Shown here: positions 1 to 64,000 of the stretch, piece by piece
How the letters are laid out: every line of letters begins with the position of its first letter
Position numbering within the stretch: position 1 is the first letter of the stretch
Source: a virus
Lineage: Duplodnaviria > Caudoviricetes
Virus record (IMG/VR): IMGVR_UViG_3300031992_000018
Location: 64,001-128,000 of that record
DNA: 64,000 nucleotides
Reading direction: 5' to 3' (one strand)
Notes under the pieces: generated by a model
Told to the model about the DNA's origin: nothing
The model's database searches: none
What the model saw: only the letters and a program-made list of their open reading frames with translations
Translations under genes and position numbers: made by a program

Positions 1-9
1 TGGAATAAT

Positions 10-870
10 TTATTTATTAAGAATTAATCTACCAGTAAATTTAACACCAGATTCAGCATAAGCTGTAAGTGTACCTTCTGAACCTTTCTTAAGTTCATCA
101 GTTGTAGCATTTAACCAAACAATACCTTCTTTACCAGTATTTGTATCAACTGAGAAAATATCTGGAATTGATGAATACCAATAAAGCTGAGTATTAGTAA
201 CATTTTCTGGAGTAAGTGAATATGAAAGTTCAAATTTATCTCCACAATTAAGACGAATTGGTTGTTCAAATTCAATACTTGTTACAGGATAACGATTCTT
301 ATATTCTACAGTATGTCTATTATCAGCAATACTATCCCATTTATTAAAGAAATATGTTCCTTCTTCATTACAGAAAGTTACATCATAAATAAGTTCAAAT
401 GCACCTGAATAAGCATTTTTTGTAAAGTATTCTGTATTACCATCAAGATTCATTTCAGAATATGGGATTTCTTCATACTTTTCACCATCTGGAACAAATA
501 TTGTTGTTTGTGAAGGTAATTTACAATAAATTGATGGGGGATTTGATGCTTCAAAATCAAGTTCTTGTAATGATGTACAACCATCAAATGCTTCTTTACC
601 AATATATTCAATTGTTTCACCAATAGGTACTCTTTCAAGTGATGTACAACCCTTGAAAGCTCCTCTCTTAATTTTCTTAATTTCTGGTGGGAATGCTATA
701 TATGATAATTCTGTGCAATTTTGGAAAGCATAAGCACATACTTCATCAGTATTATCAAGACCATATCTTACAACATGTGTATCTGCTTGAGCAAATGTAT
801 GAGTATAAGGAACTTGACTTTTATCAGTAAGTTCTACATTTTCACCATCAATGATAAGTTTATTAATCAT
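10..870 (-). CDS. BspA-type leucine-rich-repeat (LRR_5) protein with C-terminal Ig-like (Big_2) domain
   Basis: Repeats AFQNCTELSYI / AFKGCTSLERV / AFDGCTSLQEL; C-terminal PVTSIEF...LTPENVTNTQLYWYSS Big_2-like motif. Confidence 0.8.
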   Translation of the reverse strand: MINKLIIDGENVELTDKSQVPYTHTFAQADTHVVRYGLDNTDEVCAYAFQNCTELSYIAFPPEIKKIKRGAFKGCTSLERVPIGETIEYIGKEAFDGCTSLQELDFEASNPPSIYCKLPSQTTIFVPDGEKYEEIPYSEMNLDGNTEYFTKNAYSGAFELIYDVTFCNEEGTYFFNKWDSIADNRHTVEYKNRYPVTSIEFEQPIRLNCGDKFELSYSLTPENVTNTQLYWYSSIPDIFSVDTNTGKEGIVWLNATTDELKKGSEGTLTAYAESGVKFTGRLILNK

Positions 871-887
871 AATATATTATATTAATT

Positions 888-1301
888 TTATTTTTCTTTA
901 AATATTTTAACTATTTCATCATGAAGAATATCTTCTGTTACTTCTCCATAATATGAATTAGATTCTAAATCAAATTTTGGTTTGCCAATAAAAACTCTTT
1001 CTCTACCATAATTATCTTTATATGAGAAATATTCATCGACATGTTCAACAGAATTTACTGTAGGATGATAATCTAAAATAACTTTATGTGTTGTAATTGT
1101 CTTTCCAATATATGATCCATCTAAATCTGTAACAACAATTCCTGAATATTTTAATTTTTCTCCATTTGCATTTGTATAAGTATAATATTCAGGTACATAT
1201 TCTTGTCCAGGATGATGTATTAAAGCTATTTTAATATTTCTTTTTATTCCTTTACTTGCATTAGTACCAGGTTTTTTATTTGAAAAAGAAAATGTTGCCA
1301 T
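888..1301 (-). CDS. hypothetical protein (co-oriented with the LRR gene, late-type upstream motif)
   Basis: 137-aa ORF; TTATTTTTA motif 35 nt upstream. Confidence 0.65.
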   Translation of the reverse strand: MATFSFSNKKPGTNASKGIKRNIKIALIHHPGQEYVPEYYTYTNANGEKLKYSGIVVTDLDGSYIGKTITTHKVILDYHPTVNSVEHVDEYFSYKDNYGRERVFIGKPKFDLESNSYYGEVTEDILHDEIVKIFKEK

Positions 1302-1344
1302 ATTTATTTATTTTACCAATTTATAATTAAAAATAAAATATAAA

Positions 1345-1381
1345 ATGAATTATTAGAAAATGATTCTATATTAATTATGTA
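1345..1381 (+). promoter_or_regulatory. class I promoter-like motif ATGAAT-N16-TATATT
   Basis: Same 16-nt spacing at 8602, 10665, 12079, 13409, 39347 and 55963. Confidence 0.7.
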
Positions 1382-1396
1382 AAAACAAAGAATATT

Positions 1397-2137
1397 ATGA
1401 AGTATATTGGTAAATCTGATAAATTTTACACTCTCTGGGAAGTTAATACAGAAACCCGTACTACAATGCGTGGTGAGACTTATAGAGTTACTACTCATCA
1501 GTATATCAAGAATATTTCTTTTGATCTTGTAAAAGCTACCAATAAATATCCTAATGCAATTCTTGATACTTCTCTTCGCGGTCATTCTTCTTGGACTTCT
1601 GTAGATTATCCAAAGCCTCCAGTTGATGAATTCCATGGAGGTAAATATCGTGGAGATAAGATTGCTGAATGTACAGATTATCAATATCTCCATTGGGCTT
1701 ATGACCTTGGTTATATCATTCCTTGGGAAGCTAGAGAAATAGTTCTTGGAATTCTTGAATCACAAGGTTATAGGAAAATTAATGATACTCATATTGCTAC
1801 TCCTGAAGAAGTAGAAAGAATCGAGAAGAGTTATACTGAATGTGAAGAAGCTCAGAAAACTTTAGAAGAGTTTGGTTCTATTAAGATTGTCGCCAATAAG
1901 AATCTTGATGAATTTGGAAATTTGAGTATTGGAAATATCGAATTCAATTTTCCTAATTATAAAGAACTTGAATATGGTGGTTATTCTTATGGACTTCCTA
2001 TTGATTCTAAAGGAAAAGCTAAAAGAATTAAGAATAAGGAAATTGAAATTATTCCTGAATCTTTTAAAATGGTTATCAGTGAATATGGTTGGGGTGCAAC
2101 CCTTAATGTTGAAGTAAAAGATTTTAAAATTTTATAA
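1397..2137 (+). CDS. hypothetical protein (early region)
   Basis: 246-aa ORF directly downstream of a class I promoter motif. Confidence 0.75.
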   Translation: MKYIGKSDKFYTLWEVNTETRTTMRGETYRVTTHQYIKNISFDLVKATNKYPNAILDTSLRGHSSWTSVDYPKPPVDEFHGGKYRGDKIAECTDYQYLHWAYDLGYIIPWEAREIVLGILESQGYRKINDTHIATPEEVERIEKSYTECEEAQKTLEEFGSIKIVANKNLDEFGNLSIGNIEFNFPNYKELEYGGYSYGLPIDSKGKAKRIKNKEIEIIPESFKMVISEYGWGATLNVEVKDFKIL

Positions 2138-2139
2138 TT

Positions 2140-2337
2140 ATGGCTTGTTTAGAAGATTATCCTATTATTGAAACTGCAATTAATTATGGTCTTAATGCTT
2201 GGGGAAAGCATGAAGCTATGGCTATTCAAATTGCAAGATTCTGGGTAGATGGTTGGCTTGAAGCTAACAAGGGTAAGGTATCTGAAGAAGATGCCAAGAT
2301 TATTCGTCGTGGAGTTGATAATTGGATTTGGCTATAA
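2140..2337 (+). CDS. hypothetical protein
   Basis: 65-aa ORF tightly packed between neighbours. Confidence 0.65.
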   Translation: MACLEDYPIIETAINYGLNAWGKHEAMAIQIARFWVDGWLEANKGKVSEEDAKIIRRGVDNWIWL

Positions 2338-2338
2338 T

Positions 2339-3064
2339 ATGGAAAAAACTCCTAAATTAATTAAAGATTGTAAAGTGGGAGATACACTTTACTATGTTAT
2401 TTTAAAAGATGGCTCTGTTGAAGATTTAATTATCCCAGTTTCTATTGAAGAAATTAAAATGGGTGATTCATTTGGTATAAAGCCGAATGTATATAAATGT
2501 AAATCTATATATGGTAGTGACACTTATGAATTTAATCATGAAAATAGTGAACAACATGACAGTCTTATTGTAGATAGTGATTATGCTTATGCAAAAGATG
2601 CTAATGGTTTTAAAAATAATTATGAAAGATTTTATACAACATATGATGGTGCTGTTGAATGGTTAATGGTAGAAATCAAATATGATATTATAAAGAAACT
2701 TAATAGGCTTGAAAAACTTGAAAGGAATAATGGAATAAAGACAAATATATTCCAAAAGAAAACTAAACAGTGTAAAATAGATTATCATCCTTATAAGAAA
2801 ATTGAAATTTATGACTGTAGTTCTTGGGAGAAACCTGAAGATATAGATAAAGCTCTTGAAAATAAGAAAATTAAAGTCTATAAAAAATTAATTGAGACTG
2901 ACTATTATGGTGATATCAAATATTCTGGTACTGAAATCTTTGTAAAAGAGTTTGATTATGTTGAAGATGCATTAGAATATATCTTTGAACATGATAAATC
3001 AAGATGGCATGGTGATCTTGATTCATGGTATGAAGGTGAAACTTATTTTATAAAAGAAGATTAA
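2339..3064 (+). CDS. hypothetical protein
   Basis: ATG at 2339 (MEKTPK) preferred over the upstream start overlapping the previous gene. Confidence 0.7.
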   Translation: MEKTPKLIKDCKVGDTLYYVILKDGSVEDLIIPVSIEEIKMGDSFGIKPNVYKCKSIYGSDTYEFNHENSEQHDSLIVDSDYAYAKDANGFKNNYERFYTTYDGAVEWLMVEIKYDIIKKLNRLEKLERNNGIKTNIFQKKTKQCKIDYHPYKKIEIYDCSSWEKPEDIDKALENKKIKVYKKLIETDYYGDIKYSGTEIFVKEFDYVEDALEYIFEHDKSRWHGDLDSWYEGETYFIKED

Positions 3065-3066
3065 AA

Positions 3067-3285
3067 ATGAAAACTTATAAATTTTATGTAGGAACATGTC
3101 CTAATAGTCCAAATTTTGAAAACTTACAAAAATGGTTTGAACATATGCAATCTATAGGATGGGAACTTATTTGTCCAGTTCATAAACAAACTAATACAAA
3201 TTATGCATCTTATGAACAAGGATATATATTTAGAAAAGAAGAAATACTATGTAAACCTAATAATATAAATGATAAAGAAGGATGA
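3067..3285 (+). CDS. DUF4177-like small protein (copy 1)
   Basis: MKTYKF...GWELI...YIFRKE pattern. Confidence 0.55.
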   Translation: MKTYKFYVGTCPNSPNFENLQKWFEHMQSIGWELICPVHKQTNTNYASYEQGYIFRKEEILCKPNNINDKEG

Positions 3286-3479
3286 AACAATTTGAATATA
3301 ATATGATATCTGTACCAAATGGTACTGATGGATCAGAATTAATTAAATGTCTCAATAATGATGGTAAATTAGGTTGGGAAGTAATATCTATGATTCAATC
3401 ATCTGATAGAAGTCATTTTAATGTTTTGTTGAAACGAGAAATTTTAAATGAAAATTATATAGAAAATGAAAAGAATTGA
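3282..3479 (+). CDS. DUF4177-like small protein (copy 2)
   Basis: MKQFEY...LNNDGKLGWEVISM...LLKRE pattern. Confidence 0.7.
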   Translation: MKQFEYNMISVPNGTDGSELIKCLNNDGKLGWEVISMIQSSDRSHFNVLLKREILNENYIENEKN

Positions 3480-3639
3480 ATATAAAGTAGAATGGATATC
3501 AGAGAGTGGTTCATATGAATTGGAAAATAGATTACAAAAATATGGTGATGATGGTTGGGAATTAATAACCATTAGAGAACATTTTACATATATATTTAAA
3601 AGAGAAAAAATTATAAATAATAAAAAAGAGGGAATTTAA
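3466..3639 (+). CDS. DUF4177-like small protein (copy 3, absent from the ORF track)
   Basis: 57 aa MKRIEYKVEW...LQKYGDDGWELIT...YIFKRE translated by hand. Confidence 0.7.
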   Translation: MKRIEYKVEWISESGSYELENRLQKYGDDGWELITIREHFTYIFKREKIINNKKEGI

Positions 3640-3651
3640 ATTCCCTCTTTT
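3624..3651. terminator. bidirectional intrinsic terminator
   Basis: aaaagagggaatttaaattccctctttt palindrome between convergent genes. Confidence 0.8.
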
Positions 3652-4369
3652 ATTTTACTTTTTTACCAAAACTTATAAGATTATAATTTATACTTAAACC
3701 AACACCGACATAAACATCTGGTTTTTTATTAATAAATCCATAACCAACACCAATTTGTGGTCCTACACCAATACTCCATCTTGGAGTAGTTTTTGGTAAA
3801 ACAACACCTTGTACATCATTATATTTAAGATATGGATTATTTGATGTTACATATACTTTACTATCTTTAATAGCAACAGTAAGATCTGCATAAACTATAT
3901 CTTTATCAATAGTAAGACCAATATTAGGTTTATTATATTCTATAAATCCAGAAAGTATTCTCCATTTATTTGAAAAATCAAATGGATGTTTAATATAAGT
4001 AGTACTATCACTTACAACAAATGTTGTATCATGTACTGGATAAGGTACTTCAACATTTACATAAACAACTTCACTTGGTTTTGCTTTAAGTTCTTTAACT
4101 TGTTTATAAAGATCTTCATTTGTTTGTTTAAGAAGATTAATATCTCCTTCAAGAACTGTTTTTTCAGCAACTAAATCACCACTTTTAGTTTTCCATAATT
4201 GAACTTCTTCAGTTAAGGCTTTAACATTATTTTCATATATCTTTCTACTATCAATTTGATTAGTACATGATCTAAATAAGAACAATAAAGATATAACCAA
4301 TGCTAAACTTAATATAATTTGTGATTTATATTTATTCCAAAAATCTTTAATTAATTCAATAAAATTCAT
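3650..4369 (-). CDS. membrane-anchored coiled-coil protein (DUF6549-like; possible lipoprotein/spanin-like)
   Basis: N-terminal hydrophobic helix ending FRSC, coiled coil, C-terminal Gly-rich beta hairpin SIGVGPQIGVGYG. Confidence 0.5.
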   Translation of the reverse strand: MNFIELIKDFWNKYKSQIILSLALVISLLFLFRSCTNQIDSRKIYENNVKALTEEVQLWKTKSGDLVAEKTVLEGDINLLKQTNEDLYKQVKELKAKPSEVVYVNVEVPYPVHDTTFVVSDSTTYIKHPFDFSNKWRILSGFIEYNKPNIGLTIDKDIVYADLTVAIKDSKVYVTSNNPYLKYNDVQGVVLPKTTPRWSIGVGPQIGVGYGFINKKPDVYVGVGLSINYNLISFGKKVK

Positions 4370-4422
4370 AAAATTAATAGAAAAAATATATTTTTATATA
4401 GGTAATTAAAAATAATTTTTTT

Positions 4423-4881
4423 ATGTCAACTAATAATTATATAAAACATCAAGGACCTAGAAAAAATTCTAAATATCATCAAGGTGTAGTTGATCCTAAA
4501 AAGCTTAGAAAATATTTTGATTCATGTAAAAATGAACCAGTTATTTATAGAAGTGGATTAGAATATCAATTTATACAGTTTTGTGAAAATAGTCCTACAG
4601 TTGCTAAATGGGCAAGTGAAGTACTTAAGATACCTTATTATTCTCATCTTGATGGTAAAGAATGTAATTATTATCCTGATTATGTTATTGAAAATTACAA
4701 AGGAGTAAAATGCGTAGTAGAGCTTAAACCATATAATCAAACAATAAAACCAGATATGACAGATAGTAATTGGTTGAAAGAACAATGGATTAAGAATGTT
4801 GATAAATGGAATGCTGCTAAAAAATTCTGTGATGAGAATGGACTTAAATTTATGATTATAACTGAAAAATTCTTTGAATAA
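4423..4881 (+). CDS. head completion nuclease, T4 gp4-like (TnsA-type endonuclease fold)
   Basis: YRSGLE...WASE..IPY...YYPDY...VELKP..Q motifs. Confidence 0.85.
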   Translation: MSTNNYIKHQGPRKNSKYHQGVVDPKKLRKYFDSCKNEPVIYRSGLEYQFIQFCENSPTVAKWASEVLKIPYYSHLDGKECNYYPDYVIENYKGVKCVVELKPYNQTIKPDMTDSNWLKEQWIKNVDKWNAAKKFCDENGLKFMIITEKFFE

Positions 4882-4885
4882 AAAT

Positions 4886-5266
4886 ATGAAAACATTAGTA
4901 CAATATATTAAAGAAAGTAAAGACGGTAAAATATTATATAATGATATATTTAATAAATTATATAAATACCTTTTGAAATCTAATAAAGAAAATAAGAAAG
5001 GATATTCTGATAAAGAAATAGATGATTATTTTCATCAAGATTTAAACTCAGATTCATTTAAAGAAAATGAAAATAAAGTTGTTAAAGAATTATTTGAAGA
5101 ATATCCAGACATGGATTGGAGTACCAAATCCCAATTAATGGAATATATTAAAAGAAATAATAATGCTCTTTGTGCAAAAGAATTAATCGGTACAGCACTT
5201 TATCAGGCATTTGTAAAATTTGTTTATATTCATATTCAACATATAAAATATGAAGGACATGTTTAA
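4886..5266 (+). CDS. putative head-internal protein with CTS-like leader
   Basis: Starts MKTLVQYIKE; lies between the gp4- and gp2-like genes. Confidence 0.6.
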   Translation: MKTLVQYIKESKDGKILYNDIFNKLYKYLLKSNKENKKGYSDKEIDDYFHQDLNSDSFKENENKVVKELFEEYPDMDWSTKSQLMEYIKRNNNALCAKELIGTALYQAFVKFVYIHIQHIKYEGHV

Positions 5267-5287
5267 ATAATTCTATATTATATATAT

Positions 5288-5986
5288 ATGGCACCATTTA
5301 AAAGACCTATAAAGAAAAAAGAAGAACAAGAAGAATTATCAAGAACCACGATAGTTAATTCAAGAAGAAACTTACGTGATTTAGATACTCATATATATAC
5401 ACCAGATGAAATTGAAAATTTCAGATTAGATGAGGCAATAAATAATAATCCATTATCACATAGACCAACTAATATTAGAAGTAAATTAGCTTATGCTGAA
5501 GTAATGAAACAATTAAAACCAACTTCTAAATATTTACTTCCAGGACAACTTGTTATTTTTGAATATCTTGAACCAAAATTTAAAGAAGATCTAGAATATT
5601 ATGACAGAACACCTTTTACTCTTTTCTTTGGTATAACAAGAACAGATGATGGTAATATTCGTGAAATTGGACTTAATCTTCATTATTATCCACCTCATAC
5701 AAGAGCAAGAATATTAAGAAAAACTTATCAAGTATTTAAACCATATTTTGATAAATATTTCAATGATCCATCACATAAACCAAATGCTATTATTTCATAT
5801 TCATCATTAAAACATTTAATGAAAGTAAATGATAAGATTGGTTTTGGTGTTAAGATGTATATTCCTGTTCTTAGAGGAAGAAGTTATGTTGTTCCTCCAA
5901 GACTTTGGCCAACTGCATTTTATACAGAAGGACACTTTAGTAAAGCTACATTACAACAGATATTTAGTTTCTGGAGACAGTTTTAA
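5288..5986 (+). CDS. DNA end protector protein, T4 gp2-like
   Basis: PGQLVIFEY.EPK.K..LEYYD..P...GLNLHYYP...R motif. Confidence 0.8.
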   Translation: MAPFKRPIKKKEEQEELSRTTIVNSRRNLRDLDTHIYTPDEIENFRLDEAINNNPLSHRPTNIRSKLAYAEVMKQLKPTSKYLLPGQLVIFEYLEPKFKEDLEYYDRTPFTLFFGITRTDDGNIREIGLNLHYYPPHTRARILRKTYQVFKPYFDKYFNDPSHKPNAIISYSSLKHLMKVNDKIGFGVKMYIPVLRGRSYVVPPRLWPTAFYTEGHFSKATLQQIFSFWRQF

Positions 5987-6042
5987 TTGAATTGATTAAA
6001 ATATAGATTCTATATTAATTAATAAATATAGAATCTTTTTTT

Positions 6043-6912
6043 ATGAGAGATTGTGTAATAGTAATTCCAGTATATAAACCTACTCTTGATTGTGTAGAAG
6101 AAATTTCTTTAAAACAACTACATAAAATTATTTATAATCCACCATTTCATATGGATGATTATAGAGATTGGGAAGAAAGAGATGTATTTCTTGTTTATCC
6201 TCAAGGAATGGATATAAGTGAATATAAAAAAATATATCCTTCTCTTAAAGAAAAAACATTTGATCCTGAATATTTTAAATCAACAGCAACATATTCACAA
6301 TTATGTATATCATATGATTTTTATAAATCATTTGATTGGTATGATTATATGTTGATATATCAACTTGACTGTTATCTTTTTAAAGATGAAATTAGTAAAT
6401 GGTGTAAAAAAGGATATGATTATGTTGGTGGTCCTATTCTTTCTACTGATTGTGGATGGAATACAATAAAAGAATCACAAAAAGGTAAGAAGTGGACTCC
6501 TTATGTTGGTAATGGTGGATTTAGCCTTAGAAAAATATCTACATTTAAAGAACTTACAGATCCTCTTGGTGAATTTAGAATAAGATATAATTTAACAGAT
6601 GATAAATTAAAGAATGTATTATTTGAAGATAAATACTTCTGTAATGATATTTATAACTTATATGAATTAGATGTACCTTCTTGGAAAGAAGCTCTTGAAT
6701 TTGGTTTAGATATGTCTGTAGATATTGTATATAATTATCTTAAATGGACTGGTGAACCTATGGGTATTCATTCTGTTGATAAGAATATCAGATGGTGGAA
6801 AAAAATAATTCCTGAGTTTATGGATCAAAAAGTCATAGATTATTGTGAAGAAAAACATAAAGAATTCTTTAAGTTATATTATGATGAAAATGATTCAACA
6901 TTAAGACAATAA
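6043..6912 (+). CDS. DUF5672 glycosyltransferase-like protein
   Basis: VIPVYK, YMLIYQLD, YDYVGGP, VGNGGFSLR, ED.YF motifs. Confidence 0.75.
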   Translation: MRDCVIVIPVYKPTLDCVEEISLKQLHKIIYNPPFHMDDYRDWEERDVFLVYPQGMDISEYKKIYPSLKEKTFDPEYFKSTATYSQLCISYDFYKSFDWYDYMLIYQLDCYLFKDEISKWCKKGYDYVGGPILSTDCGWNTIKESQKGKKWTPYVGNGGFSLRKISTFKELTDPLGEFRIRYNLTDDKLKNVLFEDKYFCNDIYNLYELDVPSWKEALEFGLDMSVDIVYNYLKWTGEPMGIHSVDKNIRWWKKIIPEFMDQKVIDYCEEKHKEFFKLYYDENDSTLRQ

Positions 6913-6971
6913 TATAGATTAAATTATTATAAGTTTTATTATTATATATAATTTATAATATGTAATTAATT

Positions 6972-8003
6972 ATGAAGAAATTTTCAGATATATTTAACGA
7001 ATCTTGTGTAACAAGTGATGTAAATCAAGGTAATTCATTATCACTTGGTGTAAGTAATCATTATACACCTGTTCAGAATATTGTAACTAATGTTAGAAAT
7101 TTATTTTCTATCATAGTTCCTGTTGTTGCATCTGTTGCAGAAGATGGTGTATCAGTTAAATTAAATTCTAGTAAATTTGTAAATAAAGAAGAAATTAATA
7201 AATTACTTTATCAACCAGTATATCAATCACAATCTTTATATTCATTCATTGCTTCACAAGGACTTGATCTTGTTAAGATGGTAAATCTTGGCATGTATTT
7301 TGTTGTATATTTCTGCCCAAGAGATATTAAACAAGCAGCTCCTGGTCTTGAAGCAAATCCAGCTTCAGCTCCAGTAAAAGAACAATTCCAAGAAGAAGTT
7401 GAAATGTTTAACTTTATCAAAGAAAGTGAAGATGATGAAGAATTAAAAGATTTGACTAAAGAAAAACTCAAAGAAATTCTTGATATGAAGGATAAAGTAA
7501 AAGCTGCTAAGCAGATGGAATTACTTATTTCTAGTGAAGTAGAACTTCCAAGAGAATATTATTTTGCTGGTGTTAAAGATAAACAAGGAAATGAATCAAT
7601 TGCACTTAGATGGAAATATACAGTAAAGAGACCAAAGGGAATGAGTGCTGAAATTACAAGAAGCCTTATTAATATTTATGGTGTTGATAAAGATGGTGTA
7701 TGGGTAGGAGATTTTGATGAAGATAGTATGTTCCAACTTCCTGATGAAGTAAAGAAACTTATTGAAACAGTTCTTGATTATATTGGTGCCGAAAAAACAG
7801 ATGATCCATGTGTATATGATTTATCCGGAGAAAATAAAAAAGATAAAGAAGATAAAGAGGATAAAGATGATGAAGAAACAAAGGATAATTCTAACAAAAA
7901 TGATGGAAATAAAGAAAAAGAAAGAGAAGAAAGCAAAAAAGAAAATGATGAAGATGTAGAAGATGATAAATCTCGTGATGAAGCTGATGATTTATTAAAA
8001 TAA
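6972..8003 (+). CDS. putative virion protein with CTS-like leader and charged disordered C-terminus
   Basis: MKKFSDIFNE start; D/E/K-rich tail. Confidence 0.6.
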   Translation: MKKFSDIFNESCVTSDVNQGNSLSLGVSNHYTPVQNIVTNVRNLFSIIVPVVASVAEDGVSVKLNSSKFVNKEEINKLLYQPVYQSQSLYSFIASQGLDLVKMVNLGMYFVVYFCPRDIKQAAPGLEANPASAPVKEQFQEEVEMFNFIKESEDDEELKDLTKEKLKEILDMKDKVKAAKQMELLISSEVELPREYYFAGVKDKQGNESIALRWKYTVKRPKGMSAEITRSLINIYGVDKDGVWVGDFDEDSMFQLPDEVKKLIETVLDYIGAEKTDDPCVYDLSGENKKDKEDKEDKDDEETKDNSNKNDGNKEKEREESKKENDEDVEDDKSRDEADDLLK

Positions 8004-8021
8004 ATATATGACTATTAAAAT

Positions 8022-8261
8022 ATGAAAAATATAGTAGAATATATTAGTGAAAAGTTTAATGATATAAAATCTAAAGAAGTAAATGAACAAGATGACACTG
8101 TTTGGGTACTTAGAGATAAAGATTTAGATGGTGCAATTTTTGATGTATGTGATACAGAAGAAGATGCTAACCGTTTAAAAGAAATGAAACTTAAAGAAAA
8201 TCCTGATGCAAATTTTGAAGTAGTAACAGGAAAAAGAAGTGAATTTGTAAAAGAAAATTAA
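8022..8261 (+). CDS. putative head-internal protein with CTS-like leader
   Basis: MKNIVEYISE start, second VNE site. Confidence 0.65.
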   Translation: MKNIVEYISEKFNDIKSKEVNEQDDTVWVLRDKDLDGAIFDVCDTEEDANRLKEMKLKENPDANFEVVTGKRSEFVKEN

Positions 8262-8274
8262 TAAATAATAAATT

Positions 8275-8565
8275 ATGAAAAATTTAACAGAATATTTAAC
8301 AGAATCATCATCTATTAATGAAGCATGGAATTCAAAATGGGATGATGTATTAGATTATCTTTTAGATGATATGGATCCAGAAGAATTAGAATCAATGAAA
8401 GAAGATGATCCTGGTGAACTTTTTGATTGGATGCAAGGACAACTTGAAGATAGTGATGATTCAACAGCAAGAAGTTTTGCTAAAGCATTATCTAAGAATG
8501 ATCCAGCTGTTATTAAACATATTCAAGATAAAGTTGATGAAATTTTAGCTGATTATGATGAATAA
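8275..8565 (+). CDS. putative head-internal protein with CTS-like leader, very acidic
   Basis: MKNLTEYLTE...INE start; D/E-rich mature part. Confidence 0.65.
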   Translation: MKNLTEYLTESSSINEAWNSKWDDVLDYLLDDMDPEELESMKEDDPGELFDWMQGQLEDSDDSTARSFAKALSKNDPAVIKHIQDKVDEILADYDE

Positions 8566-8590
8566 TAAAATATTTAAATAAATTAAAATT

Positions 8591-8640
8591 GAGGGATTCT
8601 TTTGAATTCCTCTTTTTTTATACTATATTATATATGTAAT
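8591..8640 (+). promoter_or_regulatory. terminator hairpin with embedded class I promoter motif
   Basis: gagggattc-tttt-gaattcctc-T7; TTGAAT at 8602 and TATATT at 8624. Confidence 0.65.
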
Positions 8641-8642
8641 TA

Positions 8643-8969
8643 ATGAAAGATATGTCAAGAAGCTATAATAAAGTATTTACAACTGGTTTATGTTGTGGTG
8701 ATAATCGTTGGTTTTATAAAGATCGTCGGCATAAATTTGCAAATCATATAAAACATCAGCTTCGTAATTTGATAGCAAATTATGATACTGATGAAATTGA
8801 TGATATTATTGAAAAACCTAAATATATTAAACAAGATACTTGGGCTGAACCTACTGATGGACGTTTAATCTACTTTTCACTTGATAGACTTAAGGAAAGA
8901 TATAAAGATTGGGATAAAGCAAAAAGAAAACTCTATCCTAAAATAACTAAAAAATGTAATTGGAAATAA
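8643..8969 (+). CDS. small basic hypothetical protein (MSRSY.K type)
   Basis: 108-aa ORF after a class I promoter motif. Confidence 0.6.
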   Translation: MKDMSRSYNKVFTTGLCCGDNRWFYKDRRHKFANHIKHQLRNLIANYDTDEIDDIIEKPKYIKQDTWAEPTDGRLIYFSLDRLKERYKDWDKAKRKLYPKITKKCNWK

Positions 8970-8971
8970 TT

Positions 8972-9139
8972 ATGACAGAAGCAAAATTTAGAGACATTAT
9001 TTCGACAATGGTTGAGTTTGGTTGGCTTGACCCTGGAAGAGCTATTCTTGATAGAGAATATCTTAATACTCAGTTATCTCTATATATTGAGGCAGCAAAT
9101 ACTGCACGTGAAATACTTAACATGGAACCTTTAGTTTAG
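8972..9139 (+). CDS. hypothetical protein (55 aa, absent from the ORF track)
   Basis: MTEAKFRDII...MEPLV-TAG translated by hand. Confidence 0.6.
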   Translation: MTEAKFRDIISTMVEFGWLDPGRAILDREYLNTQLSLYIEAANTAREILNMEPLV

Positions 9140-9151
9140 ATAAATAATATT

Positions 9152-9598
9152 ATGGATAAAGTAGTTAATGGTAAAAAGATTACTGCTGCTGTAGTAATTA
9201 TTGATAGTGAAGGAAATATTCTTGCTTGTCATGGTACTGGTAAACCTAAAGATAGTGGATATGATTTTCCTAAGGGTTGTGTAGAAGAAAAGGAAGCAGA
9301 TATTGCTGCAGCTGTTCGTGAACTTAGAGAAGAAACAGATATTTATCTTGATGATTCTTATCGACTGATTGATGCAGGAATACATCCGCATAATAAGGAA
9401 AAGAATATTCATCTATTTATTTATAAGACTAATCATTTTCCTCCTCTTGAACAGTTGAAGTGTTCTACATATTTTGAAAGATATGGTAAGCAATTTCCTG
9501 AAGTAGATTCTTATAAGATTATTTCAAAAAGTGAAAGAAGAATGTTTAATAAAGTACTTCAGAATAAATTTGAAATTATTGATAATTTTAATAAATAA
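9152..9598 (+). CDS. Nudix hydrolase (T4 NudE-like)
   Basis: Nudix box PKGCVEEKEADIAAAVRELREETDI; C-terminal FPEVD. Confidence 0.85.
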   Translation: MDKVVNGKKITAAVVIIDSEGNILACHGTGKPKDSGYDFPKGCVEEKEADIAAAVRELREETDIYLDDSYRLIDAGIHPHNKEKNIHLFIYKTNHFPPLEQLKCSTYFERYGKQFPEVDSYKIISKSERRMFNKVLQNKFEIIDNFNK

Positions 9599-9699
9599 TG
9601 AAACACAATGTAGAAGTAGAAACATTTTTTAAAGTATTATTTCTTATTTTAAAACTTGGACTATTAGTTTATTTAATTTTCTTTTTATAATATATAATT

Positions 9700-10284
9700 A
9701 TGGCTTATAAAGGTGACCCTGAAAAAGATTTGATGTGTCAGTATCTTGACTGGGACAAAAACACAATGAGTCTTGAGACTCTGCTTGGTGCTATTGAAGA
9801 TGCAAGAAGGAATGCTATTAAAAATGGATATGATCCTACAAAGATTCCAGTAGTAATTAGGTTTGATAATATTAATTATGCTATTCCTTGGTATGGCGCA
9901 GGATATGGTATTGGTAGTAAAGGATTTAGTATGTTTATTGAATCTGGTAATTATCATAAAATTATGCCTATCGTTTCTGATGTTCGCCCTGAAAGCGGTG
10001 AAGGAGAATATTGGTATAGTCGTGGTCCTGGTTATCCTGATATTTCTGGCTTTGTAAAATCTAAACAAGCTGGTGAAAGGATTGATAAGATGGTATCTGA
10101 AGTCCTGATGAATAATGAACATAAGTCTTGGTTAGACTATCGTGAAACTGAGCCTACTTGGATTCAGTATAAGTTTCATAGTGATGAATTTGATATGGAG
10201 ATGCTTGATAAGCTTACTAAGGAAAACAATGGAATTATCACTAAGGAAATTATTAAGAAATGCAGTAAACTTTTTGGAATGTAA
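9700..10284 (+). CDS. hypothetical protein
   Basis: 194-aa ORF. Confidence 0.7.
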   Translation: MAYKGDPEKDLMCQYLDWDKNTMSLETLLGAIEDARRNAIKNGYDPTKIPVVIRFDNINYAIPWYGAGYGIGSKGFSMFIESGNYHKIMPIVSDVRPESGEGEYWYSRGPGYPDISGFVKSKQAGERIDKMVSEVLMNNEHKSWLDYRETEPTWIQYKFHSDEFDMEMLDKLTKENNGIITKEIIKKCSKLFGM

Positions 10285-10286
10285 TT

Positions 10287-10664
10287 ATGGATGTTATTTT
10301 ATTTATTTATTTTCTAATTTTAGGAATGTTTTGGTTAGCCACATTATCTTGGCTTTTAATTGATGAAGGTGATTGTTATTATGTTAATGCCATTGTAAAT
10401 GGTGATGATGAAATAAAAGCAGATATAACTGGTTGGATAAAAATGGTTTGGATTTCAATTTTCTGGCCTATTTATCTATTATATTTATATCTAAGATATG
10501 GATTTATTCCTACAGTTAAATTCTTATGGAAGGCAATCATATTTATATTTAAGTTTTTGTTATATCCATTTAAATTAGCTTTTGGCTGGATTAAATTCAA
10601 GAAACCTTCTGAACCATTACATGATAAGATAGCTAAATGGATAGTTAAAAAGTACCATTTATAA
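10287..10664 (+). CDS. membrane protein
   Basis: Several hydrophobic segments, IFWPIY motif. Confidence 0.65.
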   Translation: MDVILFIYFLILGMFWLATLSWLLIDEGDCYYVNAIVNGDDEIKADITGWIKMVWISIFWPIYLLYLYLRYGFIPTVKFLWKAIIFIFKFLLYPFKLAFGWIKFKKPSEPLHDKIAKWIVKKYHL

Positions 10665-10711
10665 TTGAAATTTTATAATTTAATTCTATATTAAATTGTA
10701 AAATAAATATT

Positions 10712-10918
10712 ATGAAGAAACGAATAGTAATTAAAGATTGGAAATATTCATTAGGAGTAGCTTGTAATAAAGTTACTTCTGAAATTATTTATGAAAAGAA
10801 AGTAGATGATCATTTTGAATATTTTACTTTTGATAATAAATATATAGGAAGATATAATTCTGATGTTTCTTTATTTAGAGATGATTTAAATTTAGTAGTA
10901 TTAGATTCTGAATATTAA
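10712..10918 (+). CDS. hypothetical protein
   Basis: Follows class I promoter motif at 10665-10692. Confidence 0.6.
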   Translation: MKKRIVIKDWKYSLGVACNKVTSEIIYEKKVDDHFEYFTFDNKYIGRYNSDVSLFRDDLNLVVLDSEY

Positions 10919-10919
10919 T

Positions 10920-11255
10920 ATGGATAATATTGGAGAAGTAAAAGATGCACAAGTAAAAGATAAAATCAAAGAAGAAACTACTGATTTAGCAGAAATAGCT
11001 AAACTTCTTGATAAAGATATGTTTTTTACTGCAAATGTTGCAAATAAAAAAACTTGGGCTGTTCAAAAGAAACGTCTTGAAGTTTCTATGCTTGAAATAT
11101 ATAAAGAAATAAATGCTGCTATTAATGCTGGTGAATTTTCTGTAACACTTTGGCTTACTAATAATCAGAAAGAATTTCTTTATAATAAAAATTTTAGCCT
11201 TACTCCTATTGAAAAAGGTAATAGTAAAATAAAATGCCAAATTTATTGGAATTAA
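10920..11255 (+). CDS. hypothetical protein
   Basis: 111-aa ORF. Confidence 0.65.
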   Translation: MDNIGEVKDAQVKDKIKEETTDLAEIAKLLDKDMFFTANVANKKTWAVQKKRLEVSMLEIYKEINAAINAGEFSVTLWLTNNQKEFLYNKNFSLTPIEKGNSKIKCQIYWN

Positions 11256-11269
11256 AAAAATTATAATAT

Positions 11270-11974
11270 ATGATACATACTGTAGATAACTTTGAACTTT
11301 TTGCTAAGAAGCTTTTTGAGAAGCCTCTTAAAGAAGATGAATTTTACTTTCTTCAGATTCTAGTTCGTGGAAAGGATGGTCATCATGTAAGTGGTAATAA
11401 CAAGAATCGTCTTGTCAAATATTACACTATTACTTCTGGTGAACAGCTTCTTTCTCTTAAAGATGAGATTCTTGCTATCTGTCATGTAGATAATGCAAGA
11501 GCATATATTCATCCTACTAAGAGAAATGCTAAGGAAGTTGCAAATATTGCTGTTGAGCTTGCAGTTCATACTTTTGTATCTCAGAACTGGATTGGTTTTA
11601 AGAGTATGTATTCTACTGCTTGTGGTCAGAGTTTTGTAACTAATGATAAGAAGTTTATCGTTGATCTTGATGATATTCATGAAGGTGATGCAATCCTTGA
11701 TGAAATTAGGAATAAAATTTATACTTATCGTGGTCATGGTGGTGAAAATTCTGATAAGGTATTTATGACTGTTCCAACTAAGAGTGGTGTACATCTTATT
11801 ACCTGGCCATTTGATGTAGGTCAGTTTACAAAGGATTTTCCTGGAATTGATATTCATAAGAACAATCCTACTCTTCTTTATTTTAGATGGGAGACTGAAG
11901 ATGATAAAATTAAAAAGGATAACATAGATAAATATATGATATCTGCTGAATATGGTCGTGCATCAGAATATTAA
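11270..11974 (+). CDS. hypothetical protein with AEP/PrimPol-like motifs
   Basis: FIVDLDD and TKSGVHLI motifs. Confidence 0.45.
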   Translation: MIHTVDNFELFAKKLFEKPLKEDEFYFLQILVRGKDGHHVSGNNKNRLVKYYTITSGEQLLSLKDEILAICHVDNARAYIHPTKRNAKEVANIAVELAVHTFVSQNWIGFKSMYSTACGQSFVTNDKKFIVDLDDIHEGDAILDEIRNKIYTYRGHGGENSDKVFMTVPTKSGVHLITWPFDVGQFTKDFPGIDIHKNNPTLLYFRWETEDDKIKKDNIDKYMISAEYGRASEY

Positions 11975-11975
11975 T

Positions 11976-12069
11976 AAAAACAAGGCAACATGCGAACTGC
12001 AGTGGACTGTGTTGAATAATATTAAGTCGTCGATACGAGTTATCGAGTGTAAATAATTGCTTGTTTTTT
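11976..12069. ncRNA. candidate small structured RNA (multi-stem junction)
   Basis: Closing stem aaaaacaaggcaa/ttgcttgttttt enclosing three hairpins; locally GC-richer. Confidence 0.45.
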
Positions 12070-12070
12070 A

Positions 12071-12115
12071 TTCCAGGAATGAATTCCTGGAATTTTTTTC
12101 TATATTAATATTGTA
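12071..12115 (+). promoter_or_regulatory. terminator hairpin with embedded class I promoter motif
   Basis: ttccaggaat-ga-attcctggaa-T7; ATGAAT at 12079 and TATATT at 12101. Confidence 0.65.
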
Positions 12116-12129
12116 ATTTATTAAAATAT

Positions 12130-12256
12130 ATGATTGAAATAATTGCAGTAATATTTGGGTTATTACAAGGTATTACAATTGCTCTTAATAAAAGAAGTAA
12201 TTGGATATATTGAAGGTATTAATTGGATGAGTAATGAAATTTTAAAAAGAATCTAA
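12130..12256 (+). pseudogene. probable deleted remnant of a PnuC-like (nicotinamide riboside) transporter gene
   Basis: MIEIIAVIFGLLQGITIALNKRSNWIY stops after 27 aa; an out-of-frame tail IEGINWMSNEILKRI* follows. Confidence 0.4.
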
Positions 12257-12291
12257 TACGGATTATAATTTATTATTCAAGAGATTTTTAT

Positions 12292-12624
12292 ATGAATACA
12301 AGAGCATTATATAAAACTTGGGAAGATTACATGCATGCTAAGTATGGTGATAAAATCAAAGAAGAATGTAAGAATTTTGTCTTCTTTGAAGATGGCTCTA
12401 TGAAGTATGATTTTGATAAATTTAATGATTATTGGGAAGCTATGATTGATGCTGTAAAGAATGGCGAAAATATTGATAAAGTAGTTAATCTTGTTTTTAG
12501 AGAGAAAGTTGATTGGCCTATTGTAAAAGAAAAACTTTTGAAAGAAATTAATATAAGAGAATCAGCTAAGAAAGGTTGGGAAACTAGAGCACTTAAGAAT
12601 TATTTAAATTCAAAGGAAATATGA
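12292..12624 (+). CDS. hypothetical protein
   Basis: 110-aa ORF. Confidence 0.65.
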   Translation: MNTRALYKTWEDYMHAKYGDKIKEECKNFVFFEDGSMKYDFDKFNDYWEAMIDAVKNGENIDKVVNLVFREKVDWPIVKEKLLKEINIRESAKKGWETRALKNYLNSKEI

Positions 12625-12797
12625 AATACAAGATTAACATAAAATATTGTCTGCAAACTCTTTCTTATGAATATTATATAATTGATAAGAAGACAAAGAA
12701 AGTAGTTGCACATAACTATTATAAAGGTTATGGTCCTAATAAGAAAATTAGGGAAGGTATTATTAATATGTATAAAGGTATTTTAGATTTTGAATAA
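12621..12797 (+). CDS. hypothetical protein (58 aa, absent from the ORF track)
   Basis: MKYKINIKYC...ILDFE* with ATGA overlap. Confidence 0.55.
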   Translation: MKYKINIKYCLQTLSYEYYIIDKKTKKVVAHNYYKGYGPNKKIREGIINMYKGILDFE

Positions 12798-12798
12798 T

Positions 12799-13005
12799 AT
12801 GAAATTACCAAACATTATTTATCCAATAGGAACAAAGGTTTATAAACCTTCTGGTAAGCCATTTAAATCTGGAAAGAAAATAAATACTATTTCTTGTATT
12901 ATTGAACATCCATTTAAAAAAGATGAAAATGGTAACGGAGTTCCAAGTTATAAATTTGTTGAAGATGATTCAATTGTTGAGGCAATAATGTGTAAAGCTA
13001 TTTAA
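12799..13005 (+). CDS. hypothetical protein
   Basis: KVYKPSGKPFKSG motif. Confidence 0.6.
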   Translation: MKLPNIIYPIGTKVYKPSGKPFKSGKKINTISCIIEHPFKKDENGNGVPSYKFVEDDSIVEAIMCKAI

Positions 13006-13007
13006 TT

Positions 13008-13271
13008 ATGAGCAGAACTTATAGAAAAGAATATACAAGTAATCTTTTTCATAATGGTGAACATGGACATCATAATTCTTTAACTAGAGAATTTAAAGGT
13101 ATTGATGGTTGTTGGACAGTTAAGTCTGGAAGAGGATTGATTGATCGAAGAGATTATGAATCTGATAGATGTAAAGCTATTAGAAAGATTATGACTCAGA
13201 AACGAAGAACTGTTATGAAAAGAAATACTAATAAAATTATTGAAGAGGAACTATTATATGATGCTTATTAA
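13008..13271 (+). CDS. small basic hypothetical protein (MSRTYRK type)
   Basis: 87-aa Arg/Lys-rich ORF. Confidence 0.6.
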   Translation: MSRTYRKEYTSNLFHNGEHGHHNSLTREFKGIDGCWTVKSGRGLIDRRDYESDRCKAIRKIMTQKRRTVMKRNTNKIIEEELLYDAY

Positions 13272-13397
13272 TATTGGTGGTAATTTATTTCCAATTCCAC
13301 AAAATAATGACAATAATGATAATGATGATACTCCTAATGGCTGTGGATGTTTAATCATTATAATTATACTTTTATTGATATTTCTTTTTATAAAATA

Positions 13398-13445
13398 GAG
13401 GAGATTCTTTGAATTTCCTCAATTTTTTTCTATATTATAATGTGA
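13398..13445 (+). promoter_or_regulatory. terminator hairpin with embedded class I promoter motif
   Basis: gaggagattc-ttt-gaatttcctc; TTGAAT at 13409 and TATATT at 13431. Confidence 0.65.
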
Positions 13446-13461
13446 TTAAAAAATAAACATT

Positions 13462-13629
13462 ATGAATAAAGAAGAATTATCAAAGAAAATCCATGATGCT
13501 TTGATGGAGTATTCATTTAAGATTGCAATGGAAAGTGAAGATGGTAAATTTAGCATGTCTGATATGTGTGAAGCATTCCATAAGGGTACTGAAGTAATTC
13601 TTGAATCATTAAACATTAATCTTGATTAA
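13462..13629 (+). CDS. hypothetical protein (55 aa, absent from the ORF track)
   Basis: MNKEELSKKIH...NLD* translated by hand. Confidence 0.55.
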   Translation: MNKEELSKKIHDALMEYSFKIAMESEDGKFSMSDMCEAFHKGTEVILESLNINLD

Positions 13630-13630
13630 T

Positions 13631-15058
13631 ATGACTTTTAAGACTCTTCCATATGATAACTTACTTAAGGAAATTGGCTGTGTTGCTGATGATCTTAAGT
13701 ATGAATGCTATGTAGTTGGTGGTTTTGTTCGTGACCTACTTCTTAATAGAGACAATGATGACATTGATGTTGTTGTTGTTGGTAAGGGAGTAGAGATGGC
13801 TAAGACCTATGTAAAATATCTTCGGGGTTTAGGAAGAAATGTAAAGTATTCTTTTTTTGAAAACTTTGGTACCGCTCAGGTTAAGGTTGATGATCCTGAG
13901 TATGGTGATATTGAAGTTGAGTTTGTTGGCGCAAGAAAGGAATCTTATGAGCGTGGTTCTAGAAAGCCTATTGTTGAAGAAGGTACTCTTCGTGATGACC
14001 AGCTTCGTCGCGACTTTACTATCAATGCAATGGCAATTTGTTTGAATAAGAAGCATTTTGGAAAGCTTGTTGACCCTTTCAATGGAGTTGATGATCTTAA
14101 AAGAGGAATTATTCGTACTCCAGTAAATCCAGATATTACTTTTTCTGATGATCCTCTTCGTCAGCTTCGCGCTGTTCGTTTTGCAGCTAAGCTAAATTTT
14201 GATATTGATAGAAATACTTTTGAAGGAATTCAGAGAAATGCAGATAGGCTTTCTATCATCTCTGAGGAAAGAATCAATGTTGAACTTATGAAAATTCTTG
14301 CTTCTGACTCTCCTTCTAAGGGTATTCATCTTCTTCTTGATACTGGACTTCTTGAGAAGTTTCTTCCTGAAGTAAGTAAATTAAATACTGATGGAAGGAC
14401 TGAGAAGATTACTCATGGGCATAAGAATATCTTTGCTCATACTCTTGAAGTTCTTTCAAATGTAAGTGCAAAGACTTCTAATCCTTGGATTCGTCTTGCT
14501 GCACTTCTTCATGACATTGGTAAGATTCCTACCAGAAAATATATTCCTGGTACTGGTTATACTTTTATGGGACATGAGAATGTTGGAGCAAACATGGTTG
14601 ATGTAATTTTCCGCCGTCTTAAGCTTCCTCTTGATGAGCATCTTACTCTTGTACATAATTTGGTAAAGCTTCATATGCGTCCTCAGTCAATTGCTTCTGA
14701 AGGTGTTACTGATTCTGGCGTACGTCGTCTTGTCTTTGATGCTGATGGACATATTGATGACCTTCTTATTCTTGCTGAAAGTGATATTACTACTGGTAAA
14801 CTTGCAAAGAAAGAGAAGTTTATTGCTCAGTATGAGGAGTTGAAGAAAAGGATTGAAGAGCTTAAGCAAGCTGACTTTGTAAGAACTTTCCAGCCTTGTG
14901 TAAGTGGTAATGATATTATGGAAAGATATGGTCTTTCTCCTTGTAAGAAGGTTGGTGAACTGAAGCAGATTATCAAGGATGCTGTTCTTGATGGTACTGT
15001 AGAGAACACTCCTGAAAAGCTATATGAGATTCTTGATAAAGAAATGAATTATGAATAA
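13631..15058 (+). CDS. cca: CCA tRNA nucleotidyltransferase with HD domain
   Basis: VGGFVRD, DIDVV, RRDFTINAMA, DDPLR..RAVRF, LLHDIGK; FGTAQVK/EVEFVGARKESY resembles Bacteroidales enzymes. Confidence 0.92.
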   Translation: MTFKTLPYDNLLKEIGCVADDLKYECYVVGGFVRDLLLNRDNDDIDVVVVGKGVEMAKTYVKYLRGLGRNVKYSFFENFGTAQVKVDDPEYGDIEVEFVGARKESYERGSRKPIVEEGTLRDDQLRRDFTINAMAICLNKKHFGKLVDPFNGVDDLKRGIIRTPVNPDITFSDDPLRQLRAVRFAAKLNFDIDRNTFEGIQRNADRLSIISEERINVELMKILASDSPSKGIHLLLDTGLLEKFLPEVSKLNTDGRTEKITHGHKNIFAHTLEVLSNVSAKTSNPWIRLAALLHDIGKIPTRKYIPGTGYTFMGHENVGANMVDVIFRRLKLPLDEHLTLVHNLVKLHMRPQSIASEGVTDSGVRRLVFDADGHIDDLLILAESDITTGKLAKKEKFIAQYEELKKRIEELKQADFVRTFQPCVSGNDIMERYGLSPCKKVGELKQIIKDAVLDGTVENTPEKLYEILDKEMNYE

Positions 15059-15305
15059 TAAAAAGGCAAAAGAAAGATGGATGAAAATCCAAGAGAATAA
15101 TAAAAAGTGTTGTGCTAATTGTTCTCAATTATGTAAATATTCAAGTGGTGATTATATTTGTTATTTTTTGACATCTAAAAAAGAAACAAAAACAAGTGGT
15201 GTAATTGTTCATGCAGATGAACTTTCTATGGTTCGTGGAAAGTGTTTTGACAAGTATAATGGATTAAATTTAATGTCGATGCAAATGGTAAAGAAACACC
15301 TTTAA
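15051..15305 (+). CDS. Cys-rich hypothetical protein
   Basis: CCANCSQLC motif. Confidence 0.6.
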   Translation: MNNKKAKERWMKIQENNKKCCANCSQLCKYSSGDYICYFLTSKKETKTSGVIVHADELSMVRGKCFDKYNGLNLMSMQMVKKHL

Positions 15306-15317
15306 ATAAATATACTT

Positions 15318-15596
15318 ATGAAAAGTAATTATGCAAAATTATTAAAATATAAAGATGAGATATATACATATTCTCATTCAAAGGGAAATATTTTAATATA
15401 TATTAGTCAACCTTATTATTATTATGAAGACTGGCTAGATGATGGTGGTATTCTTGTTGTAAAATATAAACCTAATACAAAAAATAATCAATACTATGTT
15501 CTTCATAAATTAAGAATTTGTGAAGGAAGCGGACATATTGAACATATAAATTTAACAAAACAAGATAGAATAGCTAAAGAATATGAACATGAATAA
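15318..15596 (+). CDS. hypothetical protein
   Basis: 92-aa ORF. Confidence 0.6.
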   Translation: MKSNYAKLLKYKDEIYTYSHSKGNILIYISQPYYYYEDWLDDGGILVVKYKPNTKNNQYYVLHKLRICEGSGHIEHINLTKQDRIAKEYEHE

Positions 15597-15816
15597 AGAA
15601 GCATATATTGAAAAGGTTTTGAATGGAGTATCTATCAAAATAGGAAATGCTATAGAATCTGATCATGATAATATGTGGGCTTTAATTGATGACTATATTA
15701 GAGCAGGTATTGAAGAAGCATATGATAAAGGCCATATAGATGGATATAGTGAAGGTTATAGTGATGCAATGAATACAGCTTCTTATGAATTTGATAGAGA
15801 AAGATGTTATCTTTAA
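15583..15816 (+). CDS. hypothetical protein
   Basis: AYDKG..DGY.EGY repeat typical of small phage proteins. Confidence 0.6.
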   Translation: MNMNKEAYIEKVLNGVSIKIGNAIESDHDNMWALIDDYIRAGIEEAYDKGHIDGYSEGYSDAMNTASYEFDRERCYL

Positions 15817-15832
15817 AATATAATGATTAATT

Positions 15833-16264
15833 ATGGGTGAAAATATAAATAAACCAGTTCCTAAAGTAGGAAAAGAATATCATTTCTTTGATGATGGTAA
15901 AATAAGACGTTCAAGACATTATATTGCTACTATTAAAAGAATTATTACTAAAGAAGAAGCAAAATCAATTATATTTAAACTTACAGAATATTTTAATGAT
16001 GATGATTACTATGATTATAAATCATCATTATATGATATTTGGCAATCAGAAATAGAAAGATATGATTGGATTATCGCTAAAGATACTGATTATATAGTAG
16101 AAGCATCTATTCCTGAGTATGATGATAATTTAATTTATTTTGTAAGAACAAAGAATGGTGGATGGTTTAGTATGAATATACAAAGCGATTGGCAAGGAGG
16201 AAGACTTGATATTGATGGAAAATTATATGAATCACTTTTAGAATATGAAAACTTATACATGTAA
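15833..16264 (+). CDS. hypothetical protein
   Basis: 143-aa ORF. Confidence 0.65.
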   Translation: MGENINKPVPKVGKEYHFFDDGKIRRSRHYIATIKRIITKEEAKSIIFKLTEYFNDDDYYDYKSSLYDIWQSEIERYDWIIAKDTDYIVEASIPEYDDNLIYFVRTKNGGWFSMNIQSDWQGGRLDIDGKLYESLLEYENLYM

Positions 16265-16610
16265 TGGATTATATTATGAAGGAATAGTATATGTTCTTGA
16301 ATCATTAGAAGATTGGGATGAATATGAAAAGATTTGTAAAGAAAAAGATCCTAATTTTCCAAAATGGAATCCTAATTTTTATCATATAAAAGAAGAATTT
16401 AAAGAATATATTAATTGTATTTGGGAAGATAAAGAAAATCTACGATATACATATAATGGTAAGTCAGTTTATAAAGAATATATTGTAACAGGTATTGAAG
16501 ATAATGGACCAATGATGGATTGGTATTGGATTGTTGAAAATGAAGATGATCCAAAGGATATAAAGCATATTCTTGTTAATTCTCATGATTTGAAAAATGG
16601 TTTAAGATAA
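16245..16610 (+). CDS. hypothetical protein
   Basis: 121-aa ORF. Confidence 0.65.
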   Translation: MKTYTCNGLYYEGIVYVLESLEDWDEYEKICKEKDPNFPKWNPNFYHIKEEFKEYINCIWEDKENLRYTYNGKSVYKEYIVTGIEDNGPMMDWYWIVENEDDPKDIKHILVNSHDLKNGLR

Positions 16611-16710
16611 GATTATTAAATTTTTTATAATGCAGTTTCTATATTATATTATAGAAGCTGCATATTTCTTATGTAGTTAATAACAAAAATTCTAAAAAAA
16701 CAAATAACGT

Positions 16711-17205
16711 ATGAATATTTTAACAAAAGAAACTGTTAAGACCTATTCTTATACTACTGCCAATGGTAATAGAGAAGGTTCAATGCTTGTTAGAATTAAT
16801 GGCCGTGACTACGTCAAGTTTGGCACATTCCAAGCTGTCACGTTAGTTGGAAACTTGTGCGAAGTCTACGATGCTGATGTTAAACGTTCTAAAACTGTGC
16901 TCTTTGTTGGTGTATCAAGGCAGCACCCACGTGACATAAAGATTGATAAGGAACTCGCTTATGAGACTGCTCATCTTAATGCACTATTTAATCCTCAGAT
17001 GGTTATTGAAGTAGGAGAATGCTTCACTCAATATAACTTCAGAGAGTTTGCAAAAAATTATATTGATACTCTTAAACTTCAGTTTGTAAAGACAACTCAA
17101 GAAATTGATGAAGATGATTTTTTATCAAGTATTGAAGATATTGAGTTTGAAGAAATTGAAGATGATGAACCAGATATTGAGGAGACAAAAATATCTGAAA
17201 AGTAA
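16711..17205 (+). CDS. hypothetical protein with acidic C-terminal tail
   Basis: 164-aa ORF; EIDEDDF...EEIEDDEPDIEE tail. Confidence 0.7.
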   Translation: MNILTKETVKTYSYTTANGNREGSMLVRINGRDYVKFGTFQAVTLVGNLCEVYDADVKRSKTVLFVGVSRQHPRDIKIDKELAYETAHLNALFNPQMVIEVGECFTQYNFREFAKNYIDTLKLQFVKTTQEIDEDDFLSSIEDIEFEEIEDDEPDIEETKISEK

Positions 17206-17207
17206 TA

Positions 17208-17807
17208 ATGGGTGATGATTTAATTCAAAAATTTGGATATTCTGAAATGTATGAGTGGAATGAACTTCCACCAAATGATTCTAAATTAGGTAGATTTGTT
17301 ACATTTTCATCAGATGATCCTTCTAAGATTGTAAAAATAAATAAATCTAATCAGCCTGTTCTTGGAGTCACTACTGTTAATTCAGTAGTAGATTCTGATA
17401 ATCCAGAAGAATGGAAATATAAAAATCTTTGTAATGAATATGGTGATTTATATCTTAGAAAAGAAAAGCTTGCTGTTGGTGAAAAGGTATATGATCAACT
17501 TAATGAAATAAACTATATTCGTACTCGTCCTTGGGAACATTTTATCACAATAGATAATAAATATTATGATAAGAATAAAAAGTATGTCAAGAGAACAAAT
17601 AGAGGAGAATGGATTAGAGTTACTTTGATGGGTAAGACAATAGTTTATGATAATGGTAAATGCACTCCAGGTGAATGGTGTACTCCATATACTGGTAAAT
17701 TCAAAGAGGATTTTGGTATAGCTGTTCCAGCAACTGAAAAATCAAAAAATAAATATTATGTCCTTGAACGACTTAGTGATAAGACAATATTAATTTTTTA
17801 TAAATAA
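17208..17807 (+). CDS. stand-alone Peptidase_G2-like intramolecular chaperone domain
   Basis: YSEMYEW, GRFVT, VLGV, W..K.L.NEYG, Y..R..R.EW..V.LMGK..V.D.G.C motifs. Confidence 0.75.
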   Translation: MGDDLIQKFGYSEMYEWNELPPNDSKLGRFVTFSSDDPSKIVKINKSNQPVLGVTTVNSVVDSDNPEEWKYKNLCNEYGDLYLRKEKLAVGEKVYDQLNEINYIRTRPWEHFITIDNKYYDKNKKYVKRTNRGEWIRVTLMGKTIVYDNGKCTPGEWCTPYTGKFKEDFGIAVPATEKSKNKYYVLERLSDKTILIFYK

Positions 17808-17822
17808 ATTATAGTTTGAAGT

Positions 17823-18809
17823 ATGGCAAAGGTAGAAGAAAATAAAAAATTAGACGTTATCTCAGTCATTACAACATTCTATAATGCTGAGAAATTTATA
17901 TTCAATACTCTTAATTCTATTAATCAGCAAATTATTGACGGATTTGATTTTGAGTATGTAATTGTTGATGATAAATCACCAGATTCTTCAAGAAAAATAG
18001 TTGAATCATTTATTGAAAATAATGTTCCAGAAGACAAGAAAAGTAAATGGAAACTTTATACTCCAGAAGAAAATCTTGGTTGTGGTGGAGCAAGAAAATT
18101 TGGTATTGATCATGCAATTGGAGATTTCTTTATGTTCCTTGATGCTGATGATTATTATATGCATACAAACTTTATGTTGAATGCTTATAATACAATTATT
18201 TCAGAAAATGCAGATATTGTTGAATATGGTGTAATATTTAATCAACCAAATGGACAACAAATAAATAATACTGCTCCACAAAAGTATATTATTGAAAATA
18301 ATCCAAGTGTTGCTGAAATTGCATTATTCAAAGATAATCTTATTAAATTCAATGTATGGAGTAAAATCTATAGAAGATGGGTTGTTGAAAGTTATCCTTA
18401 TTCAGAAGTACGTACATATGAAGATGTAAGAACTATTCCTGTATGGGTTTCAAATGCTCATAAAATAGTTATAATGCCTACTGCTGAGATTAATTATCGT
18501 GCTGCTAGTGGAAGTATTATTAGAAGTGATATGATTCAAACTCGTCTTGGAACTATTACTGCTATTACAGAATTATTCCCAAGATTCAAAGATGATTATA
18601 ATGTTCTTAAAGCTATGTATGGTAGAGCTATGGTTGATTTAGAGGCATTACTTCATAATCATTCTTCTAATGATCCAGGATTTAATGAAATGAGTAGATT
18701 AAATACAATAATGCTTTCTTATCTTTATCCAGATAATTATAAAGAAATTACTTATAATATTGATTTAGAAGAAAATAAAAATATTGAAGAAAATAATGAA
18801 TCTAAATAG
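17823..18809 (+). CDS. family 2 glycosyltransferase
   Basis: SVITTFYN, VIVDDKSPD, NLGCGGAR..G, FLDADD, VWSKIYR, YED motifs. Confidence 0.9.
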   Translation: MAKVEENKKLDVISVITTFYNAEKFIFNTLNSINQQIIDGFDFEYVIVDDKSPDSSRKIVESFIENNVPEDKKSKWKLYTPEENLGCGGARKFGIDHAIGDFFMFLDADDYYMHTNFMLNAYNTIISENADIVEYGVIFNQPNGQQINNTAPQKYIIENNPSVAEIALFKDNLIKFNVWSKIYRRWVVESYPYSEVRTYEDVRTIPVWVSNAHKIVIMPTAEINYRAASGSIIRSDMIQTRLGTITAITELFPRFKDDYNVLKAMYGRAMVDLEALLHNHSSNDPGFNEMSRLNTIMLSYLYPDNYKEITYNIDLEENKNIEENNESK

Positions 18810-19251
18810 TGCTCTTTTAAAATATCATATTATTAATTCATTAATTTTTGTTGATGGTAATTATTCAGTTAGTAGAGAATTGAAAGTTAAACTTATAAGG
18901 TATAAGTTCAATTTTAAGAAATTTTTTGATGAATTTAATGAAATACAATCAAAATATGCTGAAGAAGTAAAAACTGATGAATATAATGAACTTGTTTCAA
19001 TTCCAATTAAAGATAGAACAAAAAAACAAGATGATAGACTTGATAAACTTATACAAGAAATAAATTCAGAATATAATTCATTAATAAATCAAAAATTATC
19101 TGAAGAAGTCAATACGGATTGGTATACTCCATTAAATGAAACTGAATTTGATGAATTATTAAATGTAAATATTGAACATAATGTAAATATAAATGGAACT
19201 GAAATAAATGGAACCGATTTTGTTACATTAATTCATGATAATTTATTATAA
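18796..19251 (+). CDS. hypothetical protein
   Basis: Helical ORF, ATG at 18796. Confidence 0.6.
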   Translation: MNLNSALLKYHIINSLIFVDGNYSVSRELKVKLIRYKFNFKKFFDEFNEIQSKYAEEVKTDEYNELVSIPIKDRTKKQDDRLDKLIQEINSEYNSLINQKLSEEVNTDWYTPLNETEFDELLNVNIEHNVNINGTEINGTDFVTLIHDNLL

Positions 19252-19286
19252 AAAAAGAAGAGGTTTTGTTAAACCTCTTCTTTTTT
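19251..19286. terminator. bidirectional intrinsic terminator
   Basis: aaaaaagaagaggttt-tgtt-aaacctcttctttttt. Confidence 0.85.
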
Positions 19287-19296
19287 GTTTAAAGAT

Positions 19297-21600
19297 TTAT
19301 GTAATTATATATAATGTATGTTGGTCAGTACCAGGAGATGATGCTACTGTAATTTGGTCTATATAATTTGTTTCAGAACTATGTGTAACTATATTATTTG
19401 TATATGTTGTATTTTCTGATTGTCTATTTATTTTACCAGTAATTCTAATATAATTAGAAGACATAACTCCTAAATTTATAGTAGGATTATTTAATGAATT
19501 TCTTGATCCCCAGTTATATGTATTTACTGCAAATAATAAATTAGATGCTTCAGATGTAGAACGTTTAATATATGTAAATAAACCTTCAGTAGATATTTTT
19601 GTATAAGTATTATAAGGTATTCCAGGTCCTGGTACATCAACTGATCCTTCACATATATATGTTGATGAAGCTAATAAATATATATTACCATTTCCAGCAT
19701 CAACATCTATATTATAGTCATCTGATTTTATTTCTATAGGTGCTGAATTTCCATATATATTTATACCATTTGCACCTCCTTCTAAATATAATATATCATC
19801 ATCACTATTAATATTGCCATTATAATCTCCTGTTGAAATTAATCCACCACCACTAAAACTTAATGTATTTCCTGCTGGATTAAATGTAAGACCATTATTT
19901 ACATATGATTTAGCAAGACTTCCTGAAGTTTGATCAGTAAATAAAAAATTATATGATTGATTAGTATTTTTAGTTTCTATTGTAGGATATGTAGTTGGTA
20001 ATGTAGGTAATTTATAAGAATCTACAGTAACTCCAGTTACATGTCCTTTTAAATCTCTTTTTATATTAACACCTGTAACAATTTGAGTTGTACCAAATGT
20101 TGCATCACTTCCACCACTTGCATCAACATTTAATTCTGCTGAACTATTCTCTGCAGGTGTATAGTGACCTTCTAATGATGTTGATACATCTGTCCATGGA
20201 ACATTTACAATTAATTTTCCATCTGGATTTGTTTGTATACCATAATATTTACCAGCAGTAGTTTGTGCACTATTTACATTAACAGCAGATGATGCACTAT
20301 GATAAGTTTTTGCTACACCATATACGGAATTTGTCATTACAGGTATATCACCTGTAACACTAGTTGTAAGTGATCCAGAACGAGATAATGTCATTCTAAC
20401 ACCATTAACTCCACTTGTATTACCGCTAAATGATGCTCCACTTACATATGTATCTGTCCAAGGTACATTAGTATATAAATTACCATTACTAATATCTAGT
20501 TTATAATTTCTAGCAGTTGTATTTGTAGTGTATCCTGTTTTTCCAACACCATATGTTGATGATGTCATTATTGGAATTGTAAAATTAATTGTTTTATTAC
20601 TTGTTAAACTGTCATCACCATTATGAACATGATATGTCAATGTTACTTTATCACCAGCATTGTCATTAGAAGTTACTTCTGCTTTATAAATATATGAATT
20701 AATCCATGGTACATATGTAAATAAATTACCTGCAGATGTAATTTCTGTTTTATATTTTTTTACTGAATTAACATAACCTAATTTTGCTACACCATATGAT
20801 GTTGATGTCATAGGTGGTATAGTAGATGTATGTGAATCATTATAATTTGTAATTATAGATAATTTTCTACCACCACCATCATTTTCATTTTTAAATTCTG
20901 TAATATATGTTTCTTTAATAGTAAATTCATATGCACCTACTACATGACGTTTTGAATCAAGTTTAAGACCATTTAAAATTGATATACCATCTCTAAGATA
21001 ATGAGGATTTGAATCATTTATATTATTAGAAGCTATAAATGATGTTGCTCCTGAACCAGTACGAGCTGTAGGAGATGATGGTATATAGTGTGTTGTTGTA
21101 ATTGAAATATTTGTATCACTTGAAGTTCCACTACCACTTATATCTCCTGATAAAGATATAGCATGAGCAAAATATGATGAATCCTTACTATCAAGTGTAT
21201 CAGCATCATCAGCAGTATTAGCATGATTTACTGATAAACTAGAAGATTTAGTATATGTTATTGTGATTGTTCCATTTGATTTAGTAATATCAGAAACTAA
21301 ATCTTGTCCGGATGATTTTGTACCAGATAATGTATCAACAGCATATCCTTTACTTACAGTAATAGTATAAGCATTATTATCATTTGATATAGATACTCCA
21401 TTTACAAAATTACCTGTTCCACTAGAACTTATTGAAATAGATCTTGAATATCCATATTCTTCACCATGTGTCCATATAGAATGTCTTTTATTATCAAATA
21501 CTAAAGAATTTGATGTATCAGCATCTAATGTTTTTATTTTATTATAGGTTGTTGAATATGAACCATCACCATTATAAGTATTAAATACATTACTTGCCAT
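19297..21600 (-). CDS. tail fibre / appendage protein
   Basis: S/T/G/N-rich 767 aa; three repeats IP.MT...YGV.K..Y...G.L..[NY]VPW; NHANTADDADTLD motif. Confidence 0.75.
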   Translation of the reverse strand: MASNVFNTYNGDGSYSTTYNKIKTLDADTSNSLVFDNKRHSIWTHGEEYGYSRSISISSSGTGNFVNGVSISNDNNAYTITVSKGYAVDTLSGTKSSGQDLVSDITKSNGTITITYTKSSSLSVNHANTADDADTLDSKDSSYFAHAISLSGDISGSGTSSDTNISITTTHYIPSSPTARTGSGATSFIASNNINDSNPHYLRDGISILNGLKLDSKRHVVGAYEFTIKETYITEFKNENDGGGRKLSIITNYNDSHTSTIPPMTSTSYGVAKLGYVNSVKKYKTEITSAGNLFTYVPWINSYIYKAEVTSNDNAGDKVTLTYHVHNGDDSLTSNKTINFTIPIMTSSTYGVGKTGYTTNTTARNYKLDISNGNLYTNVPWTDTYVSGASFSGNTSGVNGVRMTLSRSGSLTTSVTGDIPVMTNSVYGVAKTYHSASSAVNVNSAQTTAGKYYGIQTNPDGKLIVNVPWTDVSTSLEGHYTPAENSSAELNVDASGGSDATFGTTQIVTGVNIKRDLKGHVTGVTVDSYKLPTLPTTYPTIETKNTNQSYNFLFTDQTSGSLAKSYVNNGLTFNPAGNTLSFSGGGLISTGDYNGNINSDDDILYLEGGANGINIYGNSAPIEIKSDDYNIDVDAGNGNIYLLASSTYICEGSVDVPGPGIPYNTYTKISTEGLFTYIKRSTSEASNLLFAVNTYNWGSRNSLNNPTINLGVMSSNYIRITGKINRQSENTTYTNNIVTHSSETNYIDQITVASSPGTDQHTLYIIT

Positions 21601-21716
21601 ATATTACTATATTAATTATATAAACCTTTATACATAAAAATAATTTTTTAAGTGAAATAATTATATAAATATCTATAAATATCTATATTAAATTATAAAA
21701 TAATCAATTTTAGTAA

Positions 21717-22415
21717 ATGAAAATTTTAAACGAATTCGGTATTAAACCTACAAGAACTGGTCGTGCTGCTGGTTATGATTTCTTTATTCCTAATATTAAA
21801 ACTTCTGTAGAAGAAGGTAAAAATATTTTAGAAGCATTTTCAAAATCTTATAATAAAAGTGTAGATGAATTAAATAATCTTATTAATGATTTATATCTTC
21901 AGATTTCTGCTACTTATGGTGAAGATAAAATTAATGGTAATGAATTAAATATTCTTCATCTTTATCTTGCTATTGATTCTGTTTCATTAAAAAGTGTTGA
22001 TGATTCAATTGAAACATTTGTAGATAATTATCTTGTTTATGATAAGAATGGAAATCCTGGTATTAAGCCTCGTGTTCTTGATCATGTAAAATTTAATTCT
22101 GGTATTCATACTCTTTTAAATAGAGGTACTGCTGGTATATTCTTTAATAAGAGTGGTAAAGGTGTAAAGGGTTGGGATATTAGAGCTTGTGTTGTTGATG
22201 ATGATTATGCTGGTTTTGTTCATCTTTCAATGAGTTATACAAAAATTAATGATGAAGATGGTATTATTTATGTTGGTGATAAATTAACTCAGATGGTAAT
22301 TCTTAAGGTTGAACAAGATGATGTTGAAGAAATTGATGCTGAAACTTATAATAAAGCAATGAGTGATTCAGAGCGTGGTTCAGATGGTTTTGGTTCAAGT
22401 GATGTAAAACATTAA
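21717..22415 (+). CDS. dut: trimeric-type dUTPase with a large insertion
   Basis: Motifs AAGYDF, KSG, VVDDDYAG, GDKLTQ, RGSDGFGSS. Confidence 0.85.
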   Translation: MKILNEFGIKPTRTGRAAGYDFFIPNIKTSVEEGKNILEAFSKSYNKSVDELNNLINDLYLQISATYGEDKINGNELNILHLYLAIDSVSLKSVDDSIETFVDNYLVYDKNGNPGIKPRVLDHVKFNSGIHTLLNRGTAGIFFNKSGKGVKGWDIRACVVDDDYAGFVHLSMSYTKINDEDGIIYVGDKLTQMVILKVEQDDVEEIDAETYNKAMSDSERGSDGFGSSDVKH

Positions 22416-22440
22416 AATATTTATTATTTATAATATTTAA

Positions 22441-22467
22441 AAGACTGATATTTTATCAGTCTTTTTT
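22441..22467 (+). terminator. intrinsic terminator
   Basis: aagactgata-ttt-tatcagtctt plus T tract. Confidence 0.8.
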
Positions 22468-22482
22468 ATTTTTATATATAAT
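22466..22482 (+). promoter_or_regulatory. late-type promoter-like motif TTATTTTTATATATAA
   Basis: Core TTATTTTTA begins 30-46 nt upstream of the ATG of 12 structural, CTS-leader or operon-head genes. Confidence 0.55.
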
Positions 22483-22498
22483 ATATTTGTTTTTATTA

Positions 22499-25400
22499 AT
22501 GGCTAAACATAGAGATTTTGGTACAATAAGAGTAAGAATACAATTACCTTCAACTGATGAACAGAAGGCAATAGTAGGAAGTATGCCTGATAATTTACAA
22601 AAAATAGGTGCAGATATTGATAGTGCTATGTTAGCTATTATTACCGGAGATACATCTAAAAAACCTAATATCGGTGATATTGCTAAAGGATTTACTATCG
22701 GTAAAGATGGTACATTATTTAGTAATATAAAAAATATTAATGAAGAAATTACACAAATAAAAACTGAATTAACTAATAGTAATAAAACATTATCAGATAT
22801 ATATGGTTTACTTAATTCAATTACTACTAAAGAAAATCCAGAATCAAAAAAATCATCTGTTCTTATTGTTGATACAACAAAGGCAAATAATTTAGAACAA
22901 ATTCTTGGAGAGGTAAAAAATCTTGCTAATAATTCAAATGAAGTTGATTTAGATGGTTTTATTAACATTGAAAAATTCTTTATAATGTTAAATGAACTAA
23001 CTAATGAAAATGGTATAATAACTCAAGCAGTAAATAATACAAATAATATACCTAATTTATCTAAAAAGGCAAATAAAAATATTCATACATTAACATCTTT
23101 ATTTACTGCTATTAATAATTTAATTGTAATAGATTCTAATAAAATAAAAAGTAGTAGTGATGAACTTAAAGCTAGTATTGAATATTTAAATAAAATATTA
23201 GAAGATATATCAAAGCTTGACATTGATGATAATATTAAAAATGTCAAGAAAACATTTGATTCTATAAAGAGTTTATATGATGATAATGTTAAAGTAACTG
23301 CTGAAGCAGTAAAAAATCATACAGCAGACCTAAATACTATAAAATTAGGTCTTGATCAATCATATGAAACAGTTATAACATCTCATGATAGAATGAGTGA
23401 TTTAGATATTGATGATATAGAATTAACTGCTGGTGATGTCGCAGGTGCTATTGCTTTATTAGGTGTAGTTATGCTTATTGGTGGAGCAATAATAAAGAAT
23501 AATCCAGACTTAATTCTTGAATCAGTAAAATTTGGTGCTGTATTAACTACTTTCTTATTAGAATTAAGTATACCTATTGCTGTTATTGGTGTAATAAATA
23601 ATAGACTTGACGCATCTTTTGATTCTTTAGCTGAATTAACTGTTTTTATAACAATTGCATCATTTGTAATGTTTATTGGCGCATTAGTTGTTCAAAATAA
23701 GAGATTAGTTATTAATTCATTATTATTTGGTACGGTTTTCTCAATATTTTTATTTGTAACTCTTGGAGCTATTAATATTGCTACAAAAAATATTACTCCT
23801 GAACTATTCAAAGATATTCATAAATTATCTTGGTTAATCATTACATGTACATTTGTAATGTTGATTGCTACTAAATTTGTTGAATCAAAAGAAATATGGG
23901 CTAATGCTTTACTATTTGGAATAATATTAGGAGGTTTTATCATTGCTGTATTATTACCATTTGCTTTATATGGTAGATTATTTAAAAAGACAATAGAGAT
24001 AGCATCAGGTGCTGTACAATTAATTTTAGTATGTACACTAATAATGGTTATTGCAGCATATTTTGTTAAAACAAAAGAAATATGGGAAAATTCATTAAGA
24101 TTTAGTGGTTTATTATTTGTATTTATATTTGCTACTACTGCACCACTATTATTCTTTGCTCTTCTTAAAGAAAAAGCATATGAAGCTATAGATTCTTATA
24201 GAAGATTTATAGTTACATCATTAATTATAATGACATTAGGTATCATCTTTATGAATATTAAAGGTGGTAAATATGCTATTGATGCTTTACAATTTGGTGC
24301 TTTATTAGGAGCATTTATATTTGCAACATTATTACCTGTTCTTTTATTTATTCCTTTACAGAAGAAAGCAACATCAACAATATTAGTTATAACTTTATTT
24401 GTATTAAGTTGTGCTGCTATATTATTTATGGCTGCTACTATTATTGAAAGTGGTACATGGAAAGCTGCATTATTATTTAGTGTAGCAATGGGATTATTTA
24501 TTACATCAATATTATTACCATTTAAGAAAGGTGTTAATGAAAGTATTACTAGAGCAACATTAGCTATTTTATCATTAAGTGTTTTAGTATTTGTTTCAGG
24601 ATATACTATAAAAATGGTAGCAGAAACTGTTAAAGATAATGGTTGGGGTAAAACTTTAATAGGTGCTGGTATTTTTGTTGCAACATTACTTATTTTAGTT
24701 GGAGGAATTGTATTTATATCTTCACTTATTGAAAATAATATAAATCCAAATAAAGTAAAAGCAATTTCATTTACTTTATTATCTATATCAGTTCTTATAC
24801 TTATAACTTCATATTCTTTATCATTATTGAAGAAATCTGGAATTGAATTAGCAGATATTGGAAAATTTGCTATTTTAAACGCTATTGTTATTGCAATGGT
24901 TGGTTTAATAGTTTGGATTTCAAGTAAAGCAGATTTTAATAACGTTAAAAATACTATAATGATAATGGGAGCAATTAGTCTTACATTATTAGTTATTGTT
25001 GGTACATTATGGTTATTAAAGAAAGCTGAAATTACAAAAGAACATTTAATACAAATTGGACTTATAGCTGCTGGTATTACAGTAATGCTTGCTATTATTA
25101 TGGTTATATCAATGATACCTGCTAAAAGAGTTTTAGAAGCAAGTAAAATAATGTTTGGAATAACATTTGTATTAGCTTTAGCAGTTGGTGCAATATGGTT
25201 AATGAAGAAAGCTAAAATTGATGAAACAGATTTAAAAAGAATTGGACTTATAGCTGGCGGTATTACTGTAATGACAGGTATTATAATGGCAATTAGTTTA
25301 ATACCAGCAAAAAATACAGAAGCAGCTATTGGTATAATGCTTTCTATAGGTATTACATTAGCTTTAGTGGTTGGAGCAATATGGTTAATGAAAACTGCTC

Positions 25401-28400
25401 AAATTAAAGAAGAAGATCTTAAATTAATAGGATGTATAGCTGGTGGTATTACTATAATGACAAGTATTATTATGGGATTATCAGCAATAAAATCAGTTGA
25501 TGCTAAAAAAGCTATATTAATTTTAGCTAGTATTACTATATGTTTAGTAGGATTAGTTTTAACTTTAGCATATTTAGCTAATTCTGGTATTGATTGGAAA
25601 CATATTTGGATGTTATATGCTATTGAAGGAGCTGTTGTAGTTTTAACTGCTATTACAATAGGTATTGGAATATTACTTGAAAAAGTAAAAGATAAAGGAA
25701 AATTTTATGAAAGTTTATTTATAGTTTCTTTAATGACAGCTTGTGTTATTGGATTAGCTCTTGGTATTTCAGAAATAGCAAAAGCTGGTGTTGAATGGAA
25801 ACATGTTTTAATGTTAGGTGCTCTTGAATTAGCTGTTGTAGCTTTAGTTGGTTTAGTTTTTGCTATTGGTGCTATAACTTCAATTCCAGGAGTAAAAACA
25901 TTATTAGCAATTGGTGCAGTTATTATTGCAGCAGCTGTTGGTGTAGTTTTATTAATAGGTATTGCTATAAGAAAAATAGCAGATGCAGCAAAAGAAGCAG
26001 ATGAAGTAAAACATCCAGAATCAATAGGTCTTGTTTTATCAGCATTTTTTAATTCATTTAAAGATTTAAGTTTAGGTAGTACATTAAAATTAGCTTTATT
26101 TGGTAAAAAAATAGCTAAAACAGTTAATAGATTAGTTGAACCAATTTCAAAGATTGTTGAAATTATAAAAAATATATCATCATTAAATGTTCCTACTGGT
26201 TTTGATAAAAATGGTAATCCAACAGGATATACACGTTTAACTCCAGAAGAATTTAAAAAAACTGCAAGTAATATAACAGATATACTTATGGTTATTCCAA
26301 ATGGTGTTGCACCAGCTGCTAAAAGTATAAAGAAATTTGTAAAGAGTAATAAAAAAACAGATAATTTATTAGAAGTAATTAGTAATATGGGCGAAATTAT
26401 TTCTAATATAGCTAAAGGTGTTCAATCATATGCTAATTTAGCAATACCTTCCGGATGGGATGAAAATTGTAAACCAACTGGTTATAGATTAATGAATGAA
26501 CAAGATTTTATAAATGCTGGAAATAGTATAAAACAAATACTTATAATAATACCAGAAGCTATAAAAAATACTTATGGTGATTTAAAGAAATTAATAAAGA
26601 ATAATGAAATTGACAGTGTTATAAAAACTTGTGTAAGTATTGGTGATATTATTGGTAATATAGCTAAAGGTGTTCAATCATATGCTAAATTATTAATTCC
26701 AAAAGATTATGATGAAAATGGTAAGCCTAAAAGATATGAATTAATGACAAAAAAAGATTTTAAGGATGCTGGTGAGGCAATTTCAGAAATTATGCTTACA
26801 ATGACAAAAGGTGTTATTAATGCATATAAAGAATATGAAACTATAATGACACCAAGCAAATTCAAGAAAATTATTAAATCATTTTCTCCTATTGGTGAAT
26901 TAATATCTAATATGAGTAAAGGTATTAAAGATATAATTGAATTAGAAATACCTATATATGATGAAAATGGTAATGTTGTTGGTAAGCAAAAATTAAATGA
27001 AAATGACTTTACTGATTTAAAAACTAATCTTAATATATTAATGACAGGAACATCACAATCAATTGTTGATATTGCTGACAATATGAAGAATAGTGATTTA
27101 GATCCTAGTTCTAAAAAGTTCAAAGCTATTATTGAATCATTTGTACCAATTGGAGAATTTATTTCTAAATTAGCAACTGGTATAAAAGATTATGCGTCAG
27201 CAACTTATACAGATGAAAATGGTAAGAAGATTCATGTTACTCCAGAATATATACAAGAAGCTGGAACTAATATATCTACATTATTAACAACTGTAACAAA
27301 TTCATTAATAGATTATTATAATGATCCTAAATATACAAAGTTATTTGATAAAGATATTATTAAAAATATAGGAACACAATATAAAGAAATTACAGAAGTT
27401 ATAAGTTCAATAATTGATTCTATTAAGAAAATAGGAGAAATTAAAAATGATATTATAATAACTAGTCTTAATAATTTAAATACAATATTTAATGGAACAA
27501 AGAAAGATAAATCAGATAGTTTAATAAATATTATATGCTCAGCATTTAGTGATAATATAAGTTATGATTCAAATAAATTAAAAACTATACAAACTATATT
27601 TACAGATTTATTTGATACTATTAATATATTAAATAAAAATTTAACTGAGAATGAAATTAAAAATATTCCAGAACAAAAAATTATAGCTATTATTGATAGT
27701 ATTACTAATATAATTAATAAATTTAAACCTGGAGATAGTTTTTGGGATGATAATAAGAATGTATTAAATATTGCAAATAAGTTTAAAACATTTGATTTAA
27801 TAAATGGTTATATATCATCATCTATAAAGAAAATTAGTAAATTAATAGATAATATAGATAAATTAAATATTAATAATTTATATTATGAAGAAGTAAATGA
27901 TGAAAATAAAGAAACTAAAAATAAAATTAATAAAATTACTAAAGTATTAAATTCTATTAGTAATATTACTAATATATTAAATTCAAACACAAATGTAAAA
28001 ATAGATAGAGAAAAAATAAATAAATTAAAAAAGGAACTTGGTTTAATAGATAATTTAATAGATGTCTTAAAGAATTCTTTTAAAAAACTTAATAAATTTA
28101 ATAAGGCATATGAAACTGATAATAATTTTGATAATATTTCCATAGCTATTAAAAAGTTTAATATTGCTTTTGCTAATATTAAGAAAGAATTAGAAGGAGA
28201 TCCTAAAAATAATATTCCAGGATTATCTAATGAATCAATTAAAAATTTAGCTAAGTTAGAATATAAAGTTGAAACATTTAGTAATATTGTTAGAGACCTT
28301 ATAAAAGCATCTTCTGATTCAATAAAGAATCCTAAGTTATTTGAACAAATTGGACAAGGTATTTCAACAATAAATAGTAAATTAAATGAAGTAAATAGTA

Positions 28401-28789
28401 ATAATGCTGAAAAGATTGATAATGAAGTTAGATCATTAGATAAATTTGTAAAATCAGTTGATAGAATTGATTTAGTTAAAGTTACAAAAATGACAAGTCT
28501 TATGGAAGCAATGAGTAATTTAGCTGATAAGATGGGTGGTTTTGATAAACTTGCTGAATTATTAGATGGTGATTTTATAGAAATACTTACTAAACTTAAT
28601 GATACAGTTAATGAAGCAAAACAAAGTATAGAAACATCAGAACGTATTAATAAGCAAAGACAGCAAGAATTAAAGAAGAATATTGAAGAATTCAGTAAAC
28701 TTATGGATAAGAATATTGTTGTTGGAGTAAGTGAACTTGATAAAGATGGTAATCTTAAAGTAAGTTCAGAAAAAATAAAAAAGAGTTAA
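22499..28789 (+). CDS. tape-measure-like protein with a long multi-hydrophobic-helix core
   Basis: 2,096 aa from ATG 22499; coiled-coil ends; repeated hydrophobic helices ~aa 320-1160; IAKGVQSYA.L.IP...DENG.P repeats. Confidence 0.7.
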   Translation: MAKHRDFGTIRVRIQLPSTDEQKAIVGSMPDNLQKIGADIDSAMLAIITGDTSKKPNIGDIAKGFTIGKDGTLFSNIKNINEEITQIKTELTNSNKTLSDIYGLLNSITTKENPESKKSSVLIVDTTKANNLEQILGEVKNLANNSNEVDLDGFINIEKFFIMLNELTNENGIITQAVNNTNNIPNLSKKANKNIHTLTSLFTAINNLIVIDSNKIKSSSDELKASIEYLNKILEDISKLDIDDNIKNVKKTFDSIKSLYDDNVKVTAEAVKNHTADLNTIKLGLDQSYETVITSHDRMSDLDIDDIELTAGDVAGAIALLGVVMLIGGAIIKNNPDLILESVKFGAVLTTFLLELSIPIAVIGVINNRLDASFDSLAELTVFITIASFVMFIGALVVQNKRLVINSLLFGTVFSIFLFVTLGAINIATKNITPELFKDIHKLSWLIITCTFVMLIATKFVESKEIWANALLFGIILGGFIIAVLLPFALYGRLFKKTIEIASGAVQLILVCTLIMVIAAYFVKTKEIWENSLRFSGLLFVFIFATTAPLLFFALLKEKAYEAIDSYRRFIVTSLIIMTLGIIFMNIKGGKYAIDALQFGALLGAFIFATLLPVLLFIPLQKKATSTILVITLFVLSCAAILFMAATIIESGTWKAALLFSVAMGLFITSILLPFKKGVNESITRATLAILSLSVLVFVSGYTIKMVAETVKDNGWGKTLIGAGIFVATLLILVGGIVFISSLIENNINPNKVKAISFTLLSISVLILITSYSLSLLKKSGIELADIGKFAILNAIVIAMVGLIVWISSKADFNNVKNTIMIMGAISLTLLVIVGTLWLLKKAEITKEHLIQIGLIAAGITVMLAIIMVISMIPAKRVLEASKIMFGITFVLALAVGAIWLMKKAKIDETDLKRIGLIAGGITVMTGIIMAISLIPAKNTEAAIGIMLSIGITLALVVGAIWLMKTAQIKEEDLKLIGCIAGGITIMTSIIMGLSAIKSVDAKKAILILASITICLVGLVLTLAYLANSGIDWKHIWMLYAIEGAVVVLTAITIGIGILLEKVKDKGKFYESLFIVSLMTACVIGLALGISEIAKAGVEWKHVLMLGALELAVVALVGLVFAIGAITSIPGVKTLLAIGAVIIAAAVGVVLLIGIAIRKIADAAKEADEVKHPESIGLVLSAFFNSFKDLSLGSTLKLALFGKKIAKTVNRLVEPISKIVEIIKNISSLNVPTGFDKNGNPTGYTRLTPEEFKKTASNITDILMVIPNGVAPAAKSIKKFVKSNKKTDNLLEVISNMGEIISNIAKGVQSYANLAIPSGWDENCKPTGYRLMNEQDFINAGNSIKQILIIIPEAIKNTYGDLKKLIKNNEIDSVIKTCVSIGDIIGNIAKGVQSYAKLLIPKDYDENGKPKRYELMTKKDFKDAGEAISEIMLTMTKGVINAYKEYETIMTPSKFKKIIKSFSPIGELISNMSKGIKDIIELEIPIYDENGNVVGKQKLNENDFTDLKTNLNILMTGTSQSIVDIADNMKNSDLDPSSKKFKAIIESFVPIGEFISKLATGIKDYASATYTDENGKKIHVTPEYIQEAGTNISTLLTTVTNSLIDYYNDPKYTKLFDKDIIKNIGTQYKEITEVISSIIDSIKKIGEIKNDIIITSLNNLNTIFNGTKKDKSDSLINIICSAFSDNISYDSNKLKTIQTIFTDLFDTINILNKNLTENEIKNIPEQKIIAIIDSITNIINKFKPGDSFWDDNKNVLNIANKFKTFDLINGYISSSIKKISKLIDNIDKLNINNLYYEEVNDENKETKNKINKITKVLNSISNITNILNSNTNVKIDREKINKLKKELGLIDNLIDVLKNSFKKLNKFNKAYETDNNFDNISIAIKKFNIAFANIKKELEGDPKNNIPGLSNESIKNLAKLEYKVETFSNIVRDLIKASSDSIKNPKLFEQIGQGISTINSKLNEVNSNNAEKIDNEVRSLDKFVKSVDRIDLVKVTKMTSLMEAMSNLADKMGGFDKLAELLDGDFIEILTKLNDTVNEAKQSIETSERINKQRQQELKKNIEEFSKLMDKNIVVGVSELDKDGNLKVSSEKIKKS

Positions 28790-28792
28790 TGT

Positions 28793-28963
28793 ATGAAAGT
28801 ATTTAATATATATCATAAAAATGAAAAATTAAATCATAGACCATTAACAGATAAAGATGTATTAGGTATTAAAGAAAAGAATTTTATTTTAAAAAAAGAA
28901 AATAATAGAATTGTAAAAATACCTTTACAAGAAATAAAAATAATTAAATGTACATTAATATAA
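28793..28963 (+). CDS. small hypothetical protein (56 aa, absent from the ORF track)
   Basis: MKVFNIYHKNEKLNHRPL...KCTLI* fills the gap exactly. Confidence 0.55.
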   Translation: MKVFNIYHKNEKLNHRPLTDKDVLGIKEKNFILKKENNRIVKIPLQEIKIIKCTLI

Positions 28964-28964
28964 T

Positions 28965-29612
28965 ATGTTTACACTAAGAGGAAGACAAGATAATTTTAGG
29001 TTAATATTTCCTAAAGAGTTTATTGTACCAGAAATTGAAGAGAAATATGCAAAAATACTTCAAGATAAACATAGTTTTATATATACACCGATTGACTTTG
29101 TAAATGAAACAATACAGAGTGTACAAGTATTAGGTTTTCAAGAAGCTACTGTTGAACAACTTCAACCTGGTAGAGGAACATATACAGATAATCCAAATAG
29201 AATTAATCAGAATAGATTTATGCATACTACATCAAGTGTAAATTATCGTTCTGAGAAAAATCCAATTGATTTAATTGATAAGACTCTTAATGTACAATTC
29301 AGGCATACTCTTGGATTTGTTAATTATTTTTTATTATTTGAGAATTTCTTTTATCTTTATGCTAGAGATACTAAATATGATCAAATGATTCCAAATTTAT
29401 TTATAGATATAATGGATAATATTGGAAATGTATATTCTAGAATAGAAATCATTAAACCAATAATTAGTGGTATTGATATGCTTGATTTAAATTTTACACA
29501 GCCTCTTGCACAAAGTCAGACATTCAAAATTGAATTTAAATATTCTAATTTAGATTTCCAATTTATATCTAATGATGATTCACAAGAAAAAAATGTAATT
29601 ACTTATATTTAA
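28965..29612 (+). CDS. tail tube / baseplate-tube-initiator-like protein (T4 gp19/gp54 fold)
   Basis: C-terminal IDIMD..GNV...IE...P.ISGI..LD.NF......TF.IEF.Y pattern; next to the tape measure. Confidence 0.5.
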   Translation: MFTLRGRQDNFRLIFPKEFIVPEIEEKYAKILQDKHSFIYTPIDFVNETIQSVQVLGFQEATVEQLQPGRGTYTDNPNRINQNRFMHTTSSVNYRSEKNPIDLIDKTLNVQFRHTLGFVNYFLLFENFFYLYARDTKYDQMIPNLFIDIMDNIGNVYSRIEIIKPIISGIDMLDLNFTQPLAQSQTFKIEFKYSNLDFQFISNDDSQEKNVITYI

Positions 29613-29812
29613 TCCTGGAAAGTTAATAAATTTTTAATTTCTTGCTACTTATTTTTAGCCTGGTCGCGCTAAAATATAAAAAACATATAATATATTAAAG
29701 AACAGTTTATTTTATCCTAAAAACGATTTAAATAAATTGTTCTTTTTTATTGTCTTTTTATATTTTATTTTTCTATATTAAAAATGTATGAAAAATATAT
29801 ATTAATTATAAT

Positions 29813-31057
29813 ATGATATTAAATCAAGGTTTAGCATATACAGATTTGACAATTGTACCAGCTGTTATTAGTGATGTTGATAGTAGAAAAGAATGTAATA
29901 TCTTTTATGAAGATGGAAATCTTCCTATTTTTACATCTCCAATGATGACTGTAGTTAATGAACATAATTATAAAATTTATAAAGATAATAAAATTAATGT
30001 AATTCTTCCAAGAACTATTAAGTATAAAGAAAGAATTGATTTTCTTAATAATGGTGAATGGGTTGCATTTTCTTTAAAAGAATTTAAAAGATTATTCTGT
30101 TATTTACCTGAAGATCCTGTTCAAAATGTCTTTAAACAAGAAAAGGATAAAGAATATAAAGTATTAATTGATATGGCTGATGGTCATATGCATTCTTTAT
30201 ATAAAACAACTTTTGAAGCAAAAAGAATTGCAAAAAATTATGGATATAAACTTACTATAATGGTAGGTAATATAGCTAATCCTATGACATATCGTTGGAT
30301 ATGTGAGAATACTTATGTAGATTATGTTCGTCTTGCTATTGGAAGTGGTGCAAATTGTATTACAGCTTCTAATACTGGTGTTCATTATCCTATTGCCACT
30401 CTTATTGATCAATGTAAGCAGATTAAAGAAGAACTTAAAGGAAATATGGATTATTATGAACCAGGTACAGATTATATAGATGTAAAATGTTTACCATATC
30501 TTGTAGCAGATGGTGGTATCAAGAATTATTGTGATATTAATAAAGCTCTTGCTCTTGGTGCTGATTATGTAATGATTGGTTCTTTATTTGGACAACTTCT
30601 TGAAAGTAGTGCAGATATGATTATTGAGTCAAGAGATAATGCTCAATATCCTGCAATTTATGATAATGAAGTAGGTAAGGTAGTTTATTATACTTCTTAT
30701 GGTTCAAAGAAACTTAATATTTGGAATGGAAATACTGAAGAAGAAAAACGTACATTTATTCGTTCAGTAAAAAGTATTAAGAAGAGACTTATTGGTATGT
30801 CTACTAAGGAAGCTCAGATTGCTATTGCCAGATGTCTTGAAGAACCTCAGGAATTAACTCCAGATATGTTAAAGACAAGTGAAGGTATTACTACATTTGT
30901 TGAATGTAAATATACACTTTCACAGTGGCTTGAGAATATGATGGATTATCTTAAGAGTGGAATGAGTTATTGTAATTGTTTTACTCTTGAAGAATTTAAG
31001 AATAATTGTGATTTAATTATTAATTCACCAGCAGAAATACAAGCAGTAAATAAGTAA
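29813..31057 (+). CDS. IMPDH/GMP reductase family enzyme, GMP-reductase-like
   Basis: SPMMTV, IDMADGH, GNIA, GSGANCIT, ADGGI...DINKALALGADYVMIG, GMS, SEG; no CBS domains and no Arg-Tyr flap dyad seen. Confidence 0.8.
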   Translation: MILNQGLAYTDLTIVPAVISDVDSRKECNIFYEDGNLPIFTSPMMTVVNEHNYKIYKDNKINVILPRTIKYKERIDFLNNGEWVAFSLKEFKRLFCYLPEDPVQNVFKQEKDKEYKVLIDMADGHMHSLYKTTFEAKRIAKNYGYKLTIMVGNIANPMTYRWICENTYVDYVRLAIGSGANCITASNTGVHYPIATLIDQCKQIKEELKGNMDYYEPGTDYIDVKCLPYLVADGGIKNYCDINKALALGADYVMIGSLFGQLLESSADMIIESRDNAQYPAIYDNEVGKVVYYTSYGSKKLNIWNGNTEEEKRTFIRSVKSIKKRLIGMSTKEAQIAIARCLEEPQELTPDMLKTSEGITTFVECKYTLSQWLENMMDYLKSGMSYCNCFTLEEFKNNCDLIINSPAEIQAVNK

Positions 31058-31058
31058 T

Positions 31059-31415
31059 ATGATTACAGAAGATTATGTCTCATATGAGATTGCCAAACTC
31101 TTAAAAGATAAGGGATTTGATGAGTCATGTTTAATGTGCTATACTTCAGACAAAAAATTAGGAAATTATGGACATTATAAAAGTTGTAAGAATAGTGATG
31201 TTTTTGCATTAACTGCACCAACTATTCAAAAGGCAATGAAGTGGTTAAGGAAAGTCCATAACATTGATATATCAGTGACTCCTGATAGAAAGAATGGTTA
31301 TTCAGTTTTAATATTTAAGGATAAACGATTACCATTCGATACTCTTGATTCGTATTCTACTTACGAACAAGTCTGTGAAGTTGCTATAAAATATTGTTTA
31401 CAAAATTTAATATGA
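31059..31415 (+). CDS. conserved Bacteroidales-phage-type hypothetical protein
   Basis: EDYVSYEIAKLLKDKGF...APT...AMKWLR...TYE...E.AIKYCL pattern. Confidence 0.6.
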   Translation: MITEDYVSYEIAKLLKDKGFDESCLMCYTSDKKLGNYGHYKSCKNSDVFALTAPTIQKAMKWLRKVHNIDISVTPDRKNGYSVLIFKDKRLPFDTLDSYSTYEQVCEVAIKYCLQNLI

Positions 31416-31759
31416 TATCAAAAGATTTTAATAAAAAATTCTTATTCAATAGAGATGAAACTGGAAGATTTATTGTAAAGTCTATTAATACTGGTAAATC
31501 TTATTATGTTGAAACTATTGATGATGAAGAAAAAAGTTATTGGGGAGATTATGATCCAGCAAGTAAGAAATTTACTGGTAATTATGGATTTAAATATAAA
31601 GGTAGTATTAAGGAAGAAGAATCATTAATTACAAAAGAAAATGGTTTTGAAAAAATTCATGTTCTTAAACCAGGAGAATCTCCACTTGATTATATAAATA
31701 GAATTGATACTGAATATTATGAAAATACCAGAAGAAACATATCTAAAATGGATGAATGA
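31412..31759 (+). CDS. hypothetical protein
   Basis: ETGRF.V.S..TG..Y.VE...WGD.DPA motif. Confidence 0.65.
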   Translation: MISKDFNKKFLFNRDETGRFIVKSINTGKSYYVETIDDEEKSYWGDYDPASKKFTGNYGFKYKGSIKEEESLITKENGFEKIHVLKPGESPLDYINRIDTEYYENTRRNISKMDE

Positions 31760-32024
31760 TTATTTTCATTGTGCAGATAAAGAAGTAGAAAATAATTATC
31801 AAATTTGGAAAGATTTTTTAATTGAATCAAAAAATAATGATAAATTATTCAGTGTATGGAATGCAATGATAGAAGGTAGACTTGGTATGCATGTAAGAAA
31901 TTATATGAGAGAAAATCATCCTGAAATTGATTATGATATTCAGAATTATGGATTTTTTGAAGATTATTCTTGGGAATTAATACAAAAACTTGTAGATAAA
32001 ATAGAAAAAGGAGAGATTAATTAA
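31719..32024 (+). CDS. hypothetical protein
   Basis: GMHVRNYMR motif. Confidence 0.6.
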   Translation: MKIPEETYLKWMNDYFHCADKEVENNYQIWKDFLIESKNNDKLFSVWNAMIEGRLGMHVRNYMRENHPEIDYDIQNYGFFEDYSWELIQKLVDKIEKGEIN

Positions 32025-32040
32025 AACCTCTCCTTTTTTT
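32005..32040 (+). terminator. intrinsic terminator
   Basis: aaaaaggagag...ctctccttttttt. Confidence 0.75.
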
Positions 32041-32127
32041 AAGTTATTATAGCATATTTACATATATTTAAAAATAAACTTAAATATTTCTATATTATTA
32101 AATATAATAATTATATATTGGATAGTT

Positions 32128-32634
32128 ATGCTTATAGAACAAATGATGAATAAAAGAGATATTGCTACTAATATTTCTGTTATATTTCAGAATATATTTG
32201 GTAAAGATATTTCTGGAGTTTTTATGATAGAAGATCTTGAAACACGAAATAATCAAGAGTTTAGAGAGTATATATTAAGTGAAATGTCTAGACTTAATTT
32301 AGATATTATGATATTTACTGGTTGGGCATTTACAAAAGATTTATTTCATAAATTAATATCATATAAAAATTTTGAAGAAAATGATCAGTCTACAGAATTA
32401 AGAGTACTTATATTTCCAGAAATATTAAGTATTATTGTTTTTAAGAATGTAGATGTAATGAAATCTTCAATTAAGAAGCTTACACAAGAACATAAATTAT
32501 GTTCAGATATTAATATTAAGAATATAGTAGAATTAGATAATGGTATTGAAATAAATTATTATACAAATACTGTAACTAAATTATTTGAAGAAAAACCAAA
32601 ATCATTACAAGAAATTATTGAAACAGATGAATAA
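32128..32634 (+). CDS. hypothetical protein
   Basis: 168-aa ORF. Confidence 0.65.
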   Translation: MLIEQMMNKRDIATNISVIFQNIFGKDISGVFMIEDLETRNNQEFREYILSEMSRLNLDIMIFTGWAFTKDLFHKLISYKNFEENDQSTELRVLIFPEILSIIVFKNVDVMKSSIKKLTQEHKLCSDINIKNIVELDNGIEINYYTNTVTKLFEEKPKSLQEIIETDE

Positions 32635-33436
32635 GATACTTATAATACCTGATGTACATGGTCGTTCTTTTTGGAAAGAAGAAGTATATAGAGTAATTGA
32701 AAATGAAAAGGATACTCATATAGTTTTTCTTGGTGATTATATTGATCCATATTCTTATGAAGGAATATTTCCAGAAGATGGTATTGCTGCTCTTGAAGAA
32801 ATTATTGATTTAAAGATAAAATATAAGGATCAAATAACTCTTCTTCTTGGTAATCATGATTGTGGTTATATTTGGGATAGTGTATGTAGAGCAAGAAGAA
32901 GTGTAAAATATTATAAAGATATAAATCATTTATTAGTATCTAATTTATCATTATTTGATTTAGCATATAAAGTAGAATTTGGTAATAAGAAATATCTTTT
33001 TACTCATGCTGGTGTACATAAAGTATGGATAGATAGATTTATTGATTATTTAAATGTTAAAATTGGATATAATGATATTGATTTCTTTTTAAATAATGCT
33101 CTTCATGTAGATACATATTCAGATGCTCTTGAATCTTTTCTTGGTGAGTATTCTTATTTCAGATCATATTTTGGACCAGATTATGGTTCATGTATATGGG
33201 CAGATGTAAGAGAATTATCTGAAGAACTTCCTCATAGAAAAAAAGATAAAGAACTTGGATATTTTCAAATATTTGGTCATACTCAATTAGAAAATGAACC
33301 GATTATTCAAGATGGATTTGCATGTCTTGATGTAAGAAGGTATTTTTATTTAACAGATGAAAATAAACTATTAGATCCTAAACATCCTACATGTGAATGG
33401 GAATATGATTTAAATAATTTAGATAAGAAGCAATAA
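32627..33436 (+). CDS. calcineurin-like metallophosphoesterase
   Basis: DVHG, GDYID, GNHD, HAG, GHT motifs. Confidence 0.88.
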   Translation: MNKILIIPDVHGRSFWKEEVYRVIENEKDTHIVFLGDYIDPYSYEGIFPEDGIAALEEIIDLKIKYKDQITLLLGNHDCGYIWDSVCRARRSVKYYKDINHLLVSNLSLFDLAYKVEFGNKKYLFTHAGVHKVWIDRFIDYLNVKIGYNDIDFFLNNALHVDTYSDALESFLGEYSYFRSYFGPDYGSCIWADVRELSEELPHRKKDKELGYFQIFGHTQLENEPIIQDGFACLDVRRYFYLTDENKLLDPKHPTCEWEYDLNNLDKKQ

Positions 33437-33490
33437 TGAATATTGCTTCTATTTTTTTCTATATTATTATATATTTTAGATAGTATAGTT

Positions 33491-35371
33491 ATGATTAGTC
33501 GTCAAGAAGTAGAATATAATGTTAATGATTTTGTATCTAAGAATTTAGATAATTTTTCTTTTAGAGAATATCAAAAAGAAACAATTGTTGATATAATTCT
33601 TAATATACTTAATCATGAACATAAAAATTATATTGTAGAAGCTCCAACAGGAAGTGGTAAATCATTAATTAATATTATATCTGCTTGTGTATTAAGAAAT
33701 TATTATAAAATTACATCATATATACTTGTATCAGATTTGTATCTTTGGGAACAGTATGAAAATTTTTTGAAAAAGAATAAACAATTAAATATTGCTTCTC
33801 TTAAAGGACAGACTGGTAATTATTGTTGTGCTATAAATGGTGAAGATATACGTCATGGTGATTGTAGATTAGCTGGTCTTTCTTGGGCAAGTTTATTTAA
33901 TAAAACAACAATAGAAAGATATGGATATGATTGTGCATATACATGTGAATATGTAAATGCTAGAAGAAAAGCAACTAAATCAGAAATATGTATTATGACA
34001 TATCAGCTTTTCTTATTTATTATGAACAATCCTCAATTTAATAGTGATGGAAAAGGAGGATTTATGTTTCCTCCTCATGATGTATTATTCTGTGATGAGT
34101 GTCATAATATTCCAGGTATTGTTCAAATGGAATATGCTCCTACTATTGTAGAAAATGATTTTGATAAATTATGTTTAATATTTGACAGATATTTTAATAA
34201 GAAATTTAATCTTTTTGAAGATAAACAAAGTGATATATTATTAGATACTTTTCCTTATAAGACATCTTCAGAAATGAAAGAAGATATGATTAAATTTTGG
34301 AATACATGGACTAATCCAGAATCAAGAAAAGATGAGGATTATGAATGTATGAAAAAATATGTCAATATTATTATGAAATTAGGAGAATTTTCTAAGGACA
34401 TTGAATTAGAAATTTCTACTAAGAAACTAAATAAAGAGAATATCACAAAAGAAGATATGAAAATTTATAAAGTTTCTAGTTGGTATGCTAATTATTGGTG
34501 TCATTGGGAAGATTTTCTTGATGCTATAAAAAATACTAGTACAGATTATCTTCTTAAAGATATTACAATAGCAAATGATGATAATCATGTTTCTGTATCA
34601 TTTAAATGTACAAAAGAAGATTATCTTGTTTATAGATATTTATTAAGTAAAGCGAACTATAAAGTATTTTGTTCTGCTACTATTGGTGGTAAAGATGCAT
34701 ATGATGAAAATATGGGATTTAGATATGATGTTGATGAAAATCGTTCTGAAGAATTAAATAAATCAAAATCAGTTAAAGTTCCATCTACATTTGATTTTAC
34801 TAAATCTCCTATTCATTTTTTGAATAAATTTAAAATGTCATTTAAAGATAAAGAAATTTCTTTTTATCATTTAAAGAATGTAATTTATTCAATATGCAAT
34901 ACTAAGTTTAAAGATCAAAAAGGAATGATTCAAACTGGTTCATATTATTTTGCTAAGAAATTATATGATGAAGCTCCTTTTGAAATTAAACAAAGAATGC
35001 TTGTTTATAGTGGTTCTAAAGAAAAGAATACAATGATTCAAATTCATCAGATGAGTACAAATACTATTCTTGTTGGACCAACATTAAATACTGGTATTGA
35101 CCTTCCTGGAGATGAATGTAGATTTATCATTATACTTAAAGTACCATATCCAAGTATGGCTGATAAACTTGTAAAAGAAAAGATTAAGTTATTTCCTCTT
35201 TGGTATAATTCAAGTACAAGTAATGAGATAATCCAAGGTATTGGTCGTGGTGTACGTTATGATGGTGATTGGTGTGTAACTTATATACTTGATGCTTGTT
35301 TCTGGAATTTATATTTAAGTACAAAAGAACAATATCCAGAAGAATTACAAAAAAGAATAAATATAATATAA
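33491..35371 (+). CDS. DinG/YoaA/XPD-family SF2 helicase (probably Fe-S binding)
   Basis: APTGSGKS, Cys cluster, DECH, SAT, GIDLPG, KVPYP, QGIGRGVR. Confidence 0.88.
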   Translation: MISRQEVEYNVNDFVSKNLDNFSFREYQKETIVDIILNILNHEHKNYIVEAPTGSGKSLINIISACVLRNYYKITSYILVSDLYLWEQYENFLKKNKQLNIASLKGQTGNYCCAINGEDIRHGDCRLAGLSWASLFNKTTIERYGYDCAYTCEYVNARRKATKSEICIMTYQLFLFIMNNPQFNSDGKGGFMFPPHDVLFCDECHNIPGIVQMEYAPTIVENDFDKLCLIFDRYFNKKFNLFEDKQSDILLDTFPYKTSSEMKEDMIKFWNTWTNPESRKDEDYECMKKYVNIIMKLGEFSKDIELEISTKKLNKENITKEDMKIYKVSSWYANYWCHWEDFLDAIKNTSTDYLLKDITIANDDNHVSVSFKCTKEDYLVYRYLLSKANYKVFCSATIGGKDAYDENMGFRYDVDENRSEELNKSKSVKVPSTFDFTKSPIHFLNKFKMSFKDKEISFYHLKNVIYSICNTKFKDQKGMIQTGSYYFAKKLYDEAPFEIKQRMLVYSGSKEKNTMIQIHQMSTNTILVGPTLNTGIDLPGDECRFIIILKVPYPSMADKLVKEKIKLFPLWYNSSTSNEIIQGIGRGVRYDGDWCVTYILDACFWNLYLSTKEQYPEELQKRINII

Positions 35372-35372
35372 T

Positions 35373-35702
35373 ATGGAAAATTTTAATGATATATTACCAG
35401 GACAATATATATGGTTTTCTGATGAAGGAAATGTAGGTCAATATAAAGTTGTTGATATTGATAAAAAGAATAATAAATTAGTTTATAATAATGGTGATAA
35501 AGATATAGAAATTCCATTTGATTATAAATCATCAAAATGTGATAAATTTTATGCAAATGGAAGTGATGCTTTTGATAATGCTAGAGAATATGCAAATAAA
35601 TATTATAAAATATTAAATCCTGGTACTATAAATGCTCATACAGTATATAAATCACCAGAAGAAATATCTATACAAAATGTTAAACAAATGTTATTTGATT
35701 AA
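35373..35702 (+). CDS. hypothetical protein
   Basis: 109-aa ORF. Confidence 0.6.
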   Translation: MENFNDILPGQYIWFSDEGNVGQYKVVDIDKKNNKLVYNNGDKDIEIPFDYKSSKCDKFYANGSDAFDNAREYANKYYKILNPGTINAHTVYKSPEEISIQNVKQMLFD

Positions 35703-35704
35703 TT

Positions 35705-36238
35705 ATGGATGCAAAAGAATATAAAATTACAATTAAAGAATTAAGAGAACAAAGAGATTTCTATCAAAAAGAAGCAAACAGACTTGCTAAAGAAATGGAT
35801 GAACTTGTAAATTCAATTAATAAAGAAACAGTTAATTGGATGATTGGTAAATATCTTAAGATTGATAGAAGAAATACAGGTGGTTATCTTGAATTCTTTT
35901 ATGTTGATAATATAGATACACGTCCAAGAGGATATACACTTTATGGAAAGGGTTTTGATATAAGTGAGATTGTAATAAAAATAAATGATACATGTACATT
36001 ATTTGTAGAAGATGGGAATCTTGATTGTATTTCAGAAATAACTAAAGATGATTTTTATAAAGCATTTGATGAATATGTTAAATTATTTAGAGAAAAACTA
36101 AATGATATTAAAAATTATAAATCTTTAGGAAATCAATTTGCATTTAAAAATTCTATGATAAGTGCAACATTAGAACTTAAAGATAAAAATTCATTCTCAA
36201 ATAAAATACTTGAAGTATTAAAAATAAATGAAGAATAA
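35705..36238 (+). CDS. hypothetical protein
   Basis: 177-aa ORF with N-terminal coiled coil. Confidence 0.6.
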   Translation: MDAKEYKITIKELREQRDFYQKEANRLAKEMDELVNSINKETVNWMIGKYLKIDRRNTGGYLEFFYVDNIDTRPRGYTLYGKGFDISEIVIKINDTCTLFVEDGNLDCISEITKDDFYKAFDEYVKLFREKLNDIKNYKSLGNQFAFKNSMISATLELKDKNSFSNKILEVLKINEE

Positions 36239-36240
36239 TT

Positions 36241-36624
36241 ATGAATCCAATACCTTTGAATAATGAAACCATGGGATTTAACCAAGAAGTTTATTTTGAT
36301 ATTCTAAAACAAAGAGAAACTATATTAAAGACTGAAGAAGAAAATAAAAAGAAAAGAAAAGAATATTTAAAATTAACAGAACCACTTAGAAAAGAACTTG
36401 AAAATCTAAGGAAAGAAGAATTAGAAAAATTAATGTTAAATAAAAAATTTATAAGATATTGTAAAATTGGAAAAGAAAGTGGTTTTTTAACAAAAGATTA
36501 TCATATTCAAAGATCTACGGGTGGTTGTGGATTTGAAGATATTGATTTGATTTATGAATATGGTTCTAAAGAATATAAAAAGAAGGTAAAAGAAATAATT
36601 AATAAGATTAATCAAATTAAATAG
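36241..36624 (+). CDS. hypothetical protein
   Basis: 127-aa ORF ending in TAG. Confidence 0.6.
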   Translation: MNPIPLNNETMGFNQEVYFDILKQRETILKTEEENKKKRKEYLKLTEPLRKELENLRKEELEKLMLNKKFIRYCKIGKESGFLTKDYHIQRSTGGCGFEDIDLIYEYGSKEYKKKVKEIINKINQIK

Positions 36625-36626
36625 TT

Positions 36627-37016
36627 ATGGTAAGGAAAAAGTCTTATAAAATTTTTGAAATGGATTATCTTAAACATGCAGATTTAACTGAAGATGATCT
36701 TTATTATCTTTTTGAAACTTCAAGTCTTAATTATTCTTTTTTGATTGATGAGTTTAAAAGAACTAACCAAGAAATAACTGATGAAAAAAAGATAATCAAT
36801 CTTGTTAAAAATGATAAAGATTGGATGTATAAGTATTTTTGGACATCTAAGCAAAGAGAAGAATTTGAAAAAGATGTTAAAGAAGCATATATAAATATAA
36901 GACGATGTGGAAAAGAAGAAGCAGAAAGTTCTACACAATTTTGGATTATTATGTATGGACTTACAGATTCTAAATTAAGAAACAATAAAAATATTTCTAA
37001 ATTATGTGATGATTGA
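36627..37016 (+). CDS. hypothetical protein
   Basis: 129-aa ORF. Confidence 0.6.
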   Translation: MVRKKSYKIFEMDYLKHADLTEDDLYYLFETSSLNYSFLIDEFKRTNQEITDEKKIINLVKNDKDWMYKYFWTSKQREEFEKDVKEAYINIRRCGKEEAESSTQFWIIMYGLTDSKLRNNKNISKLCDD

Positions 37017-37641
37017 TATATATGTTGGAATTGATCCTTCAATAAATTCATCAGGTATTACATGTATGGCATATGAAAATAATACATTAATACGTGAGAT
37101 GTTTTATATTATAAAACCAGATAAATTAACAAAGAAAGAAGATAAAGCTGAACAAGACAATATTAATAGGTTTATGTATGTTATATATAATAAACCAGAA
37201 TATGATAAAGAAAATAATCATGCTGTTGAATATTATAAAACATTAATATTTAAAGAAATACTTAATAATATTGAAGAAGTAATTAAAAAATTTATTATTC
37301 AAGTAACAGATAATAAACCTTATAATTTATATATTTGCCAAGAAGGTATTTCATATGGATCTTCAATAAGAACAAAATCTGTATTTGATTTAGCTGGATT
37401 AAATTTCTTATTAAGAATGATGGTAATAATTAAATTTGATATTACATTCTTTTTAATTGCTACTCCAAGTGAAATAAAAAAGAAAACATCTGGAAATGGT
37501 AATTGCAAAAAAGAAGTAATGATAGATTTATTTAAAGCTTGCAGACCAGATTTTGATTTACCTAAAATTGATGATATTGCTGATTCATTTTGGATGGCAA
37601 ATTATATTAAAAATTTACATGAAGAAGGAATAGTACAATGA
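37009..37641 (+). CDS. RuvC-like Holliday junction resolvase
   Basis: VGIDPS..SSG, QEG, P.EIKK...G.GN..K..M, DDIADS. Confidence 0.85.
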   Translation: MIDIYVGIDPSINSSGITCMAYENNTLIREMFYIIKPDKLTKKEDKAEQDNINRFMYVIYNKPEYDKENNHAVEYYKTLIFKEILNNIEEVIKKFIIQVTDNKPYNLYICQEGISYGSSIRTKSVFDLAGLNFLLRMMVIIKFDITFFLIATPSEIKKKTSGNGNCKKEVMIDLFKACRPDFDLPKIDDIADSFWMANYIKNLHEEGIVQ

Positions 37642-38606
37642 AGAAAATACTTATATTAGTAATGTCTTGTAAAGATGAATTTTTTCAAGAACAAGAAAAA
37701 TTTATAGATCAGACCTGGGGTAAAGATGTTTTAGAAGGTAAATATCCTAATATAAAAATCATGAAATATCATGGTGGAGAAGATAAAAATGAAATTACAT
37801 CTACAGAAATGAAATTACATTGTGAAGATGATATAAATAATACTTTTAAAAAGACTTATTTAGCATTTTCATTAGCTAAAAAATATATGAATTATGATTA
37901 TATTTTTAGAGTAAATACTTCTACATATGTAAATATTGACCTTCTTAATAATTTTGTTCAAAATTTAAAAACTGATGATGTTCTTTGGTGTGCAGAACTT
38001 TATTCATTATCAGAATCAATGACTCCATTTCCATTAAATCTTTTTGGACGAGGTAATGCTCTTTTATTTTCAAGTTATCTTATTGATATTATATTATCTC
38101 AAGGATTTTCATATTTATATTTTAATATGACTGATGATAATACAATAGGAAATATTTTAAATTCTTATTGGATGAAAAATAATATGAATTATTTAGATCA
38201 TATTAAGTCATTCCGTCATGGTTGGTTTAGATGTATTGGTAGTGATGTTATTACTAAAAATACAATATGTCAATGGAATAATAGTAATTGTTCTTTTGAT
38301 TTTATGAAAAACTTTATGACAATTCAAATAAAAAGATATTGGGAAAGAGAAAAAGAAAATCAAAATTATATAGATTTATATAATAATTGTTTTAGAGATA
38401 ATAAAGATAATAATATTCAAGAAGCAATAGATTTACAATATGAATATTCAAAAAATCCTAATGTTTTTATCGGTTCAATTCTTGGTTATATATCATATGA
38501 TAAATGGTTAGAAATAGATAAACAATATTTATATAAAACAGAAGTAAATAATAAAAGTATTGATGATATAAATAGAGGTAAAGGTAAAGATTTAATTATA
38601 TTATGA
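37638..38606 (+). CDS. GT-A fold glycosyltransferase-like protein
   Basis: ILILVMSC...QTW, TFKKT, YDYIFRVNTSTYVN, DD..IG motifs. Confidence 0.6.
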   Translation: MKKILILVMSCKDEFFQEQEKFIDQTWGKDVLEGKYPNIKIMKYHGGEDKNEITSTEMKLHCEDDINNTFKKTYLAFSLAKKYMNYDYIFRVNTSTYVNIDLLNNFVQNLKTDDVLWCAELYSLSESMTPFPLNLFGRGNALLFSSYLIDIILSQGFSYLYFNMTDDNTIGNILNSYWMKNNMNYLDHIKSFRHGWFRCIGSDVITKNTICQWNNSNCSFDFMKNFMTIQIKRYWEREKENQNYIDLYNNCFRDNKDNNIQEAIDLQYEYSKNPNVFIGSILGYISYDKWLEIDKQYLYKTEVNNKSIDDINRGKGKDLIIL

Positions 38607-39337
38607 CAGATACAAGTATATATATATTAGCATATGATAAAGTAACATTATTAGATGATTCATTAAAAGTATTATATTGTGGTAAAACAGATAATACTGG
38701 AGATAATATATCTAATAAGAATGAGTATTTTGTTGAGACAACAGGAATTTATTGGATTTGGAAAAATACAAATAGTAAATATATTGGAAATATGCAATAT
38801 AGAAGATTTTTAAGTATTAATCCAAGATATATTGAAAATATACTAAAAGATTATGATATAATATTAGCAAATCCAATTATATTTCCATATTCATTAAGGA
38901 CTCAATACATGTATAAACATAATGTAAATGATATTGATACAATAAAAAATATAATTAAAGATAAATTTCCAAGTTATTTAGATTCTTATGAAAAATATAT
39001 TGAAAATGGAAATGTTCTTTTTTATAGTAATTCATTTATAACTAAAAGGGAGATTTATAATGATTTATGTAATTTTTGTTTTTCTATTTTATTTGAATTC
39101 GAAAAAATATTTAATTTATCAAATAAAGAAGATAGATTAAGACATGCAGCAGAAGCATTAAAATTATATCCTGAACAAAAAGAAGTAAGTCATTCTGGAG
39201 AAGATATTGTATTATATCAATCTAGATTTTGTGGATATTTATTTGAAAGATTATTAACATTATATATATATCATAATAAGTTGAATATATATTTATGTGG
39301 AAATTATATAAAATTAGAAGATAATATGAAAATATAA
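38603..39337 (+). CDS. DUF4422 glycosyltransferase-like protein
   Basis: DNTGDNISNKNEYFVETTGIYWIWKN, YIG..QYRRF, R..GYLFERL. Confidence 0.85.
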   Translation: MTDTSIYILAYDKVTLLDDSLKVLYCGKTDNTGDNISNKNEYFVETTGIYWIWKNTNSKYIGNMQYRRFLSINPRYIENILKDYDIILANPIIFPYSLRTQYMYKHNVNDIDTIKNIIKDKFPSYLDSYEKYIENGNVLFYSNSFITKREIYNDLCNFCFSILFEFEKIFNLSNKEDRLRHAAEALKLYPEQKEVSHSGEDIVLYQSRFCGYLFERLLTLYIYHNKLNIYLCGNYIKLEDNMKI

Positions 39338-39346
39338 GTAAAAATT

Positions 39347-39384
39347 TTGAATTTCCTCATTTTTGTTCTATATTATTAATGTAA
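39347..39384 (+). promoter_or_regulatory. class I promoter-like motif
   Basis: TTGAAT-N16-TATATT followed by TGTA. Confidence 0.7.
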
Positions 39385-39401
39385 TTAAAACAAACAACAT
39401 T

Positions 39402-40016
39402 ATGAAAAAGAACATCGATATTTTTTCCAAAGATTATCAGAAACAACTTAAAGAACGTTATTCTATTGCTCTTGAGGATGTTTGGAAAAAAGATAGTAAG
39501 ATGATTGATTGGGCAATGAAGCAGATTACATTCATTGCTCCAATTTGTGACGGTAAATATTTAATTGAATTTACAAAACCCAATATTGAAACTGAATTCT
39601 GGTTTGGTGAATCTGATTGTGGACAGGGTTTTTCTCATGATGAGAATAATAAACGTATGAATAAAGTTAGGTTGACTTTGGAAGAATATTTCATTAATAA
39701 GAATATGGAAAGTATTAATAATGAAATTAATACTATCAAAAATATTCTTAATGGAAAATCTTCAAATAAAGCTAAACATTATTTACAGTATTGGAATTCC
39801 CCTGCTGATTCTCCAATTCATGATTTTACTATCGAAAGTCCTTATTATAGAAGTGGAGTAAGTGGTGAAACTTATGATATTTCTAATAAAGATCTGAAAA
39901 TCATTCTTAAAGCTCTTGAGCTTAATAAAGAGAGATTTATGACTCGATTGGTTTCTTATCTTAAGAAATATGGTACTAAAAAAATCCGTGTTAGTTCTTA
40001 CTGGCTTGATAGGTAA
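39402..40016 (+). CDS. hypothetical protein
   Basis: KP.IET.FWFG ... RL..YLKKYG..K....YW.DR pattern. Confidence 0.7.
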   Translation: MKKNIDIFSKDYQKQLKERYSIALEDVWKKDSKMIDWAMKQITFIAPICDGKYLIEFTKPNIETEFWFGESDCGQGFSHDENNKRMNKVRLTLEEYFINKNMESINNEINTIKNILNGKSSNKAKHYLQYWNSPADSPIHDFTIESPYYRSGVSGETYDISNKDLKIILKALELNKERFMTRLVSYLKKYGTKKIRVSSYWLDR

Positions 40017-40017
40017 T

Positions 40018-40479
40018 ATGAATAAATACATGATTATTGCTTTACGTCAACGTGCTAAGCAAACAATAAAGGCATTTTCAAAACGTCTTGAGGAATATAA
40101 TTCTATAACAAATTCAAATATTGATTTTCATACATTTTTTGTAGATGTTTTGAATTATTCTGAAGAAGATTATTTGAATTTACTTACTGTTAAAATTAAA
40201 TTTGAAAAAATAAGAAAAGATAGAGAAACTCCTAAGAAGAAAAAAATAGACCAAAATAAATTAATTGAACATGGAATAGGAGATACAGAAAATCCTGAAT
40301 ATAAAAAATACTGGGATATTTTTACAGACTATAATGAAAATTATCTTGGAGATGAATCTATTAAAGGTAAAAAATGCTTAAAGCAATATTTTATTTATAA
40401 ATATAATTATGATGAAGATAAAGCTTATGCTGAATCTAGAAAAATAACATCTATAATTTTTAAAAAGAAAAAGAAGTAA
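40018..40479 (+). CDS. hypothetical protein
   Basis: ATG at 40018. Confidence 0.6.
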   Translation: MNKYMIIALRQRAKQTIKAFSKRLEEYNSITNSNIDFHTFFVDVLNYSEEDYLNLLTVKIKFEKIRKDRETPKKKKIDQNKLIEHGIGDTENPEYKKYWDIFTDYNENYLGDESIKGKKCLKQYFIYKYNYDEDKAYAESRKITSIIFKKKKK

Positions 40480-40481
40480 TT

Positions 40482-41105
40482 ATGGATAAGAGAGAATTTA
40501 TTAGTTATCTTGGTGGTATTAGTGATATTGAAATTGGTATTCGTAAAGAAGCTGCAAGTGTTCATGAAAATGTAAATCAACATTATGATGAACATCCTTA
40601 TTTCTATCATCTTAATAAGGTTGCTACTAATGTAATTAAATTTGGTTATGAAATTATTACTAAAAAAGAAGATATTCTCCCTGTTCTTTTCAGCTCATAT
40701 TTTCATGACTCTATTGAAGATGCAAGACTTACTTATAATGATGTAAGGAAAATTGCAGAGAAGTATATGACTGAAGAACAGGCATTTCTTGCTGTCGAGA
40801 TTATATATGCTCTTACTAATGAAAAGGGAAGGAATAGACATGAAAGAGCAAATGATAAATATTACGCAGGTATTCGTGATATTCCTTATGCTCCTCTTGT
40901 AAAAGCATGTGACCGCCTTTCTAATTATAACTTTGCTAAAGAAACAAAGTCTAGAATGGTAAAGATGTATGAAAAAGAAATGGATAATTTTATTAAAGCT
41001 ATTTCACCACAAGATGAATATGAAAAATATCCTGGAGTTGTACCAATCGATAAAAGATTTACTTTAACTGAAGAATTAATCTCAGCTCTTATGAGTACAG
41101 AATAA
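40482..41105 (+). CDS. HD-domain hydrolase, RelA/SpoT hydrolase (SAH/Mesh1-like)
   Basis: H...NQ.Y...PY..HL..V, HDSIED, ALT, VK.CDRLSN. Confidence 0.8.
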   Translation: MDKREFISYLGGISDIEIGIRKEAASVHENVNQHYDEHPYFYHLNKVATNVIKFGYEIITKKEDILPVLFSSYFHDSIEDARLTYNDVRKIAEKYMTEEQAFLAVEIIYALTNEKGRNRHERANDKYYAGIRDIPYAPLVKACDRLSNYNFAKETKSRMVKMYEKEMDNFIKAISPQDEYEKYPGVVPIDKRFTLTEELISALMSTE

Positions 41106-41124
41106 TGTTTGTTGTTTTAATTAC

Positions 41125-41155
41125 AAAAAAAGAGGTTCATTATTGAACCTCTTTT
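41125..41155. terminator. bidirectional terminator, copy 1 of a duplicated hairpin
   Basis: aaaaaaagaggttcattattgaacctctttt. Confidence 0.8.
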
Positions 41156-41158
41156 AAA

Positions 41159-42046
41159 TTAATCATGATACCATTTAGGAGGATTTTTTTGTAAAGGAGA
41201 TTCTTTAAACATACGTAGCATATTTGTAACATTACTTACATTCCACTTTGATATATCCCCATTAAATTTAGAATTTAAAAACATACAATACATATTAGTA
41301 ACTTTACTTACATCCCAAGATGATATATCTCCATTAAATTCAGTCTTACTAAACATACTTGCCATACTTGTAACATTACTTACATCCCATTTTGATATAT
41401 CACCATTAAATTTAGAATTATAAAACATACTATTCATACCTGTAACATTGCTTACATTCCAAGATGATATATCACTATTAAAATCAGAATCACAAAACAT
41501 TGCCGACATATCAGTAACATTACTTACATCCCAAGAAGATATATCTCCATTAAATGATGAATAATAAAACATCTGTGACATATCAGTAACATTACTTACA
41601 TCCCAAGAAGATATATTTCCATTAAATAATGAATGATAAAACATAGAAATCATATCTTTAACATTACTTACATCCCAAGATGATATATCACCATTAAATT
41701 CAGAACCAGAAAACATTCTTTGCATATTAGTAACATTACTTACATCCCAAGATGATATATTTCCATTAAATTTAGAATTATAGAACATACTATCCATATT
41801 AGTAACATTACTTACATCCCAAGATGATATATTTCCATTAAATTTAGAATTATAGAACATACTATCCATATTAGTAACATTACTTACATCAATATCATTT
41901 AAATCAGCCTTATTTCCTCTTTCTTCAATAAGTTTATCTACTAAAGATTTAAGTTCATCTCTATCTTTAGGTTGATAATTATGTATTGGTTTAATATTTT
42001 TATTAAGATGAAGTTTTTCAAATAAGTAATTATTTAATTCTTTCAT
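41159..42046 (-). CDS. DUF285 / BspA-like repeat protein with CTS-like leader
   Basis: Ten 24-aa repeats WDVSNVT.M..MF....FNG.IS; leader MKELNNYLFEKLHLNKNI. Confidence 0.85.
   Translation of the reverse strand: MKELNNYLFEKLHLNKNIKPIHNYQPKDRDELKSLVDKLIEERGNKADLNDIDVSNVTNMDSMFYNSKFNGNISSWDVSNVTNMDSMFYNSKFNGNISSWDVSNVTNMQRMFSGSEFNGDISSWDVSNVKDMISMFYHSLFNGNISSWDVSNVTDMSQMFYYSSFNGDISSWDVSNVTDMSAMFCDSDFNSDISSWNVSNVTGMNSMFYNSKFNGDISKWDVSNVTSMASMFSKTEFNGDISSWDVSKVTNMYCMFLNSKFNGDISKWNVSNVTNMLRMFKESPLQKNPPKWYHD
41723..41890. repeat. perfect 72-bp tandem repeat (2.3 copies) within the DUF285 array
   Basis: Unit starting catattagtaacattacttacatc at 41723, 41795 and 41867. Confidence 0.9.
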
Positions 42047-42078
42047 TATATGTATAATATATTATTATATATAAAAAT

Positions 42079-42108
42079 AAAAAAGAGGTTCATTTATTGA
42101 ACCTCTTT
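42079..42108. terminator. terminator, copy 2 of the duplicated hairpin
   Basis: aaaaaagaggttcatttattgaacctcttt, identical to 41125 except for 1 loop nt. Confidence 0.8.
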
Positions 42109-42127
42109 CTATTTATATTTTAGTAAA

Positions 42128-43405
42128 TTATTTTTCAAGCATTGCAAGTTCTTTAGCTGCTTTATTAAGAAGAGTAATCTTAACAGGATCATTCTTATAT
42201 TGTTCTGCTAAAAGAGCAATCTTCTTTCTTCTTGCTGCGAATGCTGCTTCTTTATCAGCTTCAAGTTGTTCCTTGATTTGCTGATATTTTTCGGGATCAG
42301 CTTTCTTACAATCTTCATTGATTCTATTTTCATAAACTTCTTTAAGATCAATACCTGTTACTTTAATAACATCCTTAAGAGCTTCTACCATAAAATCATA
42401 AGATTTAACTGAAGTACCAGCATTAAGTGAACGGTTAACTGAAAGAACTACATTATTACCTTCGATAATTGTGCAAATTTCACCTGTAGATGTCTGAAGA
42501 ACATTAACATTATCAAGAGCGCGTACATTATCATAAGCTTCAAATACTTCTGCAATAGCACTTGTAACATTCATCCAATTCATCTTTTCATTTAATGACA
42601 TTGGTTTAGAAACTGTATTACAATACTGAATAAAATCAGCTGCATTACTAAAGCTTTCTTTAAGATCACCTTTTGTAAATACAAGACCTTCATCAGTTAA
42701 AGTAAATCTTGCTGTATCTCCATGAGTACCTTTATATTCATAGAAAATAGAATTATCTTCTCTAGAGAAACTTTCAAGAAGAGCATTAATTCTCTTGAAT
42801 TTAATATCATCACAAACAGCTTCAGTAATATTATTTTCTTCATCTCTCTTATAAGTTTTACCAAGAACTGAGAAATAAGAATCTTTCTTATCTTCACTTT
42901 CTGTAACTACTACATAAGAAATAGGAGTTGTAACAACATATGTAGGAGCATGCATTTCATTAAGAGTTGAAGCATAAACATTCTTAAGAATCTGTCTAAA
43001 TTCAGGAATAAATGTAAGGTTCTTCATTGCACCAGCTTTAAGATATGATACAACTTCACTTTCATTCATTTCAAGAAGTTTATCTACTTGTTCAAGTCCC
43101 ATCTTTGAAAGATAACCATAACTTGAATTATTAGCATTGATTGATTCACAAGCTGTTGCAAGTTGCCAAGAAATATTATTTTCTTTAATAAAACTATTAA
43201 CAGATTCTAAAATTCCTACCAAACCTGCATCGAAACTAAATTTAGCTGCTTCTTTAATAAAGCCATTAACGATACCACAGGTAACTGGATTAGAATAAAT
43301 ATATCCTCTGTAGTTTTGTAACATTTCTTTACCTGCTTCGGTAACTGCTTCAGTTCCGTTTATCTTACTTGCGAAGTCCAGGTTTTTTAGTAATTTTATA
43401 TTCAT
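42128..43405 (-). CDS. probable abundant structural/prohead core protein
   Basis: 425 aa; many [LIV]xE sites (VTE, ILE, LLE, LNE, INE); coiled-coil C-terminus. Confidence 0.5.
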   Translation of the reverse strand: MNIKLLKNLDFASKINGTEAVTEAGKEMLQNYRGYIYSNPVTCGIVNGFIKEAAKFSFDAGLVGILESVNSFIKENNISWQLATACESINANNSSYGYLSKMGLEQVDKLLEMNESEVVSYLKAGAMKNLTFIPEFRQILKNVYASTLNEMHAPTYVVTTPISYVVVTESEDKKDSYFSVLGKTYKRDEENNITEAVCDDIKFKRINALLESFSREDNSIFYEYKGTHGDTARFTLTDEGLVFTKGDLKESFSNAADFIQYCNTVSKPMSLNEKMNWMNVTSAIAEVFEAYDNVRALDNVNVLQTSTGEICTIIEGNNVVLSVNRSLNAGTSVKSYDFMVEALKDVIKVTGIDLKEVYENRINEDCKKADPEKYQQIKEQLEADKEAAFAARRKKIALLAEQYKNDPVKITLLNKAAKELAMLEK

Positions 43406-43499
43406 AGTTTTAATATATTTGGTATATTTATAGAATTTGTAGATTAATTCTACTTTTTATATATAATAATAAAATAATTTTAAAATGTATGATTATTTA

Positions 43500-43721
43500 T
43501 TATATTTTTGTTTTAATATCTTTAATGTCACCAATTTTAATAACAATTGTATTTTCACTACATTTTGCTATTTCCCAATCATCAATTTGATTCCATTCAT
43601 CAAAATCATCATCATCTGGTCTATGCCAAAAGAATTTACCTCTTAAATCAACTTCTAAAATATATCCTTTACCATTATTATTTATATTTTCATTTAAAAG
43701 GAGTTCAACTAAATTTTTCAT
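43500..43721 (-). CDS. putative head-internal protein with CTS-like leader
   Basis: MKNLVELLLNE. Confidence 0.6.
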   Translation of the reverse strand: MKNLVELLLNENINNNGKGYILEVDLRGKFFWHRPDDDDFDEWNQIDDWEIAKCSENTIVIKIGDIKDIKTKI

Positions 43722-43745
43722 AATTATATTATATATTTATTTATT

Positions 43746-44033
43746 TTATACTTTCCAACCAACTGATGTACCAACAGCAGTAAGTATAAGTCTTGATGTA
43801 AATAAACTTCCAAGAGGACCAGTTTCGTTAATACCAAGAGCCTTACAAATTGCTTTCATAACTTTAGGGCCAAATGTAGCACCAGTAATACCACCAACTA
43901 TAGATCCTATAATTCCTTCTTCAATTGGAATATTATTTTCTTTAGCCTCTTGAAGTTTAGCAATTACATTATCATAAGTTAATTCCTCTGTAATAGGAGT
44001 TTCAGTATTTATAAAATCTTCTAATTTTTTCAT
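43746..44033 (-). CDS. CTS-like leader protein with Gly-zipper hydrophobic C-terminal half
   Basis: MKKLEDFINTE..ITEE...IEEGIIGSIVGGITGATFG. Confidence 0.65.
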   Translation of the reverse strand: MKKLEDFINTETPITEELTYDNVIAKLQEAKENNIPIEEGIIGSIVGGITGATFGPKVMKAICKALGINETGPLGSLFTSRLILTAVGTSVGWKV

Positions 44034-44038
44034 ATTAA

Positions 44039-44467
44039 TTATTTAATGATTTTATCTATATCAAAATCAAATTCATCTTTATTATCAACTAAATTCTTTA
44101 TAATTTCATCTTTTGTTCCTATAAAAACTTGATTATCTTCTTCAGAATTTCCAGCAATAGCATTTAATCCAGGACGATAAAAAATATAACTTGTTTCATC
44201 ATATATATTTTTAAAAATTAAATCACCAACCTTAGGTTTATTATTACCTTTATCAGCAAAATAATTACTATTATCATATATAAAGTATTCTTCAATAAAT
44301 TCTTTCATAGAAGAACCTTCTTTAAAATCATCATTTGTTAATATATGATAAGGTTCAATCTCTTTAATTAATTTATTTAATTTACTTTGTGCATTGATTT
44401 CTTTATAATCAATTATATAATATATATCTTTTTTTGTTTCTAAAATATAATCTTTTAAACTTTTCAT
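44039..44467 (-). CDS. putative head-internal protein with CTS-like leader
   Basis: MKSLKDYILE. Confidence 0.65.
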   Translation of the reverse strand: MKSLKDYILETKKDIYYIIDYKEINAQSKLNKLIKEIEPYHILTNDDFKEGSSMKEFIEEYFIYDNSNYFADKGNNKPKVGDLIFKNIYDETSYIFYRPGLNAIAGNSEEDNQVFIGTKDEIIKNLVDNKDEFDFDIDKIIK

Positions 44468-44487
44468 ATTAATTATTTAATAATTTT

Positions 44488-45258
44488 TTATAGTTTTTTA
44501 CCAAGATTATTTATTGGATGAGGAAATTCATTTTTCTTTGCAAGTTCTTCTAAATCTTTTTCATACTTCTCTTTTTCAAAAACAATTGTAAATAAGAAAG
44601 TATAAAGATCATCAAGATTATCAATAGCAACATCAAGTACTTGAGCCCAAGTAATTTCTTTTCTCTTTTCAAGTTTAGTTAAAGTATCTGCTGCATTAAG
44701 TAAAGAATTTTTTATAGAACATTCTTTACCATTAGTACCCATATGTTTAATAGCAAATAATTGAATATCACCATTAGCTCTTAATAAAAGTACAGGTTCT
44801 GATAATTTTTCATCTTTACATATAGATAATATATCATTTCTTAATTTAGGACTCATACACATATTTCCCATATTAGAACATGGTTCATAAAATACAAGTG
44901 GTTCTGAATTGCTTCTTTGATATTCATCATTGAATCTGCATTTATAACTAAATTCTCCATGTGCATTATATAAATCCATTACTTTAGGATAACCTGAAAA
45001 AATCTGTGTATATTTTGTAACAGGATCTAATGGAGTACATGAACTAGGTTCTAAAGTATTTGCACATGGAACGCAAGGATCAACAGTACATGATGCTTCA
45101 CCAGGAATATCACATCCATAAGAGCAACCATCATCACAACATCCACAACATTCAGTTATTTCATATCCTTCAAGATTAGAAAGTTTTTCTACAATATTCT
45201 TATCTAATCCCTTTAAACATATATATTGATTATTTATATATTCAGATAATTTTTTCAT
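44488..45258 (-). CDS. CTS-like leader protein with Cys-rich segment
   Basis: MKKLSEYINN...ITECCGCCDDGCSYGC... Confidence 0.65.
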   Translation of the reverse strand: MKKLSEYINNQYICLKGLDKNIVEKLSNLEGYEITECCGCCDDGCSYGCDIPGEASCTVDPCVPCANTLEPSSCTPLDPVTKYTQIFSGYPKVMDLYNAHGEFSYKCRFNDEYQRSNSEPLVFYEPCSNMGNMCMSPKLRNDILSICKDEKLSEPVLLLRANGDIQLFAIKHMGTNGKECSIKNSLLNAADTLTKLEKRKEITWAQVLDVAIDNLDDLYTFLFTIVFEKEKYEKDLEELAKKNEFPHPINNLGKKL

Positions 45259-45312
45259 ATCTTAATATTATATAATTTTCTATTAAACTTTAGAAAATGT
45301 AGTAATTCTAAT

Positions 45313-45660
45313 TTATTTTACTAATTCTAATACTTTAGCTATAACCTTTTTAAAGATTTCACCAGCCTTTTCAGGTTCATTTTTAAATAATTGTAAACAA
45401 ACTGCACTATGATAAGCATCATATATTTTATTATTTATTTCTTTATCCCATTTTGGAGATTCAAAATAAACATCTAAAGCATTCATAGCTACATCATGAA
45501 TCTTATTTACATCATCATTATTTTTAACATCTAAATCTTTAACATCATCATATTGAGATGATAATTCATTAACCGATATTGCTTTATTTTCATTTATATT
45601 AAAATCAATATCAATTGTATTTGCACTTGCATTGTTTAAATATTCATTTAAGCTTTTCAT
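45313..45660 (-). CDS. putative head-internal protein with CTS-like leader
   Basis: MKSLNEYLNN...NINE. Confidence 0.65.
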   Translation of the reverse strand: MKSLNEYLNNASANTIDIDFNINENKAISVNELSSQYDDVKDLDVKNNDDVNKIHDVAMNALDVYFESPKWDKEINNKIYDAYHSAVCLQLFKNEPEKAGEIFKKVIAKVLELVK

Positions 45661-45677
45661 ATCTTTATATTATTTAT

Positions 45678-45890
45678 TTAATCAAAATATCCACAAGCAT
45701 CCATTTCATCATAAAGTTCTTCTAAAGTTTTGTCTGTAAATGTATCCCACAAAAGATTTAAAATTTCTTCTGTATCTAATTTAGAAAAAGCTTTATTCAT
45801 TTTTTCTTTATAATTATCTCTTTCTGATTGAGACCATTCATTAATTACTTGTTCATCAGTATGATTTAAATATTCATTTAAGTTTTTCAT
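45678..45890 (-). CDS. putative head-internal protein with CTS-like leader, acidic
   Basis: MKNLNEYLNH...VINE. Confidence 0.65.
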   Translation of the reverse strand: MKNLNEYLNHTDEQVINEWSQSERDNYKEKMNKAFSKLDTEEILNLLWDTFTDKTLEELYDEMDACGYFD

Positions 45891-45936
45891 ATCTTTATAT
45901 TATTTATTTATATAATTTTCCATTGAGTTTCATAAA

Positions 45937-46416
45937 TTAATCCCAAGCGGCATCATCATATTCTTTTGTTCTTCTTATATTTTTATAACCATTATCAGTA
46001 TATGAAAGTTTAGTATAAAGATTATTTATTAATTCATAAATAAATCCATAAGGTTTTCCAGGATCTTTTCTTTCAGAACATTGATACTGCCAACTGTCTA
46101 GCCATTTTAATATTTGTACCTCTGAAACTTTTTCTTTAGGTTCAGAATATTTAAATGTAGATTTTGCTGCTTCTGATTTTCCATATCTATAACTTATTGC
46201 ACGACGATTACAATTATATAAATCATTTGCAATTGTTTGTTCATCTGCATCATCATACCATTTTATGTATGTTTTAGTAATTTTTGAAAGTAAATCAGAT
46301 TTATTTATAAATAAGTCATGAATATATTTTGCTAATTGATTAATTACTTCATCACTTTCCATAAATGCAGATTCATTAATGAGTGATTCATTTAAATATT
46401 CATTTAAGTTTTTCAT
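45937..46416 (-). CDS. putative head-internal protein with CTS-like leader
   Basis: MKNLNEYLNESLINE; mature part has LY..N..A...RY and YQCSE motifs. Confidence 0.7.
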   Translation of the reverse strand: MKNLNEYLNESLINESAFMESDEVINQLAKYIHDLFINKSDLLSKITKTYIKWYDDADEQTIANDLYNCNRRAISYRYGKSEAAKSTFKYSEPKEKVSEVQILKWLDSWQYQCSERKDPGKPYGFIYELINNLYTKLSYTDNGYKNIRRTKEYDDAAWD

Positions 46417-46424
46417 ATCTTATA

Positions 46425-46826
46425 TTATATAATTTTCCATTGAGTTTCAGAAACTGTAGTGATTCTCATATTATCAAGACCTTGTTTAAGATAAAGGTCA
46501 AGAATCTTTTGAAGTTCTGTATTGTTATTAGCATAAAAAGGAACAGGATATTTAAGAGTCTTTATTGTTCCATCTTCCTGTTCTACTTCTTCTGCAAATT
46601 TTACTATAAATACTTTGCATGTTTCTTGATATTCTATATTACCAGCTGGTTTAAGATTCTTCATAAGACATACATCTTCAATCTCTCCTTCACCATTTAA
46701 ATATTTTAATACAGCATATCCTGCTTCTGCAAAATTATTTTGATCACTAAGATAATACTCAGTGATAGGTTTTTCTTTACCTTTAGTGGTTAATATATTT
46801 CTACTTACCTTAACTCTGTACCACAT
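46425..46826 (-). CDS. DUF4494-like protein (Bacteroidota family)
   Basis: MWY.VKV......GKEK.ITE.YL....F.EA...; ends VSET..II. Confidence 0.7.
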   Translation of the reverse strand: MWYRVKVSRNILTTKGKEKPITEYYLSDQNNFAEAGYAVLKYLNGEGEIEDVCLMKNLKPAGNIEYQETCKVFIVKFAEEVEQEDGTIKTLKYPVPFYANNNTELQKILDLYLKQGLDNMRITTVSETQWKII

Positions 46827-46838
46827 AATTATTATATA

Positions 46839-47273
46839 TTATATACTTTCTAAATCTATCCATCCGTATTTGCTACTATCTAATTTATCCTGAATTTTTT
46901 CAATAAAATCAATAAAAGAATAAATTACATAATCTCTTGATGGATCAAATTCATCATCATCACCTTTATAATATTTAATATCATCTAAATCTGGATAAAG
47001 ATTATTTATATATTTTTTAAAAATTTCTATTTCCATTTTTAATTCATCTTCTCTTTCTTTAGATTTATAGTTAGTTTCAAAATCTTCTCTTCTTTGAATA
47101 CTTAAAAACTCTCCAATAGATTTATCATCATTATTTATTATAAAAAATTGTTCACCACTAACACCATTATCGTCATAATGATACTGGAAAACTAATAATT
47201 TAATATCATCTATTTTTATATTTTTATTAAGATGAAGTTTTTCTGAAATTAAATATTCATTTAAAGTTTTCAT
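46839..47273 (-). CDS. putative head-internal protein, EKLHLNK leader subfamily
   Basis: MKTLNEYLISEKLHLNKNIK. Confidence 0.7.
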   Translation of the reverse strand: MKTLNEYLISEKLHLNKNIKIDDIKLLVFQYHYDDNGVSGEQFFIINNDDKSIGEFLSIQRREDFETNYKSKEREDELKMEIEIFKKYINNLYPDLDDIKYYKGDDDEFDPSRDYVIYSFIDFIEKIQDKLDSSKYGWIDLESI

Positions 47274-47280
47274 ATATTAT

Positions 47281-47613
47281 TTATTTATTTATTTCATTAT
47301 ATCTTTCAATTATATCTAATAGTAATTGTTTATTAGATATTGGATAAAACATTCTATCAATATAGATTCCAATAATATCTTTTGGTGCTGCAATATCTAA
47401 TTCTTTATCAATCATATTTATTGTATACCATGAATAATCATTTCCTTCTTTTAAAAGAATTTTAGGTAATTGATCAGAATTACTTTTATTTGCATCATAT
47501 CTATTTGTTCTATCGATTACTTTTTTACATGCTTCATCTTTTTCTAAAATAGATTTTACAAATGCAAAAAAAGAATTTTTTCCTTCAGTTATATATTCAT
47601 TTAAATTCTTCAT
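47281..47613 (-). CDS. putative head-internal protein with CTS-like leader
   Basis: MKNLNEYITE. Confidence 0.7.
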   Translation of the reverse strand: MKNLNEYITEGKNSFFAFVKSILEKDEACKKVIDRTNRYDANKSNSDQLPKILLKEGNDYSWYTINMIDKELDIAAPKDIIGIYIDRMFYPISNKQLLLDIIERYNEINK

Positions 47614-47704
47614 TATATTATATAATCTAATTAAATAAAAATAAAATCTTTTGAATTATATTATCAAAATTATCTATAATACATTATCTAAATTAATTAA
47701 TAAA

Positions 47705-47902
47705 ATGAAAAAAATATTTGTTTTAATTATATCATTACTTTGTTTATTTGGTTGTTCTTCACAAGAAAGAGGTTCTAATGGAATTTCTGTTGAAAAGTTT
47801 ACTTATGAACAACATGACTATTTGATGTTTTACACAATAACTGGTCATTTTACTGGAGTAGAACATGATCCAAATTGTTGGTGTATGAATGATTATGATT
47901 AA
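47705..47902 (+). CDS. small lipoprotein
   Basis: MKKIFVLIISLLCLFG-C signal peptide II / lipobox. Confidence 0.7.
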   Translation: MKKIFVLIISLLCLFGCSSQERGSNGISVEKFTYEQHDYLMFYTITGHFTGVEHDPNCWCMNDYD

Positions 47903-48080
47903 ATTTTATATAATATGAGTAAATATCCTAAAATGACACATTATCCATTACCAACTTCTATTAATGGAGAAATTTTTGAACCAGAAAAATATGAGAAATG
48001 TATTCAAGTAGAAGTCAATAAAGATGGTTCAATAGATACTTATGATTTTAATACATGTAAACATTTAGAAAGATATTAAT

Positions 48081-48725
48081 ATGGAAATTACACTTGTTAC
48101 AACATTTGATTTAAGTCAAGATATTACTCTTGATGCTTATAATGAAGATGAAAAAGTAGGTACTGCTGTTATAAAAAATAGTGAACTTACTTATTATAAT
48201 CTTTTGACTCATACTGATGAAAAGTTTACTGAAGATAATCTTAATGAATTTATAGATTTTGTTTCTGAATTTAATCTTAAATTTAAAAAGGTATGGGATA
48301 GAAAATGGATAAAATATAATCCAAATCCTCAGAATAATAACACTGGTGACTGTTCAATTAGAGCTTATTGTAAAGCTGAAAATCTTGAATGGAATACAGC
48401 ATATGATATGGCCACTAAAGTAGGTAAAGAAATGTCAATGATTTGTGATGACCATAAAGTAGTTGATAAGATACTTACTGAAAAATTTGGTTATACTTAT
48501 TACAAAGGAGATCATTGTTTTGTAAAAGATACTGATGGTAAAGGTAAACTTGAGAAAGGAAAAAAGAAAACAATTAATGAGTTTGCTATTGAACATCCTA
48601 AAGGAAAATATATTCTATGGGTTCATGCTCATGTAGTTACAGTAATTGATGGATATTATTATGACTCTTGGGATAGTGGAAATAAAAAGATAAATGGTTA
48701 TTATACAAAAGAAAAAGAGAGGTAA
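48081..48725 (+). CDS. papain-like (Cys-His-Asp) peptidase-fold hypothetical protein
   Basis: NPNP....GDCSIRA, HVVTVIDG.YYDSWDS. Confidence 0.5.
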   Translation: MEITLVTTFDLSQDITLDAYNEDEKVGTAVIKNSELTYYNLLTHTDEKFTEDNLNEFIDFVSEFNLKFKKVWDRKWIKYNPNPQNNNTGDCSIRAYCKAENLEWNTAYDMATKVGKEMSMICDDHKVVDKILTEKFGYTYYKGDHCFVKDTDGKGKLEKGKKKTINEFAIEHPKGKYILWVHAHVVTVIDGYYYDSWDSGNKKINGYYTKEKER

Positions 48726-48740
48726 AAACCTCTCTTTTTT
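48712..48740. terminator. bidirectional terminator
   Basis: aaaaagagaggt-aaaa-acctctctttttt. Confidence 0.8.
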
Positions 48741-49152
48741 ATTTTAGTAATTTATTAAATTCTGATTTAGAAACTTTAGTAAAATTATCAAAATTTTGTG
48801 CCCAATCATAACAAACCTTTTCATAATTATCACCTGTTAAATCTCCACCTTCTAAAGAAAATGTAAAAGATTTAACATTATCAATAAATACATCCATATC
48901 TTCCCATGAACCTTCACCAAATCCAACTTCGCCATCATATTTATCTAAATATGTATGTAATTTACCAACAATTTCTTGTCCTTTTAATTTACCAAAATTA
49001 AAAATAATTACAGCATCACGCATTGTAACATAATAACATGTATCAGGCCAGTCATAAGTATCTGTATTTTTTAACCATTTATTTATAAATTCAAATACTT
49101 CTTTTTCAGATAATGTTTTTGCTTCTAATAAAAATTCTACTAGATTTTTCAT
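48739..49152 (-). CDS. putative head-internal protein with CTS-like leader
   Basis: MKNLVEFLLE. Confidence 0.7.
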   Translation of the reverse strand: MKNLVEFLLEAKTLSEKEVFEFINKWLKNTDTYDWPDTCYYVTMRDAVIIFNFGKLKGQEIVGKLHTYLDKYDGEVGFGEGSWEDMDVFIDNVKSFTFSLEGGDLTGDNYEKVCYDWAQNFDNFTKVSKSEFNKLLK

Positions 49153-49173
49153 AATTTATATATATATTTAATA

Positions 49174-49560
49174 TTAATCCAAGTGATCAAAAGCTACTGG
49201 TTCACCATTCCAATAATAACAATATGTATATTTATCTAATTTTACATCTCCAAATTTATTTATTCTTGCTCTCTTTTCTTCTGTTTCTTTTGTATCAAAT
49301 TCATCAGGAATTGGAACTGATTTACCAGCTTGACCATTACCAGATACAATTTTATCTTTTAATTTTCTAAAAGTAAATGTTTTACCACTAATTTTAACTA
49401 TTTTATAAAAATCAATTATAATCATACTATAACTAAAATTAGAATAAATAATATCACCTACTTCCCAATTTTCTGGTTTTGATTTATCTCTTTCTTCAAC
49501 AGTTTCAATATCTTTATTAAGATGTAATTTTTCTATTATATATTTATCTAATTGTTTCAT
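49174..49560 (-). CDS. putative head-internal protein, EKLHLNK leader subfamily
   Basis: ATG at 49560: MKQLDKYIIEKLHLNKDIE; mature part VGDI.Y...Y....IDFYK.VK. Confidence 0.7.
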   Translation of the reverse strand: MKQLDKYIIEKLHLNKDIETVEERDKSKPENWEVGDIIYSNFSYSMIIIDFYKIVKISGKTFTFRKLKDKIVSGNGQAGKSVPIPDEFDTKETEEKRARINKFGDVKLDKYTYCYYWNGEPVAFDHLD

Positions 49561-49570
49561 ATTATATATA

Positions 49571-51079
49571 TTAATATTTATGTCCTCCTCTTGCATATTG
49601 AAGTCTCATTTGTTCTTCAATCATTGATTCTGCATCTTCATCAGTAAAATCAGGATCATCATCACAAGCAGTAAATATCTTTGCACAAAGAACAAATGTT
49701 CTTAATGATAATTCCATACTTGATCCTTTTTCATTTAATTCTTTTAAATAATTATAAGCCTTTATTTTTGCTTTAGGCAATAATATTTTATTTTCAATAT
49801 TTGGAAGTAATTTCTTTATAATTGATAAAATCTCATCATTTGAAAAATCAATATCTTGCATAAAACATCTATTTCTTAAAGCTGTATCAAGTTGTCCTGC
49901 ACGATAATTTGTTATAACAATAACACCAGATTTAATTCTACATTTCTTTGGAATTTCTTGACCGTCATCATCAGTAATTTTACCAGCAATTCCATAAGTA
50001 ACAAGTCTTCCTTCTGGAGATGTATCTGAATCAAGAGCTGCTTTAAGAATATTGATACAGTTTTCATCTGCTTGTGGACCTACAAGAGAGTCAGCATCAT
50101 CAATTAAAATAATATCATTACTTTCTCTAAATCCATAAAGAGTAGCATAAAGTCTTCTTGCTGTACATTTGCCTTTTATAGTACAAAGATTTTCTCCTTC
50201 AATATAATTAGATTCTTTAAGTTGTTTCTTTACTCTATATGTTTTACCAACACCAGGAGCTCCACAAAGAATAAGTGCTGGTTGACGACCTTTAATAACT
50301 AAAGAAATATATTTTTCCATTTCTTTAAATATCTGGTCAGGATCTTTTCTATTACTTTGAGCATCTTTAATTTCCTTAGAATCTTCAATTTCAACTCTTT
50401 TACCTTTAGCAATTGATACTTTAATATCTTCTGAACCACCTTCTTTTATATATTTATAAATATCTTTAACATCATTTTCGATATTATTTAAATTAGAGTT
50501 TGAAATTTTACTCTTAGCAATAAATGATTCATGAATTAAATCTTTATCAATTTTAGAAAAAATATAATTTAATTTACCAATATTATATTTAGATTCTTTT
50601 AAATTATCTTCTTTATTAGATAATTTTTTAACATCTTCTTCACTAATAGAATATTTTTTAGAATTTACTATTGTCCATACTACTGGTAATAATTTAGCTA
50701 TATTTGTACCTAAAGTATAAATAGATAAATCTGCTTTTCCTTTACCAGACCAATATACATCTAAATCTTTAAAAAAGTCTATAGAATATACATCTACAGA
50801 ATCATTATCATTAATCCAATTAAATTGAAAAAATGAAGTTTTAGCATAATCTGATTTATCAATAACAATAAATTGTTTTGATGTACATTTTTCACCATCA
50901 ATTGTAGTATCTACAAAACCAATAAGAGGAACAAGACCATTGATATGCTTCTTTAAAATTGATTCAATTTTTTCAATAGCCGCATCAATATCTTTTTCTC
51001 TAAATGATTCATTTAATTTTTCTTTATTTTGTATATCTTGATTACGCTTATTTACGAATTCTAAAAAATTATATCTCAT
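49571..51079 (-). CDS. AAA+ ATPase with N-terminal extension
   Basis: Walker A GAPGVGKT, Walker B ILIDDAD, ITN, ALRNR arginine finger; leader MRYNFLEFVN...LNES. Confidence 0.85.
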   Translation of the reverse strand: MRYNFLEFVNKRNQDIQNKEKLNESFREKDIDAAIEKIESILKKHINGLVPLIGFVDTTIDGEKCTSKQFIVIDKSDYAKTSFFQFNWINDNDSVDVYSIDFFKDLDVYWSGKGKADLSIYTLGTNIAKLLPVVWTIVNSKKYSISEEDVKKLSNKEDNLKESKYNIGKLNYIFSKIDKDLIHESFIAKSKISNSNLNNIENDVKDIYKYIKEGGSEDIKVSIAKGKRVEIEDSKEIKDAQSNRKDPDQIFKEMEKYISLVIKGRQPALILCGAPGVGKTYRVKKQLKESNYIEGENLCTIKGKCTARRLYATLYGFRESNDIILIDDADSLVGPQADENCINILKAALDSDTSPEGRLVTYGIAGKITDDDGQEIPKKCRIKSGVIVITNYRAGQLDTALRNRCFMQDIDFSNDEILSIIKKLLPNIENKILLPKAKIKAYNYLKELNEKGSSMELSLRTFVLCAKIFTACDDDPDFTDEDAESMIEEQMRLQYARGGHKY

Positions 51080-51115
51080 AAATTATAATATTAATTATAT
51101 ATAAAAATAAAATTA

Positions 51116-52810
51116 TTAAATCCATATAATTGTTATAGGATCTATCTTTATAAATGAATTTTTATTTGGTTTATCTGTATAATAGTTAAATCCTCCTCCA
51201 AGTATTGGAATTTCTAATTTTGAATTTAATGATATATTTCCATAATTGTCAAGTCCTGGATTTGTATCACTTTCATAATATATCTTTTTATTTACTAAGT
51301 TATATTGACCATTTATATATTCAAAATTAGAAGTATAATAAAATCCTCTATAAAATGTTTCTTCACTAAGTTCTGATATTATATCTATATCAAATGATTC
51401 AATATCATCATGACAAAGAGAACCAATATTAATTAAATCACTCTTAGCAATAAATTTTGAATCCTCTTTCAAATTCATAAAATAATTACCTAATACAGAT
51501 TTTATAGAATCTTCAATATCTTGTTTAGAATATTGTGATTTTGTTTTAACATAACACATAATAGCAAATCTTCTAATTTCAGGATCTTGGAATTTAAGTG
51601 TTATACCAGCAAATGATTTATTTGAATTCTTAAGAGTATTTTGAATCATTAATTTTTGGTCATTTGTAATTAAAATACCTTGATTATTATTTGCTTTATT
51701 AGTTAATTTATAGTATTCATCTATAGAAGATATATTATTTATTATATTAGATATACATGTAGCATATATAGTCATACTATTTTCTTCACTCCAACAATTT
51801 ACATATCCAACAAATGAGAATCTTTTAAAGAATAATTTAAAGTTTTGTTCAGAAGCAATGACATTACTTCTAGAATTATATCCAATCATATTTCTTACAA
51901 AATCAATTGAATCAGAATTTGTACCACCAGAAATTACTGTATTAAGATTAAGTAATAAATAGTCATCTAAGTTAACTGTATTTCCTTCTGAATCATATCC
52001 ATTATCAACAAATGAAAATTTAGGATTATCACCATATAAAATATTTCCTATAGTTCCTGAATGTGATAAATATAATATTTGTACTACATCACCAGGATTT
52101 GGAATTTTACCATATATACCATTACCAAATATTATATCAAATGTATTTTCATATCCAACAGTAAGAACATATTCTTTACTGTCTTTTGACATATCATATA
52201 AACTTGAAACAGGTTCCCATTCTTCTCCATTTACAAATACTCTTATATAATCTCTGTCAAAAAGACCAGATGATTCAATAGATATTCTTTCAAGAGGTTC
52301 ACCAATACAACCATATTGATAATTATTCCATGTTCCTTGTACAATTTTAAATTCATGAGATGTAAGTGGTTGCTTTGTATAAATTATATATCTATTTGAA
52401 TTCAATATAACAACATAGTTTACACCAGTATTCTTATTGATTATTCTTGTATAATTATTAATATAAATTTTATCAATATCAAGATATGAACCATTATTCA
52501 TTATAACTTTACCAATAATACTTCCACTTGCAGCTGATCCATAATATGGTTCATAACCACTGATTTTAGCTAATGAATAAATACTTTTTCTTCTTGTAGC
52601 AGTTCTGACATTTTGTTCTGTAAGAGCATCTTCAATATAGAACATAGCATTTTGCATGATACCTTTAATACCATCAAAGATAACACCAAAAATTTGGTTA
52701 TGAGTATATTGATAACCAATTGAATTAAATGTTTTTGAAAGATATAGTCTTACTGTTTCATCAAACTGATCATAAGCAGTTTGCATTACTGAAAATAATT
52801 TATTAGCCAT
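51116..52810 (-). CDS. baseplate wedge protein, T4 gp6-like
   Basis: TA.RRKSIYSLAKISGYEP, VQG, IRVFVNGEEW, IIFGNGIYGKIP..G..V...YL...G..GN, GG...DSI. Confidence 0.85.
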   Translation of the reverse strand: MANKLFSVMQTAYDQFDETVRLYLSKTFNSIGYQYTHNQIFGVIFDGIKGIMQNAMFYIEDALTEQNVRTATRRKSIYSLAKISGYEPYYGSAASGSIIGKVIMNNGSYLDIDKIYINNYTRIINKNTGVNYVVILNSNRYIIYTKQPLTSHEFKIVQGTWNNYQYGCIGEPLERISIESSGLFDRDYIRVFVNGEEWEPVSSLYDMSKDSKEYVLTVGYENTFDIIFGNGIYGKIPNPGDVVQILYLSHSGTIGNILYGDNPKFSFVDNGYDSEGNTVNLDDYLLLNLNTVISGGTNSDSIDFVRNMIGYNSRSNVIASEQNFKLFFKRFSFVGYVNCWSEENSMTIYATCISNIINNISSIDEYYKLTNKANNNQGILITNDQKLMIQNTLKNSNKSFAGITLKFQDPEIRRFAIMCYVKTKSQYSKQDIEDSIKSVLGNYFMNLKEDSKFIAKSDLINIGSLCHDDIESFDIDIISELSEETFYRGFYYTSNFEYINGQYNLVNKKIYYESDTNPGLDNYGNISLNSKLEIPILGGGFNYYTDKPNKNSFIKIDPITIIWI

Positions 52811-52816
52811 ATTATA

Positions 52817-53170
52817 TTATTGATATTGATATTCTCTTATTTTTGTTTCTCCAGATTCTTTATCTACTAAAGCAATCTTTATTAAATAAATACTTCTATA
52901 ATCACCTTGAAGAAATGTAGCATTTACATAATATTCCATCTTAGATGCATAATATGTAAGTGTATCTATTTTTTCTCTTATATATTTTTCAATTTCAGAT
53001 GTAGTTGGAGTAAGTGTCCATAAAAATGATTCAAATTCTGTACCATATTGTGGATATCCAATTAATTGTGTATTTTCTGTATTAAGAAGCATATCTATTT
53101 CTTGAAGTGCACAATCTACTTCATTATCTAAAAATACTCTTCCATCTAAAGCTAAATCTAACATAATCAA
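52817..53170 (-). CDS. baseplate protein, T4 gp25-like
   Basis: QEIDMLLNT......G.P.YG......LW; adjacent to the gp6-like gene. Confidence 0.7.
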   Translation of the reverse strand: MIMLDLALDGRVFLDNEVDCALQEIDMLLNTENTQLIGYPQYGTEFESFLWTLTPTTSEIEKYIREKIDTLTYYASKMEYYVNATFLQGDYRSIYLIKIALVDKESGETKIREYQYQ

Positions 53171-53172
53171 AA

Positions 53173-54996
53173 TTAATTTATATTATAATTTCCATCAGAA
53201 ATATAATCATTGTTTTCATTTACAATGGTATATTTTCCATATAAATTGTTTATATCTGATGAATTTATTGAAAAAATTACATATATATCATTTCTTCCTA
53301 TTTCAATATATTCTTGTTGTTCAATAATCAATTTAAATGTTTCTACTTTTGATAAATATTCACTTAAATCAATACCAATATTCTGAGTAAATCCATTTCT
53401 TAAACTGATATTTTGTAATTCAGATGTTTTATAAAATATTGGTTTATATATTACTCTTGGAGTACTTGATTTTTTAATACTTATATTATTATCATTTTCT
53501 GATGATTTTAAAATTGAACAATTTATTTTATCAATAAATACAAGATTATCTTTATTTATTTCTGTTACTAACATATTTGTTTTATTGTTTAATTTATATA
53601 TCTTATTAAATGTTAATTTATGTATAGATAAATCATTTATTAAATATTTATACCATTCTTTAGATAATATAACTGGATTAGAACGTATAATATTACAATT
53701 TACTTTATCGATAAATGATATTCTATATACAATTAATTCAGGAATATCATCCCAAGTATCAAAAATATCTGCTAATGGTAACATCATATTATCAATTATA
53801 GAATCATTTAAATTGCTACATGATTTATAAAATACTTCATTAAAATATTTATCTGTACTAAATTCTATTAAAAATCCTGTTTTATTTATATTTTCTAAAT
53901 CTTCACCAAATAAATCATTATCTTCTTCTTTATTATTTTCATAATTTATATATTCATTTTTAGTAATATTATTGAAAAATAAATATGATTCTTCTAAAGT
54001 TTTATTATCATAATCTGGATATGAAAATTCATTTACAATAAAAGGAATTCCATAATATTTATTATATAATGTTTGTGATTCAAACTCTTCTTCTTTTAAA
54101 AATTTTATTTTACTTTTTAAAGAGAATGAAACATTTATATTAAATGTATTAGAGTTTTGTAAATTATCAAGATCTTGAACATACATATTATTACTATCAA
54201 CATCAATATATGGTGTTAATATAATATTCAATGTATTATAAAATTGATTATTGATATAATTTATTTTATTATCAAAAATCTTCTTATAAGATACACTACC
54301 ATTTTCTTTAATATCAGATTCAATACTATATGGATAATATAATAAATAAAATGGTACTAAAGAAGTATATTCATTATCATTATTCTTTAAATTAAATTTT
54401 TCTTGAGTATTTCTATTTATACATTCATTATAATCTTCTATATAAATATCTTTATCATATAAAAGTAATTTTAAACAAGGTATATATAATTCTATATATT
54501 CTGAATATGTTATATTATTTATTACTAATTCAGTATTAGATAATCTTGGATAATTTTTACTTAAATCAACTAAATAATGAAATTTTATATCATTTATATA
54601 ATTTTCAATATCTATTATACTATTTAATGTTGTATAAATAGTTGGTATATATATTCTTATTTTATCACACAATATTTCTGTCTCATTAAAACTTGAATTA
54701 TATATCTTATACTTATTATATTCTATATTATCTCTTTTTATCTTATCATTAAAATTTGATGGATCTGTTGAATATCCAAGAGATGTTCCATTTGGAATAG
54801 GGAAACAAGAAATATTTTTATTTGACTCAGGAATAAAAAATATATCTTTATCTACAAAGATACCAGATATAAAGTTTTGATTTTTTAATATGTAAAACTT
54901 TTCATAATGATGCAAATCATTTTTTAAATCAGTCATCGCATCAAAATAATCAATAATATAAGTATAATTACCTAATATTACTTTTTCTCTTATCAT
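53173..54996 (-). CDS. hypothetical (probable baseplate-region structural) protein
   Basis: 607 aa, co-oriented with gp25/gp6, late motif 32 nt upstream. Confidence 0.55.
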   Translation of the reverse strand: MIREKVILGNYTYIIDYFDAMTDLKNDLHHYEKFYILKNQNFISGIFVDKDIFFIPESNKNISCFPIPNGTSLGYSTDPSNFNDKIKRDNIEYNKYKIYNSSFNETEILCDKIRIYIPTIYTTLNSIIDIENYINDIKFHYLVDLSKNYPRLSNTELVINNITYSEYIELYIPCLKLLLYDKDIYIEDYNECINRNTQEKFNLKNNDNEYTSLVPFYLLYYPYSIESDIKENGSVSYKKIFDNKINYINNQFYNTLNIILTPYIDVDSNNMYVQDLDNLQNSNTFNINVSFSLKSKIKFLKEEEFESQTLYNKYYGIPFIVNEFSYPDYDNKTLEESYLFFNNITKNEYINYENNKEEDNDLFGEDLENINKTGFLIEFSTDKYFNEVFYKSCSNLNDSIIDNMMLPLADIFDTWDDIPELIVYRISFIDKVNCNIIRSNPVILSKEWYKYLINDLSIHKLTFNKIYKLNNKTNMLVTEINKDNLVFIDKINCSILKSSENDNNISIKKSSTPRVIYKPIFYKTSELQNISLRNGFTQNIGIDLSEYLSKVETFKLIIEQQEYIEIGRNDIYVIFSINSSDINNLYGKYTIVNENNDYISDGNYNIN

Positions 54997-55093
54997 AAAT
55001 TTTACATACTTAATTTAATTAAAAATAAAAATCTACTATAAAAGTTTAAAGATTTGAATGTTATTTTTATATATAAATAGATAATACTAAGAA

Positions 55094-55936
55094 ATGAAAA
55101 CATTTTCAAATTACATTGATAATATAAAATTAATTGATGAAATTTGTTCTTATGAATATAGTGATGTAGTTCTTGAAGGAATATTAAAGAAAATAGCTAA
55201 TTGGTTTGGTAATAAATCAAGAAATATATCTAATAAATTAAATAATTTTTATGATGAATTATATTATTTTCCAGATAATGTAATAAAGACATTTAATGGA
55301 ACATTATCAATTGCAGCAGATGAAACTAATGATTCACAAGAAAATAAAGATATTATAAATAACATTATTAATGATAAACCAGAAAATATACCAGAAAAAG
55401 TTATAAATTATCTTAAAGAACATGAAAATGATAAAGATTTTTATAATTCAATACTTATTGCTTCATTATGTGTATTAGGTATAAATGTAGCAAATGAAAA
55501 TAAAGATCAAAAATCAGTAGATACTATAAAATTATATTTTAATAAAATTAGTGATAAAATAAAGGAAGATACTAAAGATATTTTAAAAAAATCTACAAAT
55601 AATCCAGATAATAATGATAATGATAATGATAATAATCCTTCAGAAGATCTTACTAAAAAAGTTGATGATGTAGTACAAAATGTAGTAGATGATAATCCAG
55701 ATATAGATATTAATAAAGAAAAAGAAAGAGAATTAATAGAAACAATAACTTGGATGATTTTTTATAAATATAATAAAAATAATATGAATTCAGACGAAAT
55801 TGAAGATAATGCCAAGAGACTTGCTAATATATTAATAAATGAATTAGAATTAGATGATGATTTAAAACAGAAATTTAATATAACTTCATTAGATGATTTA
55901 AAACAGAAAATTGAAGATTATAAAAACAATAAATAA
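55094..55936 (+). CDS. CTS-like leader protein
   Basis: MKTFSNYIDN...LIDE...VLEGILKKIANWFG; late motif at 55061. Confidence 0.6.
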   Translation: MKTFSNYIDNIKLIDEICSYEYSDVVLEGILKKIANWFGNKSRNISNKLNNFYDELYYFPDNVIKTFNGTLSIAADETNDSQENKDIINNIINDKPENIPEKVINYLKEHENDKDFYNSILIASLCVLGINVANENKDQKSVDTIKLYFNKISDKIKEDTKDILKKSTNNPDNNDNDNDNNPSEDLTKKVDDVVQNVVDDNPDIDINKEKERELIETITWMIFYKYNKNNMNSDEIEDNAKRLANILINELELDDDLKQKFNITSLDDLKQKIEDYKNNK

Positions 55937-55964
55937 AAAGTTGCAATTTTTGCAACTTTTTTTT
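55935..55964 (+). terminator. intrinsic terminator
   Basis: aaaaagttgcaa-ttt-ttgcaactttttt. Confidence 0.8.
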
Positions 55965-56000
55965 GAATTTCTAGAAATACTTACTATATTATTAATGTAA
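55963..56000 (+). promoter_or_regulatory. class I promoter-like motif upstream of an ORF-free region
   Basis: TTGAAT(55963)-N16-TATATT(55985) followed by TGTA. Confidence 0.7.
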
Positions 56001-56390
56001 TTAATTTAGCTCTTTGAATGCCATTAAAAATACCTAAAAACCAATATTGAAATCGAGGTTATCTTGAAATAAGTTTAGCAGATTTCACATTTTTTGGAGG
56101 ATAAACCAATGTAATAGATAAAATATATAATTAATTTTATTCTAATTTATTTAATCTTAAGAGTAAAAACTAACAAAGAGAGTTAAAGTTTTTCAAAACC
56201 TTTTTCAACGCTCTCGCAACAATAATTAAGGCGTAAGGTGTTTAAAAAACGAACAATACAGACTAGTCATCTGATATTGAAGCCTGAGTGACTTGGAAAG
56301 AAAAGATAATATAATATTTAATACGAATTATTTAATTTAATTATGAATATAAAAATGAGCACCTTTGAGTATCAGGTGCTCTTATTTTTT
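55997..56390 (+). ncRNA. candidate large structured non-coding RNA
   Basis: No credible ATG-initiated ORF found by hand; several stems, two potential pseudoknots, 5'/3' pairing; ends in terminator gagcacct...aggtgctc (56357-56381). Confidence 0.55.
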
Positions 56391-56392
56391 AA

Positions 56393-56734
56393 TTATTTAT
56401 TTTTAAATTCTATGTCATGTATATATATTGTTGTAAGATCATCTTCATCAAAGGTTATAAAAAAACTATCTATATAATCATTATCAAAAAATTTCTTTTT
56501 TATCTCTTTAATACAACTATGTAAAAAAGATGATGATTTTTCTTTTTTAAATTTTATATATAACCATTTATCATCATCTATAATAAATGTATAATCATCA
56601 TCTTTATATAAAAATTCTCCATCAAAATAAGATTCTAGATCAAATAATAGTTTATCCATATTATCTGATTTTACATTTATATTTTTATTAAGATGTAATT
56701 TTTCTGTTATATATTGACTTAAATTATTCATCAT
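56393..56734 (-). CDS. putative head-internal protein, EKLHLNK leader subfamily
   Basis: MMNNLSQYITEKLHLNKNIN. Confidence 0.7.
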   Translation of the reverse strand: MMNNLSQYITEKLHLNKNINVKSDNMDKLLFDLESYFDGEFLYKDDDYTFIIDDDKWLYIKFKKEKSSSFLHSCIKEIKKKFFDNDYIDSFFITFDEDDLTTIYIHDIEFKNK

Positions 56735-56798
56735 TAAAATTTTTCTTTATACAATTAAAAATAATTTTATTTTTATTTAATTATATAACACAGTATTT

Positions 56799-57485
56799 AT
56801 GAAAACAATTAATGAATATATTAGATTTTCAGTTAATAATATAAACTATAATATTATTGACGAAGCATTAGCTCTTGAATCAGAAGGATGGACAATGCAA
56901 GATGTTTATGAGACATTATTTATAACTGATATTTATGATAATGATCAATTAAATGAAGGTTGGATTGGTGATAAACTTAGAAAATTAGCTGGTGCGGCTG
57001 ATACTGCAGAAGATAAAGCAAAAGAAACAATAAATAAAACAAAAGAAGGTATTAAAAATGCTAAAGATGCAGTTGTTGCAAAATTTGATGAATGGTCAAA
57101 TGAAGCAAAAGAAGCATTCAATAATTTAAAGAAATGGGCCGGAAGTAAATGGGATAAAGTTAAAAAAGATATAACTGAAATAATTGGAAAAATTGAAGCA
57201 GCATTTAATAAAATAAAAGATACAATAAAAAATATTGTTGTTTCTATTGGTAAACTTAGTAAAGATATTGTTTTAACAACAGTAGGTCTTTTAATTTTAT
57301 TAGTAAAACAAATAATAGCATTGATTGATAAAGGTTCAGATTTAGTTATGAAATTATTTAATGATGCAAAATTATTTGCTGGTAATGCAATATTTAATTT
57401 AGGTGCTGTTGCCGCTAAGAAAGCTGGTTTATCTCAAGAAGAATTAACAAATGTTTTAACTTTAACATTTTCTTATGCAAAATAA
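56799..57485 (+). CDS. CTS-like leader protein, amphipathic helical
   Basis: MKTINEYI...IIDE...LNEGWIGDKLRKLAG; A/K/E-rich helices, hydrophobic C-terminal part. Confidence 0.6.
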   Translation: MKTINEYIRFSVNNINYNIIDEALALESEGWTMQDVYETLFITDIYDNDQLNEGWIGDKLRKLAGAADTAEDKAKETINKTKEGIKNAKDAVVAKFDEWSNEAKEAFNNLKKWAGSKWDKVKKDITEIIGKIEAAFNKIKDTIKNIVVSIGKLSKDIVLTTVGLLILLVKQIIALIDKGSDLVMKLFNDAKLFAGNAIFNLGAVAAKKAGLSQEELTNVLTLTFSYAK

Positions 57486-57503
57486 TTTAAATATTATAAA
57501 TAT

Positions 57504-57536
57504 AAAAAAGAGCTCTTTTTAAAGAGCTCTTTTTTT
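57504..57536. terminator. bidirectional terminator
   Basis: aaaaaagagctcttt-tt-aaagagctctttttt. Confidence 0.85.
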
Positions 57537-59196
57537 ATTTTTCTTCTCTACTATGTTTATTGTATTCTGATGAATGAAATTCTTCTTCAAAAGTATGTTT
57601 AGCACCAGGATTAATCATATAAGCCATTTTTGCCATTATATCTCTATTAAGAAGAACTGGTGTTGATTTCTTTCTATTATCAACAAGAGCAAAATCTACA
57701 TTAAGTAATTTTCTTGAACCAATCTGAATACAAGGTACTATTACAGTAACTCTTTCTTCACGTACTTGTCCAACTATAGGGTTTGAAACCCCACTTTTCT
57801 TAAATCTATATGTTTTACCATTTATAACTGCTGATACTTTATCTCCAACTACTTCAACTGATTCACAACCAATTGTAGAAGCTTTAGCGCCATTACCTGT
57901 ATCAAATTTAGCTTCAAGTTCAAATTCTGAATCATTATCCATAATAAACTTCATATTTTCAATATAACCAATTGATTTAGGTGCAAGTACAAGCTCATTA
58001 ATATCATTGATTGCATCAAGAAGTATCTTACAGAAATTTTCTCCAATTACTTCAGAAATACCTTCTGTACCTGGAGAGCAGTTATATTCAAGAACAACAT
58101 TATCTCCAATCTCTGGATTAGAACCTTTTACAAGAGGCATAATATCAACAGCACACCAAGGCATACCTGAAATCTTTGCTACATTTAATGCAATATCTTC
58201 TTGTTCTTTAGTAATTTCAACTTTTTCAGCTTCTGCACCAAGAGATACATTACTTCTGAAATCACCACCAAGTTTCTTTCTCTTCATACATGCAAGAATT
58301 GTTTGTTTTGTTCTGCTTGTAAGAACATGCACTCTGATATCACCACCATCAGCTTCTTCTTTCTTTTGAAGAAGTAATTCTCTTTCAGGGTCAATAGCAA
58401 ATATTGCTTGAAGAATTGCAAGAATACCTTTACCTGTTGTCATGAATACACCTGTTCCACCATGACCATCAAGAATCTTTACAACATATTCTCTCTTTTC
58501 ATCTTCTTCTTTATTTTCACCTACTTCTTTATAAATAAGTTTAAGTTTCTTCTGAAGAGATTCTTCACCTTTAGATACATCTTTTGAAGAAAGAAGACAG
58601 AATTTTGGTTGTGGAATATCATATCTTTTCATAAGAACAGCTGAAGCATATTTATTACTTGCTCTTTTAGCTGCTTGAATTGGATTAAGAACAAAAAGAC
58701 CCCAATCTTGAAGTTCTTTAATACATTCCATACATTCTTCACTATCTTGTGCACCAAGACGTGCAATAACTATTGTATCTATATTTGATTGATCTGTTAT
58801 AGTAAATTTCTCTTTAGAATCTTTAATTTCAATTTTCTTATCATCTGCACTATAATCAACTTCTTCAGAAACAAATGTTATAAGATTTACATCTGTATTT
58901 TTAAGTGCATCTTGAAGGTTTTTAAGAGTTTTATTTTTTGAAGCATCTCTTTCATTTGTAAAGAAGATAATATTCTTAAAGAAATATTCTTCATTTCTTT
59001 TTATTTTTTCAGCATTCTGTACAGTATCATTTTTTGCACCTAATTGTTCAGCTGCTTGATCAACTGCTTGGTCTTCTGAACCAGGTTTTTCTGGATTTTT
59101 TTCTGCACCAGTATTTTCTTCTGCTTCTAAAATAGATTCTACTTCATCTATTGATTTAATAAATTTTGATTCTAAAAGTTCAGTTAAAGTTTTCAT
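57535..59196 (-). CDS. RimK-like ATP-grasp ligase fused to a retropepsin-like (RimB/Zn_protease family) domain, with CTS-like leader
   Basis: VVKILDGHGGTGV, DIRV, DFRSNVSLGA, AVDI, LEYNCSPG; C-terminal AKFDTGNG...LLNR; leader MKTLTELLE. Confidence 0.85.
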   Translation of the reverse strand: MKTLTELLESKFIKSIDEVESILEAEENTGAEKNPEKPGSEDQAVDQAAEQLGAKNDTVQNAEKIKRNEEYFFKNIIFFTNERDASKNKTLKNLQDALKNTDVNLITFVSEEVDYSADDKKIEIKDSKEKFTITDQSNIDTIVIARLGAQDSEECMECIKELQDWGLFVLNPIQAAKRASNKYASAVLMKRYDIPQPKFCLLSSKDVSKGEESLQKKLKLIYKEVGENKEEDEKREYVVKILDGHGGTGVFMTTGKGILAILQAIFAIDPERELLLQKKEEADGGDIRVHVLTSRTKQTILACMKRKKLGGDFRSNVSLGAEAEKVEITKEQEDIALNVAKISGMPWCAVDIMPLVKGSNPEIGDNVVLEYNCSPGTEGISEVIGENFCKILLDAINDINELVLAPKSIGYIENMKFIMDNDSEFELEAKFDTGNGAKASTIGCESVEVVGDKVSAVINGKTYRFKKSGVSNPIVGQVREERVTVIVPCIQIGSRKLLNVDFALVDNRKKSTPVLLNRDIMAKMAYMINPGAKHTFEEEFHSSEYNKHSREEK

Positions 59197-59285
59197 ATAT
59201 ATTTTATAAAAAATTTATCTATATAAAAATAAAAGATAAAAGAATAAATATCTATATTATATAAGAAATATATTTAAGATAATGA

Positions 59286-59855
59286 ATGATAAATTCAAAG
59301 TTAAATGATTATTTATATAATATAGATAATTTAAGAAATATTGACCGTTATCAAATAGCTCATAAGATTACAAAAGAAACAGTTGCTGAACATTCTTTTT
59401 TTGTTGCTTCTTATATATTAAAACTTCATGATTATTATAATTTTAATTTAGAGAAGGCACTTACTATGGGTTTACTTCATGATTTTAGTGAAGTATTTAT
59501 TAGTGATGTACCTCATCCAATTAAGATGGCTTTTCCTGATATAAATAAACAATTAGAAAAAGCTGAATATGATATGAATAGTAAATATATATCTAAGGAT
59601 TTTGCTGATAATCTTGAAGAATTTAATAATCTTACGACTGTTGAAGGTAAAATTGTAAATGTAGCTGATATTCTTTCAGTTATATCATATTCTAAATATG
59701 AAATATCTCTTGGAAATTCTCAATATATGAAAGATGTTCTTAATAGAGGATTAATGAGAATTAAAGATGCTCTTGATTTAATTGAAGATAATATAAAACC
59801 AGAATATAAAACATTTGATATATTATCTGAAATTATTGATTTTTCAAAACGATAA
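59286..59855 (+). CDS. HD-domain 5'-deoxynucleotidase/dNTPase (YfbR/DatZ-like)
   Basis: RY......ETVAEHSF.VA, LLHDFSE...SDVP.P.K, V..AD. Confidence 0.8.
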   Translation: MINSKLNDYLYNIDNLRNIDRYQIAHKITKETVAEHSFFVASYILKLHDYYNFNLEKALTMGLLHDFSEVFISDVPHPIKMAFPDINKQLEKAEYDMNSKYISKDFADNLEEFNNLTTVEGKIVNVADILSVISYSKYEISLGNSQYMKDVLNRGLMRIKDALDLIEDNIKPEYKTFDILSEIIDFSKR

Positions 59856-59927
59856 TTATATATTAGATTATATGGAGAAATATAGTCTATATAATCTATG
59901 TTTTAAAATATATTACAAATTAAATAT

Positions 59928-62900
59928 ATGAGTAAAAGAAAAGATCTTAAAAAGATTATGGTCATAGGTAGTGGTCCAATTGTAATTGGTCAAGCTGCCG
60001 AATTTGATTATGCTGGTACACAAGCATGTCTTGCACTTAAAGAAGAAGGATATGAAGTTATTCTTGTAAATTCTAATCCAGCAACAATTATGACAGATAC
60101 TAATATTGCTGATAAGGTTTATATGGAACCTTTGACTTTTGATTATGTATCTAAAATTATTTATAAAGAACGTCCAGATGGTATTGTACCAGGTCTTGGT
60201 GGTCAGACAGGATTAAATCTTGTAACAGAACTTTCACAAAAAGGTGTTCTTGATGAATGTGGTGTAGAAGTTCTTGGTACATCATTTGAAAGTATAAATA
60301 TTGCTGAAGACAGAGAAAAATTTAAAAACTTTTGTATTGATAATAATATTCCTGTAATTCCTTCGGAGATTGTACATGATATTCAAGGTGCTATTAATGC
60401 AGCATCTTCAATTGGATATCCTGTTGTTCTTCGTCCAGCATTCACTCTTGGTGGAACAGGTGGTGGATTTGCTTATAATGAAGATGAATTAAAGGAACAT
60501 ATGATAAATGCTCTTAATCTTTCACCTATTCATCAGGTACTTATAGAAAAGAGTGTAAAAGGTTATCGTGAGATTGAATTTGAAGTAATGAGAGATAACA
60601 ATAACAATGCTATATGTATTTGTGGAATGGAAAATGTTGATCCTGTTGGAATTCATACAGGTGATTCAATTGTTGTTGCTCCATGTATAACAGTTTGTAA
60701 AAATGATTATGAAAGGTTAAAAAATGATGCTTTAAAGATTATTAAGAAATTACAAATTGCTGGTGGATGTAATGTACAGTTTGCTCTTTCTCAAGAAGAT
60801 GAAGATAAATATTATATTATTGAAATTAATCCTCGTGTATCTCGTTCATCAGCTCTTGCATCAAAAGCATCTGGTTATCCTATTGCAAGAGTAACTGCTA
60901 AGATTGCTGTTGGTTATAATCTTAATGAAATAAATCTTGATGATCATACAGCATTGTTTGAACCTTGTCTTGATTATATAATTGCTAAATTCCCAAGATT
61001 TCCATTTGATAAATTTGAAGAAGCTAAAGATGAACTTTCAACTCAGATGAAAGCAACTGGTGAAGTTATGTCAATTGGTAAAACTCTTGAAGAAGCTTTC
61101 TTAAAGGGTCTTAGAAGTCTTGAAACAAAAACATATCATTTATATAATTCTAAATTTGATCATTTTAAGAAACAAGAACTTATTGAATATATTTCAACTG
61201 ATGCATATGATAAGATTTTTGCTATAGCACAACTTCTTAGGATTGGTGTATCTGTAAAAGAAATATTTAATAAGACAATGATATGTGAAGATTTTTTAGT
61301 AGCATTTAGAAATATTGTTGAATTTGAAGAGAAGGTAGAACATTATGGCAAAGATGAAAATGCTGATTTTGGTGATATAATTTATAGAGCAAAGTTATTA
61401 GGTTTTTCTGATGAAGAAATAGCTCATCTTATAGATACAGATCCTTATGAAATTACTAAATATCGTTTAGATAATGGTTATGTACCAAAATATAGAATAG
61501 TTGATTGTTATTGTTATAGATATTCTATTGATATAAATGGTAAAGAATATGAACATAAGAGATCAATTCCTTATTTCTATTCAACATATAATGATCTTGT
61601 AGAAAATGAATCAGTAAGAAGTAATAAAAAGAAAATCATAGTTCTTGGTTCTGGTCCTATACGTATTGGTCAAGGTGTAGAATTTGACTATTCTACAGTA
61701 CATGCAATATGGGCTATCAAGAATATGGGTTATGAAGCTATTATCATTAATAACAATCCTGAAACAGTTTCAACAGACTACACTATTTCTGATAAACTTT
61801 ATTTTGAACCTCTTACTGTTGAGGATGTAATGAATGTAATTAATTTTGAAAAACCTGATGGAGTAATTGTATCTCTTGGTGGACAAACAGCAGTAAATCT
61901 TGCTAATCCTCTTTCTAAGTTCAATATTCCAATTATAGGTACTGGAATTGAAGCAATTAATAATGCTGAAGATAGAAAGATTTTTGAAAGCATTCTTGAA
62001 GAACTTAATATTCCTCAACCAAAAGCTATTGCTGTAACAAATATTGAAGATGGTTTAAAAGCTGCTAATGAAATTGGTTATCCAGTACTTGTTCGTCCAA
62101 GTTTTGTTCTTGGTGGTCGTGCAATGATGATTGTTGGTAATGATGATACTCTTAAGCATTATCTTGCTAATGCTGTTGCTCTTGATGAAAAATCTCCAGT
62201 TCTTATTGATAAATATATACAAGGTATTGAGTGTGAAGTAGATGCAATATGTGATGGAGAAACAGTACTTATTCCAGGTATAATGGAACATATTGAAAGA
62301 ACTGGTGTTCATTCTGGAGACTCTATAAGTATATATCCTTCAGTTAAATTAACTGATATAAATAAACAAAGGATTATTGAATATACAAAGAAACTTGGTG
62401 TAAGAATTGGTATTAAAGGATTATTTAATATTCAATATATTGCTAATGGTGATGATATTTATGTTATTGAGGTAAATCCAAGAAGTTCTAGAACAATTCC
62501 ATTCTTAAGTAAGTCTACTAATATTCCTATGGCAAAAATTGCTACAGAAATAATGTTAGGTAAGAAATTAGTTGATTATGGATATCCTGAATATATTCCT
62601 GAAAAGAATTCATATTTTATCAAAACTCCTGTATTTTCATTTAATAAACTTATAGGTGTTGAGTCATATTTGTCACCAGAGATGAAATCTACAGGTGAGG
62701 CGATAGGTATTGATAAAACTTTCACAAAAGCTCTCCAGAAGAGTTTGTGCGCCTCTGGATTAAAGATTAAAGACCATGGTACGATATTCGTAAGTGTATA
62801 TGATGATGATCGTGAAGAAGTATTACCTATTATAAAGAGATTTTATGATTTAGGATTTAATATTGAATCTATAAATGGTACAGCTACTTTCTTAAAAGAA

Positions 62901-63149
62901 CATGGTATACATACTAAGACTCTTAAGAATCTTTCATATTATGATCTTATTAGAAATGGACACTTTACATATATAATCAATAGGATTAATGTAAATCAGC
63001 ATTCATCTCATCTTGATGATTATGGTATTCGTCACGTTGCTACTGAATGTAATGTACCAGTATTTACATGTCTTGATACAGTAAATGCACTTCTTGATGT
63101 TATTGAAGATATAACATTAAACGTTAATGATATTACTAAATTCAATTAA
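59928..63149 (+). CDS. carB: carbamoyl-phosphate synthase large subunit
   Basis: GSGPIVIGQAAEFDY, RPAFTLGGTGGG, GIHTGDS, EINPRVSRSS; second ATP-grasp RPSFVLGGRAM, GVHSGDS, EVNPRSSRT; C-terminal MGS-like domain. Confidence 0.97.
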   Translation: MSKRKDLKKIMVIGSGPIVIGQAAEFDYAGTQACLALKEEGYEVILVNSNPATIMTDTNIADKVYMEPLTFDYVSKIIYKERPDGIVPGLGGQTGLNLVTELSQKGVLDECGVEVLGTSFESINIAEDREKFKNFCIDNNIPVIPSEIVHDIQGAINAASSIGYPVVLRPAFTLGGTGGGFAYNEDELKEHMINALNLSPIHQVLIEKSVKGYREIEFEVMRDNNNNAICICGMENVDPVGIHTGDSIVVAPCITVCKNDYERLKNDALKIIKKLQIAGGCNVQFALSQEDEDKYYIIEINPRVSRSSALASKASGYPIARVTAKIAVGYNLNEINLDDHTALFEPCLDYIIAKFPRFPFDKFEEAKDELSTQMKATGEVMSIGKTLEEAFLKGLRSLETKTYHLYNSKFDHFKKQELIEYISTDAYDKIFAIAQLLRIGVSVKEIFNKTMICEDFLVAFRNIVEFEEKVEHYGKDENADFGDIIYRAKLLGFSDEEIAHLIDTDPYEITKYRLDNGYVPKYRIVDCYCYRYSIDINGKEYEHKRSIPYFYSTYNDLVENESVRSNKKKIIVLGSGPIRIGQGVEFDYSTVHAIWAIKNMGYEAIIINNNPETVSTDYTISDKLYFEPLTVEDVMNVINFEKPDGVIVSLGGQTAVNLANPLSKFNIPIIGTGIEAINNAEDRKIFESILEELNIPQPKAIAVTNIEDGLKAANEIGYPVLVRPSFVLGGRAMMIVGNDDTLKHYLANAVALDEKSPVLIDKYIQGIECEVDAICDGETVLIPGIMEHIERTGVHSGDSISIYPSVKLTDINKQRIIEYTKKLGVRIGIKGLFNIQYIANGDDIYVIEVNPRSSRTIPFLSKSTNIPMAKIATEIMLGKKLVDYGYPEYIPEKNSYFIKTPVFSFNKLIGVESYLSPEMKSTGEAIGIDKTFTKALQKSLCASGLKIKDHGTIFVSVYDDDREEVLPIIKRFYDLGFNIESINGTATFLKEHGIHTKTLKNLSYYDLIRNGHFTYIINRINVNQHSSHLDDYGIRHVATECNVPVFTCLDTVNALLDVIEDITLNVNDITKFN

Positions 63150-63192
63150 TAAAAATTACTATATTAAATAAAATTAAAATAATTTATATAAT

Positions 63193-64000
63193 ATGAAGAG
63201 TTTACTTTTAACACTTGGACATAATTCATCCGCAATTTTTGTAGAAGATGGTAAAACACCTATTGGTTATGAAGAAGAAAGATTAACAGGTATTAAATCT
63301 GATTCACAGTTTCCTACTGATGCAATTCATGAAATTGCTAGAAATGTAGGTATTAAGAATATGAAAGGTTGTAAGATATTTATTTCACATTGGTTTGATT
63401 TTATTCCTAATGTAATACCTAATAAATATATTACTCAGACTGATATTGACAATCTTAAAGAAATTTCTGATGATATTACCTTTGTATCTCCAGAATTTAC
63501 ACATCATGATGCTCATGCTTATGCTGGTAAGAGTTTCTTTGATTATCATTTCTCAAAGTTAAATACTGATCCTTATTGTGATGTTTCTCTTAAACTTCAG
63601 CAGAATAAAGATATTTATGTTATTGTAGCTGATGGTTTTGGTAATAATGGTGAGGTTCTTTCAGTTTATAAAATTAATGATTATTTAAATAATAGATTTA
63701 GTAATCTTAATCTTGAACATAGAGTTTATGGATATAAGAATTCTATTGGTCTTATGTATCAGTATGCAACTTCTTATGTTGGTATGAAAGAAAATCAAGA
63801 TGAGTATAAATTCCTTGGATATGAAGCTCATATTGATGAATATCTTAATAAATATAAGATTGATATTCTTGATGCATATATCAAAGAACTTGTAAATACT
63901 CTTTGGGAAGGATTTGAAAGAGATACTAATACTAATGTATATAAAAAGTGTGAATATTTAATTAATTTTGATTCACTTAAAGAAACTAAAGAATATTTCC
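63193..64000 (+). CDS. O-carbamoyltransferase (CmcH/NodU/TobZ family), truncated by the window edge; absent from the ORF track
   Basis: Hand translation: GHNSSA...YEEERL...KSDS.FP..AI, HHDAHA, ADGFG, SIGLMY, EYKFLG. Confidence 0.9.
   Translation, partial: MKSLLLTLGHNSSAIFVEDGKTPIGYEEERLTGIKSDSQFPTDAIHEIARNVGIKNMKGCKIFISHWFDFIPNVIPNKYITQTDIDNLKEISDDITFVSPEFTHHDAHAYAGKSFFDYHFSKLNTDPYCDVSLKLQQNKDIYVIVADGFGNNGEVLSVYKINDYLNNRFSNLNLEHRVYGYKNSIGLMYQYATSYVGMKENQDEYKFLGYEAHIDEYLNKYKIDILDAYIKELVNTLWEGFERDTNTNVYKKCEYLINFDSLKETKEYF

Follow-up and report, generated by a model that had tools for sequence, protein, structure and literature searches.

We found that 36 of the 212 predicted genes on a 168-kb phage contig, about one gene in six, begin with the same 10-residue N-terminal leader, M-K-x-[LI]-x-x-[YF]-[IL]-x-E. 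We consider it likely, with a probability of roughly 0.6, that this leader is the clade's version of the T4 capsid-targeting sequence (CTS) and that the tagged proteins are clipped, packaged in the head and injected. Because the tag closely resembles the T4 head-loading label, the leader proteins probably travel in the virion and reach the host along with the DNA, and by sequence the system is a probable, greatly expanded variant of the known T4-type system. To our knowledge, no documented case comes near a tag on 15–17% of all genes, which counts against the T4-type reading. The phages of this clade are uncultured megaphages that apparently infect Bacteroidota.

A shared leader restricted to gene starts

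We scored the 212 predicted N-termini of the whole contig with a position matrix covering residues 2–12. The scores were bimodal, with about 36 N-termini at 7 or above and the next best at 0.7; the median leave-one-out score was 16.3. None of 780 internal Met windows reached a score of 4. We also scanned all six frames for ATGs that open a run of 50 or more codons; of 1031 such ATGs, 35 scored at least 8, and all 35 were called gene starts. Besides the start Met, the most conserved columns are 2, 4, 7, 8 and 10. All 34 seed leaders have L, I or F at position 4 and Y, F or L at position 7, and substitutions are conservative in the protein (L/I/F at 4, Y/F at 7, I/L at 8). An [LIVFM]-x-E site with its E at residue 10 is found in 105 of 121 leaders from six contigs, and all 121 contain such a site within 24 residues; five leader genes in the window lack this E at 10 and have the site further along.

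Extending the leader scan to the whole genome and to relatives, as the initial annotation had suggested, we found 8 to 33 leaders per contig in five related IMG/VR contigs, two of which have 34–35% GC, and leaders on 78 of 500 genes in a 410-kb relative. Because these two relatives carry the leader at such GC content, it is not an AT-rich codon effect, the trivial explanation that had been raised at the outset; the lack of matching internal Met windows speaks against it as well.

Leader genes in the window

The window is the whole stretch of 64,000 nucleotides that was analysed (positions 64,001 to 128,000 of IMG/VR record IMGVR_UViG_3300031992_000018). Its candidate leader genes and their neighbours are as follows, with promoters assigned to the structural type described below where this is stated:

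4886..5266, + strand: leader gene, 126 aa, MKTLVQYIKE/S, in a unit with a structural-type promoter
6972..8003, + strand: doubtful leader, 343 aa, MKKFSDIFNE/S, no aromatic residue at position 7, matrix score -0.9
8022..8261, + strand: leader gene, 79 aa, no Pfam family
8275..8565, + strand: leader gene, 96 aa, no Pfam family
41159..42046, - strand: leader plus EKLHLNK extension, 295 aa, DUF285 repeat protein (Pfam 398.5 bits, cut-off 25) with nine 72-nt repeats; structural-type promoter 42072-42080
43500..43721, - strand: leader gene, 73 aa, E at position 11, no Pfam family
43746..44033, - strand: leader gene, 95 aa, E at position 11, no Pfam family
44039..44467, - strand: leader gene, 142 aa, no Pfam family
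44488..45258, - strand: leader gene, 256 aa, no E at 10, first [LI]-x-E at 22-24, no family found
45313..45660, - strand: leader gene, 115 aa, first [LI]-x-E at 22-24; start-junction DNA repeated in neighbours
45678..45890, - strand: leader gene, 70 aa, first [LI]-x-E at 16-18
45937..46416, - strand: leader gene, 159 aa
46839..47273, - strand: leader plus KLHLNK extension, 144 aa
47281..47613, - strand: leader gene, 110 aa, first after structural-type promoter 47636-47644
48739..49152, - strand: leader gene, 137 aa
49174..49560, - strand: leader plus EKLHLNK extension, 128 aa, start at 49560
49571..51079, - strand: AAA ATPase (Pfam AAA), 502 aa, weak and shifted leader likeness; structural-type promoter 51102-51110
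51116..54996, - strand: baseplate operon (607, 115 and 564 aa; phrog_219 baseplate wedge) without leaders, directly upstream of leader genes; structural-type promoter 55020-55028
55094..55936, + strand: leader gene, 280 aa, no E at 10; structural-type promoter 55061-55069
56393..56731, - strand: leader plus EKLHLNK extension, 112 aa; promoter 56756-56764
56799..57485, + strand: leader gene, 228 aa, coiled-coil-like body, no E at 10; promoter 56767-56775
57535..59196, - strand: RimK-like ATP-grasp protein, 553 aa, weaker leader MKTLTELLE/S; promoter 59224-59232

All 21 N-termini listed by the initial annotation are present in the sequence at their coordinates and on their strands. Most of the start positions stand as well; 49560 is an internal ATG of ORF 49174-49596, and 56731 and 56734 differ by one Met. 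Nineteen of the 21 proteins truly share the leader, and the likeness is weak in the other two. One is the 343-aa protein starting at 6972, whose ortholog in the related contig G006 retains only [IF]-x-E at residues 8–10. The other is the AAA ATPase starting at 51079 (MRYNFLEFVN), where the likeness is also shifted, so its listing as a leader protein does not hold. The protein starting at 59196, previously called a RimK-protease, is a RimK/ATP-grasp protein (Pfam RimK, 73.7 bits) that matches no protease family in Pfam or PHROGs. Its leader has L in place of Y at position 7, and its G006 ortholog is 66% identical and lacks the leader.

Likeness to the T4 capsid-targeting sequence

The T4 CTS reads MKTYQEFIAE in the T4 record. 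We built a matrix from the contig's leaders alone and ran it over 1580 T4 ATG-ORFs, of which gp24 came third, IPIII fourth, IPII fifth and IPI eighth. The top scorer was gp61.1, annotated as hypothetical and encoded beside the primase gene. We know of no evidence that gp61.1 is packaged and, because it is T4's top match, the motif alone does not prove packaging. In T4, residues 4 and 7 serve targeting and residues 8 and 10 processing, and gp21 cuts after L/I-x-E (PMC9026906). The conserved columns of the leader coincide with these targeting and processing positions, which, together with the recovery of gp24 and IPI–III, bears out the initial description of the leader as T4-like.

The likeness to IPI, IPII, IPIII and the gp24 propeptide covers a 10-residue leader, M-K-x-h-x-E-aromatic-I-x-E, ending in [LI]-x-E. 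T-even internal proteins are highly diverse behind a conserved CTS (PMC3012670), and unrelated, fast-changing bodies likewise follow the leader here. A gp21-family protease and a gp23-type capsid protein are also shared, here in relatives within the clade. There are clear differences. T4 has only a handful of tagged genes, whereas the leader occurs at the gene counts given above here and in the 410-kb relative; position 7 is Phe in T4 and Tyr here; half of the leaders here carry an extra conserved K-L-H-L-N-K-D; the protease of this clade is fused to a repeat-bearing scaffold; and the cargo is mostly acidic. Unlike that of T4, the present system is predicted from sequence.

Head genes in related contigs

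The studied contig is about 59% complete, and no protease or capsid gene was found on it, so the link to a head protease runs through relatives. Its portal and terminase are 68% and 57% identical to those of G006, and by sequence it belongs to the leader-bearing clade of that contig. The leader-bearing relatives G001, G002, G005 and G006 encode a protease-scaffold fusion and a Gp23-family capsid protein (104 bits). The fusion matches Pfam S77 at 36.5 bits (cut-off 27), and its best PDB match is T4 gp21 (5JBL), with the GELEHP and SSRGAGS motifs aligned; the scaffold part contains 7–9 tandem 12-residue repeats containing A-P-E. At the same position in G006, we found an ORF whose N-terminus matches the G001 protease-scaffold. 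In relatives, the protease-scaffold, major capsid protein (MCP), sheath and tube genes have leader arrays immediately upstream in the same orientation, and a leader protein of about 148 aa comes after the portal gene in both the studied contig and G006. The leader persists down to 62% MCP identity, where the upstream DNA differs. All homologues found are metagenomic, and this leader was not found in the cultured relatives PTm1, PAU and MA9V-2; both points count against the T4-type reading.

Promoter classes and putative cargo

The portal, baseplate and fibre-like genes of the contig have the motif TTATTTTTAWNTATA 30–35 nt ahead of their ATG. In G001, the MCP, sheath, tube and protease genes are preceded by a similar motif, TTATTTTTA(A/T). 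Of the leader genes, 28 fell in units with the structural-type promoter and 4 in units with the other class (Fisher's test, p = 1e-10). The refuting outcome named in the initial annotation, a leader equally common on early or metabolic genes, was thus not observed. Judged by promoter motif, leader genes would be co-expressed with head genes. The earlier statement that metabolic genes lack the leader does not hold strictly: a PNK-like kinase bears the leader behind a non-structural promoter class, which we count against the T4-type reading, and in relatives the leader occurs on HAD phosphatase-like and nucleotidyltransferase-like proteins identified by motif only. The kinase and ATP-grasp leader proteins were identified by Pfam.

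As initially claimed, the bodies behind the leaders are mutually unrelated by blastp, save for one three-member DUF285 family. The 121 leaders precede bodies in 92 clusters, and few leader proteins have orthologs between relatives. A Pfam search of the small leader proteins, which the initial annotation had put forward as candidate anti-defence proteins, returned no family for any of them. The cargo is acidic (median pI 4.9), which also counts against the T4-type reading. Further points against it are that some orthologs lose E10, as in a kinase sub-clade with YKLTG, or the whole leader, as in the RimK-like protein of G006.

Under the T4-type reading, leader proteins would be made from the promoter class that also drives virion genes. 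The N-terminal amphipathic helix, hydrophobic at position 4 and aromatic at position 7, would bind the prohead scaffolding core, and the scaffold-fused gp21-family (S77) prohead protease would remove it after [IL]-x-E at residue 10. Once matured, the proteins would remain inside the head and pass into the host together with the DNA. Among this putative cargo would be many small ORFans, along with DUF285 repeat proteins and several enzymes acting on nucleotides or RNA ends, and the gene arrays may grow and change via recombination at a 35–70-nt leader junction.

An extended helix beyond the presumed cut

In 63 of the 121 leaders, the sequence runs on past the presumed cut into a conserved K-L-H-L-N-K-D, placing Lys at P1'. 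This segment also occurs internally, without Met, in two-module proteins and, in G006, behind another leader. A simple T4 model explains neither the extension nor these placements. Residues 2–17 are predicted as a single helix, with AlphaFold pLDDT values for the leader helix of 49 in the kinase and 65/53 in a DUF285 protein, against more than 90 for the bodies. The Pfam domain of the kinase begins at residue 16, and its bacterial homologues begin at the first strand, without a leader. In these models, the leader is a low-confidence helix added before otherwise complete domains.

The extension, the Lys at P1', the single predicted helix and the internal and second-leader copies would all suit an unclipped address or docking tag for another late structure or partner, with the 17-residue EKLHLNKD-type helix as its functional unit. 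Candidate targets are the outside of the capsid, the tail or fibres, a chaperone and the neighbouring AAA ATPase. The DUF285 cargo fits as well, as these are repeat proteins with about 50 paralogs in G006, and bacterial DUF285 repeat proteins are surface proteins; the loss of E10 in some orthologs points the same way. We nevertheless think an unclipped tag unlikely, given that there is a position-by-position match between the first ten residues and the T4 propeptides, that E10 is retained in most leaders (the 105 of 121 above), and that many tagged proteins are cytoplasmic-type enzymes with no obvious virion-surface use. A rather doubtful proposal is an address in two parts, in which the ten T4-type residues are clipped and the 17-residue helix docks hundreds of cargo families onto the 7–9 12-residue scaffold repeats. 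If true, this would be a programmable, high-capacity protein delivery system occupying about 15% of genes and delivering, among others, enzymes of RNA-end-repair type together with DUF285 paralogs as a bulk filling.

Shared DNA at the start junction

Neighbouring leader genes share 35–70 nt across the start, upstream non-coding bases included, with identity reaching 88%. Two spacers also contain a duplicated 3' end of the DUF4494 gene. Such sharing might mean that the common start is mainly a genetic joint, an RBS-region spacer plus ten codons serving as a recombination or expression cassette that lets new genes plug into late operons, with a minor role for the peptide. Also in favour of a joint, AT-rich codons dominate, and at position 4 TTA is favoured over CTT by 23 to 2 (genome-wide 54% and 37%). 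This account is improbable, however: substitutions are conservative in the protein, codons at conserved columns otherwise follow genome-wide usage, the motif persists at 34–35% GC and at 62% MCP identity despite different upstream DNA, and late structural genes behind the same promoter class lack it. A joint function would in any case be compatible with targeting. Very improbable is a RiPP-like recognition sequence through which one maturase other than the head protease modifies or processes many substrates: clade genomes do contain radical-SAM genes, but these are single and mostly far from leader arrays (the exception is a 172-aa G006 gene with two DUF285 leader genes about 1 kb away), the studied contig has none above cut-off, the arrays were not seen to be accompanied by any other enzyme, and the tag matches the T4 protease motif.

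Comparison with head-loaded proteins of other phages

In the giant phages phiKZ, 201phi2-1 and SPN3US, a diverged gp21 homologue cuts after Glu in tens of head proteins, paralogous families among them (PMC9026906). Like these, the T4-type reading concerns large phages with many different head-loaded proteins, with packaging here deduced from sequence. The phiKZ-type sites are S/A-x-E at varied distances from the N-terminus, with no common 10-residue leader, whereas here P3 is I or L, the site is fixed at residue 10 and the head module is T4-like. With I or L at P3, a phiKZ-type S/A/G-x-E cleavage motif in the leaders was ruled out. Phage P1 packages anti-restriction Dar proteins in its head, including the large DarB, and loads them through a Dar hierarchy; it is not known to use a common N-terminal tag for this. 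The shared feature would be that the head brings enzymes along to the next host; a possible counterpart on the studied contig is a 1331-aa protein with a weak leader and a structural-type promoter, in which an SF2 helicase domain (ResIII) is the one part confirmed.

A shared N-terminal leader in unrelated proteins

The window forms bases 64001-128000 of a linear IMG/VR viral contig of 168,026 bp with a GC content of about 25%; the contig is judged to be about 59% complete, and gene calling over it gave 212 genes. The initial annotation had claimed that about 21 unrelated proteins of the window share a T4-like capsid-targeting leader. All 21 N-termini are present where it placed them, and 19 hold up as leaders, M-K-x-[LI]-x-x-[YF]-[IL]-x-E; those of a 343-aa protein (6972) and an AAA ATPase (51079) are weak. 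A RimK-like protein carries a weaker form of the leader. To score the motif, we applied a matrix spanning residues 2-12 to the 212 N-termini of the contig. The scores were bimodal, with about 36 N-termini at 7 or more and the remainder at 0.7 or less, and the leave-one-out median was 16.3. None of 780 internal Met windows in the contig reached a score of 4, and among 1031 ATGs in any frame with at least 50 open codons, the 35 scoring 8 or more were all gene starts. Codon usage in the conserved columns was near genome-wide usage. The bimodal scores, the lack of matching internal windows and the presence of the leader in 35%-GC relatives rule out an artefact of AT bias or codon choice. Besides the start Met, the best-conserved columns are 2, 4, 7, 8 and 10, and residue 10 is the E of [LIVFM]-x-E in 105 of the 121 leaders from six contigs.

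The bodies behind these leaders ("cargo") are diverse: the 121 leader ORFs fall into 92 body clusters, and within our contig blastp ruled out body paralogy save for three DUF285 genes. Larger cargoes include DUF285 repeats, a RimK-type ATP-grasp protein and two kinases, one Zeta-toxin-like and one AAA_33/PNK-like. Pfam gave no family for 20 small cargoes, the protein atlas returned nothing for two larger ones, and a homologue search with a 112-aa cargo of the extended-leader type (leader plus K-L-H-L-N-K-D) found near-identical orthologs only. Few cargoes are common to relatives. The leader is an addition to the body behind it. Bacterial homologues of the kinase start at the first strand, while its phage orthologs, at identities as low as about 57%, have an 11-residue extension. 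AlphaFold modelled the kinase as a short leader helix (pLDDT 49) followed by a confident body, and a DUF285 protein as a single helix at residues 2-17 (pLDDT 65/53) with the body after it at 92-99. Across the alignment this DUF285 segment hardly varies despite its low pLDDT, a combination that fits a partner-binding peptide.

Resemblance to the T4 capsid-targeting sequence

We scanned 1580 T4 ATG-ORFs with a matrix built from the leaders of this phage only. T4 gp24 ranked third, IPIII and IPII (both starting MKTYQEFIAE) fourth and fifth, and IPI eighth. By hypergeometric arithmetic, these four proteins would all reach the top eight by chance with a probability of about 3 × 10−10. The top match was the uncharacterised gp61.1, a 54-aa hypothetical protein adjoining the primase gene (NC_000866 18966-19130, minus strand), whose N-terminus, MKTFKEFIKE, is a close copy of the internal-protein leader; we know of no evidence that gp61.1 is packaged. 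In the T4 capsid-targeting sequence, residues 4 and 7 are the main ones for targeting and 8 and 10 for processing, with gp21 cutting after L/I-x-E (PMC9026906). All four positions are among the best-conserved leader columns of this phage. The likeliest mechanism, at about 0.6, is that the leader acts as a prohead-targeting propeptide of the T4 type, whose use has greatly expanded in a clade of uncultured phages of 250-435 kb.

Distribution among relatives and metagenomes

The contig has a T4 gp20-like portal (phrog_213) and a recognisable large terminase. By portal, its nearest named phages, all below 40% identity, are the Sphingomonas PAU, Tenacibaculum PTm1 and Chryseobacterium MA9V phages and the Lak megaphages. 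Its lipoprotein signal peptides are of Bacteroidota style and Shine-Dalgarno sequences are lacking, features that suggest a host in the Bacteroidota. Nucleotide and protein searches against phages gave no match to the cargo array, nor to either of two large late proteins. To retrieve relatives from IMG/VR, we back-translated the extended form (Y-I-x-E-K-L-H-L-N-K) into a search pattern, which yielded five related contigs with 8-33 leader ORFs each, two of them at 34-35% GC. One relative, G006 (410 kb, 97% complete), carries the leader on 78 of 500 genes; it has 68 proteins in common with our contig, including a portal at 68% identity, which places the contig within this clade. Run over 1.84 billion representatives, a profile of the extended leader matched 620 clusters (50% identity) at E ≤ 0.001. 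Nearly all matches begin at residue 1; among the 149 listed matches examined the median length was 143 aa, and all members examined were metagenomic. The pattern was not found in PTm1, PAU, MA9V-2, Lak-A1, LR756500 or T4, and a literature search on the EKLHLNK motif gave no match.

G006 has about 50 DUF285 paralogs, 150-300 aa long, that all open with M-K-K-L-N-Q-F-I-T-E-K-F-R-L-S-K-D-N; three of them have a second leader in front (M-K-x-L-N-H-Y-I-S-E-A-E-R...).

G006 contig 124-127, 200-202, 231-257, 266-272 and 291-296 kb (stretches L100-L108): DUF285 paralogs

Head genes and promoter classes

No protease or capsid gene was found in the contig, where the sole match (12.9 bits) was at chance level. 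Leader-carrying relatives encode a protease-scaffold fusion of 576-583 aa.

L037:8558-10303 (a stretch of the relative G001): protease-scaffold fusion
L039:10051-11802: protease-scaffold fusion
L038:8423-10153: protease-scaffold fusion

Its protease part matches Pfam S77 at 36.5 bits (cut-off 27), and the best PDB match is T4 gp21 (5JBL), with His and Ser motifs aligned. The scaffold part is a coiled-coil with 7-9 tandem 12-residue repeats, approximately Q-N-W-V-C-E-E-F-A-P-E-V, whose copy number varies between relatives; these repeats could be cargo-docking or cleavage units. A complex prediction for the G001 fusion with a 63-aa leader protein, run without controls, scored 0.00 and speaks neither for nor against binding. 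The relatives also encode a Gp23-family capsid protein with I-H-E-I-H-E|S in its conserved N-terminal region, reminiscent of the T4 gp23 site, L-T-E|A. In G006, leader genes form an array of about 18 kb immediately upstream of the protease-scaffold, MCP, sheath and tube genes and in the same orientation; G001 has the same arrangement, and in two further relatives, G007 and G014, strict-pattern matches cluster near MCP genes. In our contig and in G006 alike, the portal gene is followed by one for a leader protein about 148 aa long.

Two classes of promoter-like upstream motif occur across the contig. The first, TTATTTTTAWNTATA, lies 30-35 nt before the ATG, with 27 of 46 core matches in the intergenic 6% of the contig, and precedes the portal gene, the baseplate operon, fibre-like genes, large late proteins and leader genes.

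Window 42072-42080, minus strand: TTATTTTTAWNTATA example
Window 55061-55069, plus strand: TTATTTTTAWNTATA example

In G001, a similar motif, TTATTTTTA(A/T), precedes the MCP, sheath, tube and protease genes. The second class, TTCTATATTA, is usually 3' of a terminator hairpin and precedes nucleotide-metabolism genes and small plus-strand genes. Assigned by unit, the TTATTTTTAWNTATA class comprises 28 leader and 44 other genes and the TTCTATATTA class 4 and 122 (p = 1 × 10−10). PHROGs gave almost no annotation for the large late operon at contig 45-59 kb, so that operon is labelled "structural" from its size and context. Structural genes behind TTATTTTTAWNTATA do not carry the leader, which is thus not a general feature of late genes.

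Alternative readings and implications

Part of the tag may instead be a docking helix that is never clipped. This reading stays open given several misfits: K-L-H-L-N-K-D continues past the presumed cut in 63 of 121 leaders, this segment is internal without a Met in some two-module proteins, and in G006 it stands behind a first leader; E10 is lost in one kinase sub-clade; the G006 RimK ortholog lacks the leader; the PNK-like kinase sits behind the non-structural promoter class; and the cargo proteins are acidic. A leader for radical-SAM maturases was rejected, as radical-SAM genes show no consistent neighbourhood with leader arrays.

If the propeptide works as in T4, its head-loading rule would extend to very distant T4-type megaphages, with dozens of cargo proteins per genome and at least 620 metagenome protein clusters for one leader type. 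The tag would then offer a sequence-only route to listing the proteins with which a phage enters the cell at the very start of infection, the stage at which one expects anti-defence and takeover functions. A candidate use is as a short portable tag to load foreign proteins into such capsids.

Array evolution and further observations

Adjacent leader genes have 35-70 nt in common across the start, non-coding bases included. A DUF4494 gene without a leader lies within the array.

Window 46425-46826, minus strand: DUF4494 gene

Its last 29 nt recur in the spacer 45908-45936 (97% identity) and, in degenerate form, at 45268-45296. These repeats fit recombination at the leader junction as a process shaping the arrays.

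A 1331-aa SF2 helicase protein (L001:1263-5258), with ResIII as the sole domain confirmed, combines a weak leader (MMSIFSYINE) with a structural-type promoter and may be analogous to anti-restriction proteins that are packaged in the head, P1 DarB being one. In G001, a 271-aa ORF (L037:16339-17154) with a nucleotidyltransferase-like N-terminal part has a complete leader, M-K-S-I-N-E-Y-I-V-N-E, at residue 192; it may be a single cargo of two modules or else a pair of genes read as one.

A different N-terminal motif, approximately M-S-K-L-G-Y-I-x-N-S-Y-G-K-Q-F-N-I-G-I-S-N-T, recurs in four fibre-like proteins (320-1432 aa) and probably serves several receptor-binding proteins as a common module for attachment.

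Contig 31171-45193 (L002:11171-20000 and L003:1-5193): four fibre-like proteins

Four adjacent paralogs starting M-K-x-Q-I-R-x-x-x-F-E-T-N-S-S (L006:2466-5186, contig 150466-153186) form a small gene family in a non-structural region.

Follow-up and report, generated by a model that had tools for sequence, protein, structure and literature searches.

A conserved stub beyond the predicted cleavage site of T4-like leaders on divergent cargo proteins of giant phages

The capsid-targeting sequence (CTS) of bacteriophage T4 is the textbook route for loading unrelated proteins into a phage head, and it is in use as a delivery tool. In the phages phiKZ, 201phi2-1 and SPN3US, the inner-body and ejection proteins undergo multi-site propeptide processing (S/A/G-x-E), and the cleavage products remain in the head and are then ejected. 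The T4 CTS occupies residues 1-10 of the internal proteins, with the cut motif L/I-X-E (PMC9026906; bioRxiv 10.1101/2021.01.19.427310). Mutagenesis assigned residues 4 and 7 to targeting and residues 8 and 10 to processing; with residue 10 altered, proteins are still targeted but no longer processed (PMC9026906). In T-even phages, passages of PMC2839356 that draw on Repoila 1994 and Comeau 2007 describe hypervariable internal-protein (IP) loci with more than 30 IP variants and PeSL-like promoter/stem-loop elements.

Here, we describe four genes for small proteins of a kind that is extremely numerous in uncultured T4-type giant phages. We consider it somewhat probable (roughly 0.55) that their leader has two parts, a T4-like capsid-targeting half and a stub that marks where the head protease frees the cargo. 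The novelty lies beyond the predicted cleavage Glu, in the segment that follows it and in the reuse of this segment at internal junctions of multi-unit proteins.

Four genes with a common start

The window, that is, the whole 64,000-nucleotide stretch analysed, is part of a 168-kb contig. Four of its genes share the start M-x-x-L-x-x-Y-[IL]-x-E-K-L-H-L-N-K-[ND]-I (17-19 residues) and are divergent after it. These genes, their motif codons and the short-leader genes among them are as follows:

41159..42046, minus strand: gene 1, 295 aa, extended leader and DUF285 (BspA-like) repeat cargo (ORF, PF03382)
41999..42019, minus strand: gene 1 codons 10-16, E-K-L-H-L-N-K, predicted cut after Glu
46839..47273, minus strand: gene 2, 144 aa, ORFan cargo behind an extended leader that has one inserted residue (Y-L-I-S-E)
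47223..47243, minus strand: gene 2 codons 11-17, E-K-L-H-L-N-K (DNA pattern match)
49174..49560, minus strand: gene 3, 128 aa, ORFan cargo (ORF, orthologues)
49513..49533, minus strand: gene 3 codons 10-16, E-K-L-H-L-N-K (DNA pattern match)
56393..56734, minus strand: gene 4, 113 aa from 56734 or 112 aa from 56731, ORFan cargo
56684..56704, minus strand: gene 4 codons for E-K-L-H-L-N-K, 11-17 in the 56734 reading (DNA pattern match)
43500..49152, minus strand: nine short-leader genes, M-K-x-L-x-E-Y-[IL]-x-E then S/A/G/N/T, interspersed in the same array as genes 2 and 3

The true start of gene 3 is most likely 49560, rather than an ATG at 49596 that overlaps an AAA ATPase gene; the leader is kept in all of its orthologues. 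A sequence-only reading of this DNA had claimed a leader shared by four genes that then diverge. Its DNA pattern has exactly four matches in the window (0.01 expected from shuffles), with E-K-L-H-L-N-K in each minus-strand ORF, and the claim stands. Over the 27 nt of E-K-L-H-L-N-K-x-I, any two of the four genes are 85-96% identical in DNA, but only 31-47% over the next 45 nt, and BLASTP found no mutual similarity among the four bodies. The same reading was also correct, at the sequence level, that conservation extends beyond the predicted cleavage Glu.

The genome-wide motif search that it proposed returned a larger set than it had claimed, with ten extended-leader genes on the 168-kb contig and 19 and 18 on two related contigs; the bodies of these 47 proteins fall into 35 BLAST clusters. 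A profile of 36 positions (E<=1e-3; clusters at most 50% identical) found the motif in no fewer than 545 protein clusters, and almost every match begins at residue 1. Word-index homology searches with genes 3 and 4 returned close orthologues only and no leader-only relatives, and the 24-residue leader as a tblastn query, short and of low power, gave no match in deposited phage genomes at E<=10. The lineage is one of gut and rumen giant phages.

The probable targeting half and the head-assembly genes

Residues 1-10 of the leader have the consensus M, K/N/I, x, L/I, x, x, Y, I, x, E. In a logo of 141 representative N-termini, Y7, I8, E10, K11 and L12 reach 100%, K16 99% and L14 98%. Position 4 is L or I in 138/141 and position 7 is Y in all 141, while I/L at P3 together with E at P1 is found in every one of them and in all four window genes. 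Residues 1-10 therefore agree with the T4 CTS at all four positions known to matter. A Sec or lipoprotein signal peptide was ruled out, because the leader is amphipathic and charged and has no hydrophobic stretch of some 10 residues or longer behind a basic N-terminus. The short leaders mostly have S, A, G or N at P1', with K in a few, whereas the extended class always has K; short-leader cargo covers the same range of size and charge as extended-leader cargo, without the stub.

The window's contig encodes a T4-type portal (249 bits) and a T4-type terminase; no protease, scaffold or capsid gene was found on it (about 59% complete by estimate). Two genomes with the same leader, G001 and G002, have an S77 protease fused to the scaffold and then a Gp23-type capsid gene, with four (G001) and eight (G002) extended-leader genes directly upstream; in G001 the protease gene lies at L042:4558-6303, its S77 domain being encoded by roughly the first 165 codons. 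Because the contig is without these head genes and has no core gene in common with G001 or G002, its link to their protease-scaffold-capsid module is by lineage only. The S77 protease (PF03420) is present on contigs with portals 70-72% identical to that of the window's contig. In the relatives, the capsid protein has a candidate site I-H-E↓S (arrow, predicted cut), and [IV]-x-E recurs in the 7-8 repeats of the scaffold ([IV]-x-E↓E).

A leader unrelated to the capsid, serving as a translation start context or a degradation or assembly tag, or produced by gene conversion among paralogous starts, would be in line with two observations. Close orthologues have different residues 2-9, as though these had been swapped between genes, as in gene 4, where orthologue bodies are 85-94% identical; and the I8 codon is ATA in 39/44 cases vs 36% genome-wide. 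We nonetheless regard this explanation as unlikely, given the four-position agreement with an experimentally defined CTS, the arrays adjoining protease-scaffold-capsid genes, internal junctions that follow the protease rule (see below), and free synonymous variation, which speaks against homogenisation of the DNA.

The stub and its copies at internal junctions

In the logo of 141 N-termini, conservation is stronger in the stub than in the targeting half. The stub takes one form throughout a genome and other forms in other genomes: K-L-H-L-N-K-D in this lineage, K-F-R-L-S-K-D in G003, a 410-kb relative, and K-L-V-V-S-K and K-L-R-I-N-K in other relatives. In related phages, [ILV]-x-E-K-L-H-L-[ND]-K also occurs inside proteins of 2-3 units, exactly between the separately folding units. 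All 16 internal junctions keep I, V or L at P3 (background frequency 0.23, P about 8e-11), E at P1 and K-L-[HKR]-[LI]-x-K, but neither Y at P4 nor any of the targeting residues upstream of it. Because the internal copies keep [ILV]-x-E and the stub but lose the targeting residues, K-L-H-L-N-K is, judged by where it occurs, associated with the predicted cut site and not with capsid targeting.

Multi-unit proteins with internal junctions were found repeatedly, in independent assemblies. One is an uninterrupted 378-codon ORF within a tandem array of 12 leader genes (L128). P0022 was recovered from a metagenome collection; P0004 had no match in viral contigs. P0004 is composed of u1+u2+u3, P0006 of u1+u2 and P0007 of u1'+u2+u3'. 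The gene at 7947 on the window's own contig encodes u1 by itself, and P0123 and P0107 correspond to internal units that occur as separate leader genes, so that motif-bounded units are shuffled among proteins, either fused or stand-alone. An AlphaFold model of a 3-unit protein consists of three folded blocks, and pLDDT drops below 50 precisely at the leader and the two junctions; the leader is modelled as a helix over residues 2-12 and the stub as coil. Foldseek of this model against the PDB returned nothing below E = 1e-3. For gene 3, with four sequences in the alignment, the mean pLDDT was 38.7. An intein, 2A-like skipping and a self-cleaving linker were rejected, since their signature residues are missing and the protease's [ILV]-x-E is present in their stead. 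Within cargo bodies, no depletion of [ILV]-x-E was seen (O/E 1.12 vs 1.13 in controls), an observation that is uninformative either way.

In the two-part reading, residues 1-10 would most likely dock the protein into the prohead scaffold core, and a gp21-type (S77) prohead protease would remove them by cutting after the Glu of [L/I]-x-E. Residues 11-17 (K-L-H-L-N-K-D/N) would form the prime side of this predicted cut and belong to neither the targeting part nor the cargo fold. The stub and the scissile [ILV]-x-E would then act as one unit, a portable mark of where to cut that also separates the folding units in cargo of two or three units, and each unit set free would begin with the same stub. 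Packaging of the cargo, cleavage at E↓K and any post-cleavage role of the stub are what we infer from these patterns. Lys at P1' counts against this reading, as its acceptance by the S77 protease family is putative. Furthermore, the protease evidently can do without the stub, since other presumed substrates of the same enzyme do not have it, namely the capsid protein, the scaffold repeats and the short leaders (E then S/A/N/G).

These stub-less sites, evidently cut, also lend weight to a more tentative idea, put forward by the sequence-only reading as a possible ejection or localisation signal, in which the stub is mainly a post-cleavage signal and the common new N-terminus K-L-H-L-N-K-D is read by a phage or host factor. 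Such a signal could set the order of, or permission for, exit via portal and tail, retention on DNA, or lifetime in the host via the N-end-rule route; it can hold together with the cut-site reading, the one difference being the property under selection. The stub's strong conservation relative to the targeting half and its retention at internal junctions are consistent with it, and uniformity per genome with variation between genomes would fit one cognate reader. However, no candidate reader was found, cargo with the short leader, within the same range of size and charge, manages without the stub, and the same DUF285 cargo occurs with both leader types. It is possible, if doubtful, that the exposed heptapeptide is a universal address on injected phage proteins, by which one phage-encoded or host reader, recognising K-L-H-L-N-K-D, or K-F-R-L-S-K-D in another lineage, sets the order of leaving the capsid, or the location or lifetime in the host, for dozens of unrelated effectors; if so, the motif would be a ready-made rule for cleavable multi-effector proteins.

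The stub was not seen to co-vary with the protease or the scaffold repeats, because G003, with its different stub, has nearly the same protease and identical scaffold repeats. For the same reason, docking of a basic stub on acidic scaffold repeats is unsupported. The constancy of the repeats also counts against the idea that the extension blocks or delays cleavage, with Lys-Leu at P1'-P2', so that the whole leader is a permanent core or portal anchor and the internal copies are docking sites. In T4, a change at residue 10 stops processing and not targeting, so uncut targeted proteins are possible (PMC9026906), and P1' is always K in the extended class vs S/A/G/N in most short leaders and the capsid protein. 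Nevertheless, K is found at P1' in a few short leaders too, and the internal copies keep the T4 cutting residues (P3 I/V/L, P1 E), lose the targeting ones and, in the model, sit in low-confidence linkers between folded units. A block to cleavage thus seems improbable.

Grafting onto cargo, and comparison with known systems

Pfam and PHROGs searches of 149 representatives recognised DUF285 in 9 and almost nothing else; DUF285 was the only cargo recognised by Pfam. The gene 1 match to PF03382 scores 398 bits over a standard DUF285 repeat array, and three of the ten extended-leader genes on the 168-kb contig are DUF285 paralogues, gene 1 among them. Whether cargo homologues elsewhere lack the leader, a check that the sequence-only reading had suggested, was answered by the best 120 DUF285 homologues, 113 of which are without it. 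Grafting is real, because DUF285 cargo occurs with no leader, a short 10-residue leader, an extended leader or a variant extension; cellular homologues have signal-like or other N-termini where the phage copies have the leader. Since units are shuffled and the leaders of orthologues differ, the leader has been grafted on and does not belong to the cargo fold.

That the four genes are divergent paralogues, their shared start being the first element of one fold, is very improbable. Homology could have escaped notice in small proteins that evolve fast and are for the most part ORFans; but DUF285 homologues mostly lack the leader, the motif also occurs between units and is modelled as a detached helix plus coil, and the 47 proteins form 35 body clusters. 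Homologous cargo bodies, or a motif within the fold, had been named as what would overturn the grafting claim, and BLASTP, the DUF285 homologues and the model contradict both.

The sequence-only reading had further proposed a mobile module of about 60 bp that captures new cargo. The graft, with its shuffled units, survives from this proposal, but a discrete DNA cassette does not: no common promoter or cassette was found upstream of the leader genes, whose upstream regions are unrelated, the three DUF285 paralogues excepted, and DNA identity is limited to the coding motif. Synonymous codons within the motif follow genome usage and vary freely (e.g. CTT/TTA for Leu; AGA/AGG/CGT for Arg in G003). 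The DNA similarity is therefore that of a selected peptide plus AT-rich codon bias, and because the codons vary freely, selection acts on the peptide, not the DNA.

The lineage appears to run a T4-type loading system on a far larger scale, plus a fixed junction peptide at unit boundaries. If true, this would provide a sequence rule to list the injected proteome of uncultured megaphages, and would make hundreds of ORFan families candidate host-takeover or anti-defence factors. It would also be a natural case of polyprotein cargo assembled from shuffled units, and would offer a defined peptide for probing prime-side recognition by a gp21-type protease or another reader.

Gene 1 cargo resembles DUF285/BspA-family surface proteins (PF03382) in its standard repeat array, but the phage copies swap the cellular signal-like N-terminus for a short or extended leader. 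Like the T-even IP loci, these are tandem arrays of fast-changing cargo in which the leader is the only common part, and their content varies between close relatives with the same flanks (4 genes in G001 vs 8 in G002). Unlike those loci, no conserved promoter/stem-loop cassette flanks the genes, which are packed so tightly that stop and start codons overlap, and the exchange points lie at the peptide junction. As in phiKZ, 201phi2-1 and SPN3US, whose gp21-related protease acts after Glu on a large number of head proteins, in some cases at several positions in one protein, cleavage would follow Glu; however, sites in those phages have almost no determinants beyond P3 and P1, and their proteins are not shuffled units split by one fixed heptapeptide. 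The closest likeness is to the T4 CTS, with a leader of about 10 residues, an M-K start, an [I/L]-x-E end and hydrophobic or aromatic residues at 4 and 7, on unrelated small cargo in a phage group with T4-type portal, protease and capsid genes. In contrast to T4, where such proteins number a handful and conservation ends at the Glu, this lineage carries dozens of them per genome, seven to nine near-invariant residues after the Glu, and the cut-site unit at internal positions as well.

A common start on unrelated genes

We call residues 1–10 the leader and residues 11–17 (K-L-H-L-N-K-[ND]), which follow the predicted cut Glu, the stub; a short leader lacks the stub and an extended leader includes it. 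In the window, extended leaders begin four minus-strand genes, at 42046 (DUF285 cargo), 47273, 49560 and 56734. The DNA pattern that the sequence-only reading reported for them occurred four times against 0.01 expected, every time as early codons for E-K-L-H-L-N-K in a minus-strand ORF. Across the 27 nt that encode E-K-L-H-L-N-K-x-I, the four genes were 85–96% identical in DNA; directly beyond, identity dropped to 31–47%, and BLASTP found no similarity among the bodies. Thus, the common start and divergent bodies described in that reading were confirmed. For the 49560 gene, callers chose an in-frame upstream ATG (49561–49596, minus strand; P0180), giving a 140-residue reading that overlaps the end of an AAA ATPase gene (49571–51079); the leader consensus puts the start at 49560.

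The search for the motif beyond these genes, advised by the same reading, was productive. The whole contig holds ten extended-leader genes, including three DUF285 paralogues, and about 20–35 more with the short leader only (M-K-x-L-x-E-Y-I-x-E). With the exact DNA pattern, several further IMG/VR contigs proved to carry the motif where genes begin; two related ones have 19 (G001, 169.6 kb) and 18 (G002, 74.7 kb) extended-leader genes. The 47 proteins of the three contigs form 35 body clusters. We searched 1.84 billion representatives with a 36-position profile built from these N-termini (A1); 545 clusters matched (E ≤ 1e-3), and nearly all aligned from residue 1. M1, Y7, I8, E10, K11 and L12 were invariant in 141 representative N-termini, L14 and K16 nearly so; H13 and N15 stood at 86%, and position 17 was D or N. 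Only 9 of 149 representatives had a Pfam family of note, DUF285. A literature search did not find the motif, and tblastn of deposited phage genomes (24-residue query, E ≤ 10; low power for so short a query) gave no match to the leader.

Selection on the peptide and exchange of cargo

The sequence-only reading took the start for a mobile DNA module of ~60 bp. However, no upstream DNA was common to the leader genes, and motif codon use was close to the genome's, with both Glu and both Lys codons occurring, which argues against such a module; the DNA likeness thus reflects a peptide under selection in an AT-rich genome. Leu was CTT in 55–60% of cases (41% genome-wide), and the Arg of a stub variant in the related contig G003 was AGA, AGG or CGT. 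The sole strong bias was at Ile8, P3 of the predicted cut, where ATA was used in 39/44 cases among the 47 leader genes of G000–G002 (36% genome-wide).

Exchange at the leader seems to occur, judging from orthologues of the 56734 gene: bodies 85–94% identical carry different common variants of residues 2–9, with E-K-L-H-L-N-K fixed. As the sequence-only reading had asked of cargo homologues generally, many do lack the leader: among the best 120 DUF285 homologues, 113 had none, and 37 of these had signal-like starts, several being named surface protein. Others carried a short leader on the same conserved N-domain, or variant stubs such as E-K-L-V-I-N-K. Thus, one cargo is known with no, short or extended leader.

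Upstream of the three DUF285 leader genes lies a G+C-rich hairpin with a T-run, then T-T-T-T-T-A-T-A-T-A-T-A-A-T-A-A, which looks like a terminator-plus-promoter unit common only to these paralogues. The genes end in W-Y-H-E-stop, the stop lying within the M-N-N/S start of the next gene (overlap ATGAATAA). The leader variant M-N-N-L-S, also present on the 56734 gene, may derive from this context.

Features of the DUF285 leader genes
Window 42047–42115, minus: hairpin and T-run
L023:7350–7426, plus: hairpin and T-run
L028:17662–17730, minus: hairpin and T-run
L023:7940–7955, plus: stop/start overlap
L028:16985–17000, minus: stop/start overlap

Probable cut-site pattern at leaders and internal junctions

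In T4 internal proteins, the first ten residues suffice for packaging, with targeting by residues 4 and 7 and processing by residues 8 and 10; cleavage by gp21 follows the Glu of L/I-X-E (PMC9026906; bioRxiv 10.1101/2021.01.19.427310; PMC3012670). The leader of this lineage, which has L/I, Y, I and E at positions 4, 7, 8 and 10, respectively, resembles this capsid-targeting sequence at all four positions.

Sixteen representatives among the profile matches were proteins of two or three units with the motif repeated at internal junctions. P3 was I, V or L at 16/16 internal sites (background 0.23; P about 8e-11) and P1 was E in all, followed by K-L-[HKR]-[LI]-x-K-[DN]; neither Y at P4 nor anything upstream was conserved. 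The T4 cutting requirements and the stub were thus kept and the targeting requirements dropped. Multi-unit proteins came up repeatedly in independent assemblies, and their clusters have as many as 10 members. NCBI MBQ3414810.1, on a 121-kb contig, is an example; one of the proteins is encoded by an unbroken 378-codon ORF within an array of twelve extended-leader genes arranged in tandem on a metagenome contig (L128). Adjoining this array, L128:3–1640 (plus strand) encodes a 545-residue protein with a lipoprotein-like start and beta-rich body, which may be a phage-borne host-surface-type protein.

In an AlphaFold model (alignment A2), the three-unit protein P0004 is predicted to form three folded blocks, with pLDDT below 50 exactly at residues 1–20, 154–171 and 289–303, the leader and both junctions; leader residues 2–12 are modeled as helix and the stub as coil. 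Foldseek with this model against the PDB returned nothing below E = 1e-3. P0004 has the composition u1+u2+u3, P0006 has u1+u2 and P0007 has u1'+u2+u3'. On the window's contig, the gene at 7947 encodes u1 alone, and its end coincides with the beginning of the first junction; internal units have stand-alone relatives (P0123, P0107, P0133), and P0140 starts with a unit that takes second place in P0022. By their arrangement, the units are exchangeable.

The best-supported reading is a bipartite leader: a T4-like targeting propeptide would be followed by a cut-site unit whose prime side remains on the product, and this unit would be used again as the joint of polyprotein cargo. We infer cleavage at E↓K, and packaging, of extended-leader proteins. 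[ILV]-x-E was not depleted in cargo bodies (O/E 1.12 vs. 1.13 in controls), which says nothing either way on cutting after it.

Capsid module, stub variants and lineage

In G001 and G002, an S77 protease domain fused to the scaffold precedes a Gp23-type capsid gene. An acidic low-complexity linker joins protease and scaffold in G001, G002 and G003.

Protease-scaffold fusions
L042:4558–6303 (G001), minus
G002 26051–27802, minus
G003 82910–84607, plus

The G001/G002 capsid protein has I-H-E↓S at the place of the T4 gp23 cut, and the scaffold has 7–8 twelve-residue repeats, each with [IV]-x-E. The repeat, W-[VI]-x-E-E-F-x-P-E-x-Q-x, is identical across lineages with differing stubs. Since the protease evidently cuts the capsid protein, the scaffold and short leaders at sites without a stub, the stub may serve to tune cleavage within an exposed linker or to make it certain; alternatively, as the sequence-only reading proposed, it may be read once cleavage has occurred.

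Near portals of 67–88% identity, stubs were K-L-R-I-N-K, K-L-K-L-N-K or K-L-V-V-S-K. G003, a 410-kb contig (97% complete) whose portal shares 70% identity with that of the window's contig, had no exact motif copy and 49 genes with E-K-F-R-[LI]-S-K-D-N, 45 from one DUF285-like family and 4 singletons. Judged from these genomes, the stub is uniform within a genome and different between genomes, with the core E-K-[hydrophobic]-x-[hydrophobic]-x-K. No change in step with the stub was seen between G003 and G001 in the protease domain (about 80% identity, estimated by eye) or the scaffold repeats, which are the same. In three G003 genes, a short leader ending I-S-E↓A is followed by a spacer of about ten residues, Y-I-T-E plus stub, and DUF285 cargo, which would give two predicted cut sites in series.

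Double-leader genes of G003
139908 (L135), minus
251741 (L141), minus
293712 (L143), minus

The window's IMG/VR contig (168,026 bp, 25% G+C; the window spans its bases 64001–128000) has a T4-type portal (PF07230, 249 bits) and large terminase; its baseplate protein is nearest to those of Sphingomonas phage PAU, Tenacibaculum jumbo phages and Lak megaphages. At L023:17855–18295 (minus strand), a 147-residue short-leader protein lies directly downstream of the T4-type portal gene, where T4 carries its prohead core genes, 67 and 68. Contigs with portals 67–73% identical reach 410 and 435 kb, so the window's contig is less than half a megaphage genome, and its completeness estimate (about 59%) is probably too high. 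The S77 module was not found on this incomplete 168-kb contig, and no core genes were common to it and G001 or G002; the three appear to be separate pieces, without overlap, of related large genomes. It and G001 are each about 168–170 kb and rated about 60% complete, with zero core genes in common (L035–L047). Repeated leader/DUF285 genes near contig ends may be assembly break points. G003 and G005, another related contig, carry PF03420.

Directly upstream of the protease-scaffold-capsid module, between the same two flanking genes, lie 4 extended-leader genes in G001 and 8 in G002, with homology between the arrays in two gene pairs only; in G003, about 19 short-leader genes occupy the corresponding place directly upstream of the protease gene. 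The G001/G002 arrays are hyperplastic, like the T-even IP loci (PMC2839356).

Follow-up and report, generated by a model that had tools for sequence, protein, structure and literature searches.

Duplicated DUF4494 gene tails in a variable array of leader-tagged small genes from an uncultured T4-like phage

The polymorphic internal-protein (IP) loci of T-even phages encode proteins with a capsid-targeting sequence (CTS) (Repoila et al. 1994, via PMC3012670; Mullaney and Black 1996, via PMC8442874). IP loci are runs of small, unrelated, fast-evolving genes that have only an N-terminal leader of ~10 aa in common. The T4 CTS reads MKTYQEFIAE (PMC8442874). A second body of work concerns PeSL shuffling in T4-type phages, including a mini-circle route in RB49/phi1, and its authors themselves liken the PeSL system to integrons (PMC2839356, PMC4122927). 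In bacteria, Rhs, CDI and T6SS loci form sequential-displacement arrays (PMC5361080, citing Jackson 2009 and Poole 2011). These arrays have a conserved upstream anchor that provides homology, incoming modules that push older ones downstream into polar arrays, and fragments of the conserved region ahead of the displaced modules.

Here we analyze a locus with features of each of these systems. The window is a 64,000-nt stretch of IMG/VR record IMGVR_UViG_3300031992_000018 (positions 64,001 to 128,000), from an uncultured T4-like giant (jumbo) phage. The contig of 168 kb is 59% complete, with 41% of the genome missing. An earlier note, made from the letters of the window, had described a polarized array of cassettes inserted repeatedly behind a DUF4494 gene.

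Layout of the locus and its repeats

The array is encoded on the minus strand, where DUF4494 is followed by genes for proteins of 159, 70, 115 and 256 aa. Its features, in window coordinates, are as follows.

47281..47613, minus: 110-aa leader-tagged gene (ORF), heads the terminator-free unit
46839..47273, minus: variable cassette of 144 aa on the upstream side of DUF4494, bearing the extended leader MK.LNEYL..EKLHLNKNI
46425..46826, minus: DUF4494 gene (Pfam PF14902), 133 aa, conserved anchor
46425..46467, minus: true DUF4494 3' tail (last 14 codons and stop), source of the relics
46417..46424, minus: 8-nt spacer TATAAGAT ahead of the first cassette
45937..46416, minus: 159-aa cassette, missing from a strain with 99%-identical DUF4494
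45908..45932, minus: relic 1, 25 nt, a DUF4494 tail copy without mismatches
45891..45907, minus: 17-nt spacer, copy 1, identical to the spacer directly after DUF4494 in loci L004 and L031
45678..45890, minus: 70-aa acidic cassette, missing from the 99%-identical strain, with the 45/46 direct repeat at both sides
45865..45910, minus: 46-nt repeat, copy A (stop, 17-nt spacer, first 9 leader codons)
45635..45680, minus: 46-nt repeat, copy B
45313..45660, minus: 115-aa cassette, first after DUF4494 in the short allele
45268..45310, minus: relic 2, 43 nt, a degenerate DUF4494 tail copy with 35/43 matches
45259..45267, minus: 9-nt spacer, resembles the DUF4494-proximal 8/9-nt spacer
44488..45258, minus: 256-aa Cys-rich gene, conserved anchor at the far end of the most variable interval
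42128..44467, minus: further slots with 142-aa (variable), 95-aa, 73-aa and 425-aa (conserved) genes
42080..42110, minus: terminator-like hairpin closing the unit

We looked for terminator-like sites on the minus strand from 48712 to 42110 and found none, so the array lacks internal terminators. Homologs of the 110-aa gene (56-59% aa identity) occupy the equivalent position in most relatives. The 144-aa cassette is present in L004 and not in L005, where the 110-aa homolog abuts DUF4494, and other families fill its slot in relatives. The same 8/9-nt spacer as TATAAGAT lies directly 3' of DUF4494 in L005, L010, L020-L025 and L028. At the far end, 94 nt upstream of the 425-aa gene are kept across loci. 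An atlas search with the 425-aa gene gave no useful match, and an exact look-up of the 70-aa protein, a singleton family among 22 related loci, returned no record.

The anchor gene matches PF14902 with an E-value of 7e-6 and 26.4 bits, just below the 27-bit cut-off, and has 72 homologs. Its DNA is 86-98% identical in most close relatives (78% in L012 and L033), compared with 58-75% for flanking genes, and across 31 relatives the final 30 nt hardly vary. At synonymous sites, conservation of the tail (0.73-0.82) is unexceptional beside the rest of the gene (0.64-0.87). The modeled protein (pLDDT 93.6) has a tandem beta-beta-alpha-beta fold; in fold searches its matches were eL20/LX-like and PurS-like, all of them weak (Z no higher than 7.2) and none informative. 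A blastn search of a phage GenBank collection found no match. In IMG/VR, a protein scan returned two distant relatives only and an alignment scan returned none.

The phage is T4-like (Straboviridae-like): the contig encodes a T4-type portal (PF07230, E 2e-75) and a baseplate wedge protein (phrog_219, E 8e-31). Searches of the 59%-complete contig gave no match to the capsid family PF07068 or to the prohead protease family PF03420, and for the protease the control genomes were unmatched as well. The cassettes carry a leader with the consensus MK.L.EYI.E and an extended variant, EKL[KH][IL]NK. This leader opens 18 ORFs in the contig and none of 1202 internal Met positions. It is found on 44 of 53 cassette families, 32 of which also have an [IL]x(x)E motif. 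The locus thus encodes otherwise unrelated proteins with an N-terminal leader of ~10 aa and an (L/I)xE site. The leader matches the T4 CTS in length, in M-K at positions 1-2, and in E6, an aromatic residue at 7, I/L at 8 and E10. By this analogy, MK.L.EY[IL].E may be a T4-type capsid-targeting propeptide cleaved by a protease; the virion packaging named in the earlier note is likewise a prediction from this CTS-like leader. Among 48 cassette representatives, Pfam matches were limited to DUF285, DUF5856, DUF7678, MATCAP and a handful of weak ones, and a PADLOC search was almost empty.

The repeats that the earlier note had reported were reproduced exactly: 46425-46449 and 45908-45932 are identical at 25/25 positions, 46425-46467 and 45268-45310 at 35/43, and 45635-45680 and 45865-45910 at 45/46. 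A repeat search of the region recovered the same repeat families. Within 44400-47700, exact direct repeats reach 32 nt, whereas in 200 first-order Markov simulations of the region the longest averaged 13.6 nt and never exceeded 17 nt. We searched the whole 168-kb contig for the 25-nt DUF4494 tail with up to 5 mismatches and found three sites, the true gene end and the two relics. The tail is therefore not a dispersed motif.

Tandem duplication and divergence of a single gene, or an artifact of metagenome assembly, could also produce a repeated locus. Leaders and spacers are held in common, and assembly ERZ27257202 breaks within the 70-aa gene. However, similarity ends at the leader. Once the 12-aa leader was removed, the cargo proteins showed no mutual similarity (all BLASTP E > 0.2), in agreement with the earlier note, and MK.L.EYI.E is the sole feature common to 48 cassette families. 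The repeats are smaller than typical final assembly k-mers. We rejected both versions of this explanation as extremely unlikely because the cargo is unrelated and because both alleles described below were assembled independently.

Alleles and tail relics among related phages

We compared strain contigs ERZ27257202 and ERZ27256871 by their gene tables. The strain with a 99%-identical DUF4494 has the gene order DUF4494, 115, 256, 142, 95, 73, 425 and 295 aa, without the 159-aa and 70-aa genes. The DUF4494-to-115 junction of this short allele is the sequence preserved in the window as relic plus spacer. At the L004 junction, the tail is followed by the 17-nt spacer and the start of the 115-aa gene. 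Over 2.5 kb, 12 positions distinguish the window from L004; three of them fall within 7 nt at 46455-46461, beside the indel. The 54-nt gap that holds relic 2 is also present in the short allele.

Gene number and content downstream of DUF4494 vary among the 22 related loci that we aligned, as had been predicted. Between 0 and 6 cassettes separate DUF4494 from the 256-aa gene, with ~14 different first cassettes and 53 cassette families overall, almost all of them ORFans. An allele without intervening cassettes, also foreseen, is found in L038, a more distant relative in which the 256-aa gene directly follows DUF4494. The 256-aa gene is present in 13 of the 22 loci, several of the loci being contig fragments that end before its position. 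Close pairs of loci differ at the DUF4494-proximal end. Slots past the 256-aa gene and upstream of DUF4494 vary too, and families f57/f38, f21 and f11 change their relative order or side. Because these other slots also vary, the polarity of the array is only a tendency. The polarized array of the earlier note stands in that weaker form; a strict order does not, given the varying slots, the reordered families and the relic-free state of most junctions.

Cassettes have been exchanged between diverged backbones. The 159-aa gene is first after DUF4494 in L022 (94.4% DNA identity) and second in L024 (91.9%). The 115-aa cassette is 96.8% identical in DNA to its copy in L032, the backbone of which is 70-88% identical. 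Overall, the backbones concerned share just 64-88% identity, yet their cassettes share 92-97% at the DNA level.

The tail footprints recur. Further DUF4494-tail relics, 27-46 nt long with varied left ends, are present in four other loci. Relics of 27, 36, 44 and 46 nt are spread across L020 (two), L021 (one) and L024, where a new cassette precedes the 159-aa gene together with a fresh 46-nt relic. These cases bear out that cassettes were repeatedly inserted at the end of DUF4494 and that its tail was duplicated in the process. L022 carries the 25-nt relic of the window with the identical breakpoint after the 159-aa gene. This unit of 159-aa gene and relic is followed by the 17-nt spacer and the 70-aa gene in the window and by an 8-nt spacer and f11 in L022; a recipient-type junction follows in each, and in L025 DUF4494, spacer and f11 follow one another directly. 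Relic 2 and the L021 relic have derived changes in common. The earlier note had also placed the most degenerate copy farthest from DUF4494. That gradient came from one array and did not hold in L020, where the relic farther from DUF4494 is no less intact than the nearer one.

Duplication is specific to DUF4494. We tested 223 gene tails in 24 loci and found duplicates of DUF4494 tails only; the other ~220 tails had none, and no duplicate of the DUF4494 head was found in this test. Most junctions consist of 1-20 nt or an overlap, and the minority with a relic contain a direct copy of the DUF4494 tail. No conserved inverted repeat was found at the junctions. A history in which the whole gene was duplicated and then deleted predicted longer DUF4494 pseudogene fragments, which were absent from 45 loci searched by tblastn.

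The relics might be retained as expression signals (a promoter, UP element or translation-initiation region) instead of being neutral footprints. The tail and 17-nt spacer together create an exact TATAAATA, the T4 late-promoter consensus, ~14 nt before an ATG, and the old relic is ~80% identical in the window and L021 even though both neighboring genes differ. Against this, TATAAATA is often expected by chance at 25.6% GC, and within the contig the motif occurs at this locus only. Most cassettes, including the same families elsewhere, have 1-20-nt junctions without the motif, and relic 2 carries 8 changes in 43 nt. We consider a regulatory role for the relics improbable.

Probable recombination at the DUF4494 tail

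We found no tyrosine recombinase (PF00589) in the 168-kb, 59%-complete contig, although controls were detected, no serine recombinase (PF00239) in the same contig, and no RecA/UvsX-type gene in the sequenced part of the genome. At this level of completeness, a recombinase or special factor could sit in the missing part. The lack of a tyrosine or serine recombinase in the contig agrees with the earlier note and makes homology or microhomology recombination the sensible default. The locus is probably a hyperplastic array of small genes, leader-tagged and promoterless, that general recombination diversifies without a dedicated recombinase.

The steps would probably be as follows. The conserved DUF4494 gene would provide one-sided homology when diverged phages infect the same cell. 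An incoming DUF4494 with its spacer and a new cassette would be joined at the far end through short homology or microhomology inside the recipient DUF4494 tail, either by unequal crossover or by a homology-facilitated illegitimate join. The recipient tail, spacer and old first cassette would be displaced downstream, leaving a tail relic of 25-46 nt. Homologous crossovers between a relic and the true tail could later stack or delete cassettes, and crossovers between the DNA-identical spacer-plus-leader repeats could do likewise. The window and the short allele would then differ by two such units. The 3' flank of the 159-aa gene, compared between L024 and the window or L022, has ~3 nt of microhomology; an initial illegitimate join is suggested by this one cassette in two contexts only, a weakness of the proposed mechanism. 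The Met120 codon of DUF4494 is the relic start in two lineages (L024, and window relic 2 with L021). This start is more regular than random breakpoints would be and counts against the proposed mechanism.

The shared start codon would be accommodated if the DUF4494 3' end were an attI-like attachment site for an unrecognized phage recombinase or nuclease, possibly DUF4494 itself. The specificity of tail duplication, relics in at least five events and the high variability of the first slot fit such a capture system, as do cassettes without terminators of their own and with no promoter of their own assigned, as in integrons. However, the left breakpoints range from 25 to 46 nt, and most junctions are gaps of 1-20 nt with no relic or site. 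The contig has no tyrosine or serine recombinase, the DUF4494 model is unlike any recombinase or nuclease (its best match, at Z 7.2, is to ribosomal protein eL20/LX-like domains), and the tail is unexceptional in synonymous-site conservation. We regard a capture system as very unlikely. If true, it would mean that a T4-like phage has integrase-free, polarized acquisition of virion-delivered effector genes.

Mini-circles would offer a different route to the same arrays, one demonstrated for PeSL mini-circles in RB49/phi1. Recombination between tail and relic, or between two leaders, would loop out a circle of spacer, cassette and tail, and integration by a single Campbell-type crossover at the DUF4494 tail of another genome would regenerate the flanking duplication. 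The 159-aa unit lies between 25-nt direct repeats and the 70-aa unit between 46-nt direct repeats, the 159-aa-plus-relic unit stands ahead of two different arrays, and circles between short flanking repeats have been detected experimentally in T4-type phages (PMC2839356). This route requires a pre-existing relic and so leaves the origin of the first relic unexplained. In addition, 25-46 nt is a short homology, and linear unequal crossover yields identical products. Mini-circles are possible but rather unlikely here, and we favor the general recombination described above.

Comparison with known systems

Like T-even IP loci, the array belongs to a T4-like phage with a T4-type portal and consists of unrelated small genes with a common leader. 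It is far larger: one slot region has 53 families across 22 loci, and no fewer than 18 tagged ORFs lie in 168 kb. It also has the extended leader variant and the 3'-end footprints of a neighboring gene, and packaging and cleavage of its proteins are putative. If the leader is a capsid-targeting tag, these phages carry a very large, fast-exchanged protein repertoire for possible injection alongside the DNA. Such a repertoire of ORFans would make the locus a good place to search for anti-defense and host-takeover functions.

The array resembles PeSL regions in that ORFan cassettes of a hyperplastic region are gained, lost and swapped through short conserved flanking sequences without an integrase. 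The repeat here is a gene tail, short spacer and coding leader, whereas in PeSL cassettes an early promoter and a stem-loop terminator flank each ORF. There are no internal terminators in the array, its junctions leave no room for a promoter-terminator module, and the duplications stem from one specific conserved gene.

The resemblance to integrons and CRISPR arrays raised in the earlier note extends to layout and stops there, with no dedicated recombinase and no per-cassette site. As in integrons, promoterless cassettes are stacked at a fixed site behind an upstream promoter and the newest tends to be proximal. However, the contig has no IntI-type recombinase, the cassettes have no attC-like sites, and breakpoints are variable. 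CRISPR arrays have cas genes and regular, identical repeats with short spacers in between, whereas here the repeat lengths are irregular (25, 43 and 46 nt) and the intervening segments are entire genes of 213-480 nt.

The architecture of displacement arrays is found here, with a conserved anchor, variable downstream modules and anchor fragments ahead of displaced modules. Rhs, CDI and T6SS loci are bacterial toxin-immunity systems, and we found no Rhs/CdiA/VgrG-type toxin or immunity proteins among the 48 cassette representatives. Our locus is instead a lytic-phage operon in which only the anchor copy is truncated and the tagged ORFs are complete and apparently still expressed. The gene-tail footprints provide a mechanistic link between hyperplastic phage regions and displacement arrays in bacterial toxin loci, and they are an unusually readable record of gene addition in a lytic phage at the boundary between homologous and non-homologous DNA. 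We conclude that the locus is real, recurs in related phages, and represents an extension of recombination processes known from T4-type phages and bacterial toxin loci.

Tail repeats and gene order around DUF4494

The source contig (IMG/VR, 168 kb, 59% complete by CheckV, GC 25.6%), whose bases 64001-128000 form the window, encodes a T4-type portal (PF07230, E 2e-75), a gp6-like baseplate wedge protein, a DNA helicase and a large terminase, a gene content that makes it a T4-like jumbo phage. The array lies on the minus strand. Its small genes, which we call cassettes, are otherwise unrelated and mostly have in common a short N-terminal leader of the type MK.L.EY[IL].E. Copies of the DUF4494 3' tail in intergenic gaps are called relics.

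Features of the array (minus strand, window coordinates)
Gene order: 110 aa, 144 aa, DUF4494 (133 aa; 46425-46826), 159 aa, 70 aa, 115 aa, 256 aa, 142 aa, 95 aa, 73 aa, 425 aa
45908-45932: relic 1, 25 nt
45268-45310: relic 2, 43 nt, degenerate
42080-42110: terminator-like hairpin after the 425-aa gene
Junction 1: DUF4494, 8-nt spacer, 159-aa gene
Junction 2: 159-aa stop, 4 nt, relic 1, 17-nt spacer, 70-aa gene
Junction 3: 70-aa stop, 17-nt spacer identical to that of junction 2, 115-aa gene
Junction 4: 115-aa stop, relic 2, 9-nt spacer resembling the DUF4494-proximal one, 256-aa gene

We reproduced the scores in the earlier note for relic 1 (25/25), relic 2 (35/43) and the spacer-plus-leader repeat (45/46). 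The longest exact repeat within 44400-47700 is 32 nt, and the maximum over 200 Markov-1 simulations was 17. Only three copies of the 25-nt tail occur in the whole contig at up to 5 mismatches, namely the gene end itself and relics 1 and 2; the repeat is therefore a local duplication rather than a dispersed signal. Given the anatomy of junctions 2-4, a copy of the junction between DUF4494 and a first cassette precedes each of the three downstream genes (70, 115 and 256 aa). The cargo sequences are unrelated, as had been claimed: with the 12-aa leader removed, no similarity was detectable among the cargo proteins.

Several further features were observed. A single C to A change at the left margin of relic 1 (45906-45935) gives a 9-codon mini-ORF in a different frame. 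In old relics (relic 2 and that of a related locus, L021), the tail ATG is now ATT and the tail TGG is now TAG. The assembly of sample ERZ27257202 is broken within the 70-aa gene (45678-45890), with one contig ending 46 codons into this gene and another beginning 42 codons before the 115-aa gene; the break is consistent with the 46-nt repeat or with mixed alleles in the sample. No second terminator-like site was found on the minus strand from the 42080-42110 hairpin back to 48712. A region of ~94 nt upstream of the 425-aa gene (43406-43499) is strongly conserved among diverged loci (equivalent gaps in L010, L022, L028, L029 and L032). An exact match to the T4 late-promoter consensus, TATAAATA, lies in it ~20 nt upstream of the ATG, so this region could act as an internal late promoter. 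Outside the window, a 147-aa ORF directly downstream of the portal gene (genome 17852-18295; L055:8853-9296) opens with the array leader, MKHLVEYIAE, and is followed by a baseplate-hub-like gene, which is not the T4 order of head genes.

Cassette content and tail relics in related loci

We collected 72 DUF4494 homologues from metagenomes and obtained locus contexts (labelled L with a number) by exact look-up and one metagenome scan. The predicted shorter allele exists: a 28-kb contig with 99% identical DUF4494 carries DUF4494, 115, 256, 142, 95, 73, 425 and 295, lacking the 159-aa and 70-aa genes but retaining the gap of 54 nt ahead of the 256-aa gene. In L004, an independent assembly of this allele, the DUF4494-115 junction consists of tail, 17-nt spacer and the first part of the 115-aa gene; the window preserves this sequence as a fossil. 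Over 2.5 kb of shared sequence, the window and L004 differ at 12 positions. Three of these, all synonymous, are packed within 7 nt directly left of the conserved tail (46455-46461), a cluster that resembles the end of a recombination tract; the other nine are scattered.

Gene number and content vary as predicted. Across 22 loci, 0 (L038), 1, 2, 3, 4, 5 or 6 cassettes separate DUF4494 from the 256-aa gene, and the first slot, directly after DUF4494, is filled by any of about 14 different families. The interval from DUF4494 to the 425-aa gene holds 53 families, 44 of them leader-bearing; the few with Pfam matches hit DUF285, DUF5856, DUF7678 and MATCAP. The 115-aa gene and its L032 copy are 96.8% identical, against 70-88% for adjacent anchor (conserved) genes; for the 159-aa gene the figure is 92-94%, against 64-72% for the 256-aa gene. 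These identities show that cassettes are exchanged between diverged backbones.

Tail relics also occur in L020 (two), L021, L022 and L024. Including those of the window, they measure 25, 27, 36, 44, 45 and 46 nt, and all extend to the DUF4494 stop and spacer. L024 has a new cassette and a fresh 46-nt relic between DUF4494 and the 159-aa gene, an arrangement in which the process is seen directly. The window and L022 both carry the 159-aa gene and a relic whose breakpoint is identical in the two, followed in each by a DUF4494-type junction: after relic 1 comes the 17-nt spacer found directly after DUF4494 in L004 and L031, and after the L022 relic an 8/9-nt spacer and cassette family f11, found directly after DUF4494 in L025. 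In this pattern the relic behaves like a right-hand homology arm. Among 223 gene tails tested in 24 loci, duplication was restricted to that of DUF4494, and a search of the 24 loci for DUF4494 head duplications found none. The distinctive element of the locus is a recurrent, gene-specific tail footprint.

The proposed polarity stood in part. Close pairs (window and short allele, L032 and L028, L033 and L025, L024 and L022) differ mainly at the DUF4494-proximal end, and junctions near DUF4494 are generally longer than those at the distal end, which are tight (1-5 nt). However, variation extends to the slots upstream of DUF4494 and to those that separate the 256-, 95- and 425-aa genes, and families f57/f38, f21 and f11 change relative order or side. 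Nor is the most degenerate copy always farthest away, since the two relics of L020, distal and proximal, are equally intact. Polarity is accordingly no rule but a tendency of one hot spot within a hyperplastic region of wider extent.

Cassettes evidently undergo decay in place as well. An 84-nt gap after DUF4494 in L029 (1973-2056) looks like the 3' remnant of a decayed ORF, and a 322-nt gap in L006 (6113-6434) precedes an N-terminally truncated gene of family f13 (66 aa; 151-159 aa elsewhere). Both gaps are unusually long for related arrays. In L009 (8657-9915), from a 283-kb relative, a frameshift or stop, or else an assembly error, divides the conserved 425-aa gene into ORFs of 333 and 87 aa.

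Probable recombination mechanism and known systems

No tyrosine or serine recombinase was found on the contig (168 kb, 59% complete), in line with the default of homologous or microhomology recombination. In the predicted structure of DUF4494 (pLDDT 93.6), a beta-beta-alpha-beta fold is repeated in tandem, and its matches, to eL20/LX-like and PurS-like domains, are weak only. At synonymous sites the tail is not unusually conserved; protein constraint therefore accounts for the conservation of its DNA. The left ends of relics are variable, and the majority of junctions lack any site. The distant relatives (L002, L003, L041-L053; about 50% identity) have a 350-aa RecA/UvsX-like gene upstream of DUF4494, next to it in some loci and separated from it by one to four small genes in others.

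Ordinary phage recombination, acting where homologous sequence meets heterologous sequence, is the most likely mechanism. General recombination would be anchored in the conserved DUF4494 gene, and the relic would be left where the far end joins unequally or by homology-facilitated illegitimate recombination; the sole case with two contexts shows about 3 nt of microhomology at this join. Ordinary homologous crossovers could then occur between relic and true tail, and likewise between the 46-nt spacer-plus-leader repeats. Cassette gain through a mini-circle intermediate is possible: this route was shown for cassettes of PeSLs, shuffling elements of T4-type phages (PMC2839356), and should yield the same products as the proposed recombination. 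The 144-aa (46839-47273) and 295-aa DUF285 (41159-42046) genes have an extended leader, EKLHLNKNIK, in common at the DNA level, with 1 mismatch in the 30 nt past the first 30 nt, so up to about 60 nt of leader homology is available to recombination.

The pattern of relics and cassettes is real and recurrent, and the earlier note's predictions about pattern, as distinct from mechanism, hold. The likeness that it drew to integrons or CRISPR arrays is one of layout; the locus belongs to neither class. The T4 capsid-targeting sequence is MKTYQEFIAE (PMC8442874), and internal proteins are highly diverse, having the conserved targeting sequence alone in common (PMC3012670). By analogy, the leader is plausibly a capsid-targeting tag, and the locus resembles T-even internal-protein loci in combining a leader with variable small genes. 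Like PeSLs, it shows repeat-mediated shuffling without an integrase (PMC2839356, PMC4122927), but the unit here is a coding leader and a gene tail, whereas that of PeSLs is a promoter and a terminator. Its polar stacking with anchor fragments matches that of T6SS, Rhs and CDI loci, where sequential or C-terminal displacement has been proposed to occur by homology-facilitated illegitimate recombination (PMC5361080). The locus is thus a variation on kinds already described: internal-protein loci, PeSL shuffling and displacement arrays.

Follow-up and report, generated by a model that had tools for sequence, protein, structure and literature searches.

The closest described counterpart of this locus is the 5cmdC pathway of uncultured phages, in which 5-hydroxymethylcytosine (5hmC) is converted to 5-carbamoyloxymethylcytosine (Yang et al. 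2021, eLife 10:e70021; PMC8670742). The characterised 5hmC carbamoyltransferase requires carbamoyl phosphate and ATP, and a carbamoyltransferase together with a thymidylate synthase (TS) homologue is reported to occur only on cytosine-modified contigs; no donor-synthesis gene was described in that work, the co-occurring domains being TS, MazG-like PRA-PH and deaminases (PMC8670742). Another reference is the hydroxymethylcytosine pathway of phage T4, comprising gp42, gp1, gp56, cd and the alpha- and beta-glucosyltransferases. To our knowledge, 5cmdC is known solely through metagenomic selection, with no cultured phage and no full pathway described. As for the donor, the large subunit of carbamoyl-phosphate synthase (CPS) can by itself make carbamoyl phosphate from ammonia, E. 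coli CarB alone demanding very high, probably unphysiological, ammonia concentrations (PMC6245113). Viral contigs with a CarB-annotated gene have likewise been reported from ocean viromes, as an auxiliary metabolic gene catalogue entry with a low-confidence fold that was read as UMP synthesis and is connected neither with a carbamoyltransferase nor with modified DNA (Microbiome 2024; PMC11360552). Our literature search found no published phage-encoded, dedicated and deregulated supply of carbamoyl phosphate for DNA modification.

The 64-kb stretch of DNA analysed here (the window) is part of a linear 168-kb source record with a CheckV completeness of 59%. The window ends in three co-oriented, real ORFs, encoding a small HD hydrolase (59286..59855, plus strand, 189 aa), full-length CarB, the CPS large subunit (59928..63149, plus strand, 1073 aa), and a NodU/CmcH/TobZ-type O-carbamoyltransferase (CT; 63193..64000, plus strand). 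An earlier note had described exactly this cluster, and all three ORFs lie where it had placed them, including the CT, of which the N-terminal 269 aa fall inside the window and the full 592 aa are found in the record (gene end at L005:5971). On the other side, a RimK-like ATP-grasp ligase (57535..59196, minus strand, 553 aa; Pfam RimK 1.9e-20) is a conserved neighbour divergent from the cluster, and it is closed by a bidirectional terminator-like hairpin with a 14-bp stem and T runs on both strands (57504..57535, or 3504-3535 in L032, whose coordinates equal the window coordinate minus 54000). An OmpA-domain protein and an NAD-dependent epimerase are encoded a few kb downstream of the cluster. 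The region has no megablast match among GenBank phages, and DNA of the phage is present in sheep and bovine gut metagenomes.

We consider it probable, at roughly 60%, that a large T4-like phage infecting Bacteroidales of the rumen uses these genes as a two-part system for hypermodifying the cytosine of its DNA, with CarB supplying the carbamoyl donor. The core genes are those of the published pathway from 5hmC to 5-carbamoyloxymethylcytosine (Yang 2021), and CarB is the new part. A donor-and-transferase sub-operon (HD, CarB and CT) would make carbamoyl phosphate and move the carbamoyl group via carbamoyl-AMP onto the 5-hydroxymethyl group, yielding 5-carbamoyloxymethylcytosine. The acceptor would come from a nucleotide sub-operon downstream of CT and outside the window, which contains a P-loop kinase (L005:6041-6673), a second divergent TS-fold protein, TS-like-2 (L005:6658-7446), a T4 gp42-like dCMP hydroxymethylase (L005:7430-8137) and a dCMP deaminase (L005:8141-8659). 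These enzymes are predicted to convert dCMP to 5-hydroxymethyl-dCMP, which would then be phosphorylated, so that 5hmC enters the phage DNA. The earlier note had proposed looking downstream for a hydroxymethylase and a kinase, and both are present directly 3' of CT.

The hydroxymethylase matches T4 gp42 (PDB 1b49) with an E value of 2.6e-51 and 43-48% identity, and it keeps the catalytic Cys148, Glu60 and the phosphate-binding Arg residues as well as the cytosine-specifying Asp179, which stands in place of ThyA Asn177. The two phages also have in common a dCMP deaminase, a dNMP kinase step and the T4 type of virion (baseplate wedge; relatives have Gp23). In contrast to T4, where the decoration is glucose, the decoration predicted here is carbamoyl; neither a T4 beta-glucosyltransferase nor a MazG-type dCTPase was found in the 168-kb record. 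With the 5cmdC pathway, the locus shares the two-domain NodU/TobZ-type transferase, the dCMP deaminase and an adjoining TS homologue that has Asp at position N177; it differs in having CarB directly upstream of CT, an HD protein where a MazG-like gene would be, and an additional TS-fold gene (PMC8670742).

The CT is a candidate 5hmC carbamoyltransferase, judged from its sequence. The 269 aa in the window already match Pfam Carbam_trans_N (4.9e-11), and the full protein, with Kae1-like N-terminal and YrdC-like C-terminal domains, matches both Carbam_trans_N (4e-20) and Carbam_trans_C (3e-22). Fourteen relatives all keep the motif residues HHDAH, DGFG, GDQG, MEFGPRAL and NTS-N. Comparison with the characterised 5hmC carbamoyltransferase, for which three diagnostic residues (W408, G421 and R423) have been given, covers two 78-residue segments only, with identities of 34/72 (47%) and 29/74 (39%). 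The CT belongs to a phage clade whose members are always accompanied by TS-like genes, and its relatives in other phages adjoin TS-like genes with Asp at the ThyA-N177 position, as in BF503P1, Xp15 and most of the 54 IMG/VR loci.

Sugars and antibiotics are the usual substrates of the NodU/CmcH/TobZ family, and the PDB relatives of the CT are NovN, GdmN and TobZ. The target might instead be a glycan, a small molecule or a component of the virion, for which CarB would provide the donor. Cyanophage carbamoyltransferases have been interpreted as secondary-metabolite enzymes (PMC7824862), and the OmpA-domain protein and epimerase encoded nearby would fit such a target. However, the CT is far nearer the phage clade (35-50% identity) than the cyanophage or antibiotic enzymes (22-27%), the order CT-kinase-TS-like is kept across distant phage groups, and the restriction of CT plus TS homologue to cytosine-modified contigs also argues for DNA (PMC8670742). 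We regard a target other than DNA cytosine as very improbable.

Domains, residues, dN/dS and a tree all bear on CarB. Pfam recognises CPSase_L_D1/D2 twice, the oligomerisation domain and an MGS-like domain, which is the same four-domain plan as the large subunit of E. coli CarAB. The earlier note had read the gene as full-length with both ATP-grasp sites intact, and this holds: the carboxyphosphate and carbamate-kinase halves are both present, and 20 of the 20 catalytic residues checked are identical to those of E. coli CarB in all 13 phage sequences. At what we take to be the tunnel positions of E. coli CarB, 19 of the 23 residues checked agree (by tunnel, carbamate 11/12 and ammonia 9/11); of the four that differ, three match 107 Bacteroidales CarBs, the exception being Ile352, which is Leu in the phage CarB clade and Ile in most of the 107. 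Its dN/dS of 0.08-0.12 indicates strong purifying selection, and in the comparison of the window phage with a sister phage it is the lowest among six cluster genes. By sequence, then, CarB is functional.

The phage CarB clade is monophyletic, and its sister group consists of the sampled Bacteroidales CarBs. The closest bacterial CarB sits in the operon pyrC-carA-carB-pyrK-pyrD-pyrF-pyrE-pyrB, and in the CarA encoded beside it Gly replaces the catalytic Cys269 of the glutaminase, which suggests that the donor lineage probably used ammonia already. We propose that a Bacteroidales pyrimidine-operon CPS, in which the small subunit lacked the glutaminase cysteine, was the source from which the phage took CarB but not carA; the phage enzyme would on this account be predicted to draw on free ammonia, of which the rumen has plenty. 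Other ammonia-dependent synthases with an inactive glutaminase part, namely mammalian CPS1 and the Bacteroidales pyr-operon CPS, keep the dead part; the phage gene has no such part beside it.

The earlier note had reported no carA, pyrB or argF in the window, and the 168-kb record agrees: at 59% completeness it contains no CPSase small chain (PF00988), GATase (PF00117) or OTCace_N (PF02729) domain. Sister phages have neither PF00988 nor PF00117 within 10 kb of carB. Nor is carB embedded in a pyrimidine or arginine pathway in this record, an arrangement that the earlier note had regarded as incompatible with its proposal. Because the record is linear and 59% complete, the absences of carA, GATase, ATCase and OTCase are not final; carA or pyr genes could sit in the missing part.

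A further reading is that phage CarB does not act alone but forms a hybrid enzyme together with the CarA of the host, live or glutaminase-dead. The retained ammonia-tunnel residues are compatible with it, as are catalytic domains that are 71-73% identical to Bacteroidales CarB. The small subunit of CPS touches the carboxyphosphate and oligomerisation domains (PMC6245113), and it is the oligomerisation domain that is the most changed part of phage CarB, with 40% identity and 36% of the bacterial near-invariant positions replaced; a further cluster of replacements falls at E. coli positions 253-273. These changes argue against pairing with a host CarA, which we judge to be unlikely, if still a serious contender.

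The second strongly diverged region, compared with E. coli CarAB, is allosteric. The MGS-like domain is present in phage CarB, but residues of the UMP/IMP site are altered: K993N, T974I/V and T1016R, together with a 5-residue deletion after position 993, are found in all 13 phage CarB sequences (T974I in the window CarB itself), at positions invariant across the 107 Bacteroidales CarBs and E. coli. Lys993 is crucial to UMP binding (PMC6245113). Phage CarB is therefore probably feedback-blind, and with key UMP/IMP-binding residues lost it should continue carbamoyl phosphate synthesis when the pyrimidine pool would stop the host enzyme.

The history of the locus can be read from its relatives. 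Sister phages (contigs of 295-465 kb, namely ENA ERZ28613724 scaffold_1 with 396,893 bp, ERZ1667816 scaffold_29 with 295,231 bp and one of 465 kb) carry a CarB 82-84% identical to that of the window and share the order RimK(-) ... CarB-CT-kinase-TS2-TS, with a RimK-like ligase 68% identical at the same position. In relatives with a 69-70% identical CT, no CarB occurs within 10 kb of this gene, and one of these phages has RimK(-) immediately beside it. CarB was inserted exactly at the RimK/CT junction, in one subclade, and only in this subclade does it adjoin CT. In sister phages a 288-aa gene, absent from the window phage record, overlaps the carB start. That it might be the HD protein, or stand in for CarA, was rejected, as it has no similarity to the HD protein and belongs to no Pfam or PHROG family.

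Outside the subclade, none of 54 other viral CT loci has CarB within 10 kb, nor does any of nine whole viral records carry it. CarB is consequently no general part of the pathway and is dispensable to it, and the carbamoyl phosphate might just as well go into pyrimidine synthesis by the host. A single-protein scan of IMG/VR found no close CarB relative, and a profile scan found 13 CarB loci in other contigs, none with a CT; carA lies directly upstream in all 12 that have upstream sequence, so these loci look like ordinary bacterial-type carAB and were rejected as parallels. The tblastn matches of CarB in the phage collection, at about 54% identity or lower, were likewise set aside, because they are either short contigs that lack annotation or records that look bacterial.

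The dispensability of CarB bears on the reading in which it is a pyrimidine-supply auxiliary metabolic gene, providing carbamoyl phosphate for host ATCase and UMP during replication of a large AT-rich genome, its adjacency to CT being incidental. Other CT phages do without CarB, the source gene came from a pyr operon, lost UMP inhibition would suit pyrimidine boosting equally well, and carB has been catalogued as a viral gene for UMP synthesis in ocean viromes (PMC11360552). Against it stand the 168-kb record (59% complete), which holds no other pyr gene, the insertion of CarB precisely between RimK and CT, the 43 nt that separate CarB from CT ahead of a positionally conserved hairpin, and the IMG/VR CarB genes elsewhere, 13 of 13 of which lack CT and resemble ordinary carAB. 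We think this explanation improbable on the whole, and a pyrimidine-supply role may coexist with supply of the donor for DNA modification.

Signals around the genes bear on the link between CarB and CT. The 43-nt gap between them contains no hairpin, and a terminator-like hairpin follows CT in the window phage, 9 nt past the stop codon (L005:5980-6001, outside the window), and in one sister at the same place with a different sequence. Sigma-70-type promoter matches at the locus do not exceed chance. The motif TCTATATW, which precedes HD, carB and also the kinase gene, is not enriched (40 matches against 31 +/- 6 expected). One sheep-gut metatranscriptome run contains 53% of the sampled words; this is the sole hint of expression, and the words may derive from DNA.

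The HD protein is a candidate nucleotide-pool editing enzyme of the YfbR/OxsA/DatZ-like type, as its Pfam (YfbR-like 2.2e-21, HD_3 3e-15) and PHROG (7076, 'dATP triphosphohydrolase', 1.4e-22) matches suggest. Its closest solved structures are the small HD phosphohydrolases Lin2634, YfbR and OxsA, alignment to which makes an H...HD...E...D metal-binding motif visible, and homologues are present in phages with base-modification genes. Cyanophage S-2L, with PurZ and DatZ, reportedly makes the precursor of a non-canonical base (2-aminoadenine) and edits its dNTP pool with a small HD hydrolase. Its likeness to the window phage lies in precursor synthesis combined with a small HD hydrolase; the base and the chemistry are different. 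Sister phages do not share the HD gene at this place, and none of them has one within 10 kb of carB; removal of the canonical nucleotide (dCTP or dCMP) by this enzyme is only a guess.

The hydroxymethylase, the kinase, the CarB-CT linkage and the purifying selection together support what the earlier note had suggested, a self-made carbamoyl donor for base modification. More tentatively, with somewhat less than even odds in our estimation, the synthetase subunit alone may have been recruited from a host pyr-operon CPS, stripped of its small subunit and UMP feedback site, and placed in one transcription unit with CT for DNA hypermodification. The locus would then tie a phage trait to the ammonia-rich rumen, and to a Bacteroidales pyr-operon CPS whose small subunit lacks the glutaminase cysteine. 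A naturally stand-alone, probably feedback-blind, ammonia-using CarB, as predicted here, would be of use to CPS enzymology, and the CarB and CT pair could give a self-contained enzymatic route from simple salts to carbamoylated DNA. If the proposal is true, bicarbonate, ammonia and ATP are what a phage needs to make the donor for decorating its DNA, outside host regulation. The arrangement suggests that the supply of donor can constrain DNA hypermodification to the point where a phage carries a 3.2-kb host enzyme and re-tunes its regulation.

The three co-oriented open reading frames that the earlier note had described at the window's right end were recovered: a gene for a small HD phosphohydrolase (59286-59855, +, 189 aa), the gene encoding the large subunit of carbamoyl-phosphate synthase (CPS), CarB (59928-63149, +, 1073 aa), and a NodU/CmcH/TobZ-type O-carbamoyltransferase gene (CT) that starts at 63193 (+) and encodes 592 aa with both family domains in the whole record. 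The downstream partners proposed in that note, a hydroxymethylase and a kinase, are encoded beyond the window's right edge in L005, a piece of the same record (L005 coordinate = window coordinate - 59000). CT is followed by a P-loop kinase (L005:6041-6673), a divergent second thymidylate synthase (TS)-fold protein, TS-like-2 (L005:6658-7446; genome 129658-130446; 262 aa), a TS-like, T4 gp42-like hydroxymethylase (L005:7430-8137, 235 aa), and a dCMP deaminase (L005:8141-8659). After the deaminase come an OmpA-domain protein (L005:8886-9989, 367 aa) and a short NAD-dependent epimerase/dehydratase-like protein (L005:10580-11335, 251 aa); in a relative, too, an OmpA-domain gene follows the module. 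The 43-nt gap between CarB and CT has no hairpin, and a terminator-like hairpin begins 9 nt past the CT stop, which suggests two units, HD-CarB-CT and kinase-TS-like-2-hydroxymethylase-deaminase. A hairpin of different sequence occupies the equivalent position in a sister phage.

A characterized phage CT-type enzyme converts 5hmC into 5-carbamoyloxymethylcytosine in DNA, RNA, and 5hmdCTP, and requires carbamoyl phosphate and ATP; CT and a TS homologue occur together only on cytosine-modified contigs (Yang et al. 2021, PMC8670742). When two 78-residue segments of this enzyme were aligned with the window CT, the identities were 34/72 and 29/74, which would make the core of the locus a new member of the published pathway. 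The closest phage relatives of CT (47–48% identity) are in ~52-kb phages of Bacteroides fragilis, which keep CT, kinase, and TS-like-2 in the same order. CT in Acinetobacter phages and Xanthomonas phage Xp15 (34–36% identity) adjoins TS-like and deaminase genes, and in most of the 54 IMG/VR loci recovered with CT relatives a TS-like gene lies no more than a few kb away, in many cases along with a kinase or deaminase gene.

The match of the 235-aa TS-like protein to T4 gp42, a dCMP hydroxymethylase, has an E value of 2.6e-51; aligned to gp42 and to ThyA of E. coli, the protein retains the nucleophile Cys148, Glu60, and Asp179. Asp179 occupies the position of Asn177 in thymidylate synthases, a known determinant of cytosine versus uracil (PMC8670742). 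This hydroxymethylase is 52% identical between the window phage and its sisters (L005:7430-8137 versus L010:16439-17137, the latter on a sister-phage contig), while adjoining genes are 64–84% identical, reflecting either gene replacement or fast evolution. TS-like-2 matches PHROG 160 at 2e-14 and T4 gp42 at 5e-10; by alignment, it keeps the catalytic Cys, the N177-position Asp, and the arginines that bind phosphate, lacks a Glu60/Glu58 equivalent, and has RASN where TS enzymes have RSxD. The order CT-kinase-TS-like-2 is kept in the sisters (TS-like-2 72% identical), Bacteroides phage BF503P1 (49%), and about 18 IMG/VR loci (42–50%).

The HD protein is of the YfbR/OxsA/DatZ type with an intact metal motif. 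Phages that carry base-modification genes have homologues of it; examples are Yersinia phage YerA41 and, with the gene beside a dUMP hydroxymethylase, phages of Bordetella. Since the 168-kb record yielded no MazG-type dCTPase, the HD protein may, as a guess, fill that role. In the sisters this position is taken by an unrelated gene of 288 aa (L010:9138-10004, +), which shares 4 nt with the start of carB and matches no Pfam or PHROG family. By eye, its N-terminus has a GS...DxD pattern recalling Pol-beta-type nucleotidyltransferases.

The linkage of CarB to CT is confined to a narrow group. The gene order in sister phages, whose CarB is 82–84% identical to that of the window, is RimK(-), 198 aa(-), 288 aa(+), CarB, CT, kinase, TS-like-2, TS-like. 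Two farther relatives (CT 69–70% identical; contigs of 181 and 232 kb) retain the order CT-kinase-TS-like-2-TS-like, but within 10 kb of CT there is no CarB, and in one of the two the RimK-like gene lies directly against CT. A protein search with the window CarB returned three tiers, namely its own protein, 12 clusters at 82–84% from ENA/Logan contigs as long as 465 kb, and, after a drop, matches at 64–66% named as CarB of Bacteroidales MAGs, with none of intermediate identity. The CarB-less arrangement and the missing intermediates together indicate that carB was inserted at the RimK/CT junction in one subclade. CarB was found within 10 kb of CT at 0 of the 54 IMG/VR CT loci, and the CPSase_L_D2 domain in 0 of nine whole CT-bearing records, five of them at least 98% complete (106–388 kb). 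Conversely, all 13 other CarB genes on IMG/VR contigs lack CT, and carA, the CPS small-subunit gene, lies directly upstream in 12/12 loci whose upstream DNA was examined. Many CarB matches in the "phages" collection, named for Listeria, Staphylococcus, Enterococcus, and Salmonella phages, are short contigs that lack annotation and carry a carB of bacterial type; they look like host DNA filed as phage. The RimK-like ATP-grasp ligase of the window (57535-59196, -, 553 aa) is transcribed in the opposite direction, divergently to the cluster, and holds the same place in the sisters; it may either belong to the pathway or, as a member of PHROG 2599 (ribosomal protein S6 modification), have nothing to do with it.

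CarB is intact, as judged from an alignment of the 13 phage-clade CarBs with that of E. coli and those of 107 bacterial relatives, and it is constrained. By catalytic and tunnel residue lists based on the E. coli literature, 20 catalytic, 11/12 carbamate-tunnel, and 9/11 ammonia-tunnel residues are identical to E. coli. Three of the four differing tunnel residues are identical in bacterial relatives, and Ile352 is Leu in the phage clade and Ile in most relatives. The dN/dS of CarB is 0.12 against a sister, the lowest among six cluster genes compared, and 0.08 between two sisters. Clade-specific replacements at positions near-invariant in bacterial relatives amount to 16% and 12% in the catalytic carboxyphosphate and carbamoyl-phosphate domains, and to 36% and 33% in the oligomerization and allosteric domains. 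The UMP/IMP pocket is altered from EATKGTA to ESINGTA (T974I), from LRKLGEGSDEI to LKNLS-----YY (K993N and a 5-residue deletion), and from VINT to IINR (T1016R). UMP binding depends critically on Lys993, the small subunit touches the carboxyphosphate and oligomerization domains, and the large subunit by itself can form carbamoyl phosphate from ammonia, although in the case of the E. coli enzyme very high ammonia is required (PMC6245113). Neither carA, as the earlier note had found for the window, nor GATase or ATCase/OTCase genes were found in the 168-kb record, which lacks 41% of the genome. Phage CarB would be blind to pyrimidine feedback and work without a glutaminase. Residues A253, L256, T257, D258, E260, R265, R273, and P290, shared by E. 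coli and Bacteroidales, are replaced in all 13 phage CarBs; these replacements cluster tightly at E. coli positions 253-273 and 289-293, the CarA interface being one possibility.

In a quick tree that sampled best matches only, the 13 phage CarBs form a clade with support of 100, which branches as sister (support 99) to the Bacteroidales group sampled and has a stem ~3.5 times longer. The bacterial carB lies within a full pyrimidine operon, pyrC-carA-carB-pyrK-pyrD-pyrF-pyrE-pyrB. CarA of the operon with the closest bacterial CarB (L033:3926-5008 and L034:3926-5008, Bacteroidales MAG contigs) reads GLGLGME versus GICLGHQ in E. coli, so that Gly replaces the glutaminase nucleophile Cys269; it has a 4-residue deletion in the SNGPGDP motif and keeps His353 and Glu355. 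The host-type CPS is probably ammonia-dependent.

The parent record is linear, 168,026 bp, 25% GC, and 59% complete by CheckV. By sequence, the source virus is a tailed phage; it encodes a baseplate wedge protein and a DNA helicase whose best relative is in Prevotella Lak phages (40% identity), and the contig of a relative carries a T4-type Gp23 capsid gene. The window also holds a CCA-adding tRNA nucleotidyltransferase (PHROG 2244; 13622-15058, +) and an open reading frame of 2100 aa (22487-28789, +). The stretch is present in gut metagenomes of sheep and bovine origin, in runs that come from 15 studies, and one sheep metatranscriptome run contains 53% of its sampled words.

The modification pathway itself is already known (Yang et al. 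2021), and carB appears in a list of ocean-virus AMGs, assigned to UMP synthesis (PMC11360552); our literature searches found no paper linking a phage CPS to DNA carbamoylation. We put the probability that CarB supplies CT with carbamoyl phosphate at roughly 60%. The full reading, in which CarB would be a stand-alone, ammonia-fed, and feedback-blind donor factory, is more tentative, falling just short of even odds. Ammonia is high in the rumen, which would suit an ammonia-fed CPS.
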